The translations under genes were made by a program, and so were the position numbers. The notes beneath the pieces were generated by a model. The model saw only the letters and a program-made list of their open reading frames with translations, had not been told where the DNA came from and did not search any database. A stretch of 64,000 bases of DNA from Pachysolen tannophilus NRRL Y-2460 (lineage: Eukaryota), in NCBI GenBank assembly GCA_001661245.1, contig KV454011.1, positions 124,001 to 188,000 of the forward strand, read 5' to 3'. Positions 1-64,000 of the stretch are shown piece by piece. Each line of letters starts with the position of its first letter. The first letter of the stretch is position 1.

Positions 1-608
1 AAGAAGGAGATGATGATATAAACAGAAGCAACAATGAGGAGTTTATGAAAGGTTTACGAGAGATTGAGACTATGGGATTGGTTGATATTGGTAATTTAGC
101 ATCTTGGACTGTATCTTCATTTAAACAAGGTTCTGGAATTCTGGAATTACGTGATGATAATCCTGCAACTTATTGGCAAAGTGATGGGTCTCAACCACAT
201 AGTGTTGCTTTACATTTTGCGAAAAGAGTATCTATTGAAAGAATCTCAATATATACAAATTATTTATTAGATGAAAGTTATACTCCCTTGGTGATGAATG
301 TTACAGCAGGCACTGGAGACCATGATCTATTAGAAGTTGCTAGCTGTGAATTAAAAGAACCTGTAGGCTGGTCACATATAATTTTTAACGGAATTAGAAA
401 TGATGGTGTATTGAAAACTTTCTTAATAAAAATTGTAATCATGGCAAATCATCAAAATGGTAAAGACACACACATAAGGTGCTTGAAAATTTACCAACCA
501 AGTAACTCAACTGTTAATAAGAATTCATTCCTGAACCAAGACCTTAATAGTGGCCTAGGCTTGAATTTTAAAAGTATCAAAATGTTAAGTGAATCAACCA
601 TAAGGTAA
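1..608 (+). CDS. DOC1: APC/C subunit Apc10/Doc1, probably 5'-truncated by the window edge
   Basis: Motifs ASWTVSSFKQG, LRDDNPATYWQSDGSQPH, DESYTP and NHQNGKDTHIR match APC10. The frame is open from base 3, so the true start is probably upstream. Confidence 0.93.
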   Translation, partial: EGDDDINRSNNEEFMKGLREIETMGLVDIGNLASWTVSSFKQGSGILELRDDNPATYWQSDGSQPHSVALHFAKRVSIERISIYTNYLLDESYTPLVMNVTAGTGDHDLLEVASCELKEPVGWSHIIFNGIRNDGVLKTFLIKIVIMANHQNGKDTHIRCLKIYQPSNSTVNKNSFLNQDLNSGLGLNFKSIKMLSESTIR

Positions 609-633
609 CTTCCAGTTTCCAACTTCCTACTAT

Positions 634-670
634 GTGTTCCGAAAACGGCCAAATTGTGGTTTCGGAACAC
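634..670. repeat. 11-bp perfect inverted repeat GTGTTCCGAAA / TTTCGGAACAC
   Basis: Arms at 634-644 and 660-670, between the DOC1 stop and the CSE1 start. Confidence 0.8.
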
Positions 671-1039
671 TACTGTTTTGTGTGGATTTTTTTTTTTAAG
701 AAAAAAAAATTGTTTTCAAAAAAATTTATTGGAATTTTGAAAAATTTTGAGTGTAAAACAAGTGCAAAACAAGAAATTATTTAATATTATATATATATTT
801 GATCTCATTGAAATAAATTAATTGGAAATTTATTTGGAGTTTAAACTCGATTTAAGCAATTTAATGGATTAAATTGTTTCCAGATAACTCATTCATTTTG
901 GTTGTTTGTGCAAAATAGTTGTAAATTAGTTTGTTTGTTTGTTTGTTTTTTTTTTAAAAAAAAGTAAATAAATAAAATAAAATAAAATAAAAATAAAATA
1001 AAATAAATAGAAAAGTTCAAATTTTAAAATTTGGTTTCC

Positions 1040-3970
1040 ATGTCGCAACAAGATATAGCTAATTTACTAGATCAATCCATCAATTCATCAACAGCAAAGA
1101 TTGCTGAGAATGGGTTGCGGCAGCTTGAAGGCCAGCCCGGTTTTGCACTCAATTTGTTGGAAGTTGTTGCATCTTCTTCATTACCAATAACAACAAGATT
1201 AGCTGGATCACTTTTTTTCAAAAATTTTATTAAGAGGAAATTTATTGATGAAGATGGTAATTATAAGATTCCTTTAGGAGATGTTGACTTGTTGAAAAAA
1301 AATATTATATCATTAATGATACTGTTACCAAATAATTTACAAGTACAAGTTGGTGAAGCTGTATCAATTATTGCAGATTCTGATTTTCCAGATAGATGGC
1401 CAGATTTATTAGATGATTTGGTAGGAAAATTATCTACCGAGGATATGGTAACTAATAAGGGAGTCTTAACAGTGGCGCATTCAATTTTTAAAAGATGGAG
1501 ACCTTTATTTGGATCGGATGAATTATTTTCAGAAATTAAATTGGTATTAGATAAATTTGCTCAACCTTTTTTAAAATTATTACTTCAAGTTGACCTGTTA
1601 ATTGATAATAATCAACAAAATAAAAAACAATTACAAGAATTATTTGATGTTTTATTATTGTTAATTAAGATTTATTATGATTTAAATTGTCAAGATATTC
1701 CTGAATTTTTTGAAGATAATTTAAAAATTGGAATGTCTATAATGCATAAATATTTAAGTTATTCCAATACATTATTAGAAGATATAAATGATGAACAAGA
1801 AATTGATATCAATACAAAAGTTAAAACTTCAATATGTGAATTGGTTCAACTTTATACTAGAAGATATGAAGATGTATTTGGAGATTTAATTCAACAATTT
1901 ATTCAACCAATTTGGGATCTTTTAACAAATATTGGACCTCAACCAAAATATGATATCTTGGTATCAAAATCACTTTCATTTTTAACTTCTGTTGCCAAAA
2001 TCCCAAAACATTCAAATATTTTTAAATCACCAGAAATTTTAAAAGAAATTACAGAAAAAGTTATAATTCCAAGTATGACTTTAAGAGAGGTTGATGAAGA
2101 ATTATTTGAAGATGATCCAATTGAATATACAAGAAGAGATTTAGAAGGTTCGGATTCTGATACAAGAAGAAGAGCAGCTACTGATTTCTTAAGAGAATTG
2201 AAAAATAATGATGAAAATTTAGTTACAAATACAGTGATGATTTATGTTAATCATTATTTAGCTGAATTTAAAAATGATAATTCCAAATGGAGATCTAAAG
2301 ATATTGCTGTTTATTTTTTTAGTGCATTAGCATCAAAAGGTTCAGTAACAAATAGTGGTGTTAGTGCTACAAACTTGTTATTAGATGTTATTCAATTTTT
2401 CACTGCTAATATTGCACCTGATTTGATCTCAGCAAATGTTCATCCAATTTTAAAAGTTGATGCTATTAAATATATCTATAGTTTTAGAAATCAATTGACA
2501 AAACAACAACTTTTAGAAGCATTCCCATTGTTATCAGCACATTTTCAAAGTAATGATTATGCTGTTTATACATATACAGCAATAACAATTGAAAAAATTT
2601 TGTCATTGAGAAATCCAGAAGACCATTCAAAATTATTATTCAGTAAAAAAGACATTTCAAAAGAAGCAAGTTTTGAATTAATAATGAATTTATTCAGATT
2701 AATTTTTTCAAGAGGTGATACTCCTGAAAAATTGGCAGAAAATGAATTTTTAATGAAATGTATAATGAGAGTCTTGTTAACTACTGAAGATAGTTTGGAC
2801 CAACTGTCATTAGATATCTTACAACAATTACTAAGAGCAGTGGATATTATTTCTAAGAATCCATCAAACCCAAGATTTTCACATTATACTTTTGAATCAA
2901 TTGGTGCATTGATCAAATTCAACCATAAACATCAACAGCAGCAGTACATTAATTTGGTTTTCCCAATTTTTGGTAATTCAATATTACTTCTGGACGTTCA
3001 AGAATTTATTCCTTATGTTTTCCAAATTTTGGCTTATTTACTAGAAATATTACCAGATCAAGTTCCATTACCAGAAGAATACAGACAATTAATAAAGCCT
3101 TTGTTATCACCATCTATTTGGGAGTTCAAAGGTAATGTACCTGCTGTGACAAGAGCATTACAAGCAATAATTAAAAAATCACCAGCAGATTTTAATGGTG
3201 ATGCTGGAATAACCCCAGTTTTGGGAGTTTTCCAAAAATTAATATCATCAAAATCAAATGACTCTTATGGATTTGATTTGTTGGAATATATTTTAATCTA
3301 TTCGGATTTAAACAATTTACAAAAATTTTTAAATCAAATTGTTATGATATTATTACAAAGATTACAAAATTCAAGATCTGAAAAATATGTTAAACGGTTT
3401 ATTCTATTTATTTGTCTTATTGCAAGTTTTGGTAATAATCCAAATCTTGTAAATGAAAATAAAAATAATTTGAGTTCAAAATTTATTTTTAAATTTATAG
3501 ATGAAGTTCAAGATGGTCTTTTTGGTCAAATATTAAGTAATTTCATAATTCCTTCAAGTTTAAAATTTAACAATTTAAATGATAGGAAATTAATCATTAT
3601 TGGTTTAACAAAATTAATTACAGAAAATGAAGAATTTTTGGGTATTTATCAGGATAAATTCATACCTGTATTGACAAATTTAATCAAATTGACTACATCA
3701 GAATCAATTAAAAATTATAAAGAGGATTCGGTTATGCCATTAAATGATTCTTTGGAAGATTTTACTTTTAATTCTTCTTTCAATAAATTAGTTACCATAC
3801 CTTTGAAAAAAATTGATCCATATCCAAATATTATAACTAAAAATGAATTGAAAGATTTTTTCAAGCAACACCTTTTACAATTCAGTCAATTGAATAATAG
3901 TATTTTAAGCAATATTACAGCAAGTTTAGGTCCTCAGGATCAAGAAAGTTTAAGAGAATTGGGTATTTAA
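1040..3970 (+). CDS. CSE1: Exportin-2/Cse1, importin-alpha export receptor
   Basis: IBN_N-type N-terminus; LPNNLQVQVGEAVSIIADSDFPDRWP, DLNCQDIPEFFEDN, EDDPIEYTRRDLEGSDSDTRRRAATDFLREL. First ATG at 1040. Confidence 0.97.
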   Translation: MSQQDIANLLDQSINSSTAKIAENGLRQLEGQPGFALNLLEVVASSSLPITTRLAGSLFFKNFIKRKFIDEDGNYKIPLGDVDLLKKNIISLMILLPNNLQVQVGEAVSIIADSDFPDRWPDLLDDLVGKLSTEDMVTNKGVLTVAHSIFKRWRPLFGSDELFSEIKLVLDKFAQPFLKLLLQVDLLIDNNQQNKKQLQELFDVLLLLIKIYYDLNCQDIPEFFEDNLKIGMSIMHKYLSYSNTLLEDINDEQEIDINTKVKTSICELVQLYTRRYEDVFGDLIQQFIQPIWDLLTNIGPQPKYDILVSKSLSFLTSVAKIPKHSNIFKSPEILKEITEKVIIPSMTLREVDEELFEDDPIEYTRRDLEGSDSDTRRRAATDFLRELKNNDENLVTNTVMIYVNHYLAEFKNDNSKWRSKDIAVYFFSALASKGSVTNSGVSATNLLLDVIQFFTANIAPDLISANVHPILKVDAIKYIYSFRNQLTKQQLLEAFPLLSAHFQSNDYAVYTYTAITIEKILSLRNPEDHSKLLFSKKDISKEASFELIMNLFRLIFSRGDTPEKLAENEFLMKCIMRVLLTTEDSLDQLSLDILQQLLRAVDIISKNPSNPRFSHYTFESIGALIKFNHKHQQQQYINLVFPIFGNSILLLDVQEFIPYVFQILAYLLEILPDQVPLPEEYRQLIKPLLSPSIWEFKGNVPAVTRALQAIIKKSPADFNGDAGITPVLGVFQKLISSKSNDSYGFDLLEYILIYSDLNNLQKFLNQIVMILLQRLQNSRSEKYVKRFILFICLIASFGNNPNLVNENKNNLSSKFIFKFIDEVQDGLFGQILSNFIIPSSLKFNNLNDRKLIIIGLTKLITENEEFLGIYQDKFIPVLTNLIKLTTSESIKNYKEDSVMPLNDSLEDFTFNSSFNKLVTIPLKKIDPYPNIITKNELKDFFKQHLLQFSQLNNSILSNITASLGPQDQESLRELGI

Positions 3971-4025
3971 TTAATTTTTTTGCTACCCTGATCAATTGTT
4001 TTTTTTTTTTATTTTTTTTTTTTTT

Positions 4026-4748
4026 NNNNNNNNNNNNNNNNNNNNNNNNNNNNNNNNNNNNNNNNNNNNNNNNNNNNNNNNNNNNNNNNNNNNNNNNNNN
4101 NNNNNNNNNNNNNNNNNNNNNNNNNNNNNNNNNNNNNNNNNNNNNNNNNNNNNNNNNNNNNNNNNNNNNNNNNNNNNNNNNNNNNNNNNNNNNNNNNNNN
4201 NNNNNNNNNNNNNNNNNNNNNNNNNNNNNNNNNNNNNNNNNNNNNNNNNNNNNNNNNNNNNNNNNNNNNNNNNNNNNNNNNNNNNNNNNNNNNNNNNNNN
4301 NNNNNNNNNNNNNNNNNNNNNNNNNNNNNNNNNNNNNNNNNNNNNNNNNNNNNNNNNNNNNNNNNNNNNNNNNNNNNNNNNNNNNNNNNNNNNNNNNNNN
4401 NNNNNNNNNNNNNNNNNNNNNNNNNNNNNNNNNNNNNNNNNNNNNNNNNNNNNNNNNNNNNNNNNNNNNNNNNNNNNNNNNNNNNNNNNNNNNNNNNNNN
4501 NNNNNNNNNNNNNNNNNNNNNNNNNNNNNNNNNNNNNNNNNNNNNNNNNNNNNNNNNNNNNNNNNNNNNNNNNNNNNNNNNNNNNNNNNNNNNNNNNNNN
4601 NNNNNNNNNNNNNNNNNNNNNNNNNNNNNNNNNNNNNNNNNNNNNNNNNNNNNNNNNNNNNNNNNNNNNNNNNNNNNNNNNNNNNNNNNNNNNNNNNNNN
4701 NNNNNNNNNNNNNNNNNNNNNNNNNNNNNNNNNNNNNNNNNNNNNNNN
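4026..4748. other. Assembly gap (N run) flanked by poly-T and poly-A
   Basis: Run of N. Confidence 0.99.
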
Positions 4749-4771
4749 AAAAAAAAAAAAAAAAGTCCAGT

Positions 4772-5749
4772 TTAATCATCATTATTTGCAGTACTTAAAT
4801 TATCAGTTTCTTGATTTAACAATTCATTATTATTATTATTTTCCTTATCTAGACCATTTTTTTCTAAATTTCCATTAATATTGGCTAATGTTTCATTACT
4901 AGTATTACTTGTAGTATTACTTAATTGTGTTTCAAAATCACCAGATTGTTCTTTAACTAAATTTGTAAAATTAGAATTATTATTAAGTTGTTGTTCTTTA
5001 TTAGGCACTATAGATTCTGAATCATTTCTTGTTGTATCTGAATCACTATTTGTCTTTTTAATATAACTTTCTGATTCATAATTAATTGAATTTGGAGTAT
5101 TTACTTCCAAATTTTTATCATTTATATTTGATTCCAGATTCAAATTACCACTTTCTTGTTGTTTTTCAAATTCTTTCATTTTTTCTAATCTTTCTCTTTC
5201 TGCAATTTCAGCAGCAGTTAAAAACCTACCACCTTGACCTCTTGGTCTTCTCATGGCATGTTTATGTCTTGATTCATGAAGATAAGGTTTCCTACCTCTT
5301 GCAATTTTCAAACTTTCTTCAAGTTTTGCTCTTGCTATTCTTCTTTTCAAAATTCTATGGTATTGTTTTGCATTAACGTAGAAAGGTTGCTCTGAAGAAT
5401 CTTGCTGTTGCTGCAGAGACAGAGGCAGAGGCAGCGACAACTGCTGCTGCTGTTGTAGTTGAAGCTGCTGCTGATGAAGCTGTTGCTGCTGATGATGAAC
5501 AAATGCCTCTTCACCCACCTGGTTATCCAACACCGGTGTATTCTCCATAGATTCATAAGCAGACTCATCCAATGACGGCGAAGTATAGTACTGTTGCTGC
5601 TGCTGATGCTGAATCAGCTGGTGTTGTTGAAGCAGCAGCAGCTGCTGCTGCTGCTGTTTCTGATAATTTGAATTCGTATAATCAAGATACTGATTAACAT
5701 CATGCTGCGATGCTATCGAGTTATCTAAAATCGGCATTTCCGTAGCCAT
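4772..5749 (-). CDS. HAP2: CCAAT-binding factor subunit Hap2/NF-YA
   Basis: [25 protein letters not shown]...[26 protein letters not shown]-rich N-terminus; next to CSE1 as in S. cerevisiae. Confidence 0.97.
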
Positions 5750-6256
5750 TTCCCCAACAATGAAAAACTTGAAAAACTTGAAAACTTGAAAACTTGAAAG
5801 CTTACCTTACCACAATTGACCTAACCCAAAAATATCATACAATTTATAAATATATATAAATATATATATTATGAAAATACAATGTCTTTGGAAAGTTTTT
5901 TCTTCTTTTTATTTTTCCCTACTAAAATTTAATAATTACATACAAATCCCAAAAACAGTAGTGTGCGGAACACTCAAAAAAGCCCTTTTTTCTTAATAAT
6001 TTTTTCCCGCTAAATGACGGTAATCAAACAAACGACAAGACCGACAAGAGATTATGGGTAGGAAAAGAAAAGAAAAGAAAAAAAAAGTTAAGTAAAACTA
6101 AGTACCACTGGTGAAAAGTTAATCAACAGAAAAGGAAGAAATAAAAAAAAAAAATTTTTTGGTTACTTATTTGTTTGTTTGTTTGTTTGTTTGTATCTAT
6201 TTTCTTGCGTTTTTTCGTAAAAAAAAAATAATAATAATAAAAAGTTAATAGCGGTT

Positions 6257-6268
6257 AGTCACGTGACT
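6257..6268. promoter_or_regulatory. Palindromic E-box AGTCACGTGACT (Cbf1-type bHLH site)
   Basis: Perfect 12-bp palindrome containing RTCACGTG on both strands, in the divergent HAP2/small-ORF promoter. Confidence 0.65.
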
Positions 6269-6605
6269 TTTGAAAGAAAAAAAAATTTTTTATCGGAAAA
6301 CTTCCTAACATGGAAACTTCTGGTTTTGGCTAATTTCTTTCTTGTATTTGACTTCCTGTTTAAGAACTTTACCGTATTTGGCCTAGAGTGATAAAACTCT
6401 GACTTCCGTATTAGGCAGCTCAACCATAATTACTGGATTTGGACAATTGATTATTTTCTCTTTTTCTTCTTTTCTCATTAATTGAATTAGCTAATTAAAC
6501 AGTTTTAAAATTAATTAATTTAATTAATTAATTAATTTATATTTTATATATTTGATATATACAATCAATCAATTAAAATATTAATATTTATTAAATTATT
6601 GGAAA

Positions 6606-6854
6606 ATGCCATACGTTCTGACATTTAGACCTGCTTATTTATTATTTTTTTTCATTAGACAACCGATTGGTGCTGGTTTATTATACTCAGGATTTTTGTT
6701 TTGGCAATTTGATAGAATTTATGATTGGGGTTTGAAATCAAGTTTTAGAGATTTAAGACAATCTATCTTGGGGTTCCCGACTGATGAAGGACGATGGTTA
6801 AATTTTAAAAAAATTGATAGAGAAAAAAGAAATGAAATGGTTTTGAAAAATTAA
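6606..6854 (+). CDS. Small (82 aa) uncharacterised protein with a hydrophobic N-terminal half
   Basis: ATG in AAAATG context; genome-typical codon usage (TTA, AGA, GAT); complex sequence between low-complexity AT flanks. Confidence 0.65.
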   Translation: MPYVLTFRPAYLLFFFIRQPIGAGLLYSGFLFWQFDRIYDWGLKSSFRDLRQSILGFPTDEGRWLNFKKIDREKRNEMVLKN

Positions 6855-7244
6855 CCGCTATTAATAATTAACTGCTATTACAATCATCATCTATTATTTA
6901 TTTACTTATTTATTTTATTTATTTATTTTATTTATTCAACTTTACTCTTGCACCTGTAGACAAGTGTAGCTTCTCTCCATTTCTTCTCTCTCCATCTCTT
7001 GTCTCTTGTTCTTGTCGTTATCACTAATTAAATAATTTATAAAATCTTGTGTTCTTTTTTTTAGGTAGTGTATTTTGTATCGAAACATATATTGAAAACA
7101 TTAAAGTGAAAATGGTAAACAAACCAAATCTAAACCACTCTTTTTTTGGCATTTTTTGGTCTTTTTTATATGGTAATTGGTTAAATTGATTGTTTAATTT
7201 TTTTAATTAGAGATTCATCGTTTTTCTTCACTGTTGTTGCTACG

Positions 7245-8969
7245 ATGGATGATCTAACTTCTTCGCCTGATTCCCAGCTTTTGTTGGAAGATAGTGGTGG
7301 AACACCAGGTACTCCGAGAACACCTTTACTGCTGCTGCTGTTACTGCTGCTGTCTAATCCGCTGTCTAATCTGCTGTCGTCAAGTCTGCTGCTACTGCCT
7401 AGTCTGTTGAGTGGTTCAAGAGAAAATTCAATTTCACCGTTTCCAAATACTCCTCCAGTGAATAACACAATAGTGATGCTGCCACAAAATACCATCACAC
7501 CAAGATCAAGGATAAGTACGCCAATTAGTAGAGGTATAAGATCAGGTTCTGCTTCAGGTTCTGCTCCTGCTTCAGCTTCAGCATCCGTGAGAAGTAGTAA
7601 AAGACAAAGACGCAAAAGAAGACCTTCAACACCTTACACTTTGAGAGCAATCCTGAAAAATAATGAAACTCCAATAAGAAATAGAAATAATAATAATATT
7701 TTTAATACAGAAACTAAAAGGTATACCCCAAGAGATGATTTGAAATTATTAAGTAGATTATTAGTAAAAGAAAAAGATGATCAAAGAAAGGGAATCAGTG
7801 ATAACGAATCAATTTTTCAACAACAACAACAACAACAACAACAACAGACTTCACATGATTCAGTATTATCAGAAAATACATTAGATGAAATTCAAAGAAG
7901 ACAGAGGTTAAGTAATAGATTAAGCCTTTCAAATAATTTCCCAAGTGATATATTTACAGATTTAGCAATACCTGAAGCAATTGTCCAAGATAGTAATCAG
8001 GATAATAACGATTTACATGACTTTGGAGATTATAACAATAATGAGTACAATGATGATGTAGATATGGATGACAATAATAGAATAATTTTAGGTGGGAAAT
8101 TAAATAGACCAAGTGATATTACACAAAATAATAATACAATTGAAAATTTTGAAAATAATTATAACTATGGTGATGATGATGAAGATGACGATGATGATGA
8201 TGATGACATCAACGATGGCAATGATGGTTTCGATAATTACTATAGCGATGAAATTGGAAATCAAGATTTATCGTTATTAAATGCAGATCCTACAATCATT
8301 AACCAAACTTCAAATCAACATGTTAGAATTTTATCAAAACTACCAGCTAACTCTAATTCTACAACTGACTCGAAAAATAATAATGTCATCCCACTTTCAA
8401 CTTTAAGATATTTATCAAAACAACATTTAGCATCCCAAATAGATGATTATAATAATAATTTTTTCAAACAAAAACAGTTCTCAAAAGAAATGTTATTATT
8501 ATTACAAGAAATCTCAGACGATTTCTTAACAATGCATATGGATGATTTATCCTCTTATGCAGCCCATGGGAATAGAAAAACAATAAATCATAAAGATGTG
8601 ATGTTATTTATGAAAAGAATAAGATTTCTTCAACCACAAAGTGATATCACTGATTTAAATATTTCTGAACCGAAAATAGATTTTAATGAGGAAAATGATC
8701 AATTTTTGAAAAAAAATAATCAAAAAAAATCATTAGTTAATTTGAATACTAAATTATTTTCAATCTCTCATAAATTCTTAAACTTGGAAGATTTGATAGA
8801 AGTGGAAAATTATTTATTTCAAGACGATTTTAAAAAACTTAAGAATACAAATAAGAAACTAAAAGTTGGTATTGATAAAGTTGAAGTCAACAATAACGAA
8901 ATGGATGAGCACAGTAATAGTAGTAGCAATGATCTTGAATATGAAGATACTCAGGAAGTGCTACTGTAA
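7245..8969 (+). CDS. CENP-T/Cnn1-like kinetochore protein: disordered N-terminus plus C-terminal histone fold
   Basis: ISDDFLTMHMDDLSSYAAHGNRKTINHKDVMLFMKR resembles the CENP-T histone fold; N-terminus has many TP/SP sites and TPRDDLKLLSRLL. Confidence 0.8.
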   Translation: MDDLTSSPDSQLLLEDSGGTPGTPRTPLLLLLLLLLSNPLSNLLSSSLLLLPSLLSGSRENSISPFPNTPPVNNTIVMLPQNTITPRSRISTPISRGIRSGSASGSAPASASASVRSSKRQRRKRRPSTPYTLRAILKNNETPIRNRNNNNIFNTETKRYTPRDDLKLLSRLLVKEKDDQRKGISDNESIFQQQQQQQQQQTSHDSVLSENTLDEIQRRQRLSNRLSLSNNFPSDIFTDLAIPEAIVQDSNQDNNDLHDFGDYNNNEYNDDVDMDDNNRIILGGKLNRPSDITQNNNTIENFENNYNYGDDDEDDDDDDDDINDGNDGFDNYYSDEIGNQDLSLLNADPTIINQTSNQHVRILSKLPANSNSTTDSKNNNVIPLSTLRYLSKQHLASQIDDYNNNFFKQKQFSKEMLLLLQEISDDFLTMHMDDLSSYAAHGNRKTINHKDVMLFMKRIRFLQPQSDITDLNISEPKIDFNEENDQFLKKNNQKKSLVNLNTKLFSISHKFLNLEDLIEVENYLFQDDFKKLKNTNKKLKVGIDKVEVNNNEMDEHSNSSSNDLEYEDTQEVLL

Positions 8970-9172
8970 AAATGATAAGAAAATATTTATTAATTCTTTG
9001 TAATATAATGTAATAATAGTGTAATATATTTAATTTTTAATTTTAAACTGATATTATTTTCAACTCCCCATAATGAATATATATATATATATATATATAA
9101 ATTTATATACAAGTAATGTAAAACATGCAACGTTCTCTATAAAATCTACCCATGTTCGTTACAAGCTTTTTT

Positions 9173-11233
9173 TCAAGCACTTATCTGTTTTTCCAATTCA
9201 ACGTCGTAACCTCTTTGTTTCTTGTAGTCATGTTGATTTGACCTAACCATTTTATACATATCAAATATAGCACTAGGAGTAATTCCTTGTATTCTTCTTG
9301 CTTGACCCACTGTTTCTGGTTGAATTGTATTCAACAAGCTAATGACTTCTCCACTTAAAGATCCAATGCAACTATAATCAAATTTCAAAGGTAAAAGTAA
9401 ATTTTCATCTGCTTTAAACGCTCTCAAATACAGTTTTTCCTTTTTCAAATGACCTGCGTAAATACCTTCAATGGTCAACTTGTCCAAGACTCTTTTAGAA
9501 ACAGTATTTAAGCTAGCATTTGGTAATAAAGGTACTAACAAATCTGCTGTTATACCTTCAAACCTCAATATATCGTAAGCAGTCTTTGGTTTACTATCAT
9601 GATTTATATTCAATGTTGGAAGTTGTGATTGCCATTGGTAAGTTGATTGTTTAAAATCTTTCATGATCGAACGCAATTCATTAAGTTGTTGTCTTTCAAA
9701 ATCAAATTTTTGATATCTTTCTTCACCAACAACTCCATGTCTATAACCAATATCTGTTAATCTTAAATCGGCATTATCCGAACGTACACTGACTCTAAAT
9801 TCTGATCTTGAAGTAAACATTCTATAAGGTTCTTCAACACCTTTTGTTATCAAATCATCAATTAAGACACCAATATAAGCATCTGATCTTGATAATTTCA
9901 TTTGGTCCTTATCTAAATATGATAATCCTGCATTTATCCCTGCAACACAACCTTGTGCACAAGCTTCTTCATAACCTGTTGTACCATTAATTTGGCCTGC
10001 CAAAAAGAGACCATCAATTAATTTTGTTTCTAAAGTTTGTTTTAATTCTCTTGGATCAACATAATCATATTCCACACCATATCCCGGTTGTAGCATCTTC
10101 ACATTTTCCAAACCTTTTATAAATCTTAACATTTTCAATTGAATTTCTTCAGGCATAGTTGTTGAAATCCCATTAGGGTATACAACATTTGTATCTATTC
10201 CTTCTGGTTCCAACCAAACTGTATGGGACTCTTTATCTTTAAATCTAATAATCTTAGCTTCTAATGATGGACAATAACGAGGTCCCTTCACGGTTTCTCT
10301 AATATGGAAAGTCTTATCTAAATTTTCCCTAATTAAATTATGTACTTGAAAATTAGTTCTTGTAGCATGGCATAAAAGTTGTTTTTCGATACTAACTTTA
10401 TCATTCATATATGACATTGGTCTTGGAGGATCATCACCATACTGAATTTCTAAATCGGTATAATCTATTGTTGATCCATCTATTCTTGGAGGAGTACCTG
10501 TTTTCAATCTTCCTAAACGGAATCCTGCTTCATTTAAAGTTTTACTTAATCCATATGTTGCCTTTTCACCTATTCTACCCAGAGGATAAGATTTCATACC
10601 AATATGAATTTCTCCACCTAAAAAAGTCCCTGTTGTAATAACAACTTTAGAAGTTTTCAAAATTTCTCCATTCAGCAAGATAATACCTTTTATCTTACCA
10701 TAAGTTCTTCCCTGTGAATCAACATCGTTATTGTTAAATGGTTCAATAATTAAATCTTCAACACTAGCTTCAAGAATTTTCAAATTTGGATAACTCAGCA
10801 ATTCATTTTGCATCTCTTTTAAATAAATACTTCTATCTATTTGTGCTCTTGGACCCCATACTGCAGGACCTCTGGAACTATTTAAATATTTAAATTGAAT
10901 TCCAGCCTTATCAACAATTTTTGGTGCAACTCCATCTAACGCATCAACTTCTCTTAGCAAAGTTCCCTTACCAACACCTCCCATGCTCGGATTACAAGAA
11001 CAAGTTCCTAATTTCTTAAAATCAGGTGTAATCAACGTAGTCAAAGCACCAGACCTTGCTGAACCTGTTGCTGCCTCAATACCAGCATGACCACCGCCTA
11101 TCACCACTACGGGTAAACTCGTTCTTTTAGACAATACTAATTCTAATTCCGGTGTTACCACAATATTCCTCCTAAAAATGGGAAAACATGGCTTCAAAAC
11201 CCTGTGTAAAAGTAATCCTCTCCTAGCAAACAT
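9173..11233 (-). CDS. MTO1: Mitochondrial tRNA U34 modification enzyme Mto1 (GidA/MnmG)
   Basis: [71 protein letters not shown]. First ATG at 11233 gives a presequence-like MFARR. Confidence 0.97.
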
Positions 11234-12286
11234 CCTGAATAGAAAAGAAAAAGAAAAAAAAATCACCACAACCAATAGATAATCCGTAGACAAGTTATTC
11301 AAAACTTTCTTAATATTAAGAATTTTTCACTCACATACAAAAAAATTTCACTCACTCACTTACTCACTCATACTGACCGTGCAGCTTAAAATTAAATATG
11401 TCCGGGTCGTTCTCCGAATATCAAAATTCCTAAAGAGGAAAAGTTTTCTTTAATACCTCTAACACATAAAATAACCCCAAAAAAAAAAAGAGATAAAGTT
11501 AGCGCTCACTTAATACGTAAAGTAAATATAATAATAATAAATTTATCTGTTTCCTTATACCCATCAAGACTGATTCAGGTAAATTTTATATATTGCAAAA
11601 ACAAAAGAGGGGTATATACTTTTTTTTTCTGCAATATTAAATTTTTATTATACATGTATTATTTATGAAAATAATTAGTCCCGTGCTCCCCTTTCTTTGG
11701 GTTTTGGTAGGTTTTTGGTTGTTTTTGTAGATGTCACCCCGCATTTTTTGAAAAAAAAAATTAACAAATACAAGAAAATAGGAGTGATTTGAAAAATCTT
11801 TAAAAAATTAAAGTAACTAGGAAGGTAATTGATTTTCTAGGACTCTATGATCTTCTGAGTTTAATGGTTGTTGTTTTTTTTTTTGTTTCGGATTCTAGCA
11901 ACAAACGACGATCAAACTGAAAATTTTTCTTTGGAATTGTAACTATAATAATTACTAAAACTTTCAAGATGCATAGACTGATAAATGGTACTTAAGATGG
12001 GGATTCAACTCCATGCTGCTTTATGCTCACACTCCCCACTAACTATTGAACTAGAGTTTAAGTTTTTAAAAATGGGTAGTTTTTTTTGTCTTTGGCCACC
12101 ACCCCTGATCCCACTTTTTCTTTTTGGTTCTGGGGCTATTTCCACAGGCCGTTCTGAAAAAAAAAAAAAGAAAAGAAAAAAAAAAAATTTTTTTTTCGAT
12201 TTCAGAAGAGAAGAAGGAAATGAAAAAAAAAAAAAGATAAAAAAATTTTAAGATTTCACATAATAAAAAATTATACATCTTAGGCG

Positions 12287-13233
12287 ATGAGTACTAAGAT
12301 GAGCACGAAGATGAGTACAAAGATGAACACTGTTCATAGTGTTCTGGAATCAGCAGATCAGTTAGAAGATGGGCTAGAGTATGATGTTAGTGAGGGAGAG
12401 GTAGAAGGAGTAGAAGGAGTAGAAGGAGTGGAAGAAGGAGAGATAGATGATTCAAAATTTGAGACTACAGAGACGATACAAAGTGGAGATGGAACTGATA
12501 AAAAGAGGAAAAGAAAGAAAAATGATAAGTTAGCTTTAAAGAAAAAAATAAAGACAGAATTAGAAATTGATCAAAAGAAAAAACTTTCATTAGAAAAACC
12601 AGATATAGTGGTTGAATATTTTGCTTCAAAGATAAGACAACAACAAAAAGATTTATCACCTTTAGAATTAGGTGAATTATATATAGATGAATCATTTATT
12701 AAATATTCTGGGAATTTTCAACAATTAAGAAATTTAGATAATTTATCAAAATTTATTGAAAATAAATTTCAATCATTTTTACCTAAAATTGATAATAAAA
12801 AGATAATTAAAAAAAAGACACCAAAAAAACAAGATAAAATAGCAACTTTATTAAAGAAAAAGCAAGAACAACAAGAAAATCAAAGACATTTTATAACAAT
12901 TCTTTCAATGTCAGCAATTAGAACATGCGATGTTCATCGTGCAACTAAAAATTTACATTCTATTAAATTAATCAAAAAAAATAAACTAAAAGATGATTTA
13001 GAAACTTTATCAGCAACTTCATCAAGAGTATTATGTGCAACTCCAAGTAGAATGTTAAAAATCTTAGATCAAGCTTCTAGCACTTTATTAAACGAAAAAA
13101 TTTAAAAATAATTATTTTGGATTCTACTTATTTAGATACAAAATTACAAAATATTTTTGACGTTTCCGAGACTTTTAAATTCTTGAAACAATGTTGTAAT
13201 CAAAATAATCAAGTTGAGATTTATCTCTATTAA
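12287..13233 (+). CDS. CMS1: 90S preribosome factor Cms1, with an apparent -1 frameshift at the A6 run 13095-13100
   Basis: DQLEDGLEYD, LSPLELGEL, SAIRTCDVHRA, ATPSRM. The Cms1-like C-terminus (LKIIILDSTYLDTKLQNIFD...EIYLY*) continues in the -1 frame to TAA at 13233. Confidence 0.85.
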
Positions 13234-13857
13234 CAAAAAAAAATAGTTTTTAACCTATATAGAATTAATATTTTTCAGGTTAATAGTTAAAAATGTTATT
13301 ACTCCAATTACCTTTTTTTGCTCCTTTTCTTTTTAATTGTAGATCAATTTTCTGTTTGTGCCTTTTTTGCTTCTGTACGGTAGAGTTAGCTAGGTAATTC
13401 ACGGAATATTCGTATTCTATAATTGCTTTTATTATAGTTGATGATGCATATATTGCAGGAAAATGCTTTTTTGTTTTTTTTTTTGAAGAATTATTAATAT
13501 CCCGCTAAATTGCTGAATTACATCGGCTAGAATATTTATGAATTTATGTCAACTGTAGATTGTTCTTGAAGTGGAGTTTATTGTTATTTTAAAACTTAAG
13601 AGTTAAAGCAAAAACAGAAAGTAAAAAAAAAAAAAAAAAAAGACCAATTAAAAAATAATGACCAAGTATTTATTAATAAGTTTTTGGAATAACCGTTAGA
13701 ATTAAGTATATAAATATCGTAAATATCCTCTAAAGTTTCTAAATTCTTTTAAGATTATAATCCTATAAGCTCAATTGTTATTTATTTTCCCCTAATAAAT
13801 AGTAGTTATTGTAGTAGTTAGTTAATATTGGTTATATCATATTTTTTTTTTGCAAAG

Positions 13858-14949
13858 ATGAAGGTTTTATTGATTTTGTATTCTGCAGGTAAACACGCTG
13901 CAGATGAGCCAAAATTATTAGGTTGTACTGAAAATGAATTAGGTATTAGAAAATGGTTAGAAAGTCAAGGTCATACTTTAGTTACCACATCTCATAAAGA
14001 TGGACCAAATAACGATTTGGATAAACATATTGTGGATTCAGATATTGTTATTACAACTCCATTTCATCCTGGTTATATCACCAAGGAAAGAATTGATAAG
14101 GCCAAGAAATTGAAATTATTAGTTGTAGCTGGTGTTGGTTCTGATCATATTGATTTGGATTATATCAATAAATCTGATAAAAAAATTAGTGTCTTGGAAG
14201 TTACTGGTTCTAATGTAGTTAGTGTTGCAGAACATGTTGTTATGACAATGTTGGTTTTAGTTAGAAATTTTGTTCCAGCTCATGAGATGATTATGCGTGG
14301 TGATTGGGATGTTGCTGAAGTTGCTAAAGATACTTATGATTTGGAAAATAAAGTGATTGCCACTGTTGGTTGTGGTAGAATTGGTTATAGGGTCTTGGAA
14401 AGATTAGTTTCGTTTAATCCAAAAGAATTGTTATATTATGATTATCAAGCATTACCAAAAGAAGCTGAAGAAAAAGTTGGAGCAAAAAGAGTCATTGATT
14501 TGGAAGAATTGTTGGGTAAAGCTGATGTTGTTACTATTAACTGTCCTTTACATGACGGAACAAAAGGTTTATTCAACAAGCAATTAATTTCAAAAATGAA
14601 AAAAGGTGCATGGTTAGTCAATACCGCAAGAGGTGCAATCTGTGTTGCTGAAGACGTTGCCGAAGCAGTCCAAAGTGGTCAATTGAGAGGTTATGGTGGT
14701 GATGTTTGGAATGTCCAACCTGCTCCAAAAGATCATCCATGGAGAAAAATGGCTAACAAGTATCATGCAGGTAATGCAATGACTCCCCACGTTTCAGGTA
14801 CTTCCTTAGACGCTCAAATCAGATATGCCCAAGGTACTAAAGATATTTTGGAAAGTTTCTTGAGTGGTAAGAAAGATTACAAGCAAAAGGATGTCATCTT
14901 GTTGGATGGTCACTATATCACTAAAGCTTACGGTGAGCACAAGAAATAA
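13858..14949 (+). CDS. FDH1: NAD-dependent formate dehydrogenase
   Basis: [92 protein letters not shown]. Confidence 0.97.
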
Positions 14950-15273
14950 AATAAAATAAACTTTTTTTTTATTATTATTATTCTTTATATACATATCTAT
15001 CTATCTATATATATAGATACATGAGATCATGATTATGATGTTATCCACGTTAATGATTTTATATTTTAAATTTTATATTTTTTTTTTTTTTTTATTATTA
15101 TCTTTTTTTTATTTTACACCTTTTATCTTATTAGAGAGAAGAGTTGAAAAGAGAGCTTTTCAAATATTATACAACTCAATGAATTAAAGTCTAACAGTCA
15201 AGTTAAGTTAAGTTAAAACGCAAGAGTAGAAATGTCTTAAGATGTGTGGCGGAGATGACATTCTATATCAGAA

Positions 15274-15476
15274 TACAGCCCTTAAATGTGGTTTTAAAAA
15301 ATAAATTATACATAGCGCCCCTATATTCAAATCTACAGCCTCTGTATTATTTTTTATTTTTATTTTTTTATTTTATAAAAGGGGCTCTCAAATTTGATTC
15401 AAGGGCTGTATATTTTGGATAGGGGCTATATAACAATTTAGGGCTGTATAAGTGTTTTAATAAGATTCGGGGCTGT
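15274..15476. repeat. Two-orientation array of eight (A/G)GGGCT(G/A)TA-like motifs around a central T-tract
   Basis: Reverse-orientation copies at 15274, 15313 and 15334; forward copies at 15380, 15402, 15421, 15440 and 15469. Confidence 0.85.
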
Positions 15477-15621
15477 TTGCATTTGCGTTTGGTGTTCTCA
15501 ACACGACTGTTATAGAAATCAATTATGGTCTAAAAGAAGGAAGTAAAGAAACCTGTTTATATATATATACATAAATAAATATATATATCTTTTGAGTTAT
15601 TGATTGATTATATCTTGCAAT

Positions 15622-18600
15622 ATGAGTAAGATGTTCAAGAATAAACCGAATTTGAAAAATGTCACTAATGTGACAAACTCGTTGAAGACGGTTAGGGAAA
15701 GAGACTTGTCGACGGGGCTTTCCATGAGAAACTTTAAGCTTGATGATTTAACAAGATACGGAATAGCAGGTTCAATAATGGGTATGGCATATGAGCCAGT
15801 ACAAAGTTTAATGGCTTTATCCACAGATAAGGGACATATTCATGTTTATGGTCAGCAAAGAGTTGAAGTTGTTTTTGAGTTGAAAACTACGTTACCAATT
15901 ATTACTTTAAAATTTATTAAAGGTATATATCTTGTTGCTATTGATACTAAAAACACTATATTAATTTTTTCATTATCTTCTAAAAAATTATTGGCAAGTT
16001 ATACAGCACCAGGTATGATTTCTTCAATAGAATCTGATTATTCATTAGATTATTTGTTAATAGGACTAGTGAGTGGTGTAATAGTGATTTATGATGTTGA
16101 TCGATGTGCTTTAGCTCCTTTTAAAATTGATAATTTACAAAAAATAATTATACCTGAAGAAAGAACTCTGACTCCAGTTTTATCAATTAAATGGCATCCA
16201 AGAGATTTTGGGACCTTGTTAATAACATATAATTATTGTTGTGCTGTATATTCATTTACTACTGGGGAGATAAAGACAAGTTTCCGGTATGAGTTACCAC
16301 CTGGCGCCCCTGGAGGTGATAATTTACCAAAAGATGATATCGATTTATATAGATATCCACCAATGGTTAATGCATTGTGGCATCCAAATGGTTTAAACGT
16401 GGTAACTATTCATGAGGATAATTCAATAGTGTTTTGGGACGCAAATGATGGTACATTATTACAAGCAAGAACTTTATTTGATACAGACGTAAATATTCCA
16501 TCAACTTATCCTATTCATAATAACGGCAACTCTAAGGATGATAATAAATTTTTAACTCCTATCATTAAAGCTTCTTGGATTTGCGAAGAAAACCCAGAAT
16601 ATACTTCATTATTAATTTGTGGTGGAGATTCAAATGAAGAAGAAGGAATTCATACTTTTACAATGTTAGATTTTGGTGTAACTCCAAAATATTCTATAAC
16701 TTCATATGAAAAAATGTCACGTTTTTATGCTGCACCTAAACAACACAAAGTTATCCCAATCCATGCAACTGCAAATATAATCGATTTCCTACCATTAGGT
16801 CAATCATCGCCTTACTTTAATGGTAATCATAACCCTTCATTCATATTGGTATTATTGGATGATGGTGATTTGAAATTCATGAATTATCCAACTGGAAACA
16901 TTAATTTCAAATCAGAAATTTTCCCACCTTCCATCTCTTGGATTAATCCTAAAATTACTTGTTCCACAGCTACTCCAGTTCCAAGAGCACAATGGTTAGG
17001 TATGTTAAATAGTAAAGAAAAGGGGAAAGTACCAACATTACTAAAAGGTGGTCTACCTACAAAGAGGCCTCCAAGATCACACGATTTAAGATCAGCATTG
17101 ATTACAGGCCATCAAAATGGGTATATAAGAATGAGAGACGCATCTCTAGGTGAATTAGATGACTCTTCGGTATTGGAAATTGATTTAAGTTCGGTTTTGG
17201 GTTCAAATTCTTCAAATATGGATATCACTCAAGTTTCATTTGCTGCAGAAACTGCTGAGTTATTATGTTCTTTAGCTAATGGAGATGCCTTATTATTTAA
17301 ATTTGGACTCAATAAAAATTACAACCCAAGAATGAGTGATTTAAATAAGAGATTACAAGACTTATCAATAGGAAATAGCAGAAATTCAGAAGGTATATTA
17401 ATTAATATTGCAGATCGAGTACCATATTATATTAGGGAAGGTTTTTTACCTGTATCCTTAATTAGAGCAAATCAAAAATCAATCACTGCTATTAAAAATA
17501 GTAACGTTGGATTTGTTTGTGTTGGTTATGAAACAGGTGAAATAATTGTTATTGATAGAAGAGGACCTGCAATTATTTTCCAGGACAATTTATCGAATAT
17601 CATGTCAAAGAAAAAATCTAGTTTCTATAAAGCGACTTCCATTGAATTTTTGATTGCGGAAATCAATGAAGACGGTTATTCATCTATTGTGATGACAATA
17701 GGTACAAATATAGGTGATTTGATGTTTTTCAAGATATTGCCTTACGGTAATGGTAGATTTACTGTCAATTTTGTTGATGCTTTGGATGGCGTGAATTCAG
17801 ATAGCATTAAAGAGATTATTGGACTTGATCCAATAAGTGGTAATCCAACAACAGCAAGGATGCAAGATATGCAAAAATTATCTACAGGTGTTATAATTCA
17901 AAGTCTCATAATTACAAGATCTTCCAAAGATATGAGAGTTATCAAGAGTAATAAAACTAAGTTATCTTATAAAGTATTTAATAGTGTTGTTGGTACAGGT
18001 GGTATTTCAATGATTTATAATGAACAGAAAAAGTACTCGACAGTATACTCTGTTGTCACGAATAGCAATGAAATCAAAGTATTAAGCATACCCTCATTAG
18101 CTGAATTTAACACTTTGGTATTGCCATATTCCATTAATCCACAATATTCATATCAAAGTGTCGTTTTACCATCAGGTGACGTTGTAGTAAGAATAGATCA
18201 AACAGAAGCTGGATTAGTCAATATTGCAGGCAAAGGTTTGAAACAGTCATCATTTGATAGTGATATATTATTCAATGATCAAATGGTTATTCCACAGCGT
18301 CCTACGATAAATACTTTACAATATTTTAGAGGCACAAAATTGATTACGTACGACGATTTTATAACATTGATAAGTGGTCCTAATAGACCACTAACGAAAA
18401 ATCCAGAATCTAGGCTATCATATAATCTCTCACCATATAATCCTGTGAATATGCCAAGTTTAACAGGCTCAAGTCCAAGAACACCAACATTAGGTGGTGG
18501 CTTTTTTAGCAAAGGTAAAGGTAAAGATAATGATGATGATGATGAATTTAAATACGATAAACCTGTAAGGAAATATAACAGCAACATCCTTCATAGTCCT

Positions 18601-18765
18601 GTTACTGTCAAACATGTTATGAGGTCTATTACTAATGGTATCGAATCAATAGATGAAGGTGGTAATGATTATGCAAGTGAATTCAAAGATAACATGAATC
18701 AAAGTATGACGGACACTAGAAACAGTGTTTTAAGTTCAGTTTTTAAGGCAAAATTTGGATTTTAA
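15622..18765 (+). CDS. SRO7: Lgl/tomosyn homolog Sro7/Sro77 (WD40, exocytosis)
   Basis: AYEPVQSLMALST, HVYGQQRVEVVF, FIKGIYLV, WHPRDFG, LWHPNGL, IDRRGPAIIF. Confidence 0.93.
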   Translation: MSKMFKNKPNLKNVTNVTNSLKTVRERDLSTGLSMRNFKLDDLTRYGIAGSIMGMAYEPVQSLMALSTDKGHIHVYGQQRVEVVFELKTTLPIITLKFIKGIYLVAIDTKNTILIFSLSSKKLLASYTAPGMISSIESDYSLDYLLIGLVSGVIVIYDVDRCALAPFKIDNLQKIIIPEERTLTPVLSIKWHPRDFGTLLITYNYCCAVYSFTTGEIKTSFRYELPPGAPGGDNLPKDDIDLYRYPPMVNALWHPNGLNVVTIHEDNSIVFWDANDGTLLQARTLFDTDVNIPSTYPIHNNGNSKDDNKFLTPIIKASWICEENPEYTSLLICGGDSNEEEGIHTFTMLDFGVTPKYSITSYEKMSRFYAAPKQHKVIPIHATANIIDFLPLGQSSPYFNGNHNPSFILVLLDDGDLKFMNYPTGNINFKSEIFPPSISWINPKITCSTATPVPRAQWLGMLNSKEKGKVPTLLKGGLPTKRPPRSHDLRSALITGHQNGYIRMRDASLGELDDSSVLEIDLSSVLGSNSSNMDITQVSFAAETAELLCSLANGDALLFKFGLNKNYNPRMSDLNKRLQDLSIGNSRNSEGILINIADRVPYYIREGFLPVSLIRANQKSITAIKNSNVGFVCVGYETGEIIVIDRRGPAIIFQDNLSNIMSKKKSSFYKATSIEFLIAEINEDGYSSIVMTIGTNIGDLMFFKILPYGNGRFTVNFVDALDGVNSDSIKEIIGLDPISGNPTTARMQDMQKLSTGVIIQSLIITRSSKDMRVIKSNKTKLSYKVFNSVVGTGGISMIYNEQKKYSTVYSVVTNSNEIKVLSIPSLAEFNTLVLPYSINPQYSYQSVVLPSGDVVVRIDQTEAGLVNIAGKGLKQSSFDSDILFNDQMVIPQRPTINTLQYFRGTKLITYDDFITLISGPNRPLTKNPESRLSYNLSPYNPVNMPSLTGSSPRTPTLGGGFFSKGKGKDNDDDDEFKYDKPVRKYNSNILHSPVTVKHVMRSITNGIESIDEGGNDYASEFKDNMNQSMTDTRNSVLSSVFKAKFGF

Positions 18766-18995
18766 TAGTCTATATATTTATTTATATATATATATATAAA
18801 TGCATTATATGCATTCAATATTCAAATGAAATGATCTCAATGATTAATTAACGTAATTTAATAGTAGTTTGTAATCGTGATTAGATCTTTATCTATAAAT
18901 TAGGGCAACGTCAAATTTTTTATTATGATTTTTTTTTTTTTTTTTTTAACTCATATTAAAATTTTTTTTAATTAATATTGCTTTCAAAAATTGCA

Positions 18996-20960
18996 ATGAT
19001 TACCGGGTTGGAAGAGACTCAAGTTCCACTTGTGGGAAGATATCATTCTTCAATGGAGCCGGATATACCGTCAGATGAACAAGATACAAGAAATGGTACA
19101 TTTTCTCCTCCTAGGAAAAGAAGTAAAAATGGATGTTTAACATGCAAGATTCGTAAGAAAAGATGTGATGAAATAAGGCCAACTTGTGGAGATTGTACTC
19201 GTTTAAAGAAGCCATGTGAGTGGCTAGATCCAAATATGCCAGAAGATGAAGCCAGACAATTGAAATTGAAAATGGAGAAATTAGAACTGGAAAATAAGAC
19301 CAGGAAGAGGAGAAAGATGGTTAAAACATTAGAGACAAAAGATGATAATATGATAAACGATAATGAACAGATGGACCTGCTAGAAAAACTTGTTTTCCGT
19401 CCATTTACGTTTCCTGAATCTGTATCAGAACAGTTTTCTCCGTTAACTGATGATGGCGATGCTTTGCCATTAGATTCTGATAGTTTACCTAATAACAGCA
19501 ATATTAATGAGAATTATTCATTTCCTAAAGTTGAACCCACCTTAGGACGACAACCGTTACAATCTTTACTGCTTGATTTGAAACTGAATTTAGGAACTTT
19601 TTCGCCCTTGAGCTGTCAATCTCCATTTTCAGGTTTACTGTTTTTAAAAAAAATAGAGGATGTACGAGATGATAAGATACAAGAGTTGAATAATGACAAT
19701 AACAATGAAGCAGCAAAAGAAGAATATATGAATAACTTATTTGAAGGAAATTTATCTCCTACATTACCGCAGACACCTTCTTTTTTAAAATTAACGAATT
19801 TAAGATACTTGGATGGAACTGGTTTGCAATTGTATCAATATTATAGAGATAAATTGGCTCGTATAATATCTGTTGTTCCTGAAGAAGAAAATTTATATCT
19901 CAAGATTTTTTTACCAATGGCTGAACAAGATTTAGGGATATTATATGGAATTATAGCTTGGTCCGGTTTCCACGTTGGTAATGAATTTTATGAAAATCAA
20001 GGATTACATTTCATTAAGAAAGCTTTAAATCATATAAATGAAAATCCTATTGATGTTGGTGGTAATAATAATGTCACACGGGAATTATTTGATTCAAGAT
20101 TAGCAACTTATTTGATACTATGCAGCGCAGAGATATGTAGTGGTGATGTTAAGAAATGGTCTTATTATCTATCCTGTGGTGCCAAGATGATTTCTTCACA
20201 GGGAATAAACAGTTTTAATTCTTCAAAACATAGACACTGGTTAGTAACAAATTTTGCATATCATGATATTCTTACCTCATCCATAAATGAAAGAGGAATG
20301 CATTTTGATATAAGAGATTATGAACAAATAATAAATTTGAATACATTTGGACTAGATCCATTACATGGGATTTCAAAGCCTTTATTCCATATTATTGGAG
20401 AGATAAACAATTTAGCCATGGAATCTAAAAGTCTGTTAATTGGTGAATTAGGTGATGATCTTTCCGTTAACCTATCTAAAATTGTTGCACTGGCAAGTAT
20501 TTTAGAACGGAAAATTGATTCATCAAAACCATCACCACATGATTTAACATCTTTTACAAAAATGAAATATATCGAGTTACAACTCACCTTATTTGAAACT
20601 TTCCAATTAACTTGCAAATTACACTTACGTCATTCTGTTCTTCGACAAAATCCAAACTCTTTAGAAATTCGTTTATTGGTTAGAGAATTAATGAAAAGAC
20701 TTGATGTGGTATTGGATACTTCTGTGGAAGGTTGTCTTTGTTTCCCCTTATTTATTGCTGGAATGAACTGTCCTACAGAAAGTGATCGACAATTATTATT
20801 AGGTAAATTTAAAGAATTTAACAAAAGATATAGATATGGTAACGTTGAAAGGGCTGGAATTGTTATGGAACAAGTTTGGATGATTGACCCTACAGGAGAT
20901 AAGTGTGTGGATTGGTATGAGGTTGTGAAAAAATTAAACTGGGACCTCAGTTTTGCATAA
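18996..20960 (+). CDS. Zn(II)2Cys6 transcription factor with Fungal_trans_2-type domain (Uga3-like)
   Basis: RSKNGCLTCKIRKKRCDEIRPTCGDCTRLKKPC; C-terminal FAYHDIL, FPLFIAG, DWYEVVKKLNWDL. Orthology not resolved. Confidence 0.88.
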   Translation: MITGLEETQVPLVGRYHSSMEPDIPSDEQDTRNGTFSPPRKRSKNGCLTCKIRKKRCDEIRPTCGDCTRLKKPCEWLDPNMPEDEARQLKLKMEKLELENKTRKRRKMVKTLETKDDNMINDNEQMDLLEKLVFRPFTFPESVSEQFSPLTDDGDALPLDSDSLPNNSNINENYSFPKVEPTLGRQPLQSLLLDLKLNLGTFSPLSCQSPFSGLLFLKKIEDVRDDKIQELNNDNNNEAAKEEYMNNLFEGNLSPTLPQTPSFLKLTNLRYLDGTGLQLYQYYRDKLARIISVVPEEENLYLKIFLPMAEQDLGILYGIIAWSGFHVGNEFYENQGLHFIKKALNHINENPIDVGGNNNVTRELFDSRLATYLILCSAEICSGDVKKWSYYLSCGAKMISSQGINSFNSSKHRHWLVTNFAYHDILTSSINERGMHFDIRDYEQIINLNTFGLDPLHGISKPLFHIIGEINNLAMESKSLLIGELGDDLSVNLSKIVALASILERKIDSSKPSPHDLTSFTKMKYIELQLTLFETFQLTCKLHLRHSVLRQNPNSLEIRLLVRELMKRLDVVLDTSVEGCLCFPLFIAGMNCPTESDRQLLLGKFKEFNKRYRYGNVERAGIVMEQVWMIDPTGDKCVDWYEVVKKLNWDLSFA

Positions 20961-20980
20961 ATGAAAAATAAATAAGATTC

Positions 20981-21012
<32 letters not shown>

Positions 21013-21157
21013 ATAATGCAATGCCTATAAACAGGGTGAAAAAAAACAAAAAAAGAGCTAGCTGGTTATAAACTAAAATAAAATAAAATAAAGTAAACTA
21101 ATGCTGTTGATACAAATAAATAAATAAGTAGCCAATTATATGGTGGTCTATTTGGTA

Positions 21158-21697
21158 TTATTTTGTTTCCCATAACAGAGTCTTTTGATGTTTAAACCTA
21201 TCCATTACAAAACTTAAACCTTTTCTAGATTTTTTCAAATTTTCATCAAACTTACTATGAGACCATGATTCAATTCTATCTTTAATACCAAAACCTCTAA
21301 AACCAGAAGAGAATTTAACATATGTCTCTGATCTCGTTACATTTTCTAATTCACTATAATTAAAAGTCGTGTACTCTTCGATTCTTATAATACCTGTATG
21401 ATCAAGGTTTCTAGTATATGTCTTCATCTCTTTTAATATTGGATTCACTATTGTTTGTTCTATAATCCAAGTTTGATTAACTTTCCCCAAGAAAGGCTTA
21501 CACCATTTAGGTAACCTTCCAGTTTTCAGTATTAATTTTGTTTGATGTAAATTTCCTTCAGAATCTATTTTAATTTTTATTAAATCAGTAGAAAGTACAT
21601 GAGAAGCAAATGGATTCGGATACCTATTGAAATAAGCTAATGAAACTGTTTGAAAATCATAATTAAATTCATGAGAATTCTTATACCAAAGAACCAT
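21158..21697 (-). CDS. UPS1: PRELI-family mitochondrial lipid transfer protein Ups1
   Basis: MVLWYKNSHEF, VSLAYFNRYPNPFASHVLSTD, TYTRNLDHTGIIRIEEY, KKSRKGLSFVM. Confidence 0.93.
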   Translation of the reverse strand: MVLWYKNSHEFNYDFQTVSLAYFNRYPNPFASHVLSTDLIKIKIDSEGNLHQTKLILKTGRLPKWCKPFLGKVNQTWIIEQTIVNPILKEMKTYTRNLDHTGIIRIEEYTTFNYSELENVTRSETYVKFSSGFRGFGIKDRIESWSHSKFDENLKKSRKGLSFVMDRFKHQKTLLWETK

Positions 21698-22800
21698 ATC
21701 TATTGTACTGCCTTTTAAAAAAAAAAAAACTTGTTGTATTCAAACTAATTAAATATGAATGTAAATGTATTTAGGTACTTATTATCAACTGAAAATTTTT
21801 TATATTATATATATAATAAAAATTGAAAAATGCAAATTATTACGACCTTTTTATAATATTAACCTTTTCTTATTTTTTTTCAATTATAATTATAATTATA
21901 CAGACACAAGATAGCAACCTTGAAACTTTTAAAAAAAAATTTAGTTTGATGACTAAACCAAATATTATATATATAGTATTACAAACCCAAGTTAATTAGT
22001 TAGTTAGTTACAGTCACCCACACAATTTTTTTTTTTTTTTGCTTTCTTTTTTTCTTTTTTTCTTTGGCTTCTTTGATTTCACTCCACTTTTATAGGTTGC
22101 GTGTGATAACCAAAGACGGCCAGAGACAGCCAGAGACAGCCAAAGAATGCCTGGAAGTAAAAGAGCCAAAGAGCCGGACAGTTAGCCGGACAGTTAGCCG
22201 GAGAGAGAGCCGAAAACAGAGCTGAAAAGAATTCCTGAAACCGGGAATACTTCTTGAGAGAGAAGTCGTTCTCTCTATATCAAAAAAAGTTAAAAAGTTT
22301 AATTAAAAGAAAAGAAAAAAACAAAAAGCCCTACAACGCTCCAAAACGCTCTAAAACGCCCCTAACAAATTTAGATAATTAGAGAGTCGTGTAGTTATTT
22401 TTCAATTGTCCATTTGGGGAAACTGCGGTGAAGTTGAAGTTTTTGGCTCTTGGCTAACTGTGTGAAATGTAGGAATGTAGGAATGTACAAAAAAAAAAAA
22501 TTTTAAAAAACATGTACAGAAATTTTCAGTATCCGAGACATAGTGTGCCATACATTTTGTGTGTGAAAATTCTGTGCGAGCTCGGATTTATCGAGCAACG
22601 CGAGTTTTAAAAAACGGGTTGCATAAAGAGATTAACTATAAAAACATGTTTATTATACAATAATATGAAACGTATAAAAAGAGACTTGATTTTCTTTTAA
22701 AAGTTTTGTAGATTTATAAAAGAAAAAGATTGTTTAAACTGTTTTTAACTTTTTGTTTTGTTTTTTGTGGAAAAGGTGAAAAGTAAAAGGAAAAGGAAAA

Positions 22801-23655
22801 ATGACTACAAAATTCACTCAACAGGAGATTTTACCTTTAAAGACCGATGTAGGTGCTTTGGGGAATAGGATTAATTTGGAAACTAGGGCCAACCATAATA
22901 AAGTAGATAAGATGATGACTTTAAAATTTGCTCTTGCGATTAGAGATAGAAAGATTTATAGACAAGGTATTCAAATGTATTATCATATTTTTAAAGCTAT
23001 TGAATTTTCATTAGATAGAGAATTTGCAAGACTGGATTCTAAATGGGCACCACTTTTAAAAGAAATATGGAAACCTGCTATTGCAAGAAAAGATCGTCTT
23101 TTCCAAGATTTATTATTTTATTATGGAGAAGATGAATCAAAATTTTCTAATCCTATTTTACAACAACAAATTGATTTTGTATCACATATTAAAAAAATTA
23201 CTGATACAAAACCATATTTATTATTAGCTTATATGCATGTTATGTATTTAGCATTATTTGCTGGTGGTAGATTATTTAGATCAAAATTAGCTCATGCAAC
23301 AGGATTATTCCCAAAAGTTCCAGGAAAGACAATGGAAGAAGTTTCATTACAAGGAACAAATTTTTTCAGATTTGAAGTTGAAGATGAAGATGCTTTAAGA
23401 ATACTGTATAAGAGAGATTATGAATTAAATACTAGAAATAATTTAACTGAAGCACAAAAATTAGAAATTATTGAAGAAGCAAAATATATTTTTGATAAAA
23501 ATGCTGATTGTGTAAAAGAAATTGAAAGTCATAACTTGAAAAGATTAAGATCAAAAGTTTCTTATAAAGTTGCTGTTTATGGTTATTATTCAATATTAAT
23601 CTTGTCGATTTTAGTTTTATGTTACTACGCTAGACGTATTATATTAAATTTTTAA
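22801..23655 (+). CDS. HMX1: Heme oxygenase
   Basis: DVGALGNRINLETRANH, LLLAYMHVMYLALFAGGR, EEAKYIF; C-terminal membrane anchor. Confidence 0.95.
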   Translation: MTTKFTQQEILPLKTDVGALGNRINLETRANHNKVDKMMTLKFALAIRDRKIYRQGIQMYYHIFKAIEFSLDREFARLDSKWAPLLKEIWKPAIARKDRLFQDLLFYYGEDESKFSNPILQQQIDFVSHIKKITDTKPYLLLAYMHVMYLALFAGGRLFRSKLAHATGLFPKVPGKTMEEVSLQGTNFFRFEVEDEDALRILYKRDYELNTRNNLTEAQKLEIIEEAKYIFDKNADCVKEIESHNLKRLRSKVSYKVAVYGYYSILILSILVLCYYARRIILNF

Positions 23656-23835
23656 GTATAGTTTTTTAAATCAAAAATTAGGTGAAATTGGTTGAAATTT
23701 GCATAACTTTTATTATATTCGAAAATAAAAAGATAAAAAGATAAAAAAAAAAAAAAAAAAAATTATGTACAAAATTAGAATTAAAAATTACAAGATAATT
23801 AATAAATTCATTAAATTAAAATTTATGATCATTTT

Positions 23836-24249
23836 CTATTTCTTTAATTTAATCTTTAAAGATCTTTGTGCCTTTCTTCTCTTTCTTAACTTGTGTTTTT
23901 TCATCTTAAGCTTTCTCTTTCTCTTAACTGAATCTAATTTCATTTCTTCAACCTTATTTGCATCTTCAATTTTCTTATTATTATTAATATTAAGTAAATT
24001 TCCTTCAAAATTGGTTATATTTTTAATTAGTGATGATGGAGAGTATAAAAATTGAAACGACTCATGTTGCTTCTGCTGCTGCCGCTGTTGCTGCTGTACT
24101 TGCAAAGACGATATTCTAAACGGCGCGTTGGGTGTTGTTCTACCAGCTGATAAAATTATACGTGATGTTGAACTCGATTCAAATGAAGTTAACGAAGAAG
24201 CAAATCGTCTCTGTGAACCTAATAACAATCTATTTCTCAATGCAAACAT
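23836..24249 (-). CDS. COX24: Mitoribosomal protein mS38 / Cox24 (Qri5)
   Basis: Basic C-terminus MKLDSVKRKRKLKMKKHKLRKRRKAQRS; presequence-like N-terminus; convergent with HMX1 as in S. cerevisiae. Confidence 0.88.
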   Translation of the reverse strand: MFALRNRLLLGSQRRFASSLTSFESSSTSRIILSAGRTTPNAPFRISSLQVQQQQRQQQKQHESFQFLYSPSSLIKNITNFEGNLLNINNNKKIEDANKVEEMKLDSVKRKRKLKMKKHKLRKRRKAQRSLKIKLKK

Positions 24250-24647
24250 TTTTTTTTTTATTTTTTATTTATTTATTTATTTATTTATTTTATTTTCTTT
24301 TTCTTTTTCTTTCTTAAATCAATCTCTTCTACTATAGATGAGAAACTTGAAACATAACAATACCTAATGTTTCCCTTTAATTAATTCTTTATTAAACTAT
24401 AACTTTGATAATAATAACTTCAAAAAGGTTTAATATCTCTCTCGTCGAAAACTTTTTCACACAGTACAATTTGTGTTGATATTTTGTGCACTACTTTTTC
24501 ATTTTTTGGAAACTTACTTTCAAAGCTAAAAAGAAAGCTAGAGTAATCAATTGCTAATTATTCAAAATTATATATCTAAGTTCTATCTATATAAAGCCTA
24601 TTTTGTTTTGAAAAGTTTTTTTCTTTTTCTTTTTCTTTTTCTTTTTT

Positions 24648-25820
24648 TTAAATAGCGTGGTAAAACAAAGTAAATTCTTTTTTAACTTTTTCCCATGTTA
24701 AAGGATCGAAGAAAATGTATACACCTCTTTCTGCCAGATTTGATTGAGGAATTGGTTCAACGTTTGAGTCTTTTGTTAACCATAATTGTAATTCTTTATG
24801 GAATCTCCAGTTTCTTGAAATTAATTCTTTGGAGGCCAATTCTTGGAACTTATGTTTTGATTTGGTATAAAAAATAAAGAAAAGAGTCTCATCAGATAAT
24901 GTTTGAAATTTTGTTTCCATATTAGTTTCTTGAACATTAATATCTTGGAAAAATTGAGGTAGTTCAAAATAAGGTTCTACCTCACTTCTTGTAATTTCAG
25001 ACCATGGACTTTCAAAAATATGTGATAATTTAATATTAGAAGACAGAAGTGAAATATCTAGTCCTAAAAAATTTAAATCAGTTCCAATTGCAGTTTTAAT
25101 ATGTTTAGAGTTGCTATCCATTTTGATTAAGCTTGAAAGACCTTTTAAACCAAATTTATCCATCTCAGGTACATTATCCTCGTCATTTTCAGTGGTCATT
25201 TCCCCAGCATCACTAACCGTCCCTGTAATTCCTTCTTTTTCTTTTTCTTCTTCTTCTTCTTTGCCTTTTAAATCCCCAAGCAGCAGGTGTTGCAGAGGTT
25301 TGAAATTAGATCCAGAACCAATCATTTGAAAGCTACTATTATTACTGCTATTATTAGTTGTGATTTGTTTACCAATATGTGGGAACGAAGGTGTATTTGA
25401 CCTTGATTGAGTTAAACCTGGAGGTAAAATATGTGGAGAATTATTCACCGAAGATGATACATTATTGACATTAACATTAGCATTAGCATTAGCATTAGTA
25501 TTAGCATTAGCATTAGTATTATTGTTCGAGTTTGAAAGTCCTAATACAGGGAACAGATCATTATTATCAAAACTACTATTGGCAGTATTGCTTGTTGCAC
25601 CATTATTATTGTTACCTATAGCCCTTCTCGCAAGGTCGAAATCAGAATTCCCCCAATTAGCTATTCAATACGTTAGTATAAAACAAACTTCAAAATAAAA
25701 CGAAAACTAATTCAAAAAAAAAACCTCCCATCACCCATCAAAAAAAAACTGAAAAACTGTAAAAAATAGTAATCATATATGAAAACTTCAAAACATACCC
25801 ATCTTAGACTCTACTGACAT
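24648..25820 (-). CDS. CDC36: CCR4-NOT subunit Not2/Cdc36; exons 25820-25799 and 25660-24648 (344 aa)
   Basis: NOT box (DKFGLKGL, DETLFFIFY, ELISRNWRFHKELQLWLTKD, GVYIFFDP). Intron 25798-25661 has GTATGT, TACTAAC (25678-25672) and TAG; the splice keeps frame. Confidence 0.92.
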
Positions 25821-26029
25821 GAACTATTTAAATCTCTTTGAATTTAGTTATCGGTTTATGTTTCCTTCTTTCTACTGTTCATTTTAAAATTTAACTATTA
25901 AAAAAATTGGCTCTTTCAAGACGACCAAAATTTTTCACTTCAAAATTTGGTTTTATAAAAACTTTTCACCATCTGATTTAGAAGTTGATAGTCAAAGTTT
26001 ATATCCACTGGGAGTTCATTCATTTGGCT

Positions 26030-26659
26030 ATGACTATGAGTGATAGAAGGTTATTACCGAATATTTTGATTACTGGTACGCCAGGGTGCGGGAAGACTGC
26101 ACATGCTCGAAATCTTGTTGATAAAATACCCGAGTTGAAACATTTTCAAATAAGTGATATAGCTAAGAGTAGAAACGCTATAGTTGGGTATGATGAGGCC
26201 CGTGATACGTCTGTTGTAGACGAAGATAAGTTATTGGATTCGATTGAGGCTGATCTTGAGGCCGGTGGGGTTGTTATTGATTGGCATTGTTGTGATATTT
26301 TTCCAGAAAGGTTAATTGATTTGGTTATAGTTTTAAGATGTGATAACGGTATATTATTCGATAGGTTAAAAGAGAGAAAGTATAAGCAGAGTAAGATTGA
26401 TGAGAATTTAGATGTTGAAATCATGGATGTTATTGCTCAAGAAGCTAAGGAGAGTTATGTTCCTGAAATTGTTATCGAATTACAAAGTGAGCAGATTGAA
26501 AATATGAATGAAAATGTAGAAAGAATAGTTACATGGTTTGAAAATTGGAAAAAAGACCACAAGGATGGAGTCTCTAATTTATTAGGTAATAATGAAAGCG
26601 AAATCGAAACTGAAACTGAAAGTGAAAATGATGAAAGCGAAAATGATGAAAGTACATAA
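26030..26659 (+). CDS. FAP7: Adenylate kinase 6 / Fap7
   Basis: PNILITGTPGCGKT, IDWHCCDIFPERLIDLVIVLR, KIDENLDVEIM; divergent from CDC36 as in S. cerevisiae. Confidence 0.96.
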   Translation: MTMSDRRLLPNILITGTPGCGKTAHARNLVDKIPELKHFQISDIAKSRNAIVGYDEARDTSVVDEDKLLDSIEADLEAGGVVIDWHCCDIFPERLIDLVIVLRCDNGILFDRLKERKYKQSKIDENLDVEIMDVIAQEAKESYVPEIVIELQSEQIENMNENVERIVTWFENWKKDHKDGVSNLLGNNESEIETETESENDESENDEST

Positions 26660-26680
26660 TAAGTATATAAAATTATTCCA

Positions 26681-27280
26681 TTAATTTGATAATAAATAAT
26701 CCCTAAGCTTATCCAAGGCTTTAAATCTATGGCTGATTTTATTCTTAACTTCTTTATCCATTTCCGCATAAGTTTCCTTATAACCTATCGGCTCAAAGAC
26801 AGCATCCCACCCAAATCCAGTGTGACCTCTAGGAGGAACTATATTACCTTTAGTCTTACCTTGAAATAACAAGACAGGTTCCCCTGGACCCGCACAATAA
26901 CCAAACGTACATATAGCATGAGCAGATTTATCCTCATAACAATAAAGTAAATTGTTCAAACCTTGTAATCCAACACCATTGACAAACCATTTAATATAAG
27001 GACCAGGTAAATCATTAAACAGAGTGAAAGCTAAACTGGTATCTTCCACCAAGACAGGACCACCAAGAATCTCAGCAGCTTTCTTGGCCTTACATATAGT
27101 AACCTCATCAATTGTTCCTTGAACTTCTTCTAAATCCACTGAAATATTAGAAATTTCATAATTTCCAACCTTATATAACCCATCAGATGGAGGTACAACC
27201 CCATTGGATAAGATAGCAACCACTTCTTTCAACTTATTGGAGTTCCCAGTAACAAAAGTTAACTTCTTTAAATCAGACAT
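26681..27280 (-). CDS. HAM1: Inosine triphosphate pyrophosphatase
   Basis: [49 protein letters not shown]. Confidence 0.97.
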
Positions 27281-28011
27281 GACTTCTAGCTCTATTCAGT
27301 TATTGCTGATCACTTCAAATTCTATTCACAATCCCGGTATTAATGCTTTATGTCTCATTAAATAATAATGGTAGTGCGTTTGCAGAACCTAGTTTCCACA
27401 CAACGGTATAAAAAATTTTCAACACTTTCAGTTCTTTTCTTTATACTTTCTTTCTTTTTTTTTCCTTTTCTTCAATACATATTTTCACTTCCGGTATTAC
27501 CAGCTTTACAAGTTTATTGCCTCTATCTTGACTCAAGCACAAATGGCTGGAAGGATAATAAAAATTACTTTAATGTCCCATGTTAAATCTGTTTTCTGGC
27601 AAGAAGAAGATTCGTTTGCAAAAAAGTGTCTTTCTTTTTAATCTTGATTACAGTTCGCTTGTGGGTTACAAAAAAAAAAATACAAAAAATAACTGATATG
27701 AATCTTAAGAATCTATTTCTTTTTTTAGCTATTGACTATTTGCTATTTGCTCCACCTTCTAGACATCCTATCTATATATCTAAACTTTTCAAACTTTTCA
27801 TCTCGTTATTGTTGAAACCATCAATTTTTGTATGGTTAAATTGAGAGGTCGTGTATATGCGACTGAAATGGTTCTAGTAGTAAAAATTAAAAAGAGAAAA
27901 ATTTTTCCCTTAGGGTAAATCCATCTATCTCTAGGGTAGTTATCATAATTATTGGTCTATAGTTTTCTAGTAGGTGGTGATTGGTGATATAATCTAGTAG
28001 TTGTGTTGAAA

Positions 28012-28419
28012 ATGTCTCCTCTGGAATCGGTTTTAAAGAAATCTATTAGTTCGAAGTATACAAATCCATTAGCACCGAAAGAACTTACTCAAGGTTCTAG
28101 AACGAATGGTAAAGATTTTAAAATTTCAAAAGATGCTTTTAGAGTTAAAAGTATTGGAGTTAAATCTCCATATGCTAAAAGAGAAGAGAAAAGACTTCTG
28201 GATAAAGCTGTGAGAGATAAATTAAAAGAATTGAAAGAAGAAAAGAAAAATGAGACAAAAACTAGGATTGAAAATTTGAAGAAACGTAGAGAAATAAAAG
28301 AAGAAAAAGAAAGATATGAGAAATTGGCTCTGAAAATGCACGCAAAGAAAATTGAAAGAATGAAAAGAAAAGAGAAAAGAAATAAAATGTTGAAAGAGAG
28401 AAAATCTGGTAATAAATAA
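28012..28419 (+). CDS. CGR1: rRNA-processing protein Cgr1
   Basis: GSRTNGKDFK, EKERYEKLA(CTG)KMHAKKIERMKRKEKRNKMLKER. Confidence 0.95.
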   Translation: MSPLESVLKKSISSKYTNPLAPKELTQGSRTNGKDFKISKDAFRVKSIGVKSPYAKREEKRLLDKAVRDKLKELKEEKKNETKTRIENLKKRREIKEEKERYEKLALKMHAKKIERMKRKEKRNKMLKERKSGNK

Positions 28420-29722
28420 ATTCAAAATAATGGGTTTGAATAAAAAAAAAAATTTTTTCTCTTTATTTTTTAGTACTTTGTTATTTGGTTTGTTTTGTGA
28501 ATTAAGGCTAAGGCGAAGGCGTATATTGGTTTGTCTGTTTTATTGTTTTTTTTTTCTTTTTCTTTTTTTTTTTTTTTGGCTTTTCATATCAATCTGTTCA
28601 ATCAACGCAATATAAGTAGTTTCTGATCAAACATTTCAAATGTGTTTTGATCGATTGTCGATTGATATCTTTTTCTTTTCTTTTTGTTGCATCTTCCGAG
28701 GCTTATACATAGAACTTCATTAATGGATAATCATTGTCATATCAGTAGAAATAAATAAGTAGTTGTGATTTGTATTCTTTCACCTTTTTGATATTCTGTG
28801 CATAGAGATGTTATGCGAAATGGAGATGATGAAAAATATTTCCTCTTTAGGAAATATGTTCTTTACCCCAGATCAACCTCAAGAAGTCATATATATATTG
28901 TTTCTCTCCTGGATTATTCTCATCAGGATGTTGCTGTTTATGATTCTGGAAAGTATCATTGTCCAATTTTTCGGAAATAAGTGGTTTTAGTTATAGAGTC
29001 GTAGCTCAATTAATCAGAAGACGCAATGAATTTCAATGGGGAAAAAATATGTTCAAAGTTGGATTATCCTACCCACTTTCCCACCTTCTCATGAGTTATA
29101 AAGTAGTTTCTAACTTACTATATTTAACAGTATTTACTTCTCATGAACAAGTCTTCAATAAACTTAATTAATCTTTTTTCAAGTTTGATCATTTCAGTGT
29201 TTTTTTGTGAACAATGCAGTTATCGCATAGATTGAATTCACAAAGTGAATTCATTAGGTAAGATCAAGAGTTGATATCCTTTATTGATTTTATCATCATC
29301 TTACTTGAAATATAAGCAGAATTATGTAAACCTTTACACTTCTATTAAAGTGGAAACCCCATTAATTATTGTTCAGTAACAGGTCAAAGAGAAATTCCCG
29401 TTACTAGTTTTATCACCAACTGAAAAAGCCACAGCTAAATATTTATTTTCAATTGATGGTTAGAGAATTAGCAAATTGAATATCACAATTAATATTTACT
29501 TTAGAGTAGTATAGCGTCTTTGCGACTTTGATAATGGATAATAATCAATGAATAGTGAGATATTATGAACTTTATTTTGTTTTTATCCGGTCAAAAACCA
29601 GATTTGATTATTATACAATTTATTTAAATTGATGGATAGATACTCTCCAACTAACTACAAGCATATCCAAATAGGTTTTGAAATTAATATTTGATTAATA
29701 ACTAAATATACGTATGTTTATT

Positions 29723-31306
29723 TTAATTTAACTCTTTTTCTTGAGTAGCTGAATCAACAGCAGCTGTATCAACAGTAGCGGATTCAATAACTTTAACTTT
29801 TTCGATTTGAACAATATCTTGGATAGTTTCATCACTATCAGCTAAATCTTTCTCTATCTCGGTATGATTAGTGATATCTCTAAAGATTAAAGGTGCAGCA
29901 ATTAATAAACTTGCACCTAATAAAGCCCATGAACTTGCAAATATGTTTATATATGGTTTTTCCATAGCATCAATTCTCCAAATTATAGCAGCACCTGCTG
30001 ATTGAATACCTTTATAAAATCCGTTATAAACTGTTAATTTTCTGGCATTGTTGGATAAACTTCCCATGACCCAATATAAGTACGATTGCCACACTGCATC
30101 GAAAGCACCGTACAACATGAATAAGAAACATGGCCCTCCATAACTCTTATCGGTAAAGTCAATAATCATATCCAGCGCCGTGGCTCTGGTGAATTTTAAC
30201 TGGAAAGCTAAACCACCTCCCCAAATTACAAACGTTAAAACTGTTATTATACACCATCCAATCTTTGCTCTTGTCTTTCTTTGCAATTTGGAATAATCTA
30301 ATATAAGTGTTATGAACATTGATCCAAACATTTGCATAAACCAGTATAATAATGAATTTAATGACCTTGTTCTAACATTAAATCTTCCTGCATTGAAATC
30401 ACTTTGTTGATATGTATTGTACCAATTTGATGCAAAAAACATTGGGAACAACATGATAATTTTTGGCTCAGTTCTCAACACCTTATATAATTCATAAAAT
30501 TCAGTCTTTATTGAAGGGTTCTTTTGATAAATAACTCTTGTTCCGTCAGCTTTCCATACTTTACCAATCGGAAGCAAACACAGACCTAAACATGATCCAA
30601 AAATCATTAATACCAAGAACGCAATATAAGTACCGTCGTTGACAGAACTTCCTTTGTTATTAATATTATCTGCCAAGGGAATAATTGATCCAATAACTGC
30701 ACCCAAGTTGAAAATAACCCAAAATGTCATTATACCTCTACCTTTGGCATTTTCTGCAGGGTAGGACATAATAATCTGAGCTTGAGCAGACCATAACATA
30801 GCAGCACAAACACCCAATATAGCACCAGCAAATATAACAAATCCTTGATTTGCAGTATGGTAATAGCACAAAAGACTTGCAGAATAAAGTGCATAACCTA
30901 AACCACCAAAGGCCAAACATGCTCTAGCACCAATTGTATTACATATAACACCTGAAAAAAACCCAAATGTTGCAAAAGTTGAATACAACGCAACATTAGC
31001 ATTATCAGCCAAAGACACATCCGACAAACCTGCACCACCAATACCTGATAACGCATTGTACATACCTGGAGTTAAGAAACATACAAAACTCACCATAAGA
31101 ATTTGTGATATTGCATCAGAGTATCGTGGTAAAATACCAGGTAATAGACTCTTGTCGTACCATTTATTGGTATATTCTGGCTCAATACCACCATGTAAAA
31201 CTTGCTCATCAACATAAGTAGTAACTTCATTGTCCTTTATCAAAACATCATGTTGCTTATCTGTAGACTCCACAGCTGGAGCCCGATCACTATCTTCGCT
31301 TGCCAT
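29723..31306 (-). CDS. NGT1: UNC-93-like MFS N-acetylglucosamine transporter
   Basis: QILMVSFVCFLTPGMYNALSGIGGAG, MSYPAENAKGR, FWVIFNLGAVIG, FNVRTRSLN, GFYKGIQSAGAA; adjacent to NAG1/DAC1. Confidence 0.88.
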   Translation of the reverse strand: MASEDSDRAPAVESTDKQHDVLIKDNEVTTYVDEQVLHGGIEPEYTNKWYDKSLLPGILPRYSDAISQILMVSFVCFLTPGMYNALSGIGGAGLSDVSLADNANVALYSTFATFGFFSGVICNTIGARACLAFGGLGYALYSASLLCYYHTANQGFVIFAGAILGVCAAMLWSAQAQIIMSYPAENAKGRGIMTFWVIFNLGAVIGSIIPLADNINNKGSSVNDGTYIAFLVLMIFGSCLGLCLLPIGKVWKADGTRVIYQKNPSIKTEFYELYKVLRTEPKIIMLFPMFFASNWYNTYQQSDFNAGRFNVRTRSLNSLLYWFMQMFGSMFITLILDYSKLQRKTRAKIGWCIITVLTFVIWGGGLAFQLKFTRATALDMIIDFTDKSYGGPCFLFMLYGAFDAVWQSYLYWVMGSLSNNARKLTVYNGFYKGIQSAGAAIIWRIDAMEKPYINIFASSWALLGASLLIAAPLIFRDITNHTEIEKDLADSDETIQDIVQIEKVKVIESATVDTAAVDSATQEKELN

Positions 31307-32385
31307 TTTTCCTCTACTTCTTTGCTTTCCTTTCTTTCCTTCAAGAAACACTAACCATAAACCAGAAAATCCAAAACAATTTTAAACCCGGATTTACCCC
31401 TATTTATACTAAGCAACATCTAATCAACTTTACCGCGAGTCCAACTAAAAAACTCAACATTTGCATTGAAAAACGGAATTTTATGACCGCACAGAGATAA
31501 TAAAAAGACTATGCGTACGGCTCAAAGATTGGCAGTTATCGCTATTTTGGAAAATGTAACCTTTGATAACTATAATGCAACACTAAACAGTAACGCTTGA
31601 TCTAGGTGGTCTTCGACTAACTATTAGGTACAATTGATGCTTTACATATCTATCGCCTTTTCTGACTAAGTCATAAAGATCTCCAGATTATATTCATTGT
31701 GTTAGTCTTTAATAGCGATTTTTCAGAAGCCCTGAGAAGATTGGTACTAAAGATTGTTCGCTATTGTTTTACTTTGCAGATACTGACTGTTACAAGTCTT
31801 TTTTCGTACCATCCTCAGACTAATCTATACATCCTCAGCTCCTTAATGGAAAGAAAGATTATGTTACAGCTGTTAATGGGATATTTGATTACACTGTGAA
31901 ATTTTTTTTTTACAAGCTTTTGTCTCCTTATTATTGCACTTTTTCAAAATCTTTATTTCTGTTGGTCAAACCACCTATTTTCTGGTTGTTGACGGAGAGG
32001 CACTATTTAGAGTTGAATCTTAAACGATTGGTTAGCATACAAATATGGCCTTATAGGAGAAAAGTAATTAGATATGATTAATTGTAGATAAGTGTACAGT
32101 AAAATAAATAAAGCTATGTATATTATTTTATTCCGATAACTTATCTTCCTAAAAGTTGGGCGGTGTTACATTTTTTGTCCCCGATGTAACATTGACTTTA
32201 AAGGTACTAAACAAATAATACTGATGGTCGCAATACTATTTTTTTTTTTTTAATGCTCATATCACAATAATTATTCTTGTTGTTATTCTCTTTTCCTTCT
32301 TATAATATCTTTCATTTCTATAAGGTGATTTATCTCTGAACTTGCTAGATAATTTTGTTGTTTTTGTTTAGCAGAAGATTGCATT

Positions 32386-33171
32386 ATGAAATTACAAATT
32401 TATGAAAATAAAGAGGTTGCTTCAAAGCAAGTTGCTTTATACGTTGTTTCCAAGATAAATGAATTCGGGCCAACTCCTTCAAGACCTTTTGTAATGGGGT
32501 TACCTACTGGTTCATCTCCGGAAGGTATTTATCAAAATTTGATTGAATTGTACAATGCTAAAAAAGTGAGCTTTGAAAATGTTGTTACCTTCAATATGGA
32601 CGAATATCTTGGGTTACCTCCATCGGATCCTCAATCATATCACTATTTCATGTACTCGAAATTTTTCAATCATATCAATATAAAGCCAGAAAATGTTAAT
32701 ATTTTGAATGGGTTGACCGATGATGTGGAACTGGAATGTAGCAATTATGAAGCCAAGATCAAGAGTTATGGAGAAATTCAATTATTCTTGGGGGGTTTAG
32801 GTCCTGAAGGTCATATTGCATTTAATGAAAGAGGTTCTTCAAGAGATTCAAAGACTAGAAAAGTACAGCTAGTCGAGTCCACGATAATAGCAAATTCTCG
32901 TTTTTGGAATAACGATACATCGAAAGTTCCAAAATATGCTCTTAGTGTTGGTATATCAACAGTATTAGATAACTCAAAAGAAGTTATAATTGTTGTCTTT
33001 GGGTCAAATAAACATAATGCTTTGAAAGAAACTATTGAAGGAGAAATTACTTCAAGATATCCATGTACTTATTTACAGGAACACAAAAATTGCATTGTTG
33101 TTACAGATTATAGTGCGGTAAATGAAGATGGAAACTTGATTAAAAAAGCTGAAAAGAATAATTTATTATAA
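32386..33171 (+). CDS. NAG1: Glucosamine-6-phosphate deaminase
   Basis: FVMGLPTGSSP, VVTFNMDEY, QSYHYFM, LFLGGLGPEGHIAFNE, ANSRF, VPKYALSVGI. Confidence 0.97.
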   Translation: MKLQIYENKEVASKQVALYVVSKINEFGPTPSRPFVMGLPTGSSPEGIYQNLIELYNAKKVSFENVVTFNMDEYLGLPPSDPQSYHYFMYSKFFNHINIKPENVNILNGLTDDVELECSNYEAKIKSYGEIQLFLGGLGPEGHIAFNERGSSRDSKTRKVQLVESTIIANSRFWNNDTSKVPKYALSVGISTVLDNSKEVIIVVFGSNKHNALKETIEGEITSRYPCTYLQEHKNCIVVTDYSAVNEDGNLIKKAEKNNLL

Positions 33172-33179
33172 TTTAAATA

Positions 33180-34415
33180 TTACGAAAATGTATAACTATC
33201 GGAATTGTCACTAATTTTTTTCCCCAACTTGTAGACTTGTTTGACAAACCCATCTTTATCTAAAATAGTCAAATCAGCATCACATCCAAGGTTTAAAAAA
33301 CCTTTCTTATCTTGAACAGATGTAGCCACTGCCGGATGATTCGTCACAAACTGAACTGCTTCCAGAAGATCTAGTTGACACCACTGCATAATATTTCTCA
33401 AACATTGCAGTAAGGTGGTTGCTGAGCCGGCAATTGTCTCGGTTCCTTTTAAGAAAAGATGATTACCTTCTTTAACTATATATTGATTATTGCTTCCCCA
33501 AAGGTAAGACCCATTTTCCAGCCCAATTAAATACATGGCATCTGTAACCAATATAAGTTTCTCAGAGCATATCTTGTAAGCTGATCTAACTGTAGCAGGG
33601 TGAACATGTACACCATCTGCAATTAGCCCAAAGTACGGAAGCTTGTTCTCCCTAGCTAGTTCAGGCGATGAGATTAACCCAATGATACCAGGTTTCCTTT
33701 GGTGAACTTGTGTCATTGCATTGTAAAGATGTGTAAGCATTGTAGCGCCTTGCCTAACTGCTTTTAACCCTGTCTCGTAATCTGCATTTGTATGTCCAAT
33801 TGCGAAAACTATCTTATGGTCTTTAACTATATTTGAAATAGCAGAGGATACACCTCCAATCTCCGGTGCAGCAGTTATTATCCTGATATTTTTTGATAAA
33901 CCATCAGCATTATATAGCTTAGCCAAATCTTTCATCTCATTTCTAGCCTCTGTCAAAGCACCAATAGGATGGCACCCTTTCTTGGCGGTAGAAATAAATG
34001 GTCCTTCACAATGTACTCCAAGAGAATCCGTCATGTCGCAATTTCTGCTTGGTTTCAAGATAGGTAAAGCCACCTTATAAGTATCACTATAGCTGGACGG
34101 CAAAGTTGGACAAATACTTGTCACTCCAGTTTGAATTAAACTTTTCATTGCCAAATGATAGTTTTCCAAGTAAATTTCTGGTGGGTCTTTAGAACAAAAA
34201 TCAAACCCAAAACATCCATTGATCTGAATATCTATAAAGCCTGGTGCAACTATTAGCCCCTCCAAATCAATTACTTCATCAATCACCGATTCATCATTTG
34301 GCTTTTGTATAATAACACCATTAGTTTGATCAACATACAAATCTTCACCAGGATATAGTCTACCCTTATCACATAGAATACAATTGGTAAATTTAACAAT
34401 AACAATCTTCAACAT
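33180..34415 (-). CDS. DAC1: N-acetylglucosamine-6-phosphate deacetylase
   Basis: APGFIDIQINGCFGFDF, GVHCEGPFI, KKGCHP, ITAAPE, THLYNAM, IADGVHVHP, LVTDAM, IAGS. Confidence 0.96.
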   Translation of the reverse strand: MLKIVIVKFTNCILCDKGRLYPGEDLYVDQTNGVIIQKPNDESVIDEVIDLEGLIVAPGFIDIQINGCFGFDFCSKDPPEIYLENYHLAMKSLIQTGVTSICPTLPSSYSDTYKVALPILKPSRNCDMTDSLGVHCEGPFISTAKKGCHPIGALTEARNEMKDLAKLYNADGLSKNIRIITAAPEIGGVSSAISNIVKDHKIVFAIGHTNADYETGLKAVRQGATMLTHLYNAMTQVHQRKPGIIGLISSPELARENKLPYFGLIADGVHVHPATVRSAYKICSEKLILVTDAMYLIGLENGSYLWGSNNQYIVKEGNHLFLKGTETIAGSATTLLQCLRNIMQWCQLDLLEAVQFVTNHPAVATSVQDKKGFLNLGCDADLTILDKDGFVKQVYKLGKKISDNSDSYTFS

Positions 34416-34899
34416 TCTCCGTTTACAGCAAAATTAAAACTGCTAAACAATACTTTAAATTTTATCAGACATCCCCATATATTTATATAAGGATGGCCCA
34501 CACAATTCCATTTCCATTTGGGTCAGACAATCTCGTGCTCTCACATATCATGATAAAATATTACCTGTGCTTTTGAAATGTGATGAATGCTGCAACGTGA
34601 ATTCACCCCAGTAAAGATCAATACAAGATAAAACTAATCAAGACTGATCTATGCCATCAAGAGAAATGAATAATACCTCTCTACCAATAATACCGCTTCT
34701 TCCTTCGGTATTATTGGGGTATTAATGGTATTATTGGCCGACTGATAAGGAACCTCAAAAAATTGGTTGGTAGTGTATGATTATCTTTAGCCTATTTACC
34801 TGATAACTAAATGATGTAGATTGTTATTTGGAGCAATTTGATTAAAGCTAACTATCTATTCAGATTGTGGATAGTTAGAATAATAGCAGCTGAGTTATC

Positions 34900-37800
34900 A
34901 TGAGTGGTAATATGAGTGGGATAAGGAAGAAGGTTGGACAGTTATTGATGGCCGGTTTTGAAGGAACCACAGTCACTAATAATATTCGAAATTTAATCGA
35001 GGAGTATCATATATCAACAATTATATTGAGTAGTAAGAATTTTGTAAATGCTCAGCAGGTGAAGAAATTAATATGTGATTTACAGAAAATAGCTAAAGAT
35101 TCAGGTCATAAGTATCCGTTGATGTTTGCCATAGATCAAGAAGGTGGTATGATTAGCAGTTTATTTGATGAAAATTATATAACACAGTTTCCAGGAGCGA
35201 TGGGATTAGCAGCAACAGGATCACTGACTCTAGTCCATGATGTGTGTAAGGCAATGGCATTGGAGTTGAAATCTTTAGGGTTTTCTATCAATTTGGGGCC
35301 AGTATTGGACACTGTGACCAAATTTTCTCACCAGTTGATTGGTGTTAGATCATTTGGAAGTACCAACGAAGAAGTTATCAAATACGGGAAGGCTGCAGCT
35401 CAAGGTTTCAGAGATGGTGGATTATTTACATTTGGAAAGCATTTCCCAGGATTGAACAATGCAGAAGTTTCTTCAGTTTTGGAATTACCGATATTAACTG
35501 AAACTTTGGAGCAGGTTGAAAAATCCAATGTTGTCACTTTTAAGGCATTAATTGATTGCGGTTTGATGGATGGAATAAGTGCTGCAGGTGCTGCAGTCCC
35601 CAATATTTCACCAAATGAGGTTCATTCATGCTTAAGTCCCATATTAATTACTGATTTATTGAGAAATAAGCTAAAATTCGATGGTGTTATTCATAGCGAG
35701 TGCCTCGAGATGGAAGCACTATTCTGTAATATAGGATTTAGACAAGGTGTTATAATGGCAGTTTTTGCGGGGTGTGATTTAGTGCTAGTCTGTCATGATT
35801 ATAATTTACAAAAAGAAGCGATTCATGCATTGTCCCAAGCTGTGGAGGATGGTATATTAGACGAAAAACAGGTTATTGATGAATCTATAAGAAGGATTGA
35901 AGTCTTGCAAAAAAGGTTACCAAGTTTTGATGATTTTTTTAACTTGGAGGATTTAGATGATAAAATTAAGCTGGAACACCAAGAATTATCACAATTGGCT
36001 TATCAAAAGTCAATTACATTGGTCAGAGATTATAATAACTGTTTACCCATTACAAAATTCGTCAATGACGATTTACCACTGGAAGAAAACTTGATTTTAT
36101 TGTTAACGCCTGTTTTACAACCTTTGTACTCCAAAAACAGTTGTAACCCTAAAAACAATAAACCGAATAATAAAATATTCCCCGGTGAAGAGGTTTTCCA
36201 AGAATTTGGAAAGATGTTAGCCAATTGCAGCGCTAATACGAAGAATGAGAGAGGAAAGAATTTTAAAGTTCTTCACACAAGTTATACTGCAAATGGTTTG
36301 ACTAATTTACATGAGCAATTGATTGAGAAGGCAAAAGTTGTGTTATTAATAACTTCAGAGACGTCAAGAAATATTCATCAAATCGGTATAACAAAACATA
36401 TCTCAATATTATGTGGTGGTAGTAATCATAAATTACCTTCAAAGAAACCGTTAATAATTATAGCTGTTTCCTCACCTTATGATTTTTTCTATAATAACAA
36501 TATAGGCTCCGCATACCTATGTACGTATGATTATACTGATAATGGCTTGGACAATTTGGCCAAAGTGTTGTTTGGGAAATACAGGCCAACTGGCGTGATA
36601 CCTGGAGAAGCTAATAGTAGCAATAAGCGTAAGATCGAGGCAGAAGCTCAAAGTTTCAAGAAAAGCAAGAACGATTTCTCACAAAGAAGATGGTTAGTTG
36701 ACGAATTCAATTTGAAAAGGGACTGGAAGAATTTGATAAATTTGCTGAGTAACCATATAGATTTCAGTGATAAAGAAGAAGAAGAATTTTCACAATTGAA
36801 TTCGGTGAATTTACAGTACAACAAAGATTCATCATCCGAAAGATATCAATTTTTTGAAAGTGCTAAAAATAAGAAAACTTTTAGAAAGTTTTCAAACAAA
36901 ATTTATCATCTATTAAATGATAATGCAGATACCCAAAAGCACTTTGTTGTGAGAAACTCAAGTTTGAATGTTTTGTACGGTTTTATATTAACATGGTACA
37001 ACGGACATTTAAAAACTGGTAGTATTTTATATATCTTGGTTGATAAGGCAAAGAGAAATCAATCAATAGGAGAGAGTTTGCATTCTAAAGCAATTAAGTA
37101 TTTGATCAACGAGAAACATTGTGAAAGAATCACTCTTGGATGTCTGTTCCCACTTATAGGCTTCCCCAACTTGAGCAACATTTGGTCAATGTCATCAGGT
37201 AAAGATGATGATGAGATTGAAGATATTTTAAATTCTAATGAGGTTTATCTTTTCTTCAAAAGAAAGACCGCTTGGAACCTCAAAATGTTGCTAGCCAACA
37301 AATTCGAAGAACATTCAAGCAAAAGCTTGAATTATATTTTAAAGATAAATGGTTTGAATAGTTGGTCAGTTTCTGAAAAACTTGTCCGTCAACTACAAGT
37401 TGTTGGTATAATGTTTGATCTATGCTCGAATTTTGATGAAGCATTAAAATTGATCGTAAAACATTACAGTAAGAATCCAATGCTATATCCTTTATACAAA
37501 GAAGTCATCAATGATATTAAGAACCCAAACAAAAAAGATGACGCTAAGATAATTGTCGCGTTGGAACCTAGCAACAGATCTGTTGTCGGCAGTATTGTGG
37601 TATTTACAAACTGCTCTTCCGTTTCCAAATTTTTCCCATTCATAGAAGAGGTTGGCGTAAACGAAAATAATGAATCTGTTGATTCAAATAATGTCCTGTC
37701 AAAAGTCGGCGGTTTGGTCGGATTAATCATAGATCCTTCTTACGAAAATTTAACTGATGTTTTTAAGTTAGGGTTGGTTTGCACTGCTTTAAGTTTTTTG

Positions 37801-37971
37801 AAAAGACTGCAGGAAGATAGTAATGGGTTTGATAATGATGGCGGTATTAATGATGTTTTATTAATCGGGATTAATAAGTCCAAAAATAATATCAATAATT
37901 TTAGAGATAATGGTTTTGAAATTTATAAAAAGTACTATGATTGTTATGATGAAAGAGATAAATGGATCTAG
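34900..37971 (+). CDS. NGS1: GH3 beta-N-acetylglucosaminidase-like plus C-terminal GNAT protein (Ngs1 GlcNAc sensor type)
   Basis: GH3 motifs VGQLLMAGF, AIDQEGG, GPVLD, IGVRSFG, KHFPG, AGCDLVLVC; GNAT motif A-like ILVDKAKRNQSIGESLH; lies in the GlcNAc cluster. Confidence 0.88.
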   Translation: MSGNMSGIRKKVGQLLMAGFEGTTVTNNIRNLIEEYHISTIILSSKNFVNAQQVKKLICDLQKIAKDSGHKYPLMFAIDQEGGMISSLFDENYITQFPGAMGLAATGSLTLVHDVCKAMALELKSLGFSINLGPVLDTVTKFSHQLIGVRSFGSTNEEVIKYGKAAAQGFRDGGLFTFGKHFPGLNNAEVSSVLELPILTETLEQVEKSNVVTFKALIDCGLMDGISAAGAAVPNISPNEVHSCLSPILITDLLRNKLKFDGVIHSECLEMEALFCNIGFRQGVIMAVFAGCDLVLVCHDYNLQKEAIHALSQAVEDGILDEKQVIDESIRRIEVLQKRLPSFDDFFNLEDLDDKIKLEHQELSQLAYQKSITLVRDYNNCLPITKFVNDDLPLEENLILLLTPVLQPLYSKNSCNPKNNKPNNKIFPGEEVFQEFGKMLANCSANTKNERGKNFKVLHTSYTANGLTNLHEQLIEKAKVVLLITSETSRNIHQIGITKHISILCGGSNHKLPSKKPLIIIAVSSPYDFFYNNNIGSAYLCTYDYTDNGLDNLAKVLFGKYRPTGVIPGEANSSNKRKIEAEAQSFKKSKNDFSQRRWLVDEFNLKRDWKNLINLLSNHIDFSDKEEEEFSQLNSVNLQYNKDSSSERYQFFESAKNKKTFRKFSNKIYHLLNDNADTQKHFVVRNSSLNVLYGFILTWYNGHLKTGSILYILVDKAKRNQSIGESLHSKAIKYLINEKHCERITLGCLFPLIGFPNLSNIWSMSSGKDDDEIEDILNSNEVYLFFKRKTAWNLKMLLANKFEEHSSKSLNYILKINGLNSWSVSEKLVRQLQVVGIMFDLCSNFDEALKLIVKHYSKNPMLYPLYKEVINDIKNPNKKDDAKIIVALEPSNRSVVGSIVVFTNCSSVSKFFPFIEEVGVNENNESVDSNNVLSKVGGLVGLIIDPSYENLTDVFKLGLVCTALSFLKRLQEDSNGFDNDGGINDVLLIGINKSKNNINNFRDNGFEIYKKYYDCYDERDKWI

Positions 37972-38118
37972 TTTTTAAGCAATTATGTTATTATTATCAC
38001 ATGTATAGGTATTTGTTTAAGGTGTAACATTACTATAAATTATAAATTAAATAGGTAAATTAATAATAAGAAAGACTAAAGGTTAATATAAATATATATG
38101 TATATGATAGTCCTTTAT

Positions 38119-40348
38119 TCAATCATTCTCGCTATGTTTATCAGAAGAATTAAGTATATTCCTTATTCCAATTTTAGTATACCCTCCAATTCCTTGTTTC
38201 ATCATACCTGGACCACCAGAACTGGATTTGCTGTCGACCAAAGTATTACTTTCATTCATAGATTTTCTTCTGTTCCTTACAATTGATGACTGCCTTGGAT
38301 GATGTGCAACATGCGGGAAATACAAAGCATCAAGTGGCGGTAAGTAATAAACGTTGGATAAGGGAAAATACTGATAATTCGAAGGGGATTCCGATTCTTT
38401 CAGTTCTACTGGTTTGCCTGAATTATTATTGCTGGAAGTATTACTGGAGCTGCTATTTATCAGATTTTGTTCATTTTCTTCAATGGCCGGTAACGCGTGC
38501 GATATGTTAGGAAGCCTCAAGAATGGAATAGAATTCATAGGATCGAGTGAAGAAGGTGATCTCCCAATGGATAGTAACCCATTAATATTACCATCATTAT
38601 TTGTTAGGGGGAATGTAGATGTAGAGCCTGCTATTTTATTTTGCTGTTCAATATCATCAGGATATATTTTCTTCTTTGACGGATCTTTAACTATTAAAAC
38701 ATCATTTCTTCCGCTATAAAAACTAGGATTTCTGCCTCTCACTTGTATTGGGTGCGATTTCAAATTCAGTATATGAACTTCGGCTTCTTCATTATCTCCT
38801 TTTTCGACAATAAACGATAATGATATTATGATGTGATAGTAATTTTGGAAAACAGTAGATTTACCATTGTTCGGGGTGGCATTTTTAAATTGAACTTTCT
38901 TCAAAATGAATTTGAAATTATGAAACTCTGAGATATCCAATGAGCTTAAAGATATTTCCTGAGTTAATGAGTTTAAATAATGTACATTTGATGGAATGTC
39001 TTTATGATTAGATGACTTCTTATTATTACTATTCTGGGAATCAGAGGACATGGAATCAGAATTATCATTAAAAATCAATAAATCAATCTTGTCATCTGAA
39101 AATTTTGTAGTACCATAAACGGACAATTTAAAACGCTTTATTTTACTTTTCTTGTAATCTTTAATAATTGAAAAAATTGGTAATTTTGTAAATGATAAAT
39201 TAACTGATAACTGCATGAAATTTCTTCTATAACAAGAAAGGTTTTTAATTTTTTGTTCTTTTTGAGTATCAGAGTACAAAAACCTACCATCCATTTCTCC
39301 TTTTAAATCCAATGTAGTTTTATCACCATTTTCATCTAATAATCTAAAACTGTTTTCGTCCTCTTTTACAATTAAATCTAATAAATAAGCATATTCGGAG
39401 GAGCAATTTGTTTTCGCCAGTTTTTTTTGACATCTTTTGCTGATTTTCAATTTCCCGAGGTGATAAAATCTGTTGATCTCTTGATGCAGATCCATTCATT
39501 ACTTCTGTTTCCTGATAAAGAGAAGGGAACTTTAAAGGTAAAGATGAAGATGATGTAAATTGATTCACTATACTCGTAGGTGAAGACATATTTGTCTTTC
39601 CAACGAAATGATTGAAAGAGTTATTGTTGTCATTGTTAGAAATGGATGCATTCATATCAATTGATAAAGATTTTTCTGTGTCGTTGTTTACATTGTTATG
39701 ATCATTTGGAGTATTACCTAAAAGATCCATATTACTCAATCCAGCAAAATTGTTATTCGTAAAATTATGCTCAAGGTAAGTCCCAAAAGGTTGCTGTTGC
39801 AACTGCTGCAGTTGCTGTACTTGATGATAATGATGTTGGTGATGATGATTGTGTGGCTGATGTCGATTCTGCCGCTCTTCATTATACTGCAGATAAGGAT
39901 AAAGCGGCAAAGTCGCATTATCACTACTCATAAATGCTGCATTATTAAAATTATTGTTCAGAGTATCATTATTTCCAGCATTTTGAATCACGCCATTGAA
40001 ATAATTGGCTCCATTATTATCATTTTTATTTTGATTGGCATTAGAGTTTGAACCTGTCGACAATGATGCTTCTAAAGGAATATATGATTGATAGTGCGAA
40101 TGGCCTGATAAAAATGAATCTGGCTGATTATGATAGTAATTCCCCCCATTGTTAGTATTAGTACTATTATTGCTGTTACTTTCGACTGATATTGGGGAAG
40201 TTGTAGATTGTTGCTGTCGGTACTGCTGATGCGGTGTTTGTTGATTATGTTGATGTTCTTGCTGCTGATAATTTCTCTGATTGATATTACTTAAAATTTC
40301 TAAATCAGGTAAAAAGAGAGACGCAAACTCATCCTCTATTGACGACAT
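38119..40348 (-). CDS. Ndt80/PhoG-family transcription factor (Ron1/Rep1-like), split by an apparent +1 frameshift at the A8 run 39421-39428
   Basis: Downstream ORF has the Ndt80 motifs SCYRRNFMQ, KKVQFKNATPNNGK, FQNYYHII and SHPIQVRGRNPSFY. The upstream Q/N-rich ORF overlaps it, and removing one A fuses them into about 742 aa. Confidence 0.85.
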
Positions 40349-40758
40349 TTGGCTAAATTAAGATAACAAATCAATTTCTTTTTTTTTTCTTTTTTTTTCC
40401 CAAAAATGATTGAAATATCTGTAAACAGCCTGGATGTAAGTGTAGCTCCTAGATACAAAGATTAATTATGGTTATAAAAATATATCTCTTTAATCGATAA
40501 AAGTAACATAACGTTACAATAATCTTAAAACTTTTTTGATCTTTAGTACCTCTTTATGATTTCTCCTCCTCGTCTGCCGTTCCCCGTTCTGCTGATAAAG
40601 GATTTCCTATACAACGTTACATTTTCCAAAAAACAGCTTGTTGATCGTTAGTACACTACCTACTTTAGCTATTAGAAAACCAACAAGGGCTCTTTCCAGA
40701 GCTCAGAACGACGAGAACGGGAACCAGTAACAGTTCCAGGAACGGCTCCAGTACTAAG

Positions 40759-40857
40759 ACCAGGACCAAGACCAAGACCAAGACCAAGGTCTGACCTGGC
40801 TATAGACTCAGATTCAATTCCAGGCTCAATTCTAGGCTCAAGTTCATAAGCTCAGGT
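40759..40857. repeat. Short tandem repeats: (GACCAA/G)x5 and three degenerate AGGCTCAA units
   Basis: Read directly downstream of the MoaD-like stop codon. Confidence 0.6.
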
Positions 40858-40866
40858 GAAAACTTA

Positions 40867-41208
40867 TCACCCCGCTGATACTGGCGGTATAATTGCAACC
40901 TCATCACCATTTTTCAATTCTAATTGCAACTCTTCCAGCTGGAAAATTTCCAGTAATATCTCCGATAACGTTTCATCACTAGCTGAATTAATGATTTCCC
41001 TTGCATTTATATCCAATTCAATGTACTCGTAATTAAGCGCCATTCCACAAGACCTTATAACATACTTAACAAAGGAAAGCCCATACGTTGCGTGCAAATA
41101 AAGAAATAACAGTATCAAACTACCATTTTCAAGTGTTATCTCTTCCGAGCTTATATTATCCGTAAACTGTTTCGAAGGACCAAAATACTCCACTGAAATC
41201 TTGAGCAT
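40867..41208 (-). CDS. Molybdopterin synthase small (sulfur carrier) subunit, MoaD/MOCS2A/CnxG-like
   Basis: N-terminal ISVEYFGPSKQF, ALNYEY, C-terminal LKNGDEVAIIPPVSAG with terminal Gly. Confidence 0.85.
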   Translation of the reverse strand: MLKISVEYFGPSKQFTDNISSEEITLENGSLILLFLYLHATYGLSFVKYVIRSCGMALNYEYIELDINAREIINSASDETLSEILLEIFQLEELQLELKNGDEVAIIPPVSAG

Positions 41209-41525
41209 TGTAGAACACTTCTTCGTACTAATTTATCTTGCCTTCTTCTCGCCTTTGTCACTTAATCGGACTTAGTTTAAAGCGAGATCTTGCTCCATTT
41301 ACCATTTATTTACTAACAATCAATATAGCCCCCGTTACACTCAGAATTACCCGATTTGGAATACCACCTTTATTTTGTACCTTTTTTTTTTTTTTTTTTT
41401 TGTTCTATGAGCTGAGGGCGATCTCGCCTAGCTGGCAGGGAAAAGAAAAGAAGAAAAGAAGGTGAAGAAGAATATATATATGAATATATTTGGGGTTTCT
41501 GTTTATCTGGGTATTATTGAAGGAT

Positions 41526-42221
41526 ATGATGCTTGGATTTCTGCAGGTAAGGGTTTTTGGGCGCTTGAGATGTGCTAAAAGTGTAAATGGTTTTAGCAAA
41601 GGATCTTTTAATTTTTATTCTTCGAAACCAGAAGTTTTGTCGATTAAAGATGACAATTTAAACAGGCCAACACCATGGCAAAGAATGTCACAACAGAAAA
41701 GTTTAATCAAGCCTCTGTTATTACTTGTACTTTTAGGTTCTGTGGTTATAAATATCATCAAAGAGAGGCGGGAGTCTGAGGATTTGGATTATAGGTATAA
41801 GTTAAAATTGAATATATTGGAAGATATCAAGAAGAAATTACGTAATCAGGAACCAATAGATTTGAACGATGAATTAAGAGTCATTAATAGATTATTTGAA
41901 AATTTAGGTTATGGTGGAACTTATTTTAAAGGGTATGTGGAAAAACCTAATGCCAATGATTTTCAAAAGACAACAGATAGTGAGATAAATCAATTTTTCA
42001 ATATTATTGCTGAAAATGATCATCCAATGGACAATAAATTGTTAAAAGAAACAGAATTAATAAAAGATTCAATGAATGATGGTGAAAGAAAAAATTTGGA
42101 ACAGGTAAATGTTAAGAAATTAGAATCTCAAAGTTATAAAGAACCTGTTGATTCGCAAATATCACACACTACAAATTATACAGAATCTGTTTCAAACACA
42201 AAATTGGGAAAGTTTTTATGA
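41526..42221 (+). CDS. INA22: Mitochondrial inner membrane assembly complex subunit Ina22-like
   Basis: LIKPxLLLVLLGSVVINIIKERR...RYKLKL...DELRVIN resembles Ina22 as I recall it; convergent with DAL81 as in S. cerevisiae. Confidence 0.75.
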   Translation: MMLGFLQVRVFGRLRCAKSVNGFSKGSFNFYSSKPEVLSIKDDNLNRPTPWQRMSQQKSLIKPLLLLVLLGSVVINIIKERRESEDLDYRYKLKLNILEDIKKKLRNQEPIDLNDELRVINRLFENLGYGGTYFKGYVEKPNANDFQKTTDSEINQFFNIIAENDHPMDNKLLKETELIKDSMNDGERKNLEQVNVKKLESQSYKEPVDSQISHTTNYTESVSNTKLGKFL

Positions 42222-42437
42222 ACCTATATATATTTATCGTCTTTCCTATATTGTAAATATAAAAATATTAATGTCATTATCTATTTTCAAGTCTTAGATC
42301 ATATATAATAATATAAATCTATACATGAAGCGCAATTTCATAAGTCTCTAATCCCTAAATCTGGATAAACTCAAAGGTTAAAATTATTGGTCAATAAACT
42401 GCTATTGAGACATGTAATAACAAAAAAAATTTTGTTT

Positions 42438-44990
42438 CTACGAATTCTTATCAACATCTCTCACATTATTATTATTATTATTGGTGATTCTTAGTGAAGC
42501 ATTTCTTTGTGTATCTTCGTCTTGATTTTCATCTACATTCCCATCCTCGACTGCATTTTGCTTATAATCCTTCTCCTCCTCTTCCTCCTCCTCACCATCA
42601 TCATGTTTGATGGCACGAGAAAACCTATTGTTGTTGTTGTTGTTGTTGTTGCTACTACCGTTGTTGTAATATTCAAGCGGACTGCTATGTCCTGATGAGC
42701 CACTATTATTGTTACTGTTATTCCTTAATTGTGATCTTTGCAGTATTATCTGCTGAGGAGATAGTTCGGGTGATGAGTCATTTTGCTGTTGCTCCCGAGA
42801 ATTCATTAGCGATCTTTCACTGCTATTACCGCTATTATTGTTGTTATTATTGGAATTTTTATTTGACGAAGCTGTAATCACATTATTTTGCTGAGATAAT
42901 GGAGAATTGACCATTGGTGTTGAAGGCTTAGATTGTTGTTGCTGTTGTTGTGAATAGGACGGAGAGTGAATGCTGCTTTGCCTTGAAGCTTGATTCCCCA
43001 GCCAATTACTATTAGGATTATTATTAGTGTTGCTGTTACTATTATTACTATTAACACTGGCATTACTGCTCCGTCTCTTTCTATTATTATTGTTGTTCTT
43101 TTTATTATTGACAGCATGCTTAGATTGCTGCTGTTGATGCTGCTGAGGCCCTATAATCGGCGAACCATCACTGTTAAAACTAGTTGAACCTAATGTTTGG
43201 ATAGGTTGTTGTGGTGGTATAAACATATAATTTGAAGATCCGGTATTATTATTATTATCAAATAACCCTGGAATATGGAGCAATATGGTATCTAATTTTT
43301 CTAATGCATTGCCAGCCTGATCAAACCCTTTGGCACTGACCCTTAGTATCCATCTGTAATTGTATACTTGGTCTTTGAACAAACTTGCTTCTTCATTTGA
43401 GGTAGAGGTCACAAATAATATCGCGGCAAACGTTCCAATTAATGTAAAGTTTGCAGTTGCCGAAGAATGCCAAAAAGCGTGGATATGTTCTGGTTTCAAT
43501 GATCTTACGAAATCTATTGCTGCTAATAGTCTAGTCTTAGCAGCACTTCGACAAACATGGATCAATTCCGGTGGGCAATCGTTCGTCAATGTGGATATAA
43601 TTTTCCTGTGTAAAGTTATTTCTGCGGCAAAATATGCCAATTGCAAATAACCATTAGGATTCAATTTTCTAGGTTGGATTGATGACATTTGTAAATCTTT
43701 TGGAAGGGAATGATACCACTCTCTCAATTTTAATTGTAAAGGTTTTGCCAATTTTAAAACTTCATCTATTCTATTCACAAGTTCTGCAGCAGAAATTGTG
43801 AAGAATGTATCCAAAATTTCAGATAATATTTCACTAAGTGAAATCATTTCTTTGAACAAATGTTTCCCATTTTCTATATCTGTAGAACCTTCTTTGAAAG
43901 TATCCGCCTCATTAGATTTTTCAGGGAAATCCTCATCAGTTACTCTTTTAACCATCCAATTTTTACCCTCAGCTATATGAGAAGGTCTTGATTCAATTAA
44001 TGCTAACCATTTATCCTGAACATACACTGCCCAAGCCAAACGCCTTCTCAAACCTCTTTCCCATTTTGGTAATCGCCAATTTGCACAATCTAAACCTAAA
44101 CCTAATTCTTCCAGTAATGAAACAACTTGTGAACATAATGCCCAGTTCCTCGCATGATCAGGTCGGCATTGTAATAATAATAATCCTGCTTGAACAGCGC
44201 TTAACTTGGGTCTTTCAATTACATCAGAAAATGTACTTATTGCCAATTTATTTAATGCAACGACATTAGGTTTCTGGTGTTGGCTCAATTGAGGATCATA
44301 ATCCCACCATTGTATAGCTAATGAGTAGACGGCAGCCAACAAAGGAGCACTGAACTCTCTATGTGTTCTTGAATATTTCTCAAGAAAAACTTTTTTATGT
44401 AAAACTGGGAACGATGGATGAACTATTCTGAAATATAAATCGATTAGAATTTGCCCATGAGGAGCAACAAATCTTTCCACTGCATCAACATCTCTTTCTG
44501 TTCTTTCGTACAAATCTGCTGTGTAATCATCTCTTAAGGTGAACTGAACATTTGGAGCTACTCTTCTTAAAGAAGTTGTAGGGTTTAATTGAACTTGATC
44601 AATTTTATCCAATTTTATCGTATTCAACAAAAGTGGATCATATACAGATGAAGGTCCAACATAGAAACTAGATCTTGGATATTGCAAGCTTAAAGTTTTT
44701 TTCAATAATGAATTTCCTGGCATTGAAGAATAATCATGTACTGGCTCAACTTCTCGTATTGGCACCGTTGGTGGAGGATGTAACTCATCCACTATATATT
44801 TTGCCTTTTTGATAGTCCCCATTTGATCATTTAGATTTTCAGACGATCTTTTCAAAGCACCACTATCACTATATGTACATTTTAGTCCTTTCAAATCACA
44901 CTGAGCACAATTATTTGTCTCCAGATTGAACGAACATTTCGTCTTTCTTCTTCTACAATGGTCACAAGGACGCACTTTTGATTTCAGACG

Positions 44991-45028
<38 letters not shown>

Positions 45029-45767
45029 GCTGCTGCTGTTGTTGAGGAATTTGTGAAACTGAAGGTGGTGCCATGTACGACGGCGGCTGTTGCATTAGCA
45101 TTGAAGGTATCATGTTTGGCGGTAAATGTCCAAAATTCTGTTGTTGAGCTGCCACCGTCATTGCAGCTTGGAATCTCGGAGGTATCTGCATATTCTGCTG
45201 TTGTTGTTGTTGATAGTATAGGAACTCTGCTGTGGCATTGGCATTAACTGCGCCAGCAGAGGATGAAGATGATGACGACTTATTATGCGGTTTGATATCA
45301 CTTTTATTTTCTTGGTCTTCTTTCAATTCATCGGGCATCGAATAAAAATGTGATGGCGGCGGCAGTGGTGGCGCCAGTTGCTGTTGATGTTGCACAGGTG
45401 TCCCGCCAGGTACCCCTCGGGGCACCCCGCTATGCACCTGCACCCCGCCCATATTAGGCGGCGGCGGCGGCACACGGGGCCCAGGCTGCTGCATCGGGTG
45501 AGTGTGCGGGTGAGTGTGCGGCAGCATCGGCGGCTCATCATTACTATTGCTATTATTACCATTACTATTATTATTATTATTATTATCGCCATTCCCATGA
45601 TTGAAATGTAAAAAACTTGACGCTGTCAATGAGGCATCACTGAGGAAATTATTAAACTCTGTATCTTGCCAGTTGCTCGTATTAGCACTAGTATTTGTGC
45701 TGCTACCATCACCGTTATCCGCATCGAATAAATGCAAGTTGCTATCACTATTATTAGTACCTTTTGA

Positions 45768-45798
<31 letters not shown>

Positions 45799-45812
45799 AT
45801 ATTATTGGACAT
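42438..45812 (-). CDS. DAL81: Zn(II)2Cys6 transcriptional co-activator Dal81/TamA (about 1124 aa)
   Basis: RPCDHCRRRKTKC, LLKKTLSLQYPRSSFYVGP, VAPHGQILIDLYFRIVHPSFPVLHKKVFLEKYSR, WRLPKWERGLRRRLAWA. ATG at 45812. Confidence 0.93.
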
Positions 45813-45906
45813 AATTGATAACCAACCAAGATAAAAAAAAATAAAGAAGAAACCTTGAACCAAAAACCTAACAATTAACCAAAACCAAAAAAAAAAAAAG
45901 AAAAAA

Positions 45907-46401
45907 NNNNNNNNNNNNNNNNNNNNNNNNNNNNNNNNNNNNNNNNNNNNNNNNNNNNNNNNNNNNNNNNNNNNNNNNNNNNNNNNNNNNNNNNNNNNNN
46001 NNNNNNNNNNNNNNNNNNNNNNNNNNNNNNNNNNNNNNNNNNNNNNNNNNNNNNNNNNNNNNNNNNNNNNNNNNNNNNNNNNNNNNNNNNNNNNNNNNNN
46101 NNNNNNNNNNNNNNNNNNNNNNNNNNNNNNNNNNNNNNNNNNNNNNNNNNNNNNNNNNNNNNNNNNNNNNNNNNNNNNNNNNNNNNNNNNNNNNNNNNNN
46201 NNNNNNNNNNNNNNNNNNNNNNNNNNNNNNNNNNNNNNNNNNNNNNNNNNNNNNNNNNNNNNNNNNNNNNNNNNNNNNNNNNNNNNNNNNNNNNNNNNNN
46301 NNNNNNNNNNNNNNNNNNNNNNNNNNNNNNNNNNNNNNNNNNNNNNNNNNNNNNNNNNNNNNNNNNNNNNNNNNNNNNNNNNNNNNNNNNNNNNNNNNNN
46401 N
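45907..46401. other. Assembly gap (N run)
   Basis: Run of N. Confidence 0.99.
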
Positions 46402-46605
46402 ACTATTATTATTATTATTATTATCGCCATTCCCATGATTGAAATGTAAAAAACTTGACGCTGTCAATGAGGCATCACTGAGGAAATTATTAAACTCTGT
46501 ATCTTGCCAGTTGCTCGTATTAGCACTAGTATTTGTGCTGCTACCATCACCGTTATCCGCATCGAATAAATGCAAGTTGCTATCACTATTATTAGTACCT
46601 TTTGA

Positions 46606-46636
<31 letters not shown>

Positions 46637-46744
46637 ATATTATTGGACATAATTGATAACCAACCAAGATAAAAAAAAATAAAGAAGAAACCTTGAACCA
46701 AAAACCTAACAATTAACCAAAACCAAAAAAAAAAAGAAAAAAAA
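46402..46744. repeat. Near-exact direct copy of 45564-45906 (DAL81 5' end) across the gap; probably an unmerged contig overlap
   Basis: Identical at offset 838 except for poly-A length; both copies abut the gap. Confidence 0.9.
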
Positions 46745-47301
46745 AAATTTAAAGAGTTACAACAAAATACAATAAAAGAAATTTAGGAAAACCACCAATA
46801 AAGAATGAATGAATGAGATGAGATAAGATAAGATAAATTGAACCAGTATCTTATACAATCATATACGTAAAAACACACACAATTTGAATTTTCACTATTA
46901 TGTACAATTATCGAAAATTTTTTCTTTTATTTTTATTTTTTTTTATTTTTTATTTTTTTTTTACGGCAAACAGTCTATCTTTTCAGAATTGATTGATAGA
47001 AACAACCAAAAAAAAAAAAAAAAAAAAAAAAAAAATAAAAAAAAAAAAATTTTGCCAATTATACTAGTGTTGCCTTTTAAACAACTAGAATATAGAGATA
47101 TTAAAGATCACCTATCTAATGAATCTAATTATTACAAACTTTTTATTACAAATAAAATACAATAATAATCTTTTATATTTATTTAAAAAATAATGTGTAT
47201 GGAGTCTTTCTAAATAGGTTCAATTTTCTGGCAATCTCTACACTACCTTTGTTTTGTCTCTTTTTAAGTCATTTTATTGTTTAAGCATCAAGCTTTTTTT
47301 T

Positions 47302-47902
47302 TCAATCGAATACTGTAAGGTATGCTTCTGCAATGAATCTTGCTCTTGCGTTTAGGAAAAGTTTCATTTCACTAATTTCCTTATCCACGTCTTCCATGAA
47401 CTCGATGACAAAATCGATTAATTTATTTTTCAACATTATTTCGTTATGATAATTGGTTAGTAAAAAACTGATATCGTAACCTGGGGTTGGTACTCTTCTT
47501 AGTATGATGAAATTTTCTGCTCTCTTGGTTAAGAACCCGGTGAATTTGTCGACTAGGATATTTTCAATCTCGTCACTTTGTTTGATTTTAATTGAAATTC
47601 TTACAGAATTAATACTTGGTTCAATCAATACCTGCTCATTTTCATTTCTGGATATGGTCATTGGGTTCAACAATGCCTCCACCGTTTTCTTATTTTCAAC
47701 CTCAGGATAATTATGTCTTTCAACAATCTCAGACGCAAAATTCTCAAGACATAAAGCTGCTTGTAATGATGACCTAACAGCCGCTAAATACGGACGTAAT
47801 GATTGTGACTATAATACAAAATTAAAAAAAATTAAAAAAATGGTTAGCATCAATTTTTAACAAATTTATCCTTATATATATAAACTCAATTAAACTTACC
47901 AT
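47302..47902 (-). CDS. ARC19: Arp2/3 complex subunit ARPC4; exons 47902-47900 (ATG) and 47808-47302 (169 aa)
   Basis: Spliced product [39 protein letters not shown]...[11 protein letters not shown]...FLNARAR. Intron GTAAGT..TGCTAAC..TAG, 91 nt. Confidence 0.95.
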
Positions 47903-48149
47903 TTTTCTAATTTTAAAATTCACTCAATCGATGGATTCAATCACTACTTCTCTCTTTCACCTAATATTTAATCAATTTCTTGTTAATTGTTATCTCTTTA
48001 TAAAGAAAAAACGCTTTAGTTTTTTTTTCAATTCCAGCAAAAAAATAAAAAACTAAGTCAAGTCCTTAGGCCGGTGCACGACCGTCGTTCTCTGCCTTAA
48101 AATTTTGGTGAAAAAGCTGGGAAACAAGAGAAATAAGAAGATGATGATC

Positions 48150-48182
<33 letters not shown>

Positions 48183-48210
48183 GTATTGATTATTTTGTTT
48201 GGTTGTAGAG

Positions 48211-50121
48211 ATGTCTGGTGATTGGGAAGCTGTTGTGGACGATGAGGGAAGAACTTATTATTATAATTCGCAAACTCAGGAATCGACTTGGGATAAGCCG
48301 TATGAGTTACTTACCAATTTAGAGAAAGCGTTATTGGAGAGTCCATGGAAAGAGTTTACATCTGAAGATGGAGAAAAATATTATTATAATGAGATTAGTC
48401 AGGAATCAAGATGGGAGGTACCTGAAGAAGTGGTGAATAAGGTTAATGAGTTGGAAGGAAATGGTGGAGGAAGCTTGACGGCAGGGTCCGAGGCAGGTTT
48501 GGCAGGTTTGGCAGGTTTTGCAGGTTCCACGGCTCTGGTAGGCCTCGAGGGCCTGGCAGGCTTCGCGGGCGCCAAAACCGCTGCCACCGCCGCTGCCTCT
48601 GGTTCTGGTTCTCGTTCTGGTTTTTTAGCTGGTGAAGTGCTGCCATTGTCTAACGATAACGATGTTGATGTTGAAGAGTTGGTATCAAAATACCCAAATA
48701 CAAGCCCCATTGGTAATGCAAAGTCAAAACAGATTGTAACACAGAAAGTACTTGATTCTTATAAAAATTCGTTTATTGAAATGTTACAAGAAAGTAATGT
48801 TGATGCTCAATGGTCATTTAATAAAGTTATGCAAGTTTTCATAAGAGATCCGAGGTATTGGGCAATTCCTGACCCATTAACTAGGAAAGAGTTGTTTGAA
48901 AGTTATTTGATGAATCAAACAGAGTTGGCATTTAAAAAAGATATGAATTCAAAAGAAATGTTTAGGAAAAATTTTATAAAAGTTTTACAAAATTATGATA
49001 TTAAATATTATACTCGTTGGAAAACTTGTTCTAAAAAAATTATTGATGAACCAATTTATTCAGTAGCATCAGAAAAATTGAAAATTGAAATATTTAATGA
49101 ATATGTAAAAATTTTACAAATTGAACATGAAAAAGAACAATTACTGTTAAAAAAACAAGCATTGGAAGAATTACAAGATTATTTAAAAAATTCATTAAAA
49201 ATTTCTATAAATTCAAATTGGGATGAATTGATTGAAAAAATTAAAAATGATAAAAGATTTAAAGAAAATTCTCATTTTAGAGTTTTAAATAAATTGGATG
49301 TATTAACAATTTATGAGTCTATAATATTGGAATTAGAAGAAGAATTTAATACAAATTTGAAAAAAATTCGTCATAAAAACTATAGAAATGATCGGAAAGC
49401 AAGAGATTCTTTTAAACATAAACTATTGGATTTACAAATAAAAGTAACACCAAACACAACATGGTTAGAATTTCAAAACAAATTACATGATACACAGGAA
49501 TTTTCAAATCTAATTGGTAGATCAGGTTCATCTCCTATTGATTATTTCTGGGACTTGTTAGATGAGTCAATGCAAATATTAAGGGTAAAGAAAGATTTAA
49601 TTTATCAACTCTTGATAGATTTGAATTTGAAAACCCAAATCATAGAACCAAGTTTCAACTTTGATGATTTTAAACAATTGATATCGGACAATTCAACTAA
49701 ATTCAACGACATCAATATTACCACAAATGACAACGAAGAACTCTTATTTGTCTTTGAAATGTTAAGAAAAGAATTGAAAACTCAAGAAATGGAAACTAGC
49801 ACGTCATCAGGAACAGCCATCACCAGGAACGCCACAGACCACACCTCACAGACAAATACCGCAGCAACCTCAACTAACACTACAATCCCGCCGAAACCAG
49901 TAACTCAAAATGATCATCGCAAAACAACTAATAACAGGTCAAGGTCAAGATCAAGGTCAATGTCACCTGCAAGTTTACAAAGGAAAAGATTAGAAAATTA
50001 CAGAACCAATAGAGGAGAAATAAGCTCTGCTACAACCAACACTAAGCAGAGGACTACAGATGATATCTCTGGATCCACCTCTGCAAACACAAACACAAAT
50101 GGAGGCGATCTAGACTACTGA
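48211..50121 (+). CDS. PRP40: U1 snRNP protein Prp40 (two WW domains plus FF domains)
   Basis: WEAVVDDEGRTYYYNSQTQESTWDKP and WKEFTSEDGEKYYYNEISQESRWEVP; FF repeats; RKARDSFK; divergent from ARC19 as in S. cerevisiae. Confidence 0.94.
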   Translation: MSGDWEAVVDDEGRTYYYNSQTQESTWDKPYELLTNLEKALLESPWKEFTSEDGEKYYYNEISQESRWEVPEEVVNKVNELEGNGGGSLTAGSEAGLAGLAGFAGSTALVGLEGLAGFAGAKTAATAAASGSGSRSGFLAGEVLPLSNDNDVDVEELVSKYPNTSPIGNAKSKQIVTQKVLDSYKNSFIEMLQESNVDAQWSFNKVMQVFIRDPRYWAIPDPLTRKELFESYLMNQTELAFKKDMNSKEMFRKNFIKVLQNYDIKYYTRWKTCSKKIIDEPIYSVASEKLKIEIFNEYVKILQIEHEKEQLLLKKQALEELQDYLKNSLKISINSNWDELIEKIKNDKRFKENSHFRVLNKLDVLTIYESIILELEEEFNTNLKKIRHKNYRNDRKARDSFKHKLLDLQIKVTPNTTWLEFQNKLHDTQEFSNLIGRSGSSPIDYFWDLLDESMQILRVKKDLIYQLLIDLNLKTQIIEPSFNFDDFKQLISDNSTKFNDINITTNDNEELLFVFEMLRKELKTQEMETSTSSGTAITRNATDHTSQTNTAATSTNTTIPPKPVTQNDHRKTTNNRSRSRSRSMSPASLQRKRLENYRTNRGEISSATTNTKQRTTDDISGSTSANTNTNGGDLDY

Positions 50122-50224
50122 GTCTCCATCTTATCATCGATTTTAGTTGGCTCTTCGAAATGATTTTAACTGAAAAATAAAAATAAAAAAATAAAAAATA
50201 AAAAATAAAAGTGCGGCTCAAAAT

Positions 50225-50254
50225 TTTAAGTGAAAAAAAAAATTTTCACTTAAA
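50225..50254. promoter_or_regulatory. Inverted pair of RRPE-like elements (TTTAAGTGAAAA / TTTTCACTTAAA) upstream of IFH1
   Basis: 12-bp perfect arms resembling TGAAAAWTTT. Similar elements lie near 739, 11320, 11919, 21790 and 25927. Confidence 0.5.
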
Positions 50255-50522
50255 TTTTAATTAATTTATAGATAACATAATAATAAATATATATATATAT
50301 ATATATAATATATATTAATAGATATAGTGATTTAAATTAAATTGAAAGAGTTGAAGTTGCTAAGATAATAGCAGGATATATGTATTGATAAAGATTGAAA
50401 GATATTGTAGGAGATAGTAGTTTTATAATTATAATAATAGTAATTAACTGTTAAACATTGATTGGGTAATTTGAGGTAAATTGAGGTAATTTTTAATAAT
50501 TAGGTAATATAATAAAGATATT

Positions 50523-53156
50523 ATGGGTAAAAATTCCAAAAAAAGTTTGACGGGAACACCCAAGTCTGGGAAGAACATTGAAGCTATAACTCCAAAGAAT
50601 GTTAAATATTCACAGAAGAAATACCCATCAAAATATGCAAGTGCACGCAAGACAACAACAACACATGGAGGGAAAGGAGAAATAATACCCAGAAATAAAA
50701 ATGGTAGAAATGGTATTGGGAAGTCCGGCTTTGATAGAAGGTTCAGTTTAGTTTCGGATAGTTCATTGTCTGATGTATCTGATGATGAAGTAAGTCTGGA
50801 AGAAGATCTGCGAAACTTCCATTCAATGCCTGTGTTTGACTCTTCGAGTGAAGATGATGATGATGGAATTGAAGGCAACGCAGAGCAATCCAATGATGAT
50901 CATGGTAATAATCACGATTCCTCGGATGATGATGACGATGACGACGACGATAATGAATCTTCAGATTATGACTCAGATGTGGATTTTGTGAAGTTAACAG
51001 CAGAAAGAAAGGCTAAAGCTATGAAAATGGCTGGAAGAAAATCTAATAGAAATTTGTCATTGAACAATGGTCAAGGTAAAGAAGGAGAAATAGCGGTGGA
51101 TTTCCAATTTGATTTTGATAATGATGGGAATGAAACATTAACTTTAAGTAAACTGTATGACTCTCCTCCAAGACTGGTTGCTGAAGAAGATTTAGGTGAA
51201 GAAGTAGTTGTGCCGCAAAATTCCAGCAATGTTGATAAAAATAATGATATTTCTTCGGTTTCTTTATCGAATGTTGCTGCATCTGGAAATAATCCTTTTG
51301 TATTGATAGACAATGACTATGATGCAAATATATTGTCAGATTCTAAAGATTTATTAACAAAACATTTATTGATAGATGTGCCCAAGATAAATGATGATGA
51401 AATAAATTCAGACCAAGATTATGAAATTGATGATGATAAATTAATTCAAACTTTGCAGAACGATAACGATGATTTGGAATTGTCAGCATTGAACAGTGAT
51501 GAAGATGAAATTTTAAATTCTAACGAATTTGATAATTTAAGCTTTGAAGGAGAAGAAGAATATGAAGATTCTGTGCCCGAAGATATTGGAGGTAATGATT
51601 ATGACGAAGAAGATGATGAAAACGAAGATGAAGAAGATAGTTACTTGTTGAAAGAAGAAACAGATGCTCTAGTACAGGAGTTTGGTAATAATGATATGGA
51701 GAATAATTTTGATGATGATCCGTTAAGTTATTTTTCCAGTAACGAAGCTTCTTTTGTATTCAGTGATGAAGAAGAGGATGAAGAGGATGACGAAAATAAT
51801 GACAATGATCATGATAATGAAGCAAAATCCAAGGAAGATAAAAACAGAAGCAAAAAATCACTTGGGGGTAGGAAATTGTCATTTTTTGAAGATCCGTTTC
51901 TGGATGCAAAATTTTACTCTCATCAGCAAGGAAGGCGTCACAACTCTACAATCCCTTCAAATTCTGCTGCTATTTCCGCTGACAGCGATGATGAGGAGGA
52001 TGATTCTTATTTAATACGGTATTTCTTTAAAAATAATAGGTACGGAAATAGTAGCGATGATTATGACGATGATTCTTCTAGTGATGTTTCCGATTCTGAT
52101 GATCATGAAGACAACGAAGAGGCTTCCAAACGCATTTCTTCAAAAGGTAACCCTAATAATGGATTAAAAATGGTACAGGAACAAGACCAACAGCAAGTGC
52201 TTCATTCTGGTTATTCCACTGATGAAGACAAGTCTATGCCTCCACCTTCTACTTTAGTTAAAAAAATTGGTATTAAAAATGCAAAAGAGGTGTTATCTTC
52301 TTCCGCATCAGATGCTAGGCCTCCGTTCTTGGGCAAGTGGATTCCTGAGGAAACCGATAAACCTTACAGTATCATTGATGGTCTATCCACTAAATCTTTG
52401 ATTTCTGATGATTTTGAAGAAGAAGAGCTACAAAGAAATATGAAGCATAGATTTAGAAACTCACCACTTAGTATGGCAACTTCATCGGTTAAAGTTCAGC
52501 CTGAACCAATGGCTATTGATGACTTACTAAATATGAGTGAACTAGAAGAGAGTGATATTGACGATATTGATGACAATGATAATAGTGGCACCAAGAGTAA
52601 TGATCCTGGTGCTCATAATGATAAAAACGATAAAACTTGGGGAGGTTACATAATGAATAACCCTAGAAGGGTCCCATTATCAGCTTTCAGAAATAAAGGC
52701 TACATAAACCATGACAGCAACATTTACCAGATGAGGCGCTATTCTGCTTCCAATAATTTCAATGGCCCATCTACAACTTCTTCTTCATCAGCCATAGCAT
52801 CAACTGTTTTACATTCATCTGCGAACAAGAGAAGGTCTTCTGTAGTTAACCATAGGAGACCTTCGATTTCTTCCAAAGCTGATGATTTCAAAATAAATCC
52901 AAAATTTACATTGGCAAACAGAAATAGCACAGTGAAAAGTGGAAAGAAAAAACTAAGCAAGAAGGAAAGATTTAAAAAGAGGGAAAAGAAACTGGCAAAA
53001 GTTAAAAGACTGAGTGTAATTGAAGCTACCGCAGAAGGCTTGAGAACTACTAAAAGTGGTCTATTTAGCGAAAATACTATCGCCGATGTTGAAGCCTTTC
53101 TAGCTGATGTCGATACTGGTGATGAATTTAGTATTTTATTTAGAGGTATAATTTAG
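50523..53156 (+). CDS. IFH1: Ribosomal protein gene co-activator Ifh1/Crf1
   Basis: RRFSL, DSDVDFVKL, acidic tracts, GYSTDED, PPFLGKW...KPYSIIDGLSTKSL, RVPLSAFRNKG, EGLRTTKSGLFSE. Confidence 0.9.
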   Translation: MGKNSKKSLTGTPKSGKNIEAITPKNVKYSQKKYPSKYASARKTTTTHGGKGEIIPRNKNGRNGIGKSGFDRRFSLVSDSSLSDVSDDEVSLEEDLRNFHSMPVFDSSSEDDDDGIEGNAEQSNDDHGNNHDSSDDDDDDDDDNESSDYDSDVDFVKLTAERKAKAMKMAGRKSNRNLSLNNGQGKEGEIAVDFQFDFDNDGNETLTLSKLYDSPPRLVAEEDLGEEVVVPQNSSNVDKNNDISSVSLSNVAASGNNPFVLIDNDYDANILSDSKDLLTKHLLIDVPKINDDEINSDQDYEIDDDKLIQTLQNDNDDLELSALNSDEDEILNSNEFDNLSFEGEEEYEDSVPEDIGGNDYDEEDDENEDEEDSYLLKEETDALVQEFGNNDMENNFDDDPLSYFSSNEASFVFSDEEEDEEDDENNDNDHDNEAKSKEDKNRSKKSLGGRKLSFFEDPFLDAKFYSHQQGRRHNSTIPSNSAAISADSDDEEDDSYLIRYFFKNNRYGNSSDDYDDDSSSDVSDSDDHEDNEEASKRISSKGNPNNGLKMVQEQDQQQVLHSGYSTDEDKSMPPPSTLVKKIGIKNAKEVLSSSASDARPPFLGKWIPEETDKPYSIIDGLSTKSLISDDFEEEELQRNMKHRFRNSPLSMATSSVKVQPEPMAIDDLLNMSELEESDIDDIDDNDNSGTKSNDPGAHNDKNDKTWGGYIMNNPRRVPLSAFRNKGYINHDSNIYQMRRYSASNNFNGPSTTSSSSAIASTVLHSSANKRRSSVVNHRRPSISSKADDFKINPKFTLANRNSTVKSGKKKLSKKERFKKREKKLAKVKRLSVIEATAEGLRTTKSGLFSENTIADVEAFLADVDTGDEFSILFRGII

Positions 53157-53378
53157 TTTTTTGTACGCCAAATTGGCAAATCAAAGTTTACTTTTAATAG
53201 AAAGAAGACTGAAAGAATAAAATATGTTTTTTTTTTATATAAACTGTTCTCTAGTTAAAAATAAATGAATGTTCTTTAGGAAATAATAATTATAAAAGGT
53301 TTTCTCTTTTCCTTACCTTTAGCAACAATAGAAAAATAAAAAATAAAAAATAAGAAAAAAAAAAAACGAAAGATGCGT

Positions 53379-55229
53379 TCAACACCAAGTACGATAAATT
53401 CTAATATACCAAGATTTCTGTCTTAATTCTTGTTCTTGTTGATGAACCTCTTCAATCAAAGCTTCTACATCTTCTCTAGCACCTGAATCGATATCAATGT
53501 CTTTTGCCTTAATGAAGACTCTGAAATCTTTCTTGTAGATCATATAAGCAAAATAAAAAGCAAGAACAAATGGGATCGATAAGTAATCTTGAAAGAATTT
53601 TTTTGGATCTGGCTTCGAGCCAATCGGAAACATTGCAACCCAAAAGTTTGCAACTAAAACCAAAAAGTTTAAAATTGCACCATAATAAGATCCAATAACA
53701 CCACCTTGTGATTTAAATGGCAATTCATCTGTAGAACGATTTTGAACCTTTAAAGCTCTTCTAAACCTAATATGAGAAATACAAGCAGACATCCATGTCA
53801 AGATACACGAGAGTCCAGATAAAGAGCTCATCCATATAAATGCTTCATGACCTCTAACGGGATCTGCAGAAATAAACGCAATTAAACCAAAAGAAGAAGC
53901 AATTGCAATTGATACCAAAGGTCTACCTTTTCTGTCGACATAATCTAAATGCATGAATGCTGGTGCGTAACTAGCAGACAACGCTGTTAATGTTCTGGAA
54001 CAAGCATAAATTGCACTATTTCCAACACTTAAAACAGAAATCATAATGACCGCATTCATAACTGATGGAAGACCTTTAATACCAGCATTTTCAATTGCAA
54101 TAACAAATGGTGATGCAGACGCATCAACTTTGGATGAACCAAAAAGTCTTGGGTCATTGTATGGTACTAAAAGTCCAACTAACGTTAGTGAGATAACGTA
54201 GAAGAGTAAAATTCTCCAAAAAACTTGCTTTGTTGCTTTTGGAAGTGATTTCGATGGGTTAGCAGATTCACATGCTGCCAAACAACAAAGTTCAGTGCCT
54301 GAAAACGAGAATGCGGCAGTAAGAAATACGGTACAAACACCTTTGAATCCATTTGAAAAAGAACCTGGTTCTACCCAAAATTTACCACCAATATAACCTT
54401 GATGATTAGGAGATCCACCAAAATCTAAGATTACTCCTAAAAATACAAAACCAATAACTGTGATTATCTTAATCAGTGAAAAAATGACTTCACCGTAACC
54501 AAAACCTTCAACACCAAATAAGTTGAGCAGAACAATTAAAACCCAAAAGACGAAGATAAAAACAGCATGATTCACTTTGGCTCCCCAGAAATCAATTGTT
54601 ATTGAAGCAGCAACTAATTCTAATGGAAATGCAACTAACCACTGTAACGCATAATTCCAAGCCATTGCAAAACCCCATGCTGGACTAATAAATTTTGTGT
54701 TAAAAGTCACAAATGAACCAGAAACTGGGAATTTAACTGATAATTCACCTAATGCGTGAACAGTCACAAATAACATTGAGCCAATCAATAACCAAGCAAT
54801 CAATAAAGCTGCTGGTCCACCATTGGCTAACGCTTTACCGCTTCCAACAAACAACCCCTAAAAATAAAGAAAAGAATTATGTTAGTTTTCAGATTTTAAA
54901 AATTAGCCTAAAATAAGTCAACTTACAGTACCTATTGATCCACCAATTGCAATCATTTGCAACTGAATATTTCCTAAGGATTTTTGTAATTGAGTGTTTG
55001 CAGTTTTACGAGCGATTTTTTCAATATCAGTTAAATTTGAGTAATCTTCTTCATCTCTCTCCGCCTCCTTGAATGAATCAGCAAAATTTTTCCATGTTTC
55101 TTTGAATTTTATATTACCTTTTTTTTCTTCATAACTTGATGGTTCATTTGAAGCTACGGCACTAGAAGAGACATCTTCAAAAACTTTTGTAGTAGTTTCA
55201 AATTTCTTAGGATTGTTTTCTTGAGACAT
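53379..55229 (-). CDS. YAT/APC-family amino acid permease (Gap1/Hip1-like); exons 55229-54927 and 54857-53379 (593 aa)
   Basis: Splicing of the 69-nt intron (GTAAGT..AACTAAC..TAG) restores MIAIGGSIGT|GLFVGSG. Also AAFSFSGTEL, KQVFWRI, ASPFVIAI and terminal WC. Confidence 0.93.
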
Positions 55230-55463
55230 TGTTTTCTCTTTTTTTTTTTAATTTTTTTTACTGAGAGAGAAATTATCTAAATTCAAAAAAGATAAAACCA
55301 GCGGCCTCTTTTATATCAAAATGGATACTATCTCAACAGAAGATAAAAGTGATCTCTGTAGCCTTCATCAGATCAAATTTTAATCGGTATTAATAAAAAA
55401 TAGAGTAACTGCAGGAACATGCAAAGTGTCAGATAAAAAAAAGTATAATGTGCGGCTCAACTA

Positions 55464-57221
55464 TCAGAGATGATCTGAAATCATAGGACTGACTGACAGA
55501 ACGGAATTTTGTTGAGATAGATTAAGATTTGAATGATAAAAGAGATATCTCTGAGTAAATGAAAAAATAGTATGGCCTAGAAATAAACCAAGACAAAGAG
55601 AAATGATAAAAATTGAGTAATACAAAGATTTGAGTAAAACAATTTCGACATTTTCAAGTTGTTTCTCCTTTGCGTTGTATCTTATAGATGTGCGTATCTT
55701 GTAGAAAATCACGATTAGCAAAAAATAATTGGGAAATGCGACAAGTAAAACTTTTAATACAAATCCCAAGTTTATTAGTTTTTTGAATACCTTGAAAAAT
55801 GAGATGCTGTTCAAAAAAGTTGATAGATTGTTCAAGAAGTCTATTGAACCAACTAAAGCATCTGCAATATCGTCTACGGTGTTCGATAAGTTTTGTAACT
55901 TATTACTTGTTTCCATCAATTTAAAATCAAAGTTGTCAAAAATTTTATTGTATTGAACATAAATTTCTTTCTCTCTCATAGAGATTTCATTTTGGTTTTC
56001 CAATAGTTCACCTTGCATAGATAATACTAATTCCAGATTTATACACTGATACTCAACTATTTCAGAAACTGAACTTAATCCAGCGTTAAAGTTCTCAATC
56101 AATTTAATACTATCCTCTGTGGTGGAATCTAGATTTTCCACACTTCCCTTTGTCTTACTTATCACCTTATCAATGGAGCTTAGCATATCTTGTACGTTAT
56201 TTGTTTGCTCTTGGAATATATCCATTGTTTCGTCTTTATATTTTCTTAAATGTTCCGATATTCCAAATTTCTGAAGTGTGTTTTCGATATCAAGTAAACT
56301 ATTCCCTACCGTGTTTATAAGATTTTCAATATAATCATGGTAATCAGCTGAATCATCTTGAATTTTGGTTGAAAGTACACTTGTATCCTTTAAAACGTTG
56401 TTTATTTCATTGATCGACTTGTTAAACTCTTCTTTTTGCCTATTAGATCTCTTTGATGTTTCGTTAATAAAATTATCAAAAACTCCCTTAAATTCTTTTA
56501 AATAGCTAAAAGTAGCTTCTTTATAGTTTTCACTTTCTTCCATTATATTTTCTAAATTATCTAAATATTTTGAATAAACTCCCGTTATATTTGTATATAG
56601 CTCCAACAAATGATTTTTCTCATACGGTAATGACTCTTGAGAACAAATCTTTCCGATATCCCTAAAATAACCATGATAAGTTGTCCAAGCTGCTGGATTC
56701 TTGAATAGTTCACCAATACAACCTTGAATATCTATAAAGGTATTCAGTTCTTCATTGTAAAACTGTGAATCTTCAATACATTCGTAGGGAAATTCTACAT
56801 TCCCATCACTAAAATCACATAAAGAAAGCCTGATTGCAATCAAGGTTTTCCCAGTTTTAGTTAAAGAATCAATACCACTCTTAATGCAAGCTGGTAAAAT
56901 TGGTTCTATTGCTTGCTTATAACAATCCTTATTGTACAATGGATTCTTAAAAGCTTCTAATTCATAATTTGTTATCTCTAACAACTTTTTATGCCTCTTG
57001 ACAATATCATTTATCAGAAGTTGGTACTGACCATCAATTTTGAAAGTTGGCTCTTCTCCATCCTTAATATCACCATTCGCAGTTTCCGCAATTTCATTGT
57101 TTTCCAGCACGCACCCTGTAAAGTGAATTATGCAAAACAAAAATACAACCAAGTTCATAATTTTATGTAAACTCATCACCGACCAGAAAAAACTTTGAAT
57201 ATACCAGAATGAAAGGAACAT
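55464..57221 (-). CDS. KAR5: Nuclear fusion (karyogamy) protein Kar5/Tht1; exact start uncertain
   Basis: Signal-like N-terminus, Cys-rich domain (CYKQAI..C, AIRLSLCDF..FPYEC, CIGEL..AWTTYHGY..IC), coiled coils and C-terminal transmembrane segments. Confidence 0.88.
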   Translation of the reverse strand: MFLSFWYIQSFFWSVMSLHKIMNLVVFLFCIIHFTGCVLENNEIAETANGDIKDGEEPTFKIDGQYQLLINDIVKRHKKLLEITNYELEAFKNPLYNKDCYKQAIEPILPACIKSGIDSLTKTGKTLIAIRLSLCDFSDGNVEFPYECIEDSQFYNEELNTFIDIQGCIGELFKNPAAWTTYHGYFRDIGKICSQESLPYEKNHLLELYTNITGVYSKYLDNLENIMEESENYKEATFSYLKEFKGVFDNFINETSKRSNRQKEEFNKSINEINNVLKDTSVLSTKIQDDSADYHDYIENLINTVGNSLLDIENTLQKFGISEHLRKYKDETMDIFQEQTNNVQDMLSSIDKVISKTKGSVENLDSTTEDSIKLIENFNAGLSSVSEIVEYQCINLELVLSMQGELLENQNEISMREKEIYVQYNKIFDNFDFKLMETSNKLQNLSNTVDDIADALVGSIDFLNNLSTFLNSISFFKVFKKLINLGFVLKVLLVAFPNYFLLIVIFYKIRTSIRYNAKEKQLENVEIVLLKSLYYSIFIISLCLGLFLGHTIFSFTQRYLFYHSNLNLSQQNSVLSVSPMISDHL

Positions 57222-57563
57222 ATCATATTATTTAAATCGACCGGGCTCCTCGTTATATTTTGTTCAAAAAAACATGATTAATCAAATTGTGAAAAGTTGG
57301 TCGGCTGTTTTAAGCCGCATGCATCTTTTAGGTCTTGCAGTCATAAAGAAATTAGCAAGAAATACAACCATTCAAAATCGATTATGAAGACAACGATATA
57401 TAGATACATATATAGGATTACACTTACGTATATTTGCATGTAAATTATTCCTTAGAATAATTCGAGCTTAACGTTCAGCAAGAGATTTCCGAAAAAGACC
57501 CCCAATAAAATGTATGATATGGTATGTATGTAAGTACGTACGGTATGTATGGTATGTATGGTA

Positions 57564-59762
57564 TTAAACGTATTTTTCTAAACTAAATATAGCTGAAAAG
57601 CTCCCTTTGAAATTGATCAGAATATTATTATTGTCAATCCAAGTTATTTGTGTTTTATAAACTTCCTCATTAGTTGAGCTGAGTAATCCATGTCCATCGA
57701 GATTACGGTGGTGATGACGGTGGATACGGTGATTATTATGCGCCCCATCAACGATATCGTTATGGTTTCTTTGTTCAATAGTCTCTGCATCGCTATTCAA
57801 GGCAAACTCATCGTCCTCAGTTAAGTATTCCTCATCATCATCACTATCAAGGATAGAGTTACTATTATTCAATTTCTTATGTTGAGATCTATATTCTCCT
57901 AATTGGTAAAGTTGATCAACCAAAACTATATTTGAATGATCCATCCACGTATTATTAATATTTCTATTTTTATTAGCATCAGTAGATCCTAATGAGCCAC
58001 TTGATACCTCCGCAGTGATGCTTGTCTTTGTAGCTAGCTCAATTCTAATATCATTTGGATGGGAGTACAAATTAAATGTTGTCAACAAATCTAACAGCCG
58101 ATAATTTCCAGATTGAAATTTATTCAACAACAATCGTACGCTATCACTAGAAGTATTCAAAACATACAAAACGTTGCTTATTAATATTGCAAACCTTTTA
58201 CCGTCATTAGATACTGTAAATAATGGAGAACGAGTTAAATGTTGAATATTGAATATTAAAGGAACAATTCTAAACTGTTCGGAAAGGTAGTCATCATCAT
58301 CTAAATCTCCATCGCAACTTATATCATCTGGAGCATTAATTAAATCTTCATCAGAATCTTCTGGCTGAAAATAATGATTATAACTGTCACTTTTAAAATC
58401 CTCTAAATACCTTCCTCTCAATTTTTCAATATTTGAAGGAAATTCGTTATCGATGAATAATACTAAATCTAAACTTCTATCACCACCAGAAAAAATTGGT
58501 TCAGATTTGTTTGGGAAACTGTGACTCTTCAATAACCCAATGTAACATTTTGGCGCATCTACTGGGACGATATTGGTTAAAGGTATAATATGTTCATAAC
58601 CTGCACTGATATAATTTTCGTAGTAATCCCAGATGGGTGCAACCACCGGATCTAATTTATATTTCTTGGTTATCGGATTATAACCTCGCAGCGAGGTACT
58701 ATTATTAAAATGCTCATTTTGCTGTTCTTTATTATCTGGATCATTTCTCATTGGTAATCCATATGCAATTGTTTCCTGGTATCCATTCAATAATATAATA
58801 TGATCATTAATTTGCGAGTTCATGTTCAAGTCTAATCTATAGTGAGGGAACTCTATTTCTTCATTAGTTATTAAATTCATCATCGATAGCCCACCTAATC
58901 TGAGAGATCTAACAAACAAAACATGACAATTATCATCAATTGATAAAAATTTAATAATTGAAGGAAATTGTTTGCTAAATATTGGAGTTAAGTCATTCAA
59001 GCTAATTGGCTCTTTTTGATCTACAGAGCTGGGCAAATTATATATTTGAACCAATCCTGAAAATGCTAAGGCTAAATATTTATTGTTTGATGATACAGCT
59101 GAAAAATTCAATTTCTTATTCGTATTCAAAAAATATTTAATTGGATTTGACTTAAACCTTAATGAGCTGTTTACTGTGTTAATCACTTCTGATTCACCAA
59201 GATGATAAAGGCATATTGTATATTGAGTCTTATTAAAAGCTGGGAACCTGTTCTGTCTTAAAAAATCAATACTATGGTCTGAATCATCGAAAGGAGAAAC
59301 TTTATTGAATTGACGGTAATAATACCTGAACACATCCGTCGGAGCGTTAATATCTCTAGATCCGGTCAAGTTAATATATTCAACATTTTGAGATAAGATA
59401 TCATAGGAAATTACTTGACAATTATTATGAACTTCAGAACAATAACTTATATTATTTGAGTTAGGCCAAAATAAATAATCTTTACCATACTCCACCAAAT
59501 GGAAACATGTAAATAAATTATTCAACACCAAGTTATTATTTCGTAACCTATAGCATTTTAAATAAACTTTAATCCCATTCAAATAGTTTTCATAATCTTG
59601 GATCAAATTGTTCTTTACAATTGAATTCCAATTAGAGCACACTCTCAGTATCGGTAATAATTCTACCGAGTCTTCATTATATACTATTGTAAATATTTTA
59701 ATCAATAACTCCTTTGGTAAACTAGACCAGCTATTCTTTATCTGATTCTTAGAAAAATCCAT
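57564..59762 (-). CDS. F-box protein, uncharacterised
   Basis: N-terminal F-box WSSLPKELLIKIF...LRVCSNWNSIV; beta-propeller-like segments (AVSSNNKYLAL, TVSNDGKRFAI). Confidence 0.75.
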   Translation of the reverse strand: MDFSKNQIKNSWSSLPKELLIKIFTIVYNEDSVELLPILRVCSNWNSIVKNNLIQDYENYLNGIKVYLKCYRLRNNNLVLNNLFTCFHLVEYGKDYLFWPNSNNISYCSEVHNNCQVISYDILSQNVEYINLTGSRDINAPTDVFRYYYRQFNKVSPFDDSDHSIDFLRQNRFPAFNKTQYTICLYHLGESEVINTVNSSLRFKSNPIKYFLNTNKKLNFSAVSSNNKYLALAFSGLVQIYNLPSSVDQKEPISLNDLTPIFSKQFPSIIKFLSIDDNCHVLFVRSLRLGGLSMMNLITNEEIEFPHYRLDLNMNSQINDHIILLNGYQETIAYGLPMRNDPDNKEQQNEHFNNSTSLRGYNPITKKYKLDPVVAPIWDYYENYISAGYEHIIPLTNIVPVDAPKCYIGLLKSHSFPNKSEPIFSGGDRSLDLVLFIDNEFPSNIEKLRGRYLEDFKSDSYNHYFQPEDSDEDLINAPDDISCDGDLDDDDYLSEQFRIVPLIFNIQHLTRSPLFTVSNDGKRFAILISNVLYVLNTSSDSVRLLLNKFQSGNYRLLDLLTTFNLYSHPNDIRIELATKTSITAEVSSGSLGSTDANKNRNINNTWMDHSNIVLVDQLYQLGEYRSQHKKLNNSNSILDSDDDEEYLTEDDEFALNSDAETIEQRNHNDIVDGAHNNHRIHRHHHRNLDGHGLLSSTNEEVYKTQITWIDNNNILINFKGSFSAIFSLEKYV

Positions 59763-59923
59763 AGCGGTATATATCTAGTCATTAGTCCGTAGCATTTAAT
59801 ACTGTAAAAAATTTCTTTAATTTTTAATCTCTTCCTTAATGATTTTTTGACAAAGAATTTTTTTTTTTCTTTTTACTTTTCTTTTTGAAACAACTTTTTA
59901 AAAAAAAGCTACAATTTATAATT

Positions 59924-60408
59924 ATGATGAACGATGGCAATATCTCAGGAGAATATTTTGAGCAAAAATGGACTTTGAATAATATCAAGAAAGATTCAAT
60001 TTGGTTCTATTTCAAATTACAAGTGTATGTATATTATTTTCTATTTTATTAGTTCCAAAAAAAAAAATTGATGAAACTAACATGGAAAAAATTTTACTGT
60101 TAAGTGTGGTAGATATGACAAATGACGATGGTTTGGATTTAGATTTACTCACTTGGAAGACTATATTGCTTAGAAGTTTCAAGAAATTTTATGGCTTGGT
60201 AGGTGAATCAATACAATTTGATTTATTGCAAAAGATCGACAACAAAACGGTAATTATAAGATGTTATAAAGAAGATAAAGATGTGGTGACAAACTCATTA
60301 GTCTCCTCCCAGACTACATTGGATAATAATGTTGAATGTTATATTAGGATCTTGAATAAATCACAATACTTGGTTGGTGTTACAGGTCCTAGTAGAGATT
60401 TTATATAG
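59924..60408 (+). CDS. POP8: RNase P/MRP subunit Pop8; exons 59924-60024 and 60105-60408 (134 aa)
   Basis: Spliced product ...WFYFKLQV|...LDLLTWKTILLRSFKKFYGLVGE...IIRC matches the Pop8 pattern. Intron GTATGT..AACTAAC..AAG, 80 nt. Confidence 0.85.
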
Positions 60409-60628
60409 CATTACATGGAAATTTAAAACGGGCAAGATCCAGATAGGAAAGTTAATGAATTGAAATTACTGCATTTTAATACTAGAATAATATATAATGA
60501 ATGACTCAGCATTAGAATAGAAGAACAGTAATAACATGTCACAGAACTGTAGCAATTGGTCTTTCCTAAGCTTCTATATATCCGTCACAGTTAAAAAGGA
60601 ATAGGTCTCAACACTTTCATCATATATA

Positions 60629-60725
60629 GGCACTATGGCCGAGCGGTTAAGGCGAAAGACTTGAATTTTCCTTTCAAGGTATCTTTTGGGATTTTCCCGC
60701 GCAGGTTCGAGTCCTGCTGGTGTCG
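60629..60725 (+). tRNA. tRNA-Ser(UGA) with a 15-nt intron (60666-60680)
   Basis: Acceptor stem GGCACTA/TGGTGTC with discriminator G; A box TGGCCGAGCGG; anticodon stem AAAGA/TCTTT with TGA at 60662-60664; long variable arm; T arm GCAGG-TTCGAGT-CCTGC; downstream T-run. Confidence 0.96.
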
Positions 60726-60982
60726 TTAATTTTTTTTATTTTATTATTTTTTTTACAGGTTTTTTATATTATAAGCTACAATAACTAACATATTAAATAA
60801 ATTATTACTATTATTATAAATAAATTTAATTTCAAATAAAATTTAATAAAACTGAAAAGCCCATACCCCGAAAAACTACTGAAAATAAATTAAATACTTT
60901 AAAAAAAAAAATAGAAAAAATAAAAAAAAAAGAAAATAAAAAAAAAATTACGATTAATTAAGTAAGATAAAATTCAGGGTGT

Positions 60983-63900
60983 TCAAGTATTAACACGATT
61001 CACACGATTGACATTATGATTGATTCCACCAAGGCCTGCAGTGACAGCAGCATTCACGCTTTCAATCATTCCTTCAACTCTGTCTCTTCCTAACATTAAG
61101 TTACCCAAGCCGTACCTCAGGAAATCAATATACTTATTGAAACTTTCTTCGACAATGTCATTGTTCAACAATAGTATAAGTGCAATCAATAATAATGGTA
61201 ACCAGAAAAAGAATAACATTTTATCCCTCATAAGTGGGGTAGTTCTTGTAGAGTTATTAACAAAGAATTTGAAAACTTTATCTTCATTTTCCTTTGATGT
61301 CTCTTGAAGTTGTTGCGATGACGAAGATGGTGCACTATCCTCATCTTCAACACTAGATATTTCTTCAACCTGTTTACTATTGTAGTTACCACTAAATGAT
61401 TTGAACAACGATTTCAATGAAGCACTTCCTCTTGGGAAAAGGTCTTCATAGTTTGGTAAATCAGCATCAGCATCAACCTCAGCATCATTATCTCTGGTTT
61501 TCTTTGTATTATCTCCTCTAGTGACAGGATTACCTTGGCCAATATTTTCATTCGCAACATTATTAAGCTCCATATCATTGACTTCTCCATCACTTTCAAA
61601 TTCATAATCAGACTCGAAATCATCTTCTTCAATGGAAGCACCACTTTCATCAGCAAAATCACTACTAAAATTACCTTCGTCGACTGTTCCTGTACTACAA
61701 GACAGTTCAATTCCACTTGCAGTGGTAACATTATCAGAATTCAAATCTGTTGGTCCAGATAAACTATCTGTAACCATTCTGGAGATGTGATGTCTAAGGC
61801 TATCATCTATATTGAACATTGAGCTTATTGAATTGACAGATTCATTGGAATATTTCCTGTGCAAGTTACTACGTCTTGCTTTAATACCTGCACGCTTCAG
61901 TACCGACGTAGAAAAGCTATCGTTGCTATCAATTTCTTCATCATAATCTTCTGAAGAACTTCCTAAATATTCATCGACCAAATCCAAGACATTTGAATCA
62001 CATATATCAATAATAGAAATATTATTAGTGATCTTGGTATTCATATTAGCACCACATTTAAGAAGTACTTCAATTACTTCTCTATTACCGCACAATAAGG
62101 CAAAATGTAGTGGAGTTAAATCATTGACATCTTTATAATCAATCCTTGAGCCTCTATTTATTAAAAACAATACTAATTTGAAATAATTCTTCATACAACT
62201 CAAATGTAACAAAGTTTGCCCCTCCATAGTAACAATTGCCCAATTAGGCGATGTTATTGGTGAATTAGGCATATCTAATAATGATAAAAATTTTAGTAAC
62301 ATCTCTTCAGGATTCAACGATGAATTACTGACTTCTTTTACCGTTTCGGTGGCATGAGATATCCACTCTTCATGATTTATGGAATCATTCATTTGATTTC
62401 CAGTATCACCATTAGAAATAGAACCCATTGATGAAGGACCGCTGTTACTACCACCTTCACTTTCACTATTTCCTATGATTCTCTTGGCAATATTCTTAGC
62501 ATCTTCTAATTTACCATTCATCTTCAATCCTACAATTTGTAAAGCTAACTCAATTAATTGTCTGTCAGTGTCATCATTATAGGTGAAGATTTGTTGTGGT
62601 GCTGAAACAGTGTTATTAGCCAATTCCTCATTAGTAATATTATCAAAGTTAACCAAAACTTGACCTGCTTGACTAGCAGGAGGTAAATAAGTAACAATTG
62701 TTGAATCTGACCAACAATGAGTAGCCAAAGCTCTATTTGAACCAAATTTAACTACCAAACCAGGACGGAAGTTTGATCCTAATAATGTAACTTCAACTCC
62801 ACCTCTTATTGGACCTTGAGCAGGAATTATTCTTTGAATTGAAGGTAATGATGAAACAGGTTGCTGTGGTACAATAGGCAACTGTTGCTTATGTGACAAG
62901 TTATTATTAGATCCTGAGGTTGATGTTATTGAAGTTACTGAAGTTTCTCTTTCTGAAGAGCCTATAACCAGTAATGAAGTATTAAATCCTCTAGGAGATC
63001 TTTGATGATCACTACTGCTGCTCATTGGTGAGATTGGATCACGTTTAATACATCTTTGCTGAGTGACACTTTCAAAATAATTATACGACGTTGGAGGAAT
63101 CGAATGAGATCCACTGATGTTCGTGTTAATATTATTACTGTTATTACTGCCAGGAACTGAATCTGTTGGCGAAGAAGGTCTCTTTCTCTTGCTTGGACGA
63201 TTAAATGATTCTGAGGATGAAGTTTGATGTTCTGAAGATGATTCTTCCAATGAAGCAGGTGATAATGGATGTTCTTTCTTAACTTTTTTAACGGCTGATA
63301 TTGTTGAAGAAGTAGATTGAGGAGAATTTGCCATAGAATATTCGGAATTTTCTCTTACATTGTTTGTAGAAGAAGTATTTGCCTTTTCAGCAGTTGATTT
63401 CTTCTTATCCATAATCATAATTGGTTTCGAAAAAGTCTTACCCAAAATCTTATCCTGATGGTCTTTCAAGACAAAAAACAATCTAAAACCTTTTGTTTCA
63501 TGATGATGTCTACAGTAACAGATAATTCTTGACATTATATCAATCTTCTTTTCGCTGACCATCATATGAGAACGGTTAATATCATTATTATTATTATTAT
63601 TATTTTCATTTTGAATTTGTTCTTCCATCATCAACGTGTTTGAATCATTTAAATAATTTTTGGAAAGTAAATCATCACAATATTCGTTAGTATCAATAAT
63701 ATTTTGAGATTGAAATGTACCAGTAGCACCAGTTGGAGGTGGGAATGATATTATTTCTTTACAATTGAATATCACTGCTCTCTTTGGAGCTACCAAGTTC
63801 CAATTAAATCCATCTTCTAAAGATCCATTTTTTCTTCTTGAAGCTCTTTTTAATTCTCTTCTGATACATCTATTACAAATATTACAATTCTTCATTGTTT

Positions 63901-64000
63901 CAATTAATCTCACTTGGCCTTCTTCCCTTGTAAGTGATTCAGAATCATTAGGTGATTGCAAATGTTGTTTCAGTTTTGAACGTTTATTTCCTCCAGTTTC
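60983..64000 (-). CDS. MGA2: ER membrane-bound transcription factor Mga2/Spt23 (IPT, ankyrin, C-terminal TM), 5'-truncated by the window edge
   Basis: CNRCIRRELKRASRRK, RIICYCRHH, IQRIIPAQGPIRGGVEVTLLG, RQLIELALQIVGLKMNGKLEDAKNIA, ankyrin repeats, DKMLFFFWLP. The frame is open to the window end. Confidence 0.93.
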   Translation of the reverse strand, partial: ETGGNKRSKLKQHLQSPNDSESLTREEGQVRLIETMKNCNICNRCIRRELKRASRRKNGSLEDGFNWNLVAPKRAVIFNCKEIISFPPPTGATGTFQSQNIIDTNEYCDDLLSKNYLNDSNTLMMEEQIQNENNNNNNNDINRSHMMVSEKKIDIMSRIICYCRHHHETKGFRLFFVLKDHQDKILGKTFSKPIMIMDKKKSTAEKANTSSTNNVRENSEYSMANSPQSTSSTISAVKKVKKEHPLSPASLEESSSEHQTSSSESFNRPSKRKRPSSPTDSVPGSNNSNNINTNISGSHSIPPTSYNYFESVTQQRCIKRDPISPMSSSSDHQRSPRGFNTSLLVIGSSERETSVTSITSTSGSNNNLSHKQQLPIVPQQPVSSLPSIQRIIPAQGPIRGGVEVTLLGSNFRPGLVVKFGSNRALATHCWSDSTIVTYLPPASQAGQVLVNFDNITNEELANNTVSAPQQIFTYNDDTDRQLIELALQIVGLKMNGKLEDAKNIAKRIIGNSESEGGSNSGPSSMGSISNGDTGNQMNDSINHEEWISHATETVKEVSNSSLNPEEMLLKFLSLLDMPNSPITSPNWAIVTMEGQTLLHLSCMKNYFKLVLFLINRGSRIDYKDVNDLTPLHFALLCGNREVIEVLLKCGANMNTKITNNISIIDICDSNVLDLVDEYLGSSSEDYDEEIDSNDSFSTSVLKRAGIKARRSNLHRKYSNESVNSISSMFNIDDSLRHHISRMVTDSLSGPTDLNSDNVTTASGIELSCSTGTVDEGNFSSDFADESGASIEEDDFESDYEFESDGEVNDMELNNVANENIGQGNPVTRGDNTKKTRDNDAEVDADADLPNYEDLFPRGSASLKSLFKSFSGNYNSKQVEEISSVEDEDSAPSSSSQQLQETSKENEDKVFKFFVNNSTRTTPLMRDKMLFFFWLPLLLIALILLLNNDIVEESFNKYIDFLRYGLGNLMLGRDRVEGMIESVNAAVTAGLGGINHNVNRVNRVNT

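Follow-up and report, generated by a model that had tools for sequence, protein, structure and literature searches.

The window considered here is a 64-kb stretch of DNA (G000:C1:124001-188000) from an assembly of 12.6 Mb in 197 contigs. With a GC content of 30.7%, it is AT-rich budding-yeast DNA whose ORFs are largely without introns; the 29 ORFs counted hold 14,401 codons, 111 of which are CTG. All of the protein-coding genes in the window (45..63895, irrespective of strand) are to be read with NCBI table 26, the name carried by the nuclear code in which CUG stands for alanine. When read in this way, Pol3, encoded on the contig that carries the window, matches a protein labelled as coming from Pachysolen tannophilus (P0121) with 100% identity across 89% of its length, and the next-best relatives reach 73% identity. 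This match of one gene points to P. tannophilus at the species level and, by the same token, to the group formed by Pachysolen, Nakazawaea, and Peterozyma, the clade to which the first-pass annotation had rightly assigned the genome.

That annotation had cited six in-frame CTG codons, in the genes for Mto1, Ham1, Cgr1, Nag1, Dac1, and a Dal81-like factor, at which it expected alanine in the homologs. A check of coordinates and frames found all six to be CTG, in frame, and flanked by the residues quoted. The expected residues were also borne out, as alanine is the most frequent homolog residue at each site. In these alignments the homologs are mutually related, the queries had been read with table 26, and those unnamed database entries that come from recoding yeasts may themselves carry mistranslated CUG residues. 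In Mto1/GidA (ORF 9173-11233), codon 218 (10580..10582, minus strand) falls in a column with Ala in 82, Ser in 36, and Leu in 1 of 119 homologs; the matching residue of Escherichia coli MnmG is Gly. Codon 351 of Dac1, the GlcNAc-6-phosphate deacetylase (33363..33365, minus strand; ORF 33180-34415), has 118 homologs with Ala in 74, Pro and Glu in 20 each, Gln in 4, and neither Leu nor Ser in any, and a paralog (P0243) has Ala at the equivalent position. The CTG of the Dal81-like Zn-cluster factor (44112..44114, minus strand), assessed by both homolog column and Pfam, is aligned in 148 of 150 homologs, with Ala in 81, Gly in 41, Ser in 17, and Leu in at most 1; its Fungal_trans domain scores 5.3 bits higher with Ala than with Leu and 3.3 bits higher than with Ser.

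For the other three sites we compared proteins of known structure, several of the PDB entries in these alignments being one and the same protein. The sole CTG of the Ham1/ITPA ORF (27020..27022, minus strand; ORF 26681-27280) corresponds to Ala in four and Lys in one of the five PDB alignments listed, three of which are human-type ITPA entries of a single protein; the Pfam score of the ORF favors Ala by 2.8 bits over Leu and 2.2 over Ser. The same four-to-one division between Ala and Lys among the PDB alignments listed is seen at the only CTG of Nag1, the glucosamine-6-phosphate deaminase (32731..32733, plus strand; ORF 32386-33171), where the gains are 1.7 and 0.6 bits, respectively. In Cgr1 (28330..28332, plus strand; ORF 28012-28419), all three PDB alignments, representing two distinct proteins, have Ala, and the entire ORF with its three CTGs scores 2.8 bits better with Ala than with Leu and 1.2 better than with Ser. 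A further site, MI[CTG]LP in Cse1, aligns to Ser, as had been claimed; the remaining three Cse1 CTGs align by eye to Glu, Leu (in the yeast structure), and Glu.

Contigs of four public sequencing runs, which represent at most two samples, one of them possibly the source of the window DNA, match the window without substitutions across the Nag1, Dac1, and Dal81 sites; the Ham1 and Cgr1 sites are covered by none of the long public-run pieces listed. The public Mto1 record has Ala at all four of its CTGs, and the public Dac1 record likewise has Ala at its CTG positions, but these residues derive from annotation with table 26 and hence do not constitute independent evidence.

The first-pass annotation had also suggested a search for a tRNA with a CAG anticodon and a G3:U70 pair. 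No tRNA was found within the 64-kb window, and a pattern search of the genome recovered one such gene elsewhere (locus L031; G000:C6:217831-217902, minus strand). The tRNA(CAG) is 72 nt long, lacks an intron and the long variable arm seen in Leu and Ser tRNAs, and has a 5' GGGC, G3:U70, A73, and G37. It shares 54 of 74 aligned columns with the tRNA-Ala(AGC) and 51 of 74 with the tRNA-Ala(UGC) of its own genome, as against 42 to 47 of 82 to 84 columns with the four Leu and Ser tRNAs compared (42 with each of the 82-nt Ser tRNAs). These four have C3:G70 or A3:U70, and the Ser tRNAs additionally have G73 and a long variable arm. Alanyl-tRNA synthetase (AlaRS) reads the acceptor stem, with its G3:U70 and A73, and not the anticodon. 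Judged by these features, the sole CAG-anticodon tRNA found in the genome is predicted to have alanine identity; the label Leu that it receives from ARAGORN comes from the anticodon alone.

Four exact-pattern searches, with zero mismatches allowed and on a gapped assembly, recovered neither a Leu-type nor a Ser-type tRNA(CAG) from the genome, though a very divergent gene could escape exact matching. The search with a Leu-type 5' half returned AAG, UAA (four times), and an intron-bearing UAG, with CAG absent. Five further CAG pattern matches with longer spacing (L089-L093) were rejected, as ARAGORN recognized no tRNA in them and reversed-pattern controls gave similar counts. An Rfam tRNA search, which scored no more than 63 out of roughly 1003 candidates, for that reason did not recover the tRNA(CAG). 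Thermodynamic folding gave a cloverleaf-like structure with no signal relative to shuffled sequences (z = -0.59), and folding was therefore left out of the evidence.

The six cited sites are a favorable selection and overstate the alignment signal. In four homolog sets we tallied all 18 CTG sites (Mto1, 4; Pol3, 8; Dac1, 3; Dal81, 3): Ala holds the majority at three, each of them among those originally chosen, and Lys at one, the remainder being mostly variable or gapped. Columns dominated by Leu or Ser, which the first-pass annotation had named as evidence against alanine, number one and zero, respectively. The eight Pol3 sites are uninformative, three lying in gapped or unconserved ends and the others being variable or occupied by Lys or Thr/Ser. 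Averaged over the 12 alignable CTG sites, the column frequencies are 0.19 for Ala and 0.13 each for Ser and Leu, in comparison to a mean Ala frequency of 0.64 at GCN codons. The Leu share of the aligned columns is 54% at other CTN codons and 71% at TTR codons, versus 13% at CTG. CUG is thus scarce in conserved Leu columns, with one clear exception, Dac1 codon 299; at Mto1 codon 146, Leu has a plurality (44 of 119 homologs).

Dac1 codon 299 (33519..33521, minus strand) adjoins the conserved TDAM motif, and its column has Leu in 112 of 118 homologs (95%). An assembly error was considered and rejected, as contigs of the four public runs, which may not be independent of the window DNA, carry the same letters. 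Most simply, the codon can be explained by a point mutation that replaced Leu with Ala: a change from TTG or another CTN codon to CTG takes a single base, so that occasional substitutions of this kind would be expected, and the second Dac1 paralog retains Leu at the matching position. Alternatively, CUG might be read mainly as Ala but at some codons to a small extent as Leu, with a biological use for the Leu fraction, supplied either by wobble reading by the tRNA-Leu(UAG) or by leucyl-tRNA synthetase (LeuRS) mischarging of the A35/G37-bearing tRNA(CAG). Besides the Dac1 codon, this view could draw on the G37 of the tRNA(CAG), a base reported to promote Leu mischarging in Candida (PMC5951914), and on the roughly 3 to 5% of published CUG positions that are non-Ala (PMC4937558, PMC5951914). 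However, the absence of a variable arm should block LeuRS according to PMC4937558, and because the non-Ala matches are, in the same paper, no more than the noise found with AUG codons, we regard a used Leu share as very improbable. Were it real, it would amount to a residual ambiguity in the Ala clade, and the conditionally expressed GlcNAc genes would be the place to look for it.

Since the six cited sites had been picked by hand, we also scored CTG-bearing ORFs against Pfam with CUG translated as Leu (table 1), Ser (table 12), or Ala (table 26). Of the window, 28 ORFs were scored; 2 of these gave no match in Pfam, and the 25 domains tallied exclude those of 6 ORFs whose scores did not differ between the codes. 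Over these 25, Ala exceeds Leu by 33.4 bits and Ser by 12.0 bits; when the six domains holding the cited sites are removed, the differences are 17.2 and 3.1 bits. For a sample of the rest of the genome, 70 of 92 CTG-bearing ORFs in 29 stretches were scanned and 56 sequence windows prepared, of which 50 were submitted and 46, with 63 CTGs lying outside the 64-kb window, obtained a score with each of the three codes; the other 4 lacked at least one score and were set aside, one of them scoring under table 26 alone. Ala outscores Leu in 37 of the 46 and the reverse holds in 8 (+39.1 bits in sum), and Ala and Ser are divided 20:23 (+1.5 bits).

Taking the 65 unselected domains together, Ala is preferred to Leu in 49 and Leu to Ala in 14 (sign test, p ~1e-5); when all 71 domains are counted, 15 score higher with Leu than with Ala. 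Leu is therefore firmly rejected for CUG at unselected sites. Ser fares nearly as well against Leu (47:15), and Ala and Ser are tied at 29:30, with a summed difference of 4.6 bits in favor of Ala. Differences between the two of at least 1 bit favor Ala 10:1 overall and 6:1 without the originally cited sites. The density of CTG is 3.7 per 1000 residues within Pfam domains and 7.0 outside them, and it is because CTG mostly occupies variable positions that the Pfam scores leave Ala versus Ser unsettled. The residue tabulation that the first-pass annotation had proposed thus bore out Ala at the cited sites and rejected Leu, but it did not separate Ala from Ser at unselected ones. What carries the Ala call is accordingly the tRNA, together with a small number of conserved columns and the proteomics in the literature.

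A reading of CUG as Ser (table 12), as in the CUG-Ser clades, appears extremely unlikely: it could account for the near-equal Pfam margins, for the Ser aligned with the Cse1 site, and for the Ser of 36 of the 119 Mto1 homologs at residue 218, but the only tRNA(CAG) found has neither the G73 nor the extended variable arm by which the Ser tRNAs of this genome are marked, Ser holds the majority at none of the 18 aligned CTG sites, and the published proteomics of the species gives Ala (PMC4937558, PMC5951914). Still less credible is the standard code, with the six sites as chance substitutions selected by the reader; despite the hand-picking, the conserved Leu column at Dac1 299, and the presence of a tRNA-Leu(UAG), for which wobble reading of CUG is conceivable, it is contradicted by the unselected domains, by the low Leu share of CTG columns, and by the alanine-identity tRNA(CAG).

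Taking these findings together, we consider it practically certain that the genome belongs to P. tannophilus (order Alaninales) and uses nuclear code 26, reading CUG as Ala by means of a tRNA(CAG) derived from tRNA-Ala. The present analysis established the codons and the sequence features of the tRNA, matched the species, rejected Leu, and found no competing tRNA(CAG); that the inserted residue and the charging are Ala is taken from published work on the species. Indeed, proteomics of P. tannophilus is reported to give Ala for 97.2% of the 907 CUG positions with ion support (PMC4937558) and for 243 of 256 CUG sites by LC-MS/MS (PMC5951914, supplement). On this reading, a tRNA-Ala-derived gene with the anticodon CAG has kept the acceptor stem G1-G2-G3-C4, the G3:U70 wobble pair, and A73, AlaRS would charge its product with Ala, and CUG is read as Ala across the nuclear genome. 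AlaRS has been described as recognizing the acceptor stem and ignoring the anticodon (PMC4937558); hence, a tRNA-Ala with a mutated anticodon would insert Ala at CUG. In such a scheme CTG would be a captured codon, arising by single-base changes of Leu, Met, Val, Pro, Gln, and Arg codons and not of GCN codons, an origin that would explain why it is found mostly at variable positions.

The code itself has a precedent in the same species: Muhlhausen et al. (2016) reported, by mass spectrometry, that CUG is Ala in P. tannophilus (PMC4937558). The tRNA(CAG) has all of the features listed in that paper (5' GGGC, G3:U70, A73, G37, and no extended variable loop), and no difference between the published code and that of the window's genome was found, the tRNAs being compared by this feature list and not letter by letter. 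An Ala clade is defined in PMC5951914, and Nakazawaea peltata is reported to use CUG as Ala, the order Alaninales being diagnosed by its code (PMC6041473, PMC11182611). What Pachysolen has in common with Nakazawaea and Peterozyma within this order is CUG as Ala and a tRNA-Ala(CAG) with G3:U70 and A73 (PMC5951914, PMC6041473, PMC11182611), although the N. peltata tRNA is described as matching that of Pachysolen at Ala-consensus positions only (PMC6041473) and the proteins of the window indicate Pachysolen itself. The CUG-Ser1 (Candida; table 12) and CUG-Ser2 (Ascoidea and Saccharomycopsis) clades offer a parallel, in that the same codon was reassigned through an anticodon-mutated tRNA and a synthetase that ignores the anticodon. 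They differ in decoding CUG with a tRNA-Ser(CAG) that carries G73 and a long variable arm, and most Ser2 species are reported also to retain a tRNA-Leu(CAG) (PMC5951914, PMC6041473); neither of these was found in the present genome.

Hence, the observation of in-frame CTG codons at alanine positions is confirmed and its interpretation as CUG coding for alanine is supported, by the alanine-identity tRNA(CAG), the rejection of Leu at unselected sites, the Ala majorities, and the species match; the code is not new, having been known since 2016 for the species, which is its type example, and the genome adds neither a further member nor a variant to it. In practical terms, the genes of the window need to be translated with table 26, as is already done in public protein records. 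Reassignment of a sense codon is very rare in nuclear genomes and an important phenomenon, which here defines an order, the Alaninales, and such a change of code can be detected from raw sequence.

The N-acetylglucosamine catabolic cluster (window 29723-40348) comprises an MFS transporter, which we take to be Ngt1-like, Nag1, Dac1, a protein that combines GH3 and GNAT, and a regulator of the NDT80 family, presumably Ron1-like. In the GlcNAc-6-phosphate deacetylase Dac1, codon 299 is a CTG (window 33519-33521, minus strand) that adjoins the conserved TDAM motif. Of 118 homologs, 112 have Leu in the corresponding column, and Leu is also retained by P0243, the second Dac1 paralog (55% identical). 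Codon 299 probably reflects the replacement of Leu by Ala in one copy of a duplicated gene.

Within the interval of the cluster are two overlapping minus-strand ORFs (40348-39344 and 39495-38119; window 38119-40348) with a one-base offset, the latter belonging to the NDT80/PhoG family. The T run from window 39421 is one base shorter at 39421 in the contigs of all four public sequencing runs (at most two samples, one possibly the source of this DNA), and with one base less at that position the ORFs would merge into a single ORF of ~742 aa. The frameshift between them appears to be an assembly error in the homopolymer. Contigs of all four runs also carry two small intergenic insertions, at window 31901 and 32238. 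The window further contains two assembly N gaps (4026-4748 and 45907-46401), one of which falls within the 5' part of the Dal81-like gene.

CTG runs occupy the N-terminus of the CENP-T-fold protein (window 7245-7500, plus strand; 17 CTG in the whole ORF), and CAG/CTG runs occur in the NF-YA/Hap2 gene (window 4772-5749, minus strand). Read with table 26, these yield poly-Ala and Gln-Ala tracts; the runs in both genes look like products of trinucleotide slippage.

Outside the window, ARAGORN predicts two genes on a mitochondrial-like contig (L008/L010, G000:C10), namely, a tRNA-like gene of 76 nt whose anticodon is AAA and which is similar to the neighbouring tRNA-Met(CAU), and a 73-nt tRNA with anticodon AAG. 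The only UAG-type Leu gene found in the genome is a tRNA-Leu(UAG) with a 52-nt intron (L037:1401-1537, G000:C8, minus strand), which must decode CUA without capturing CUG.
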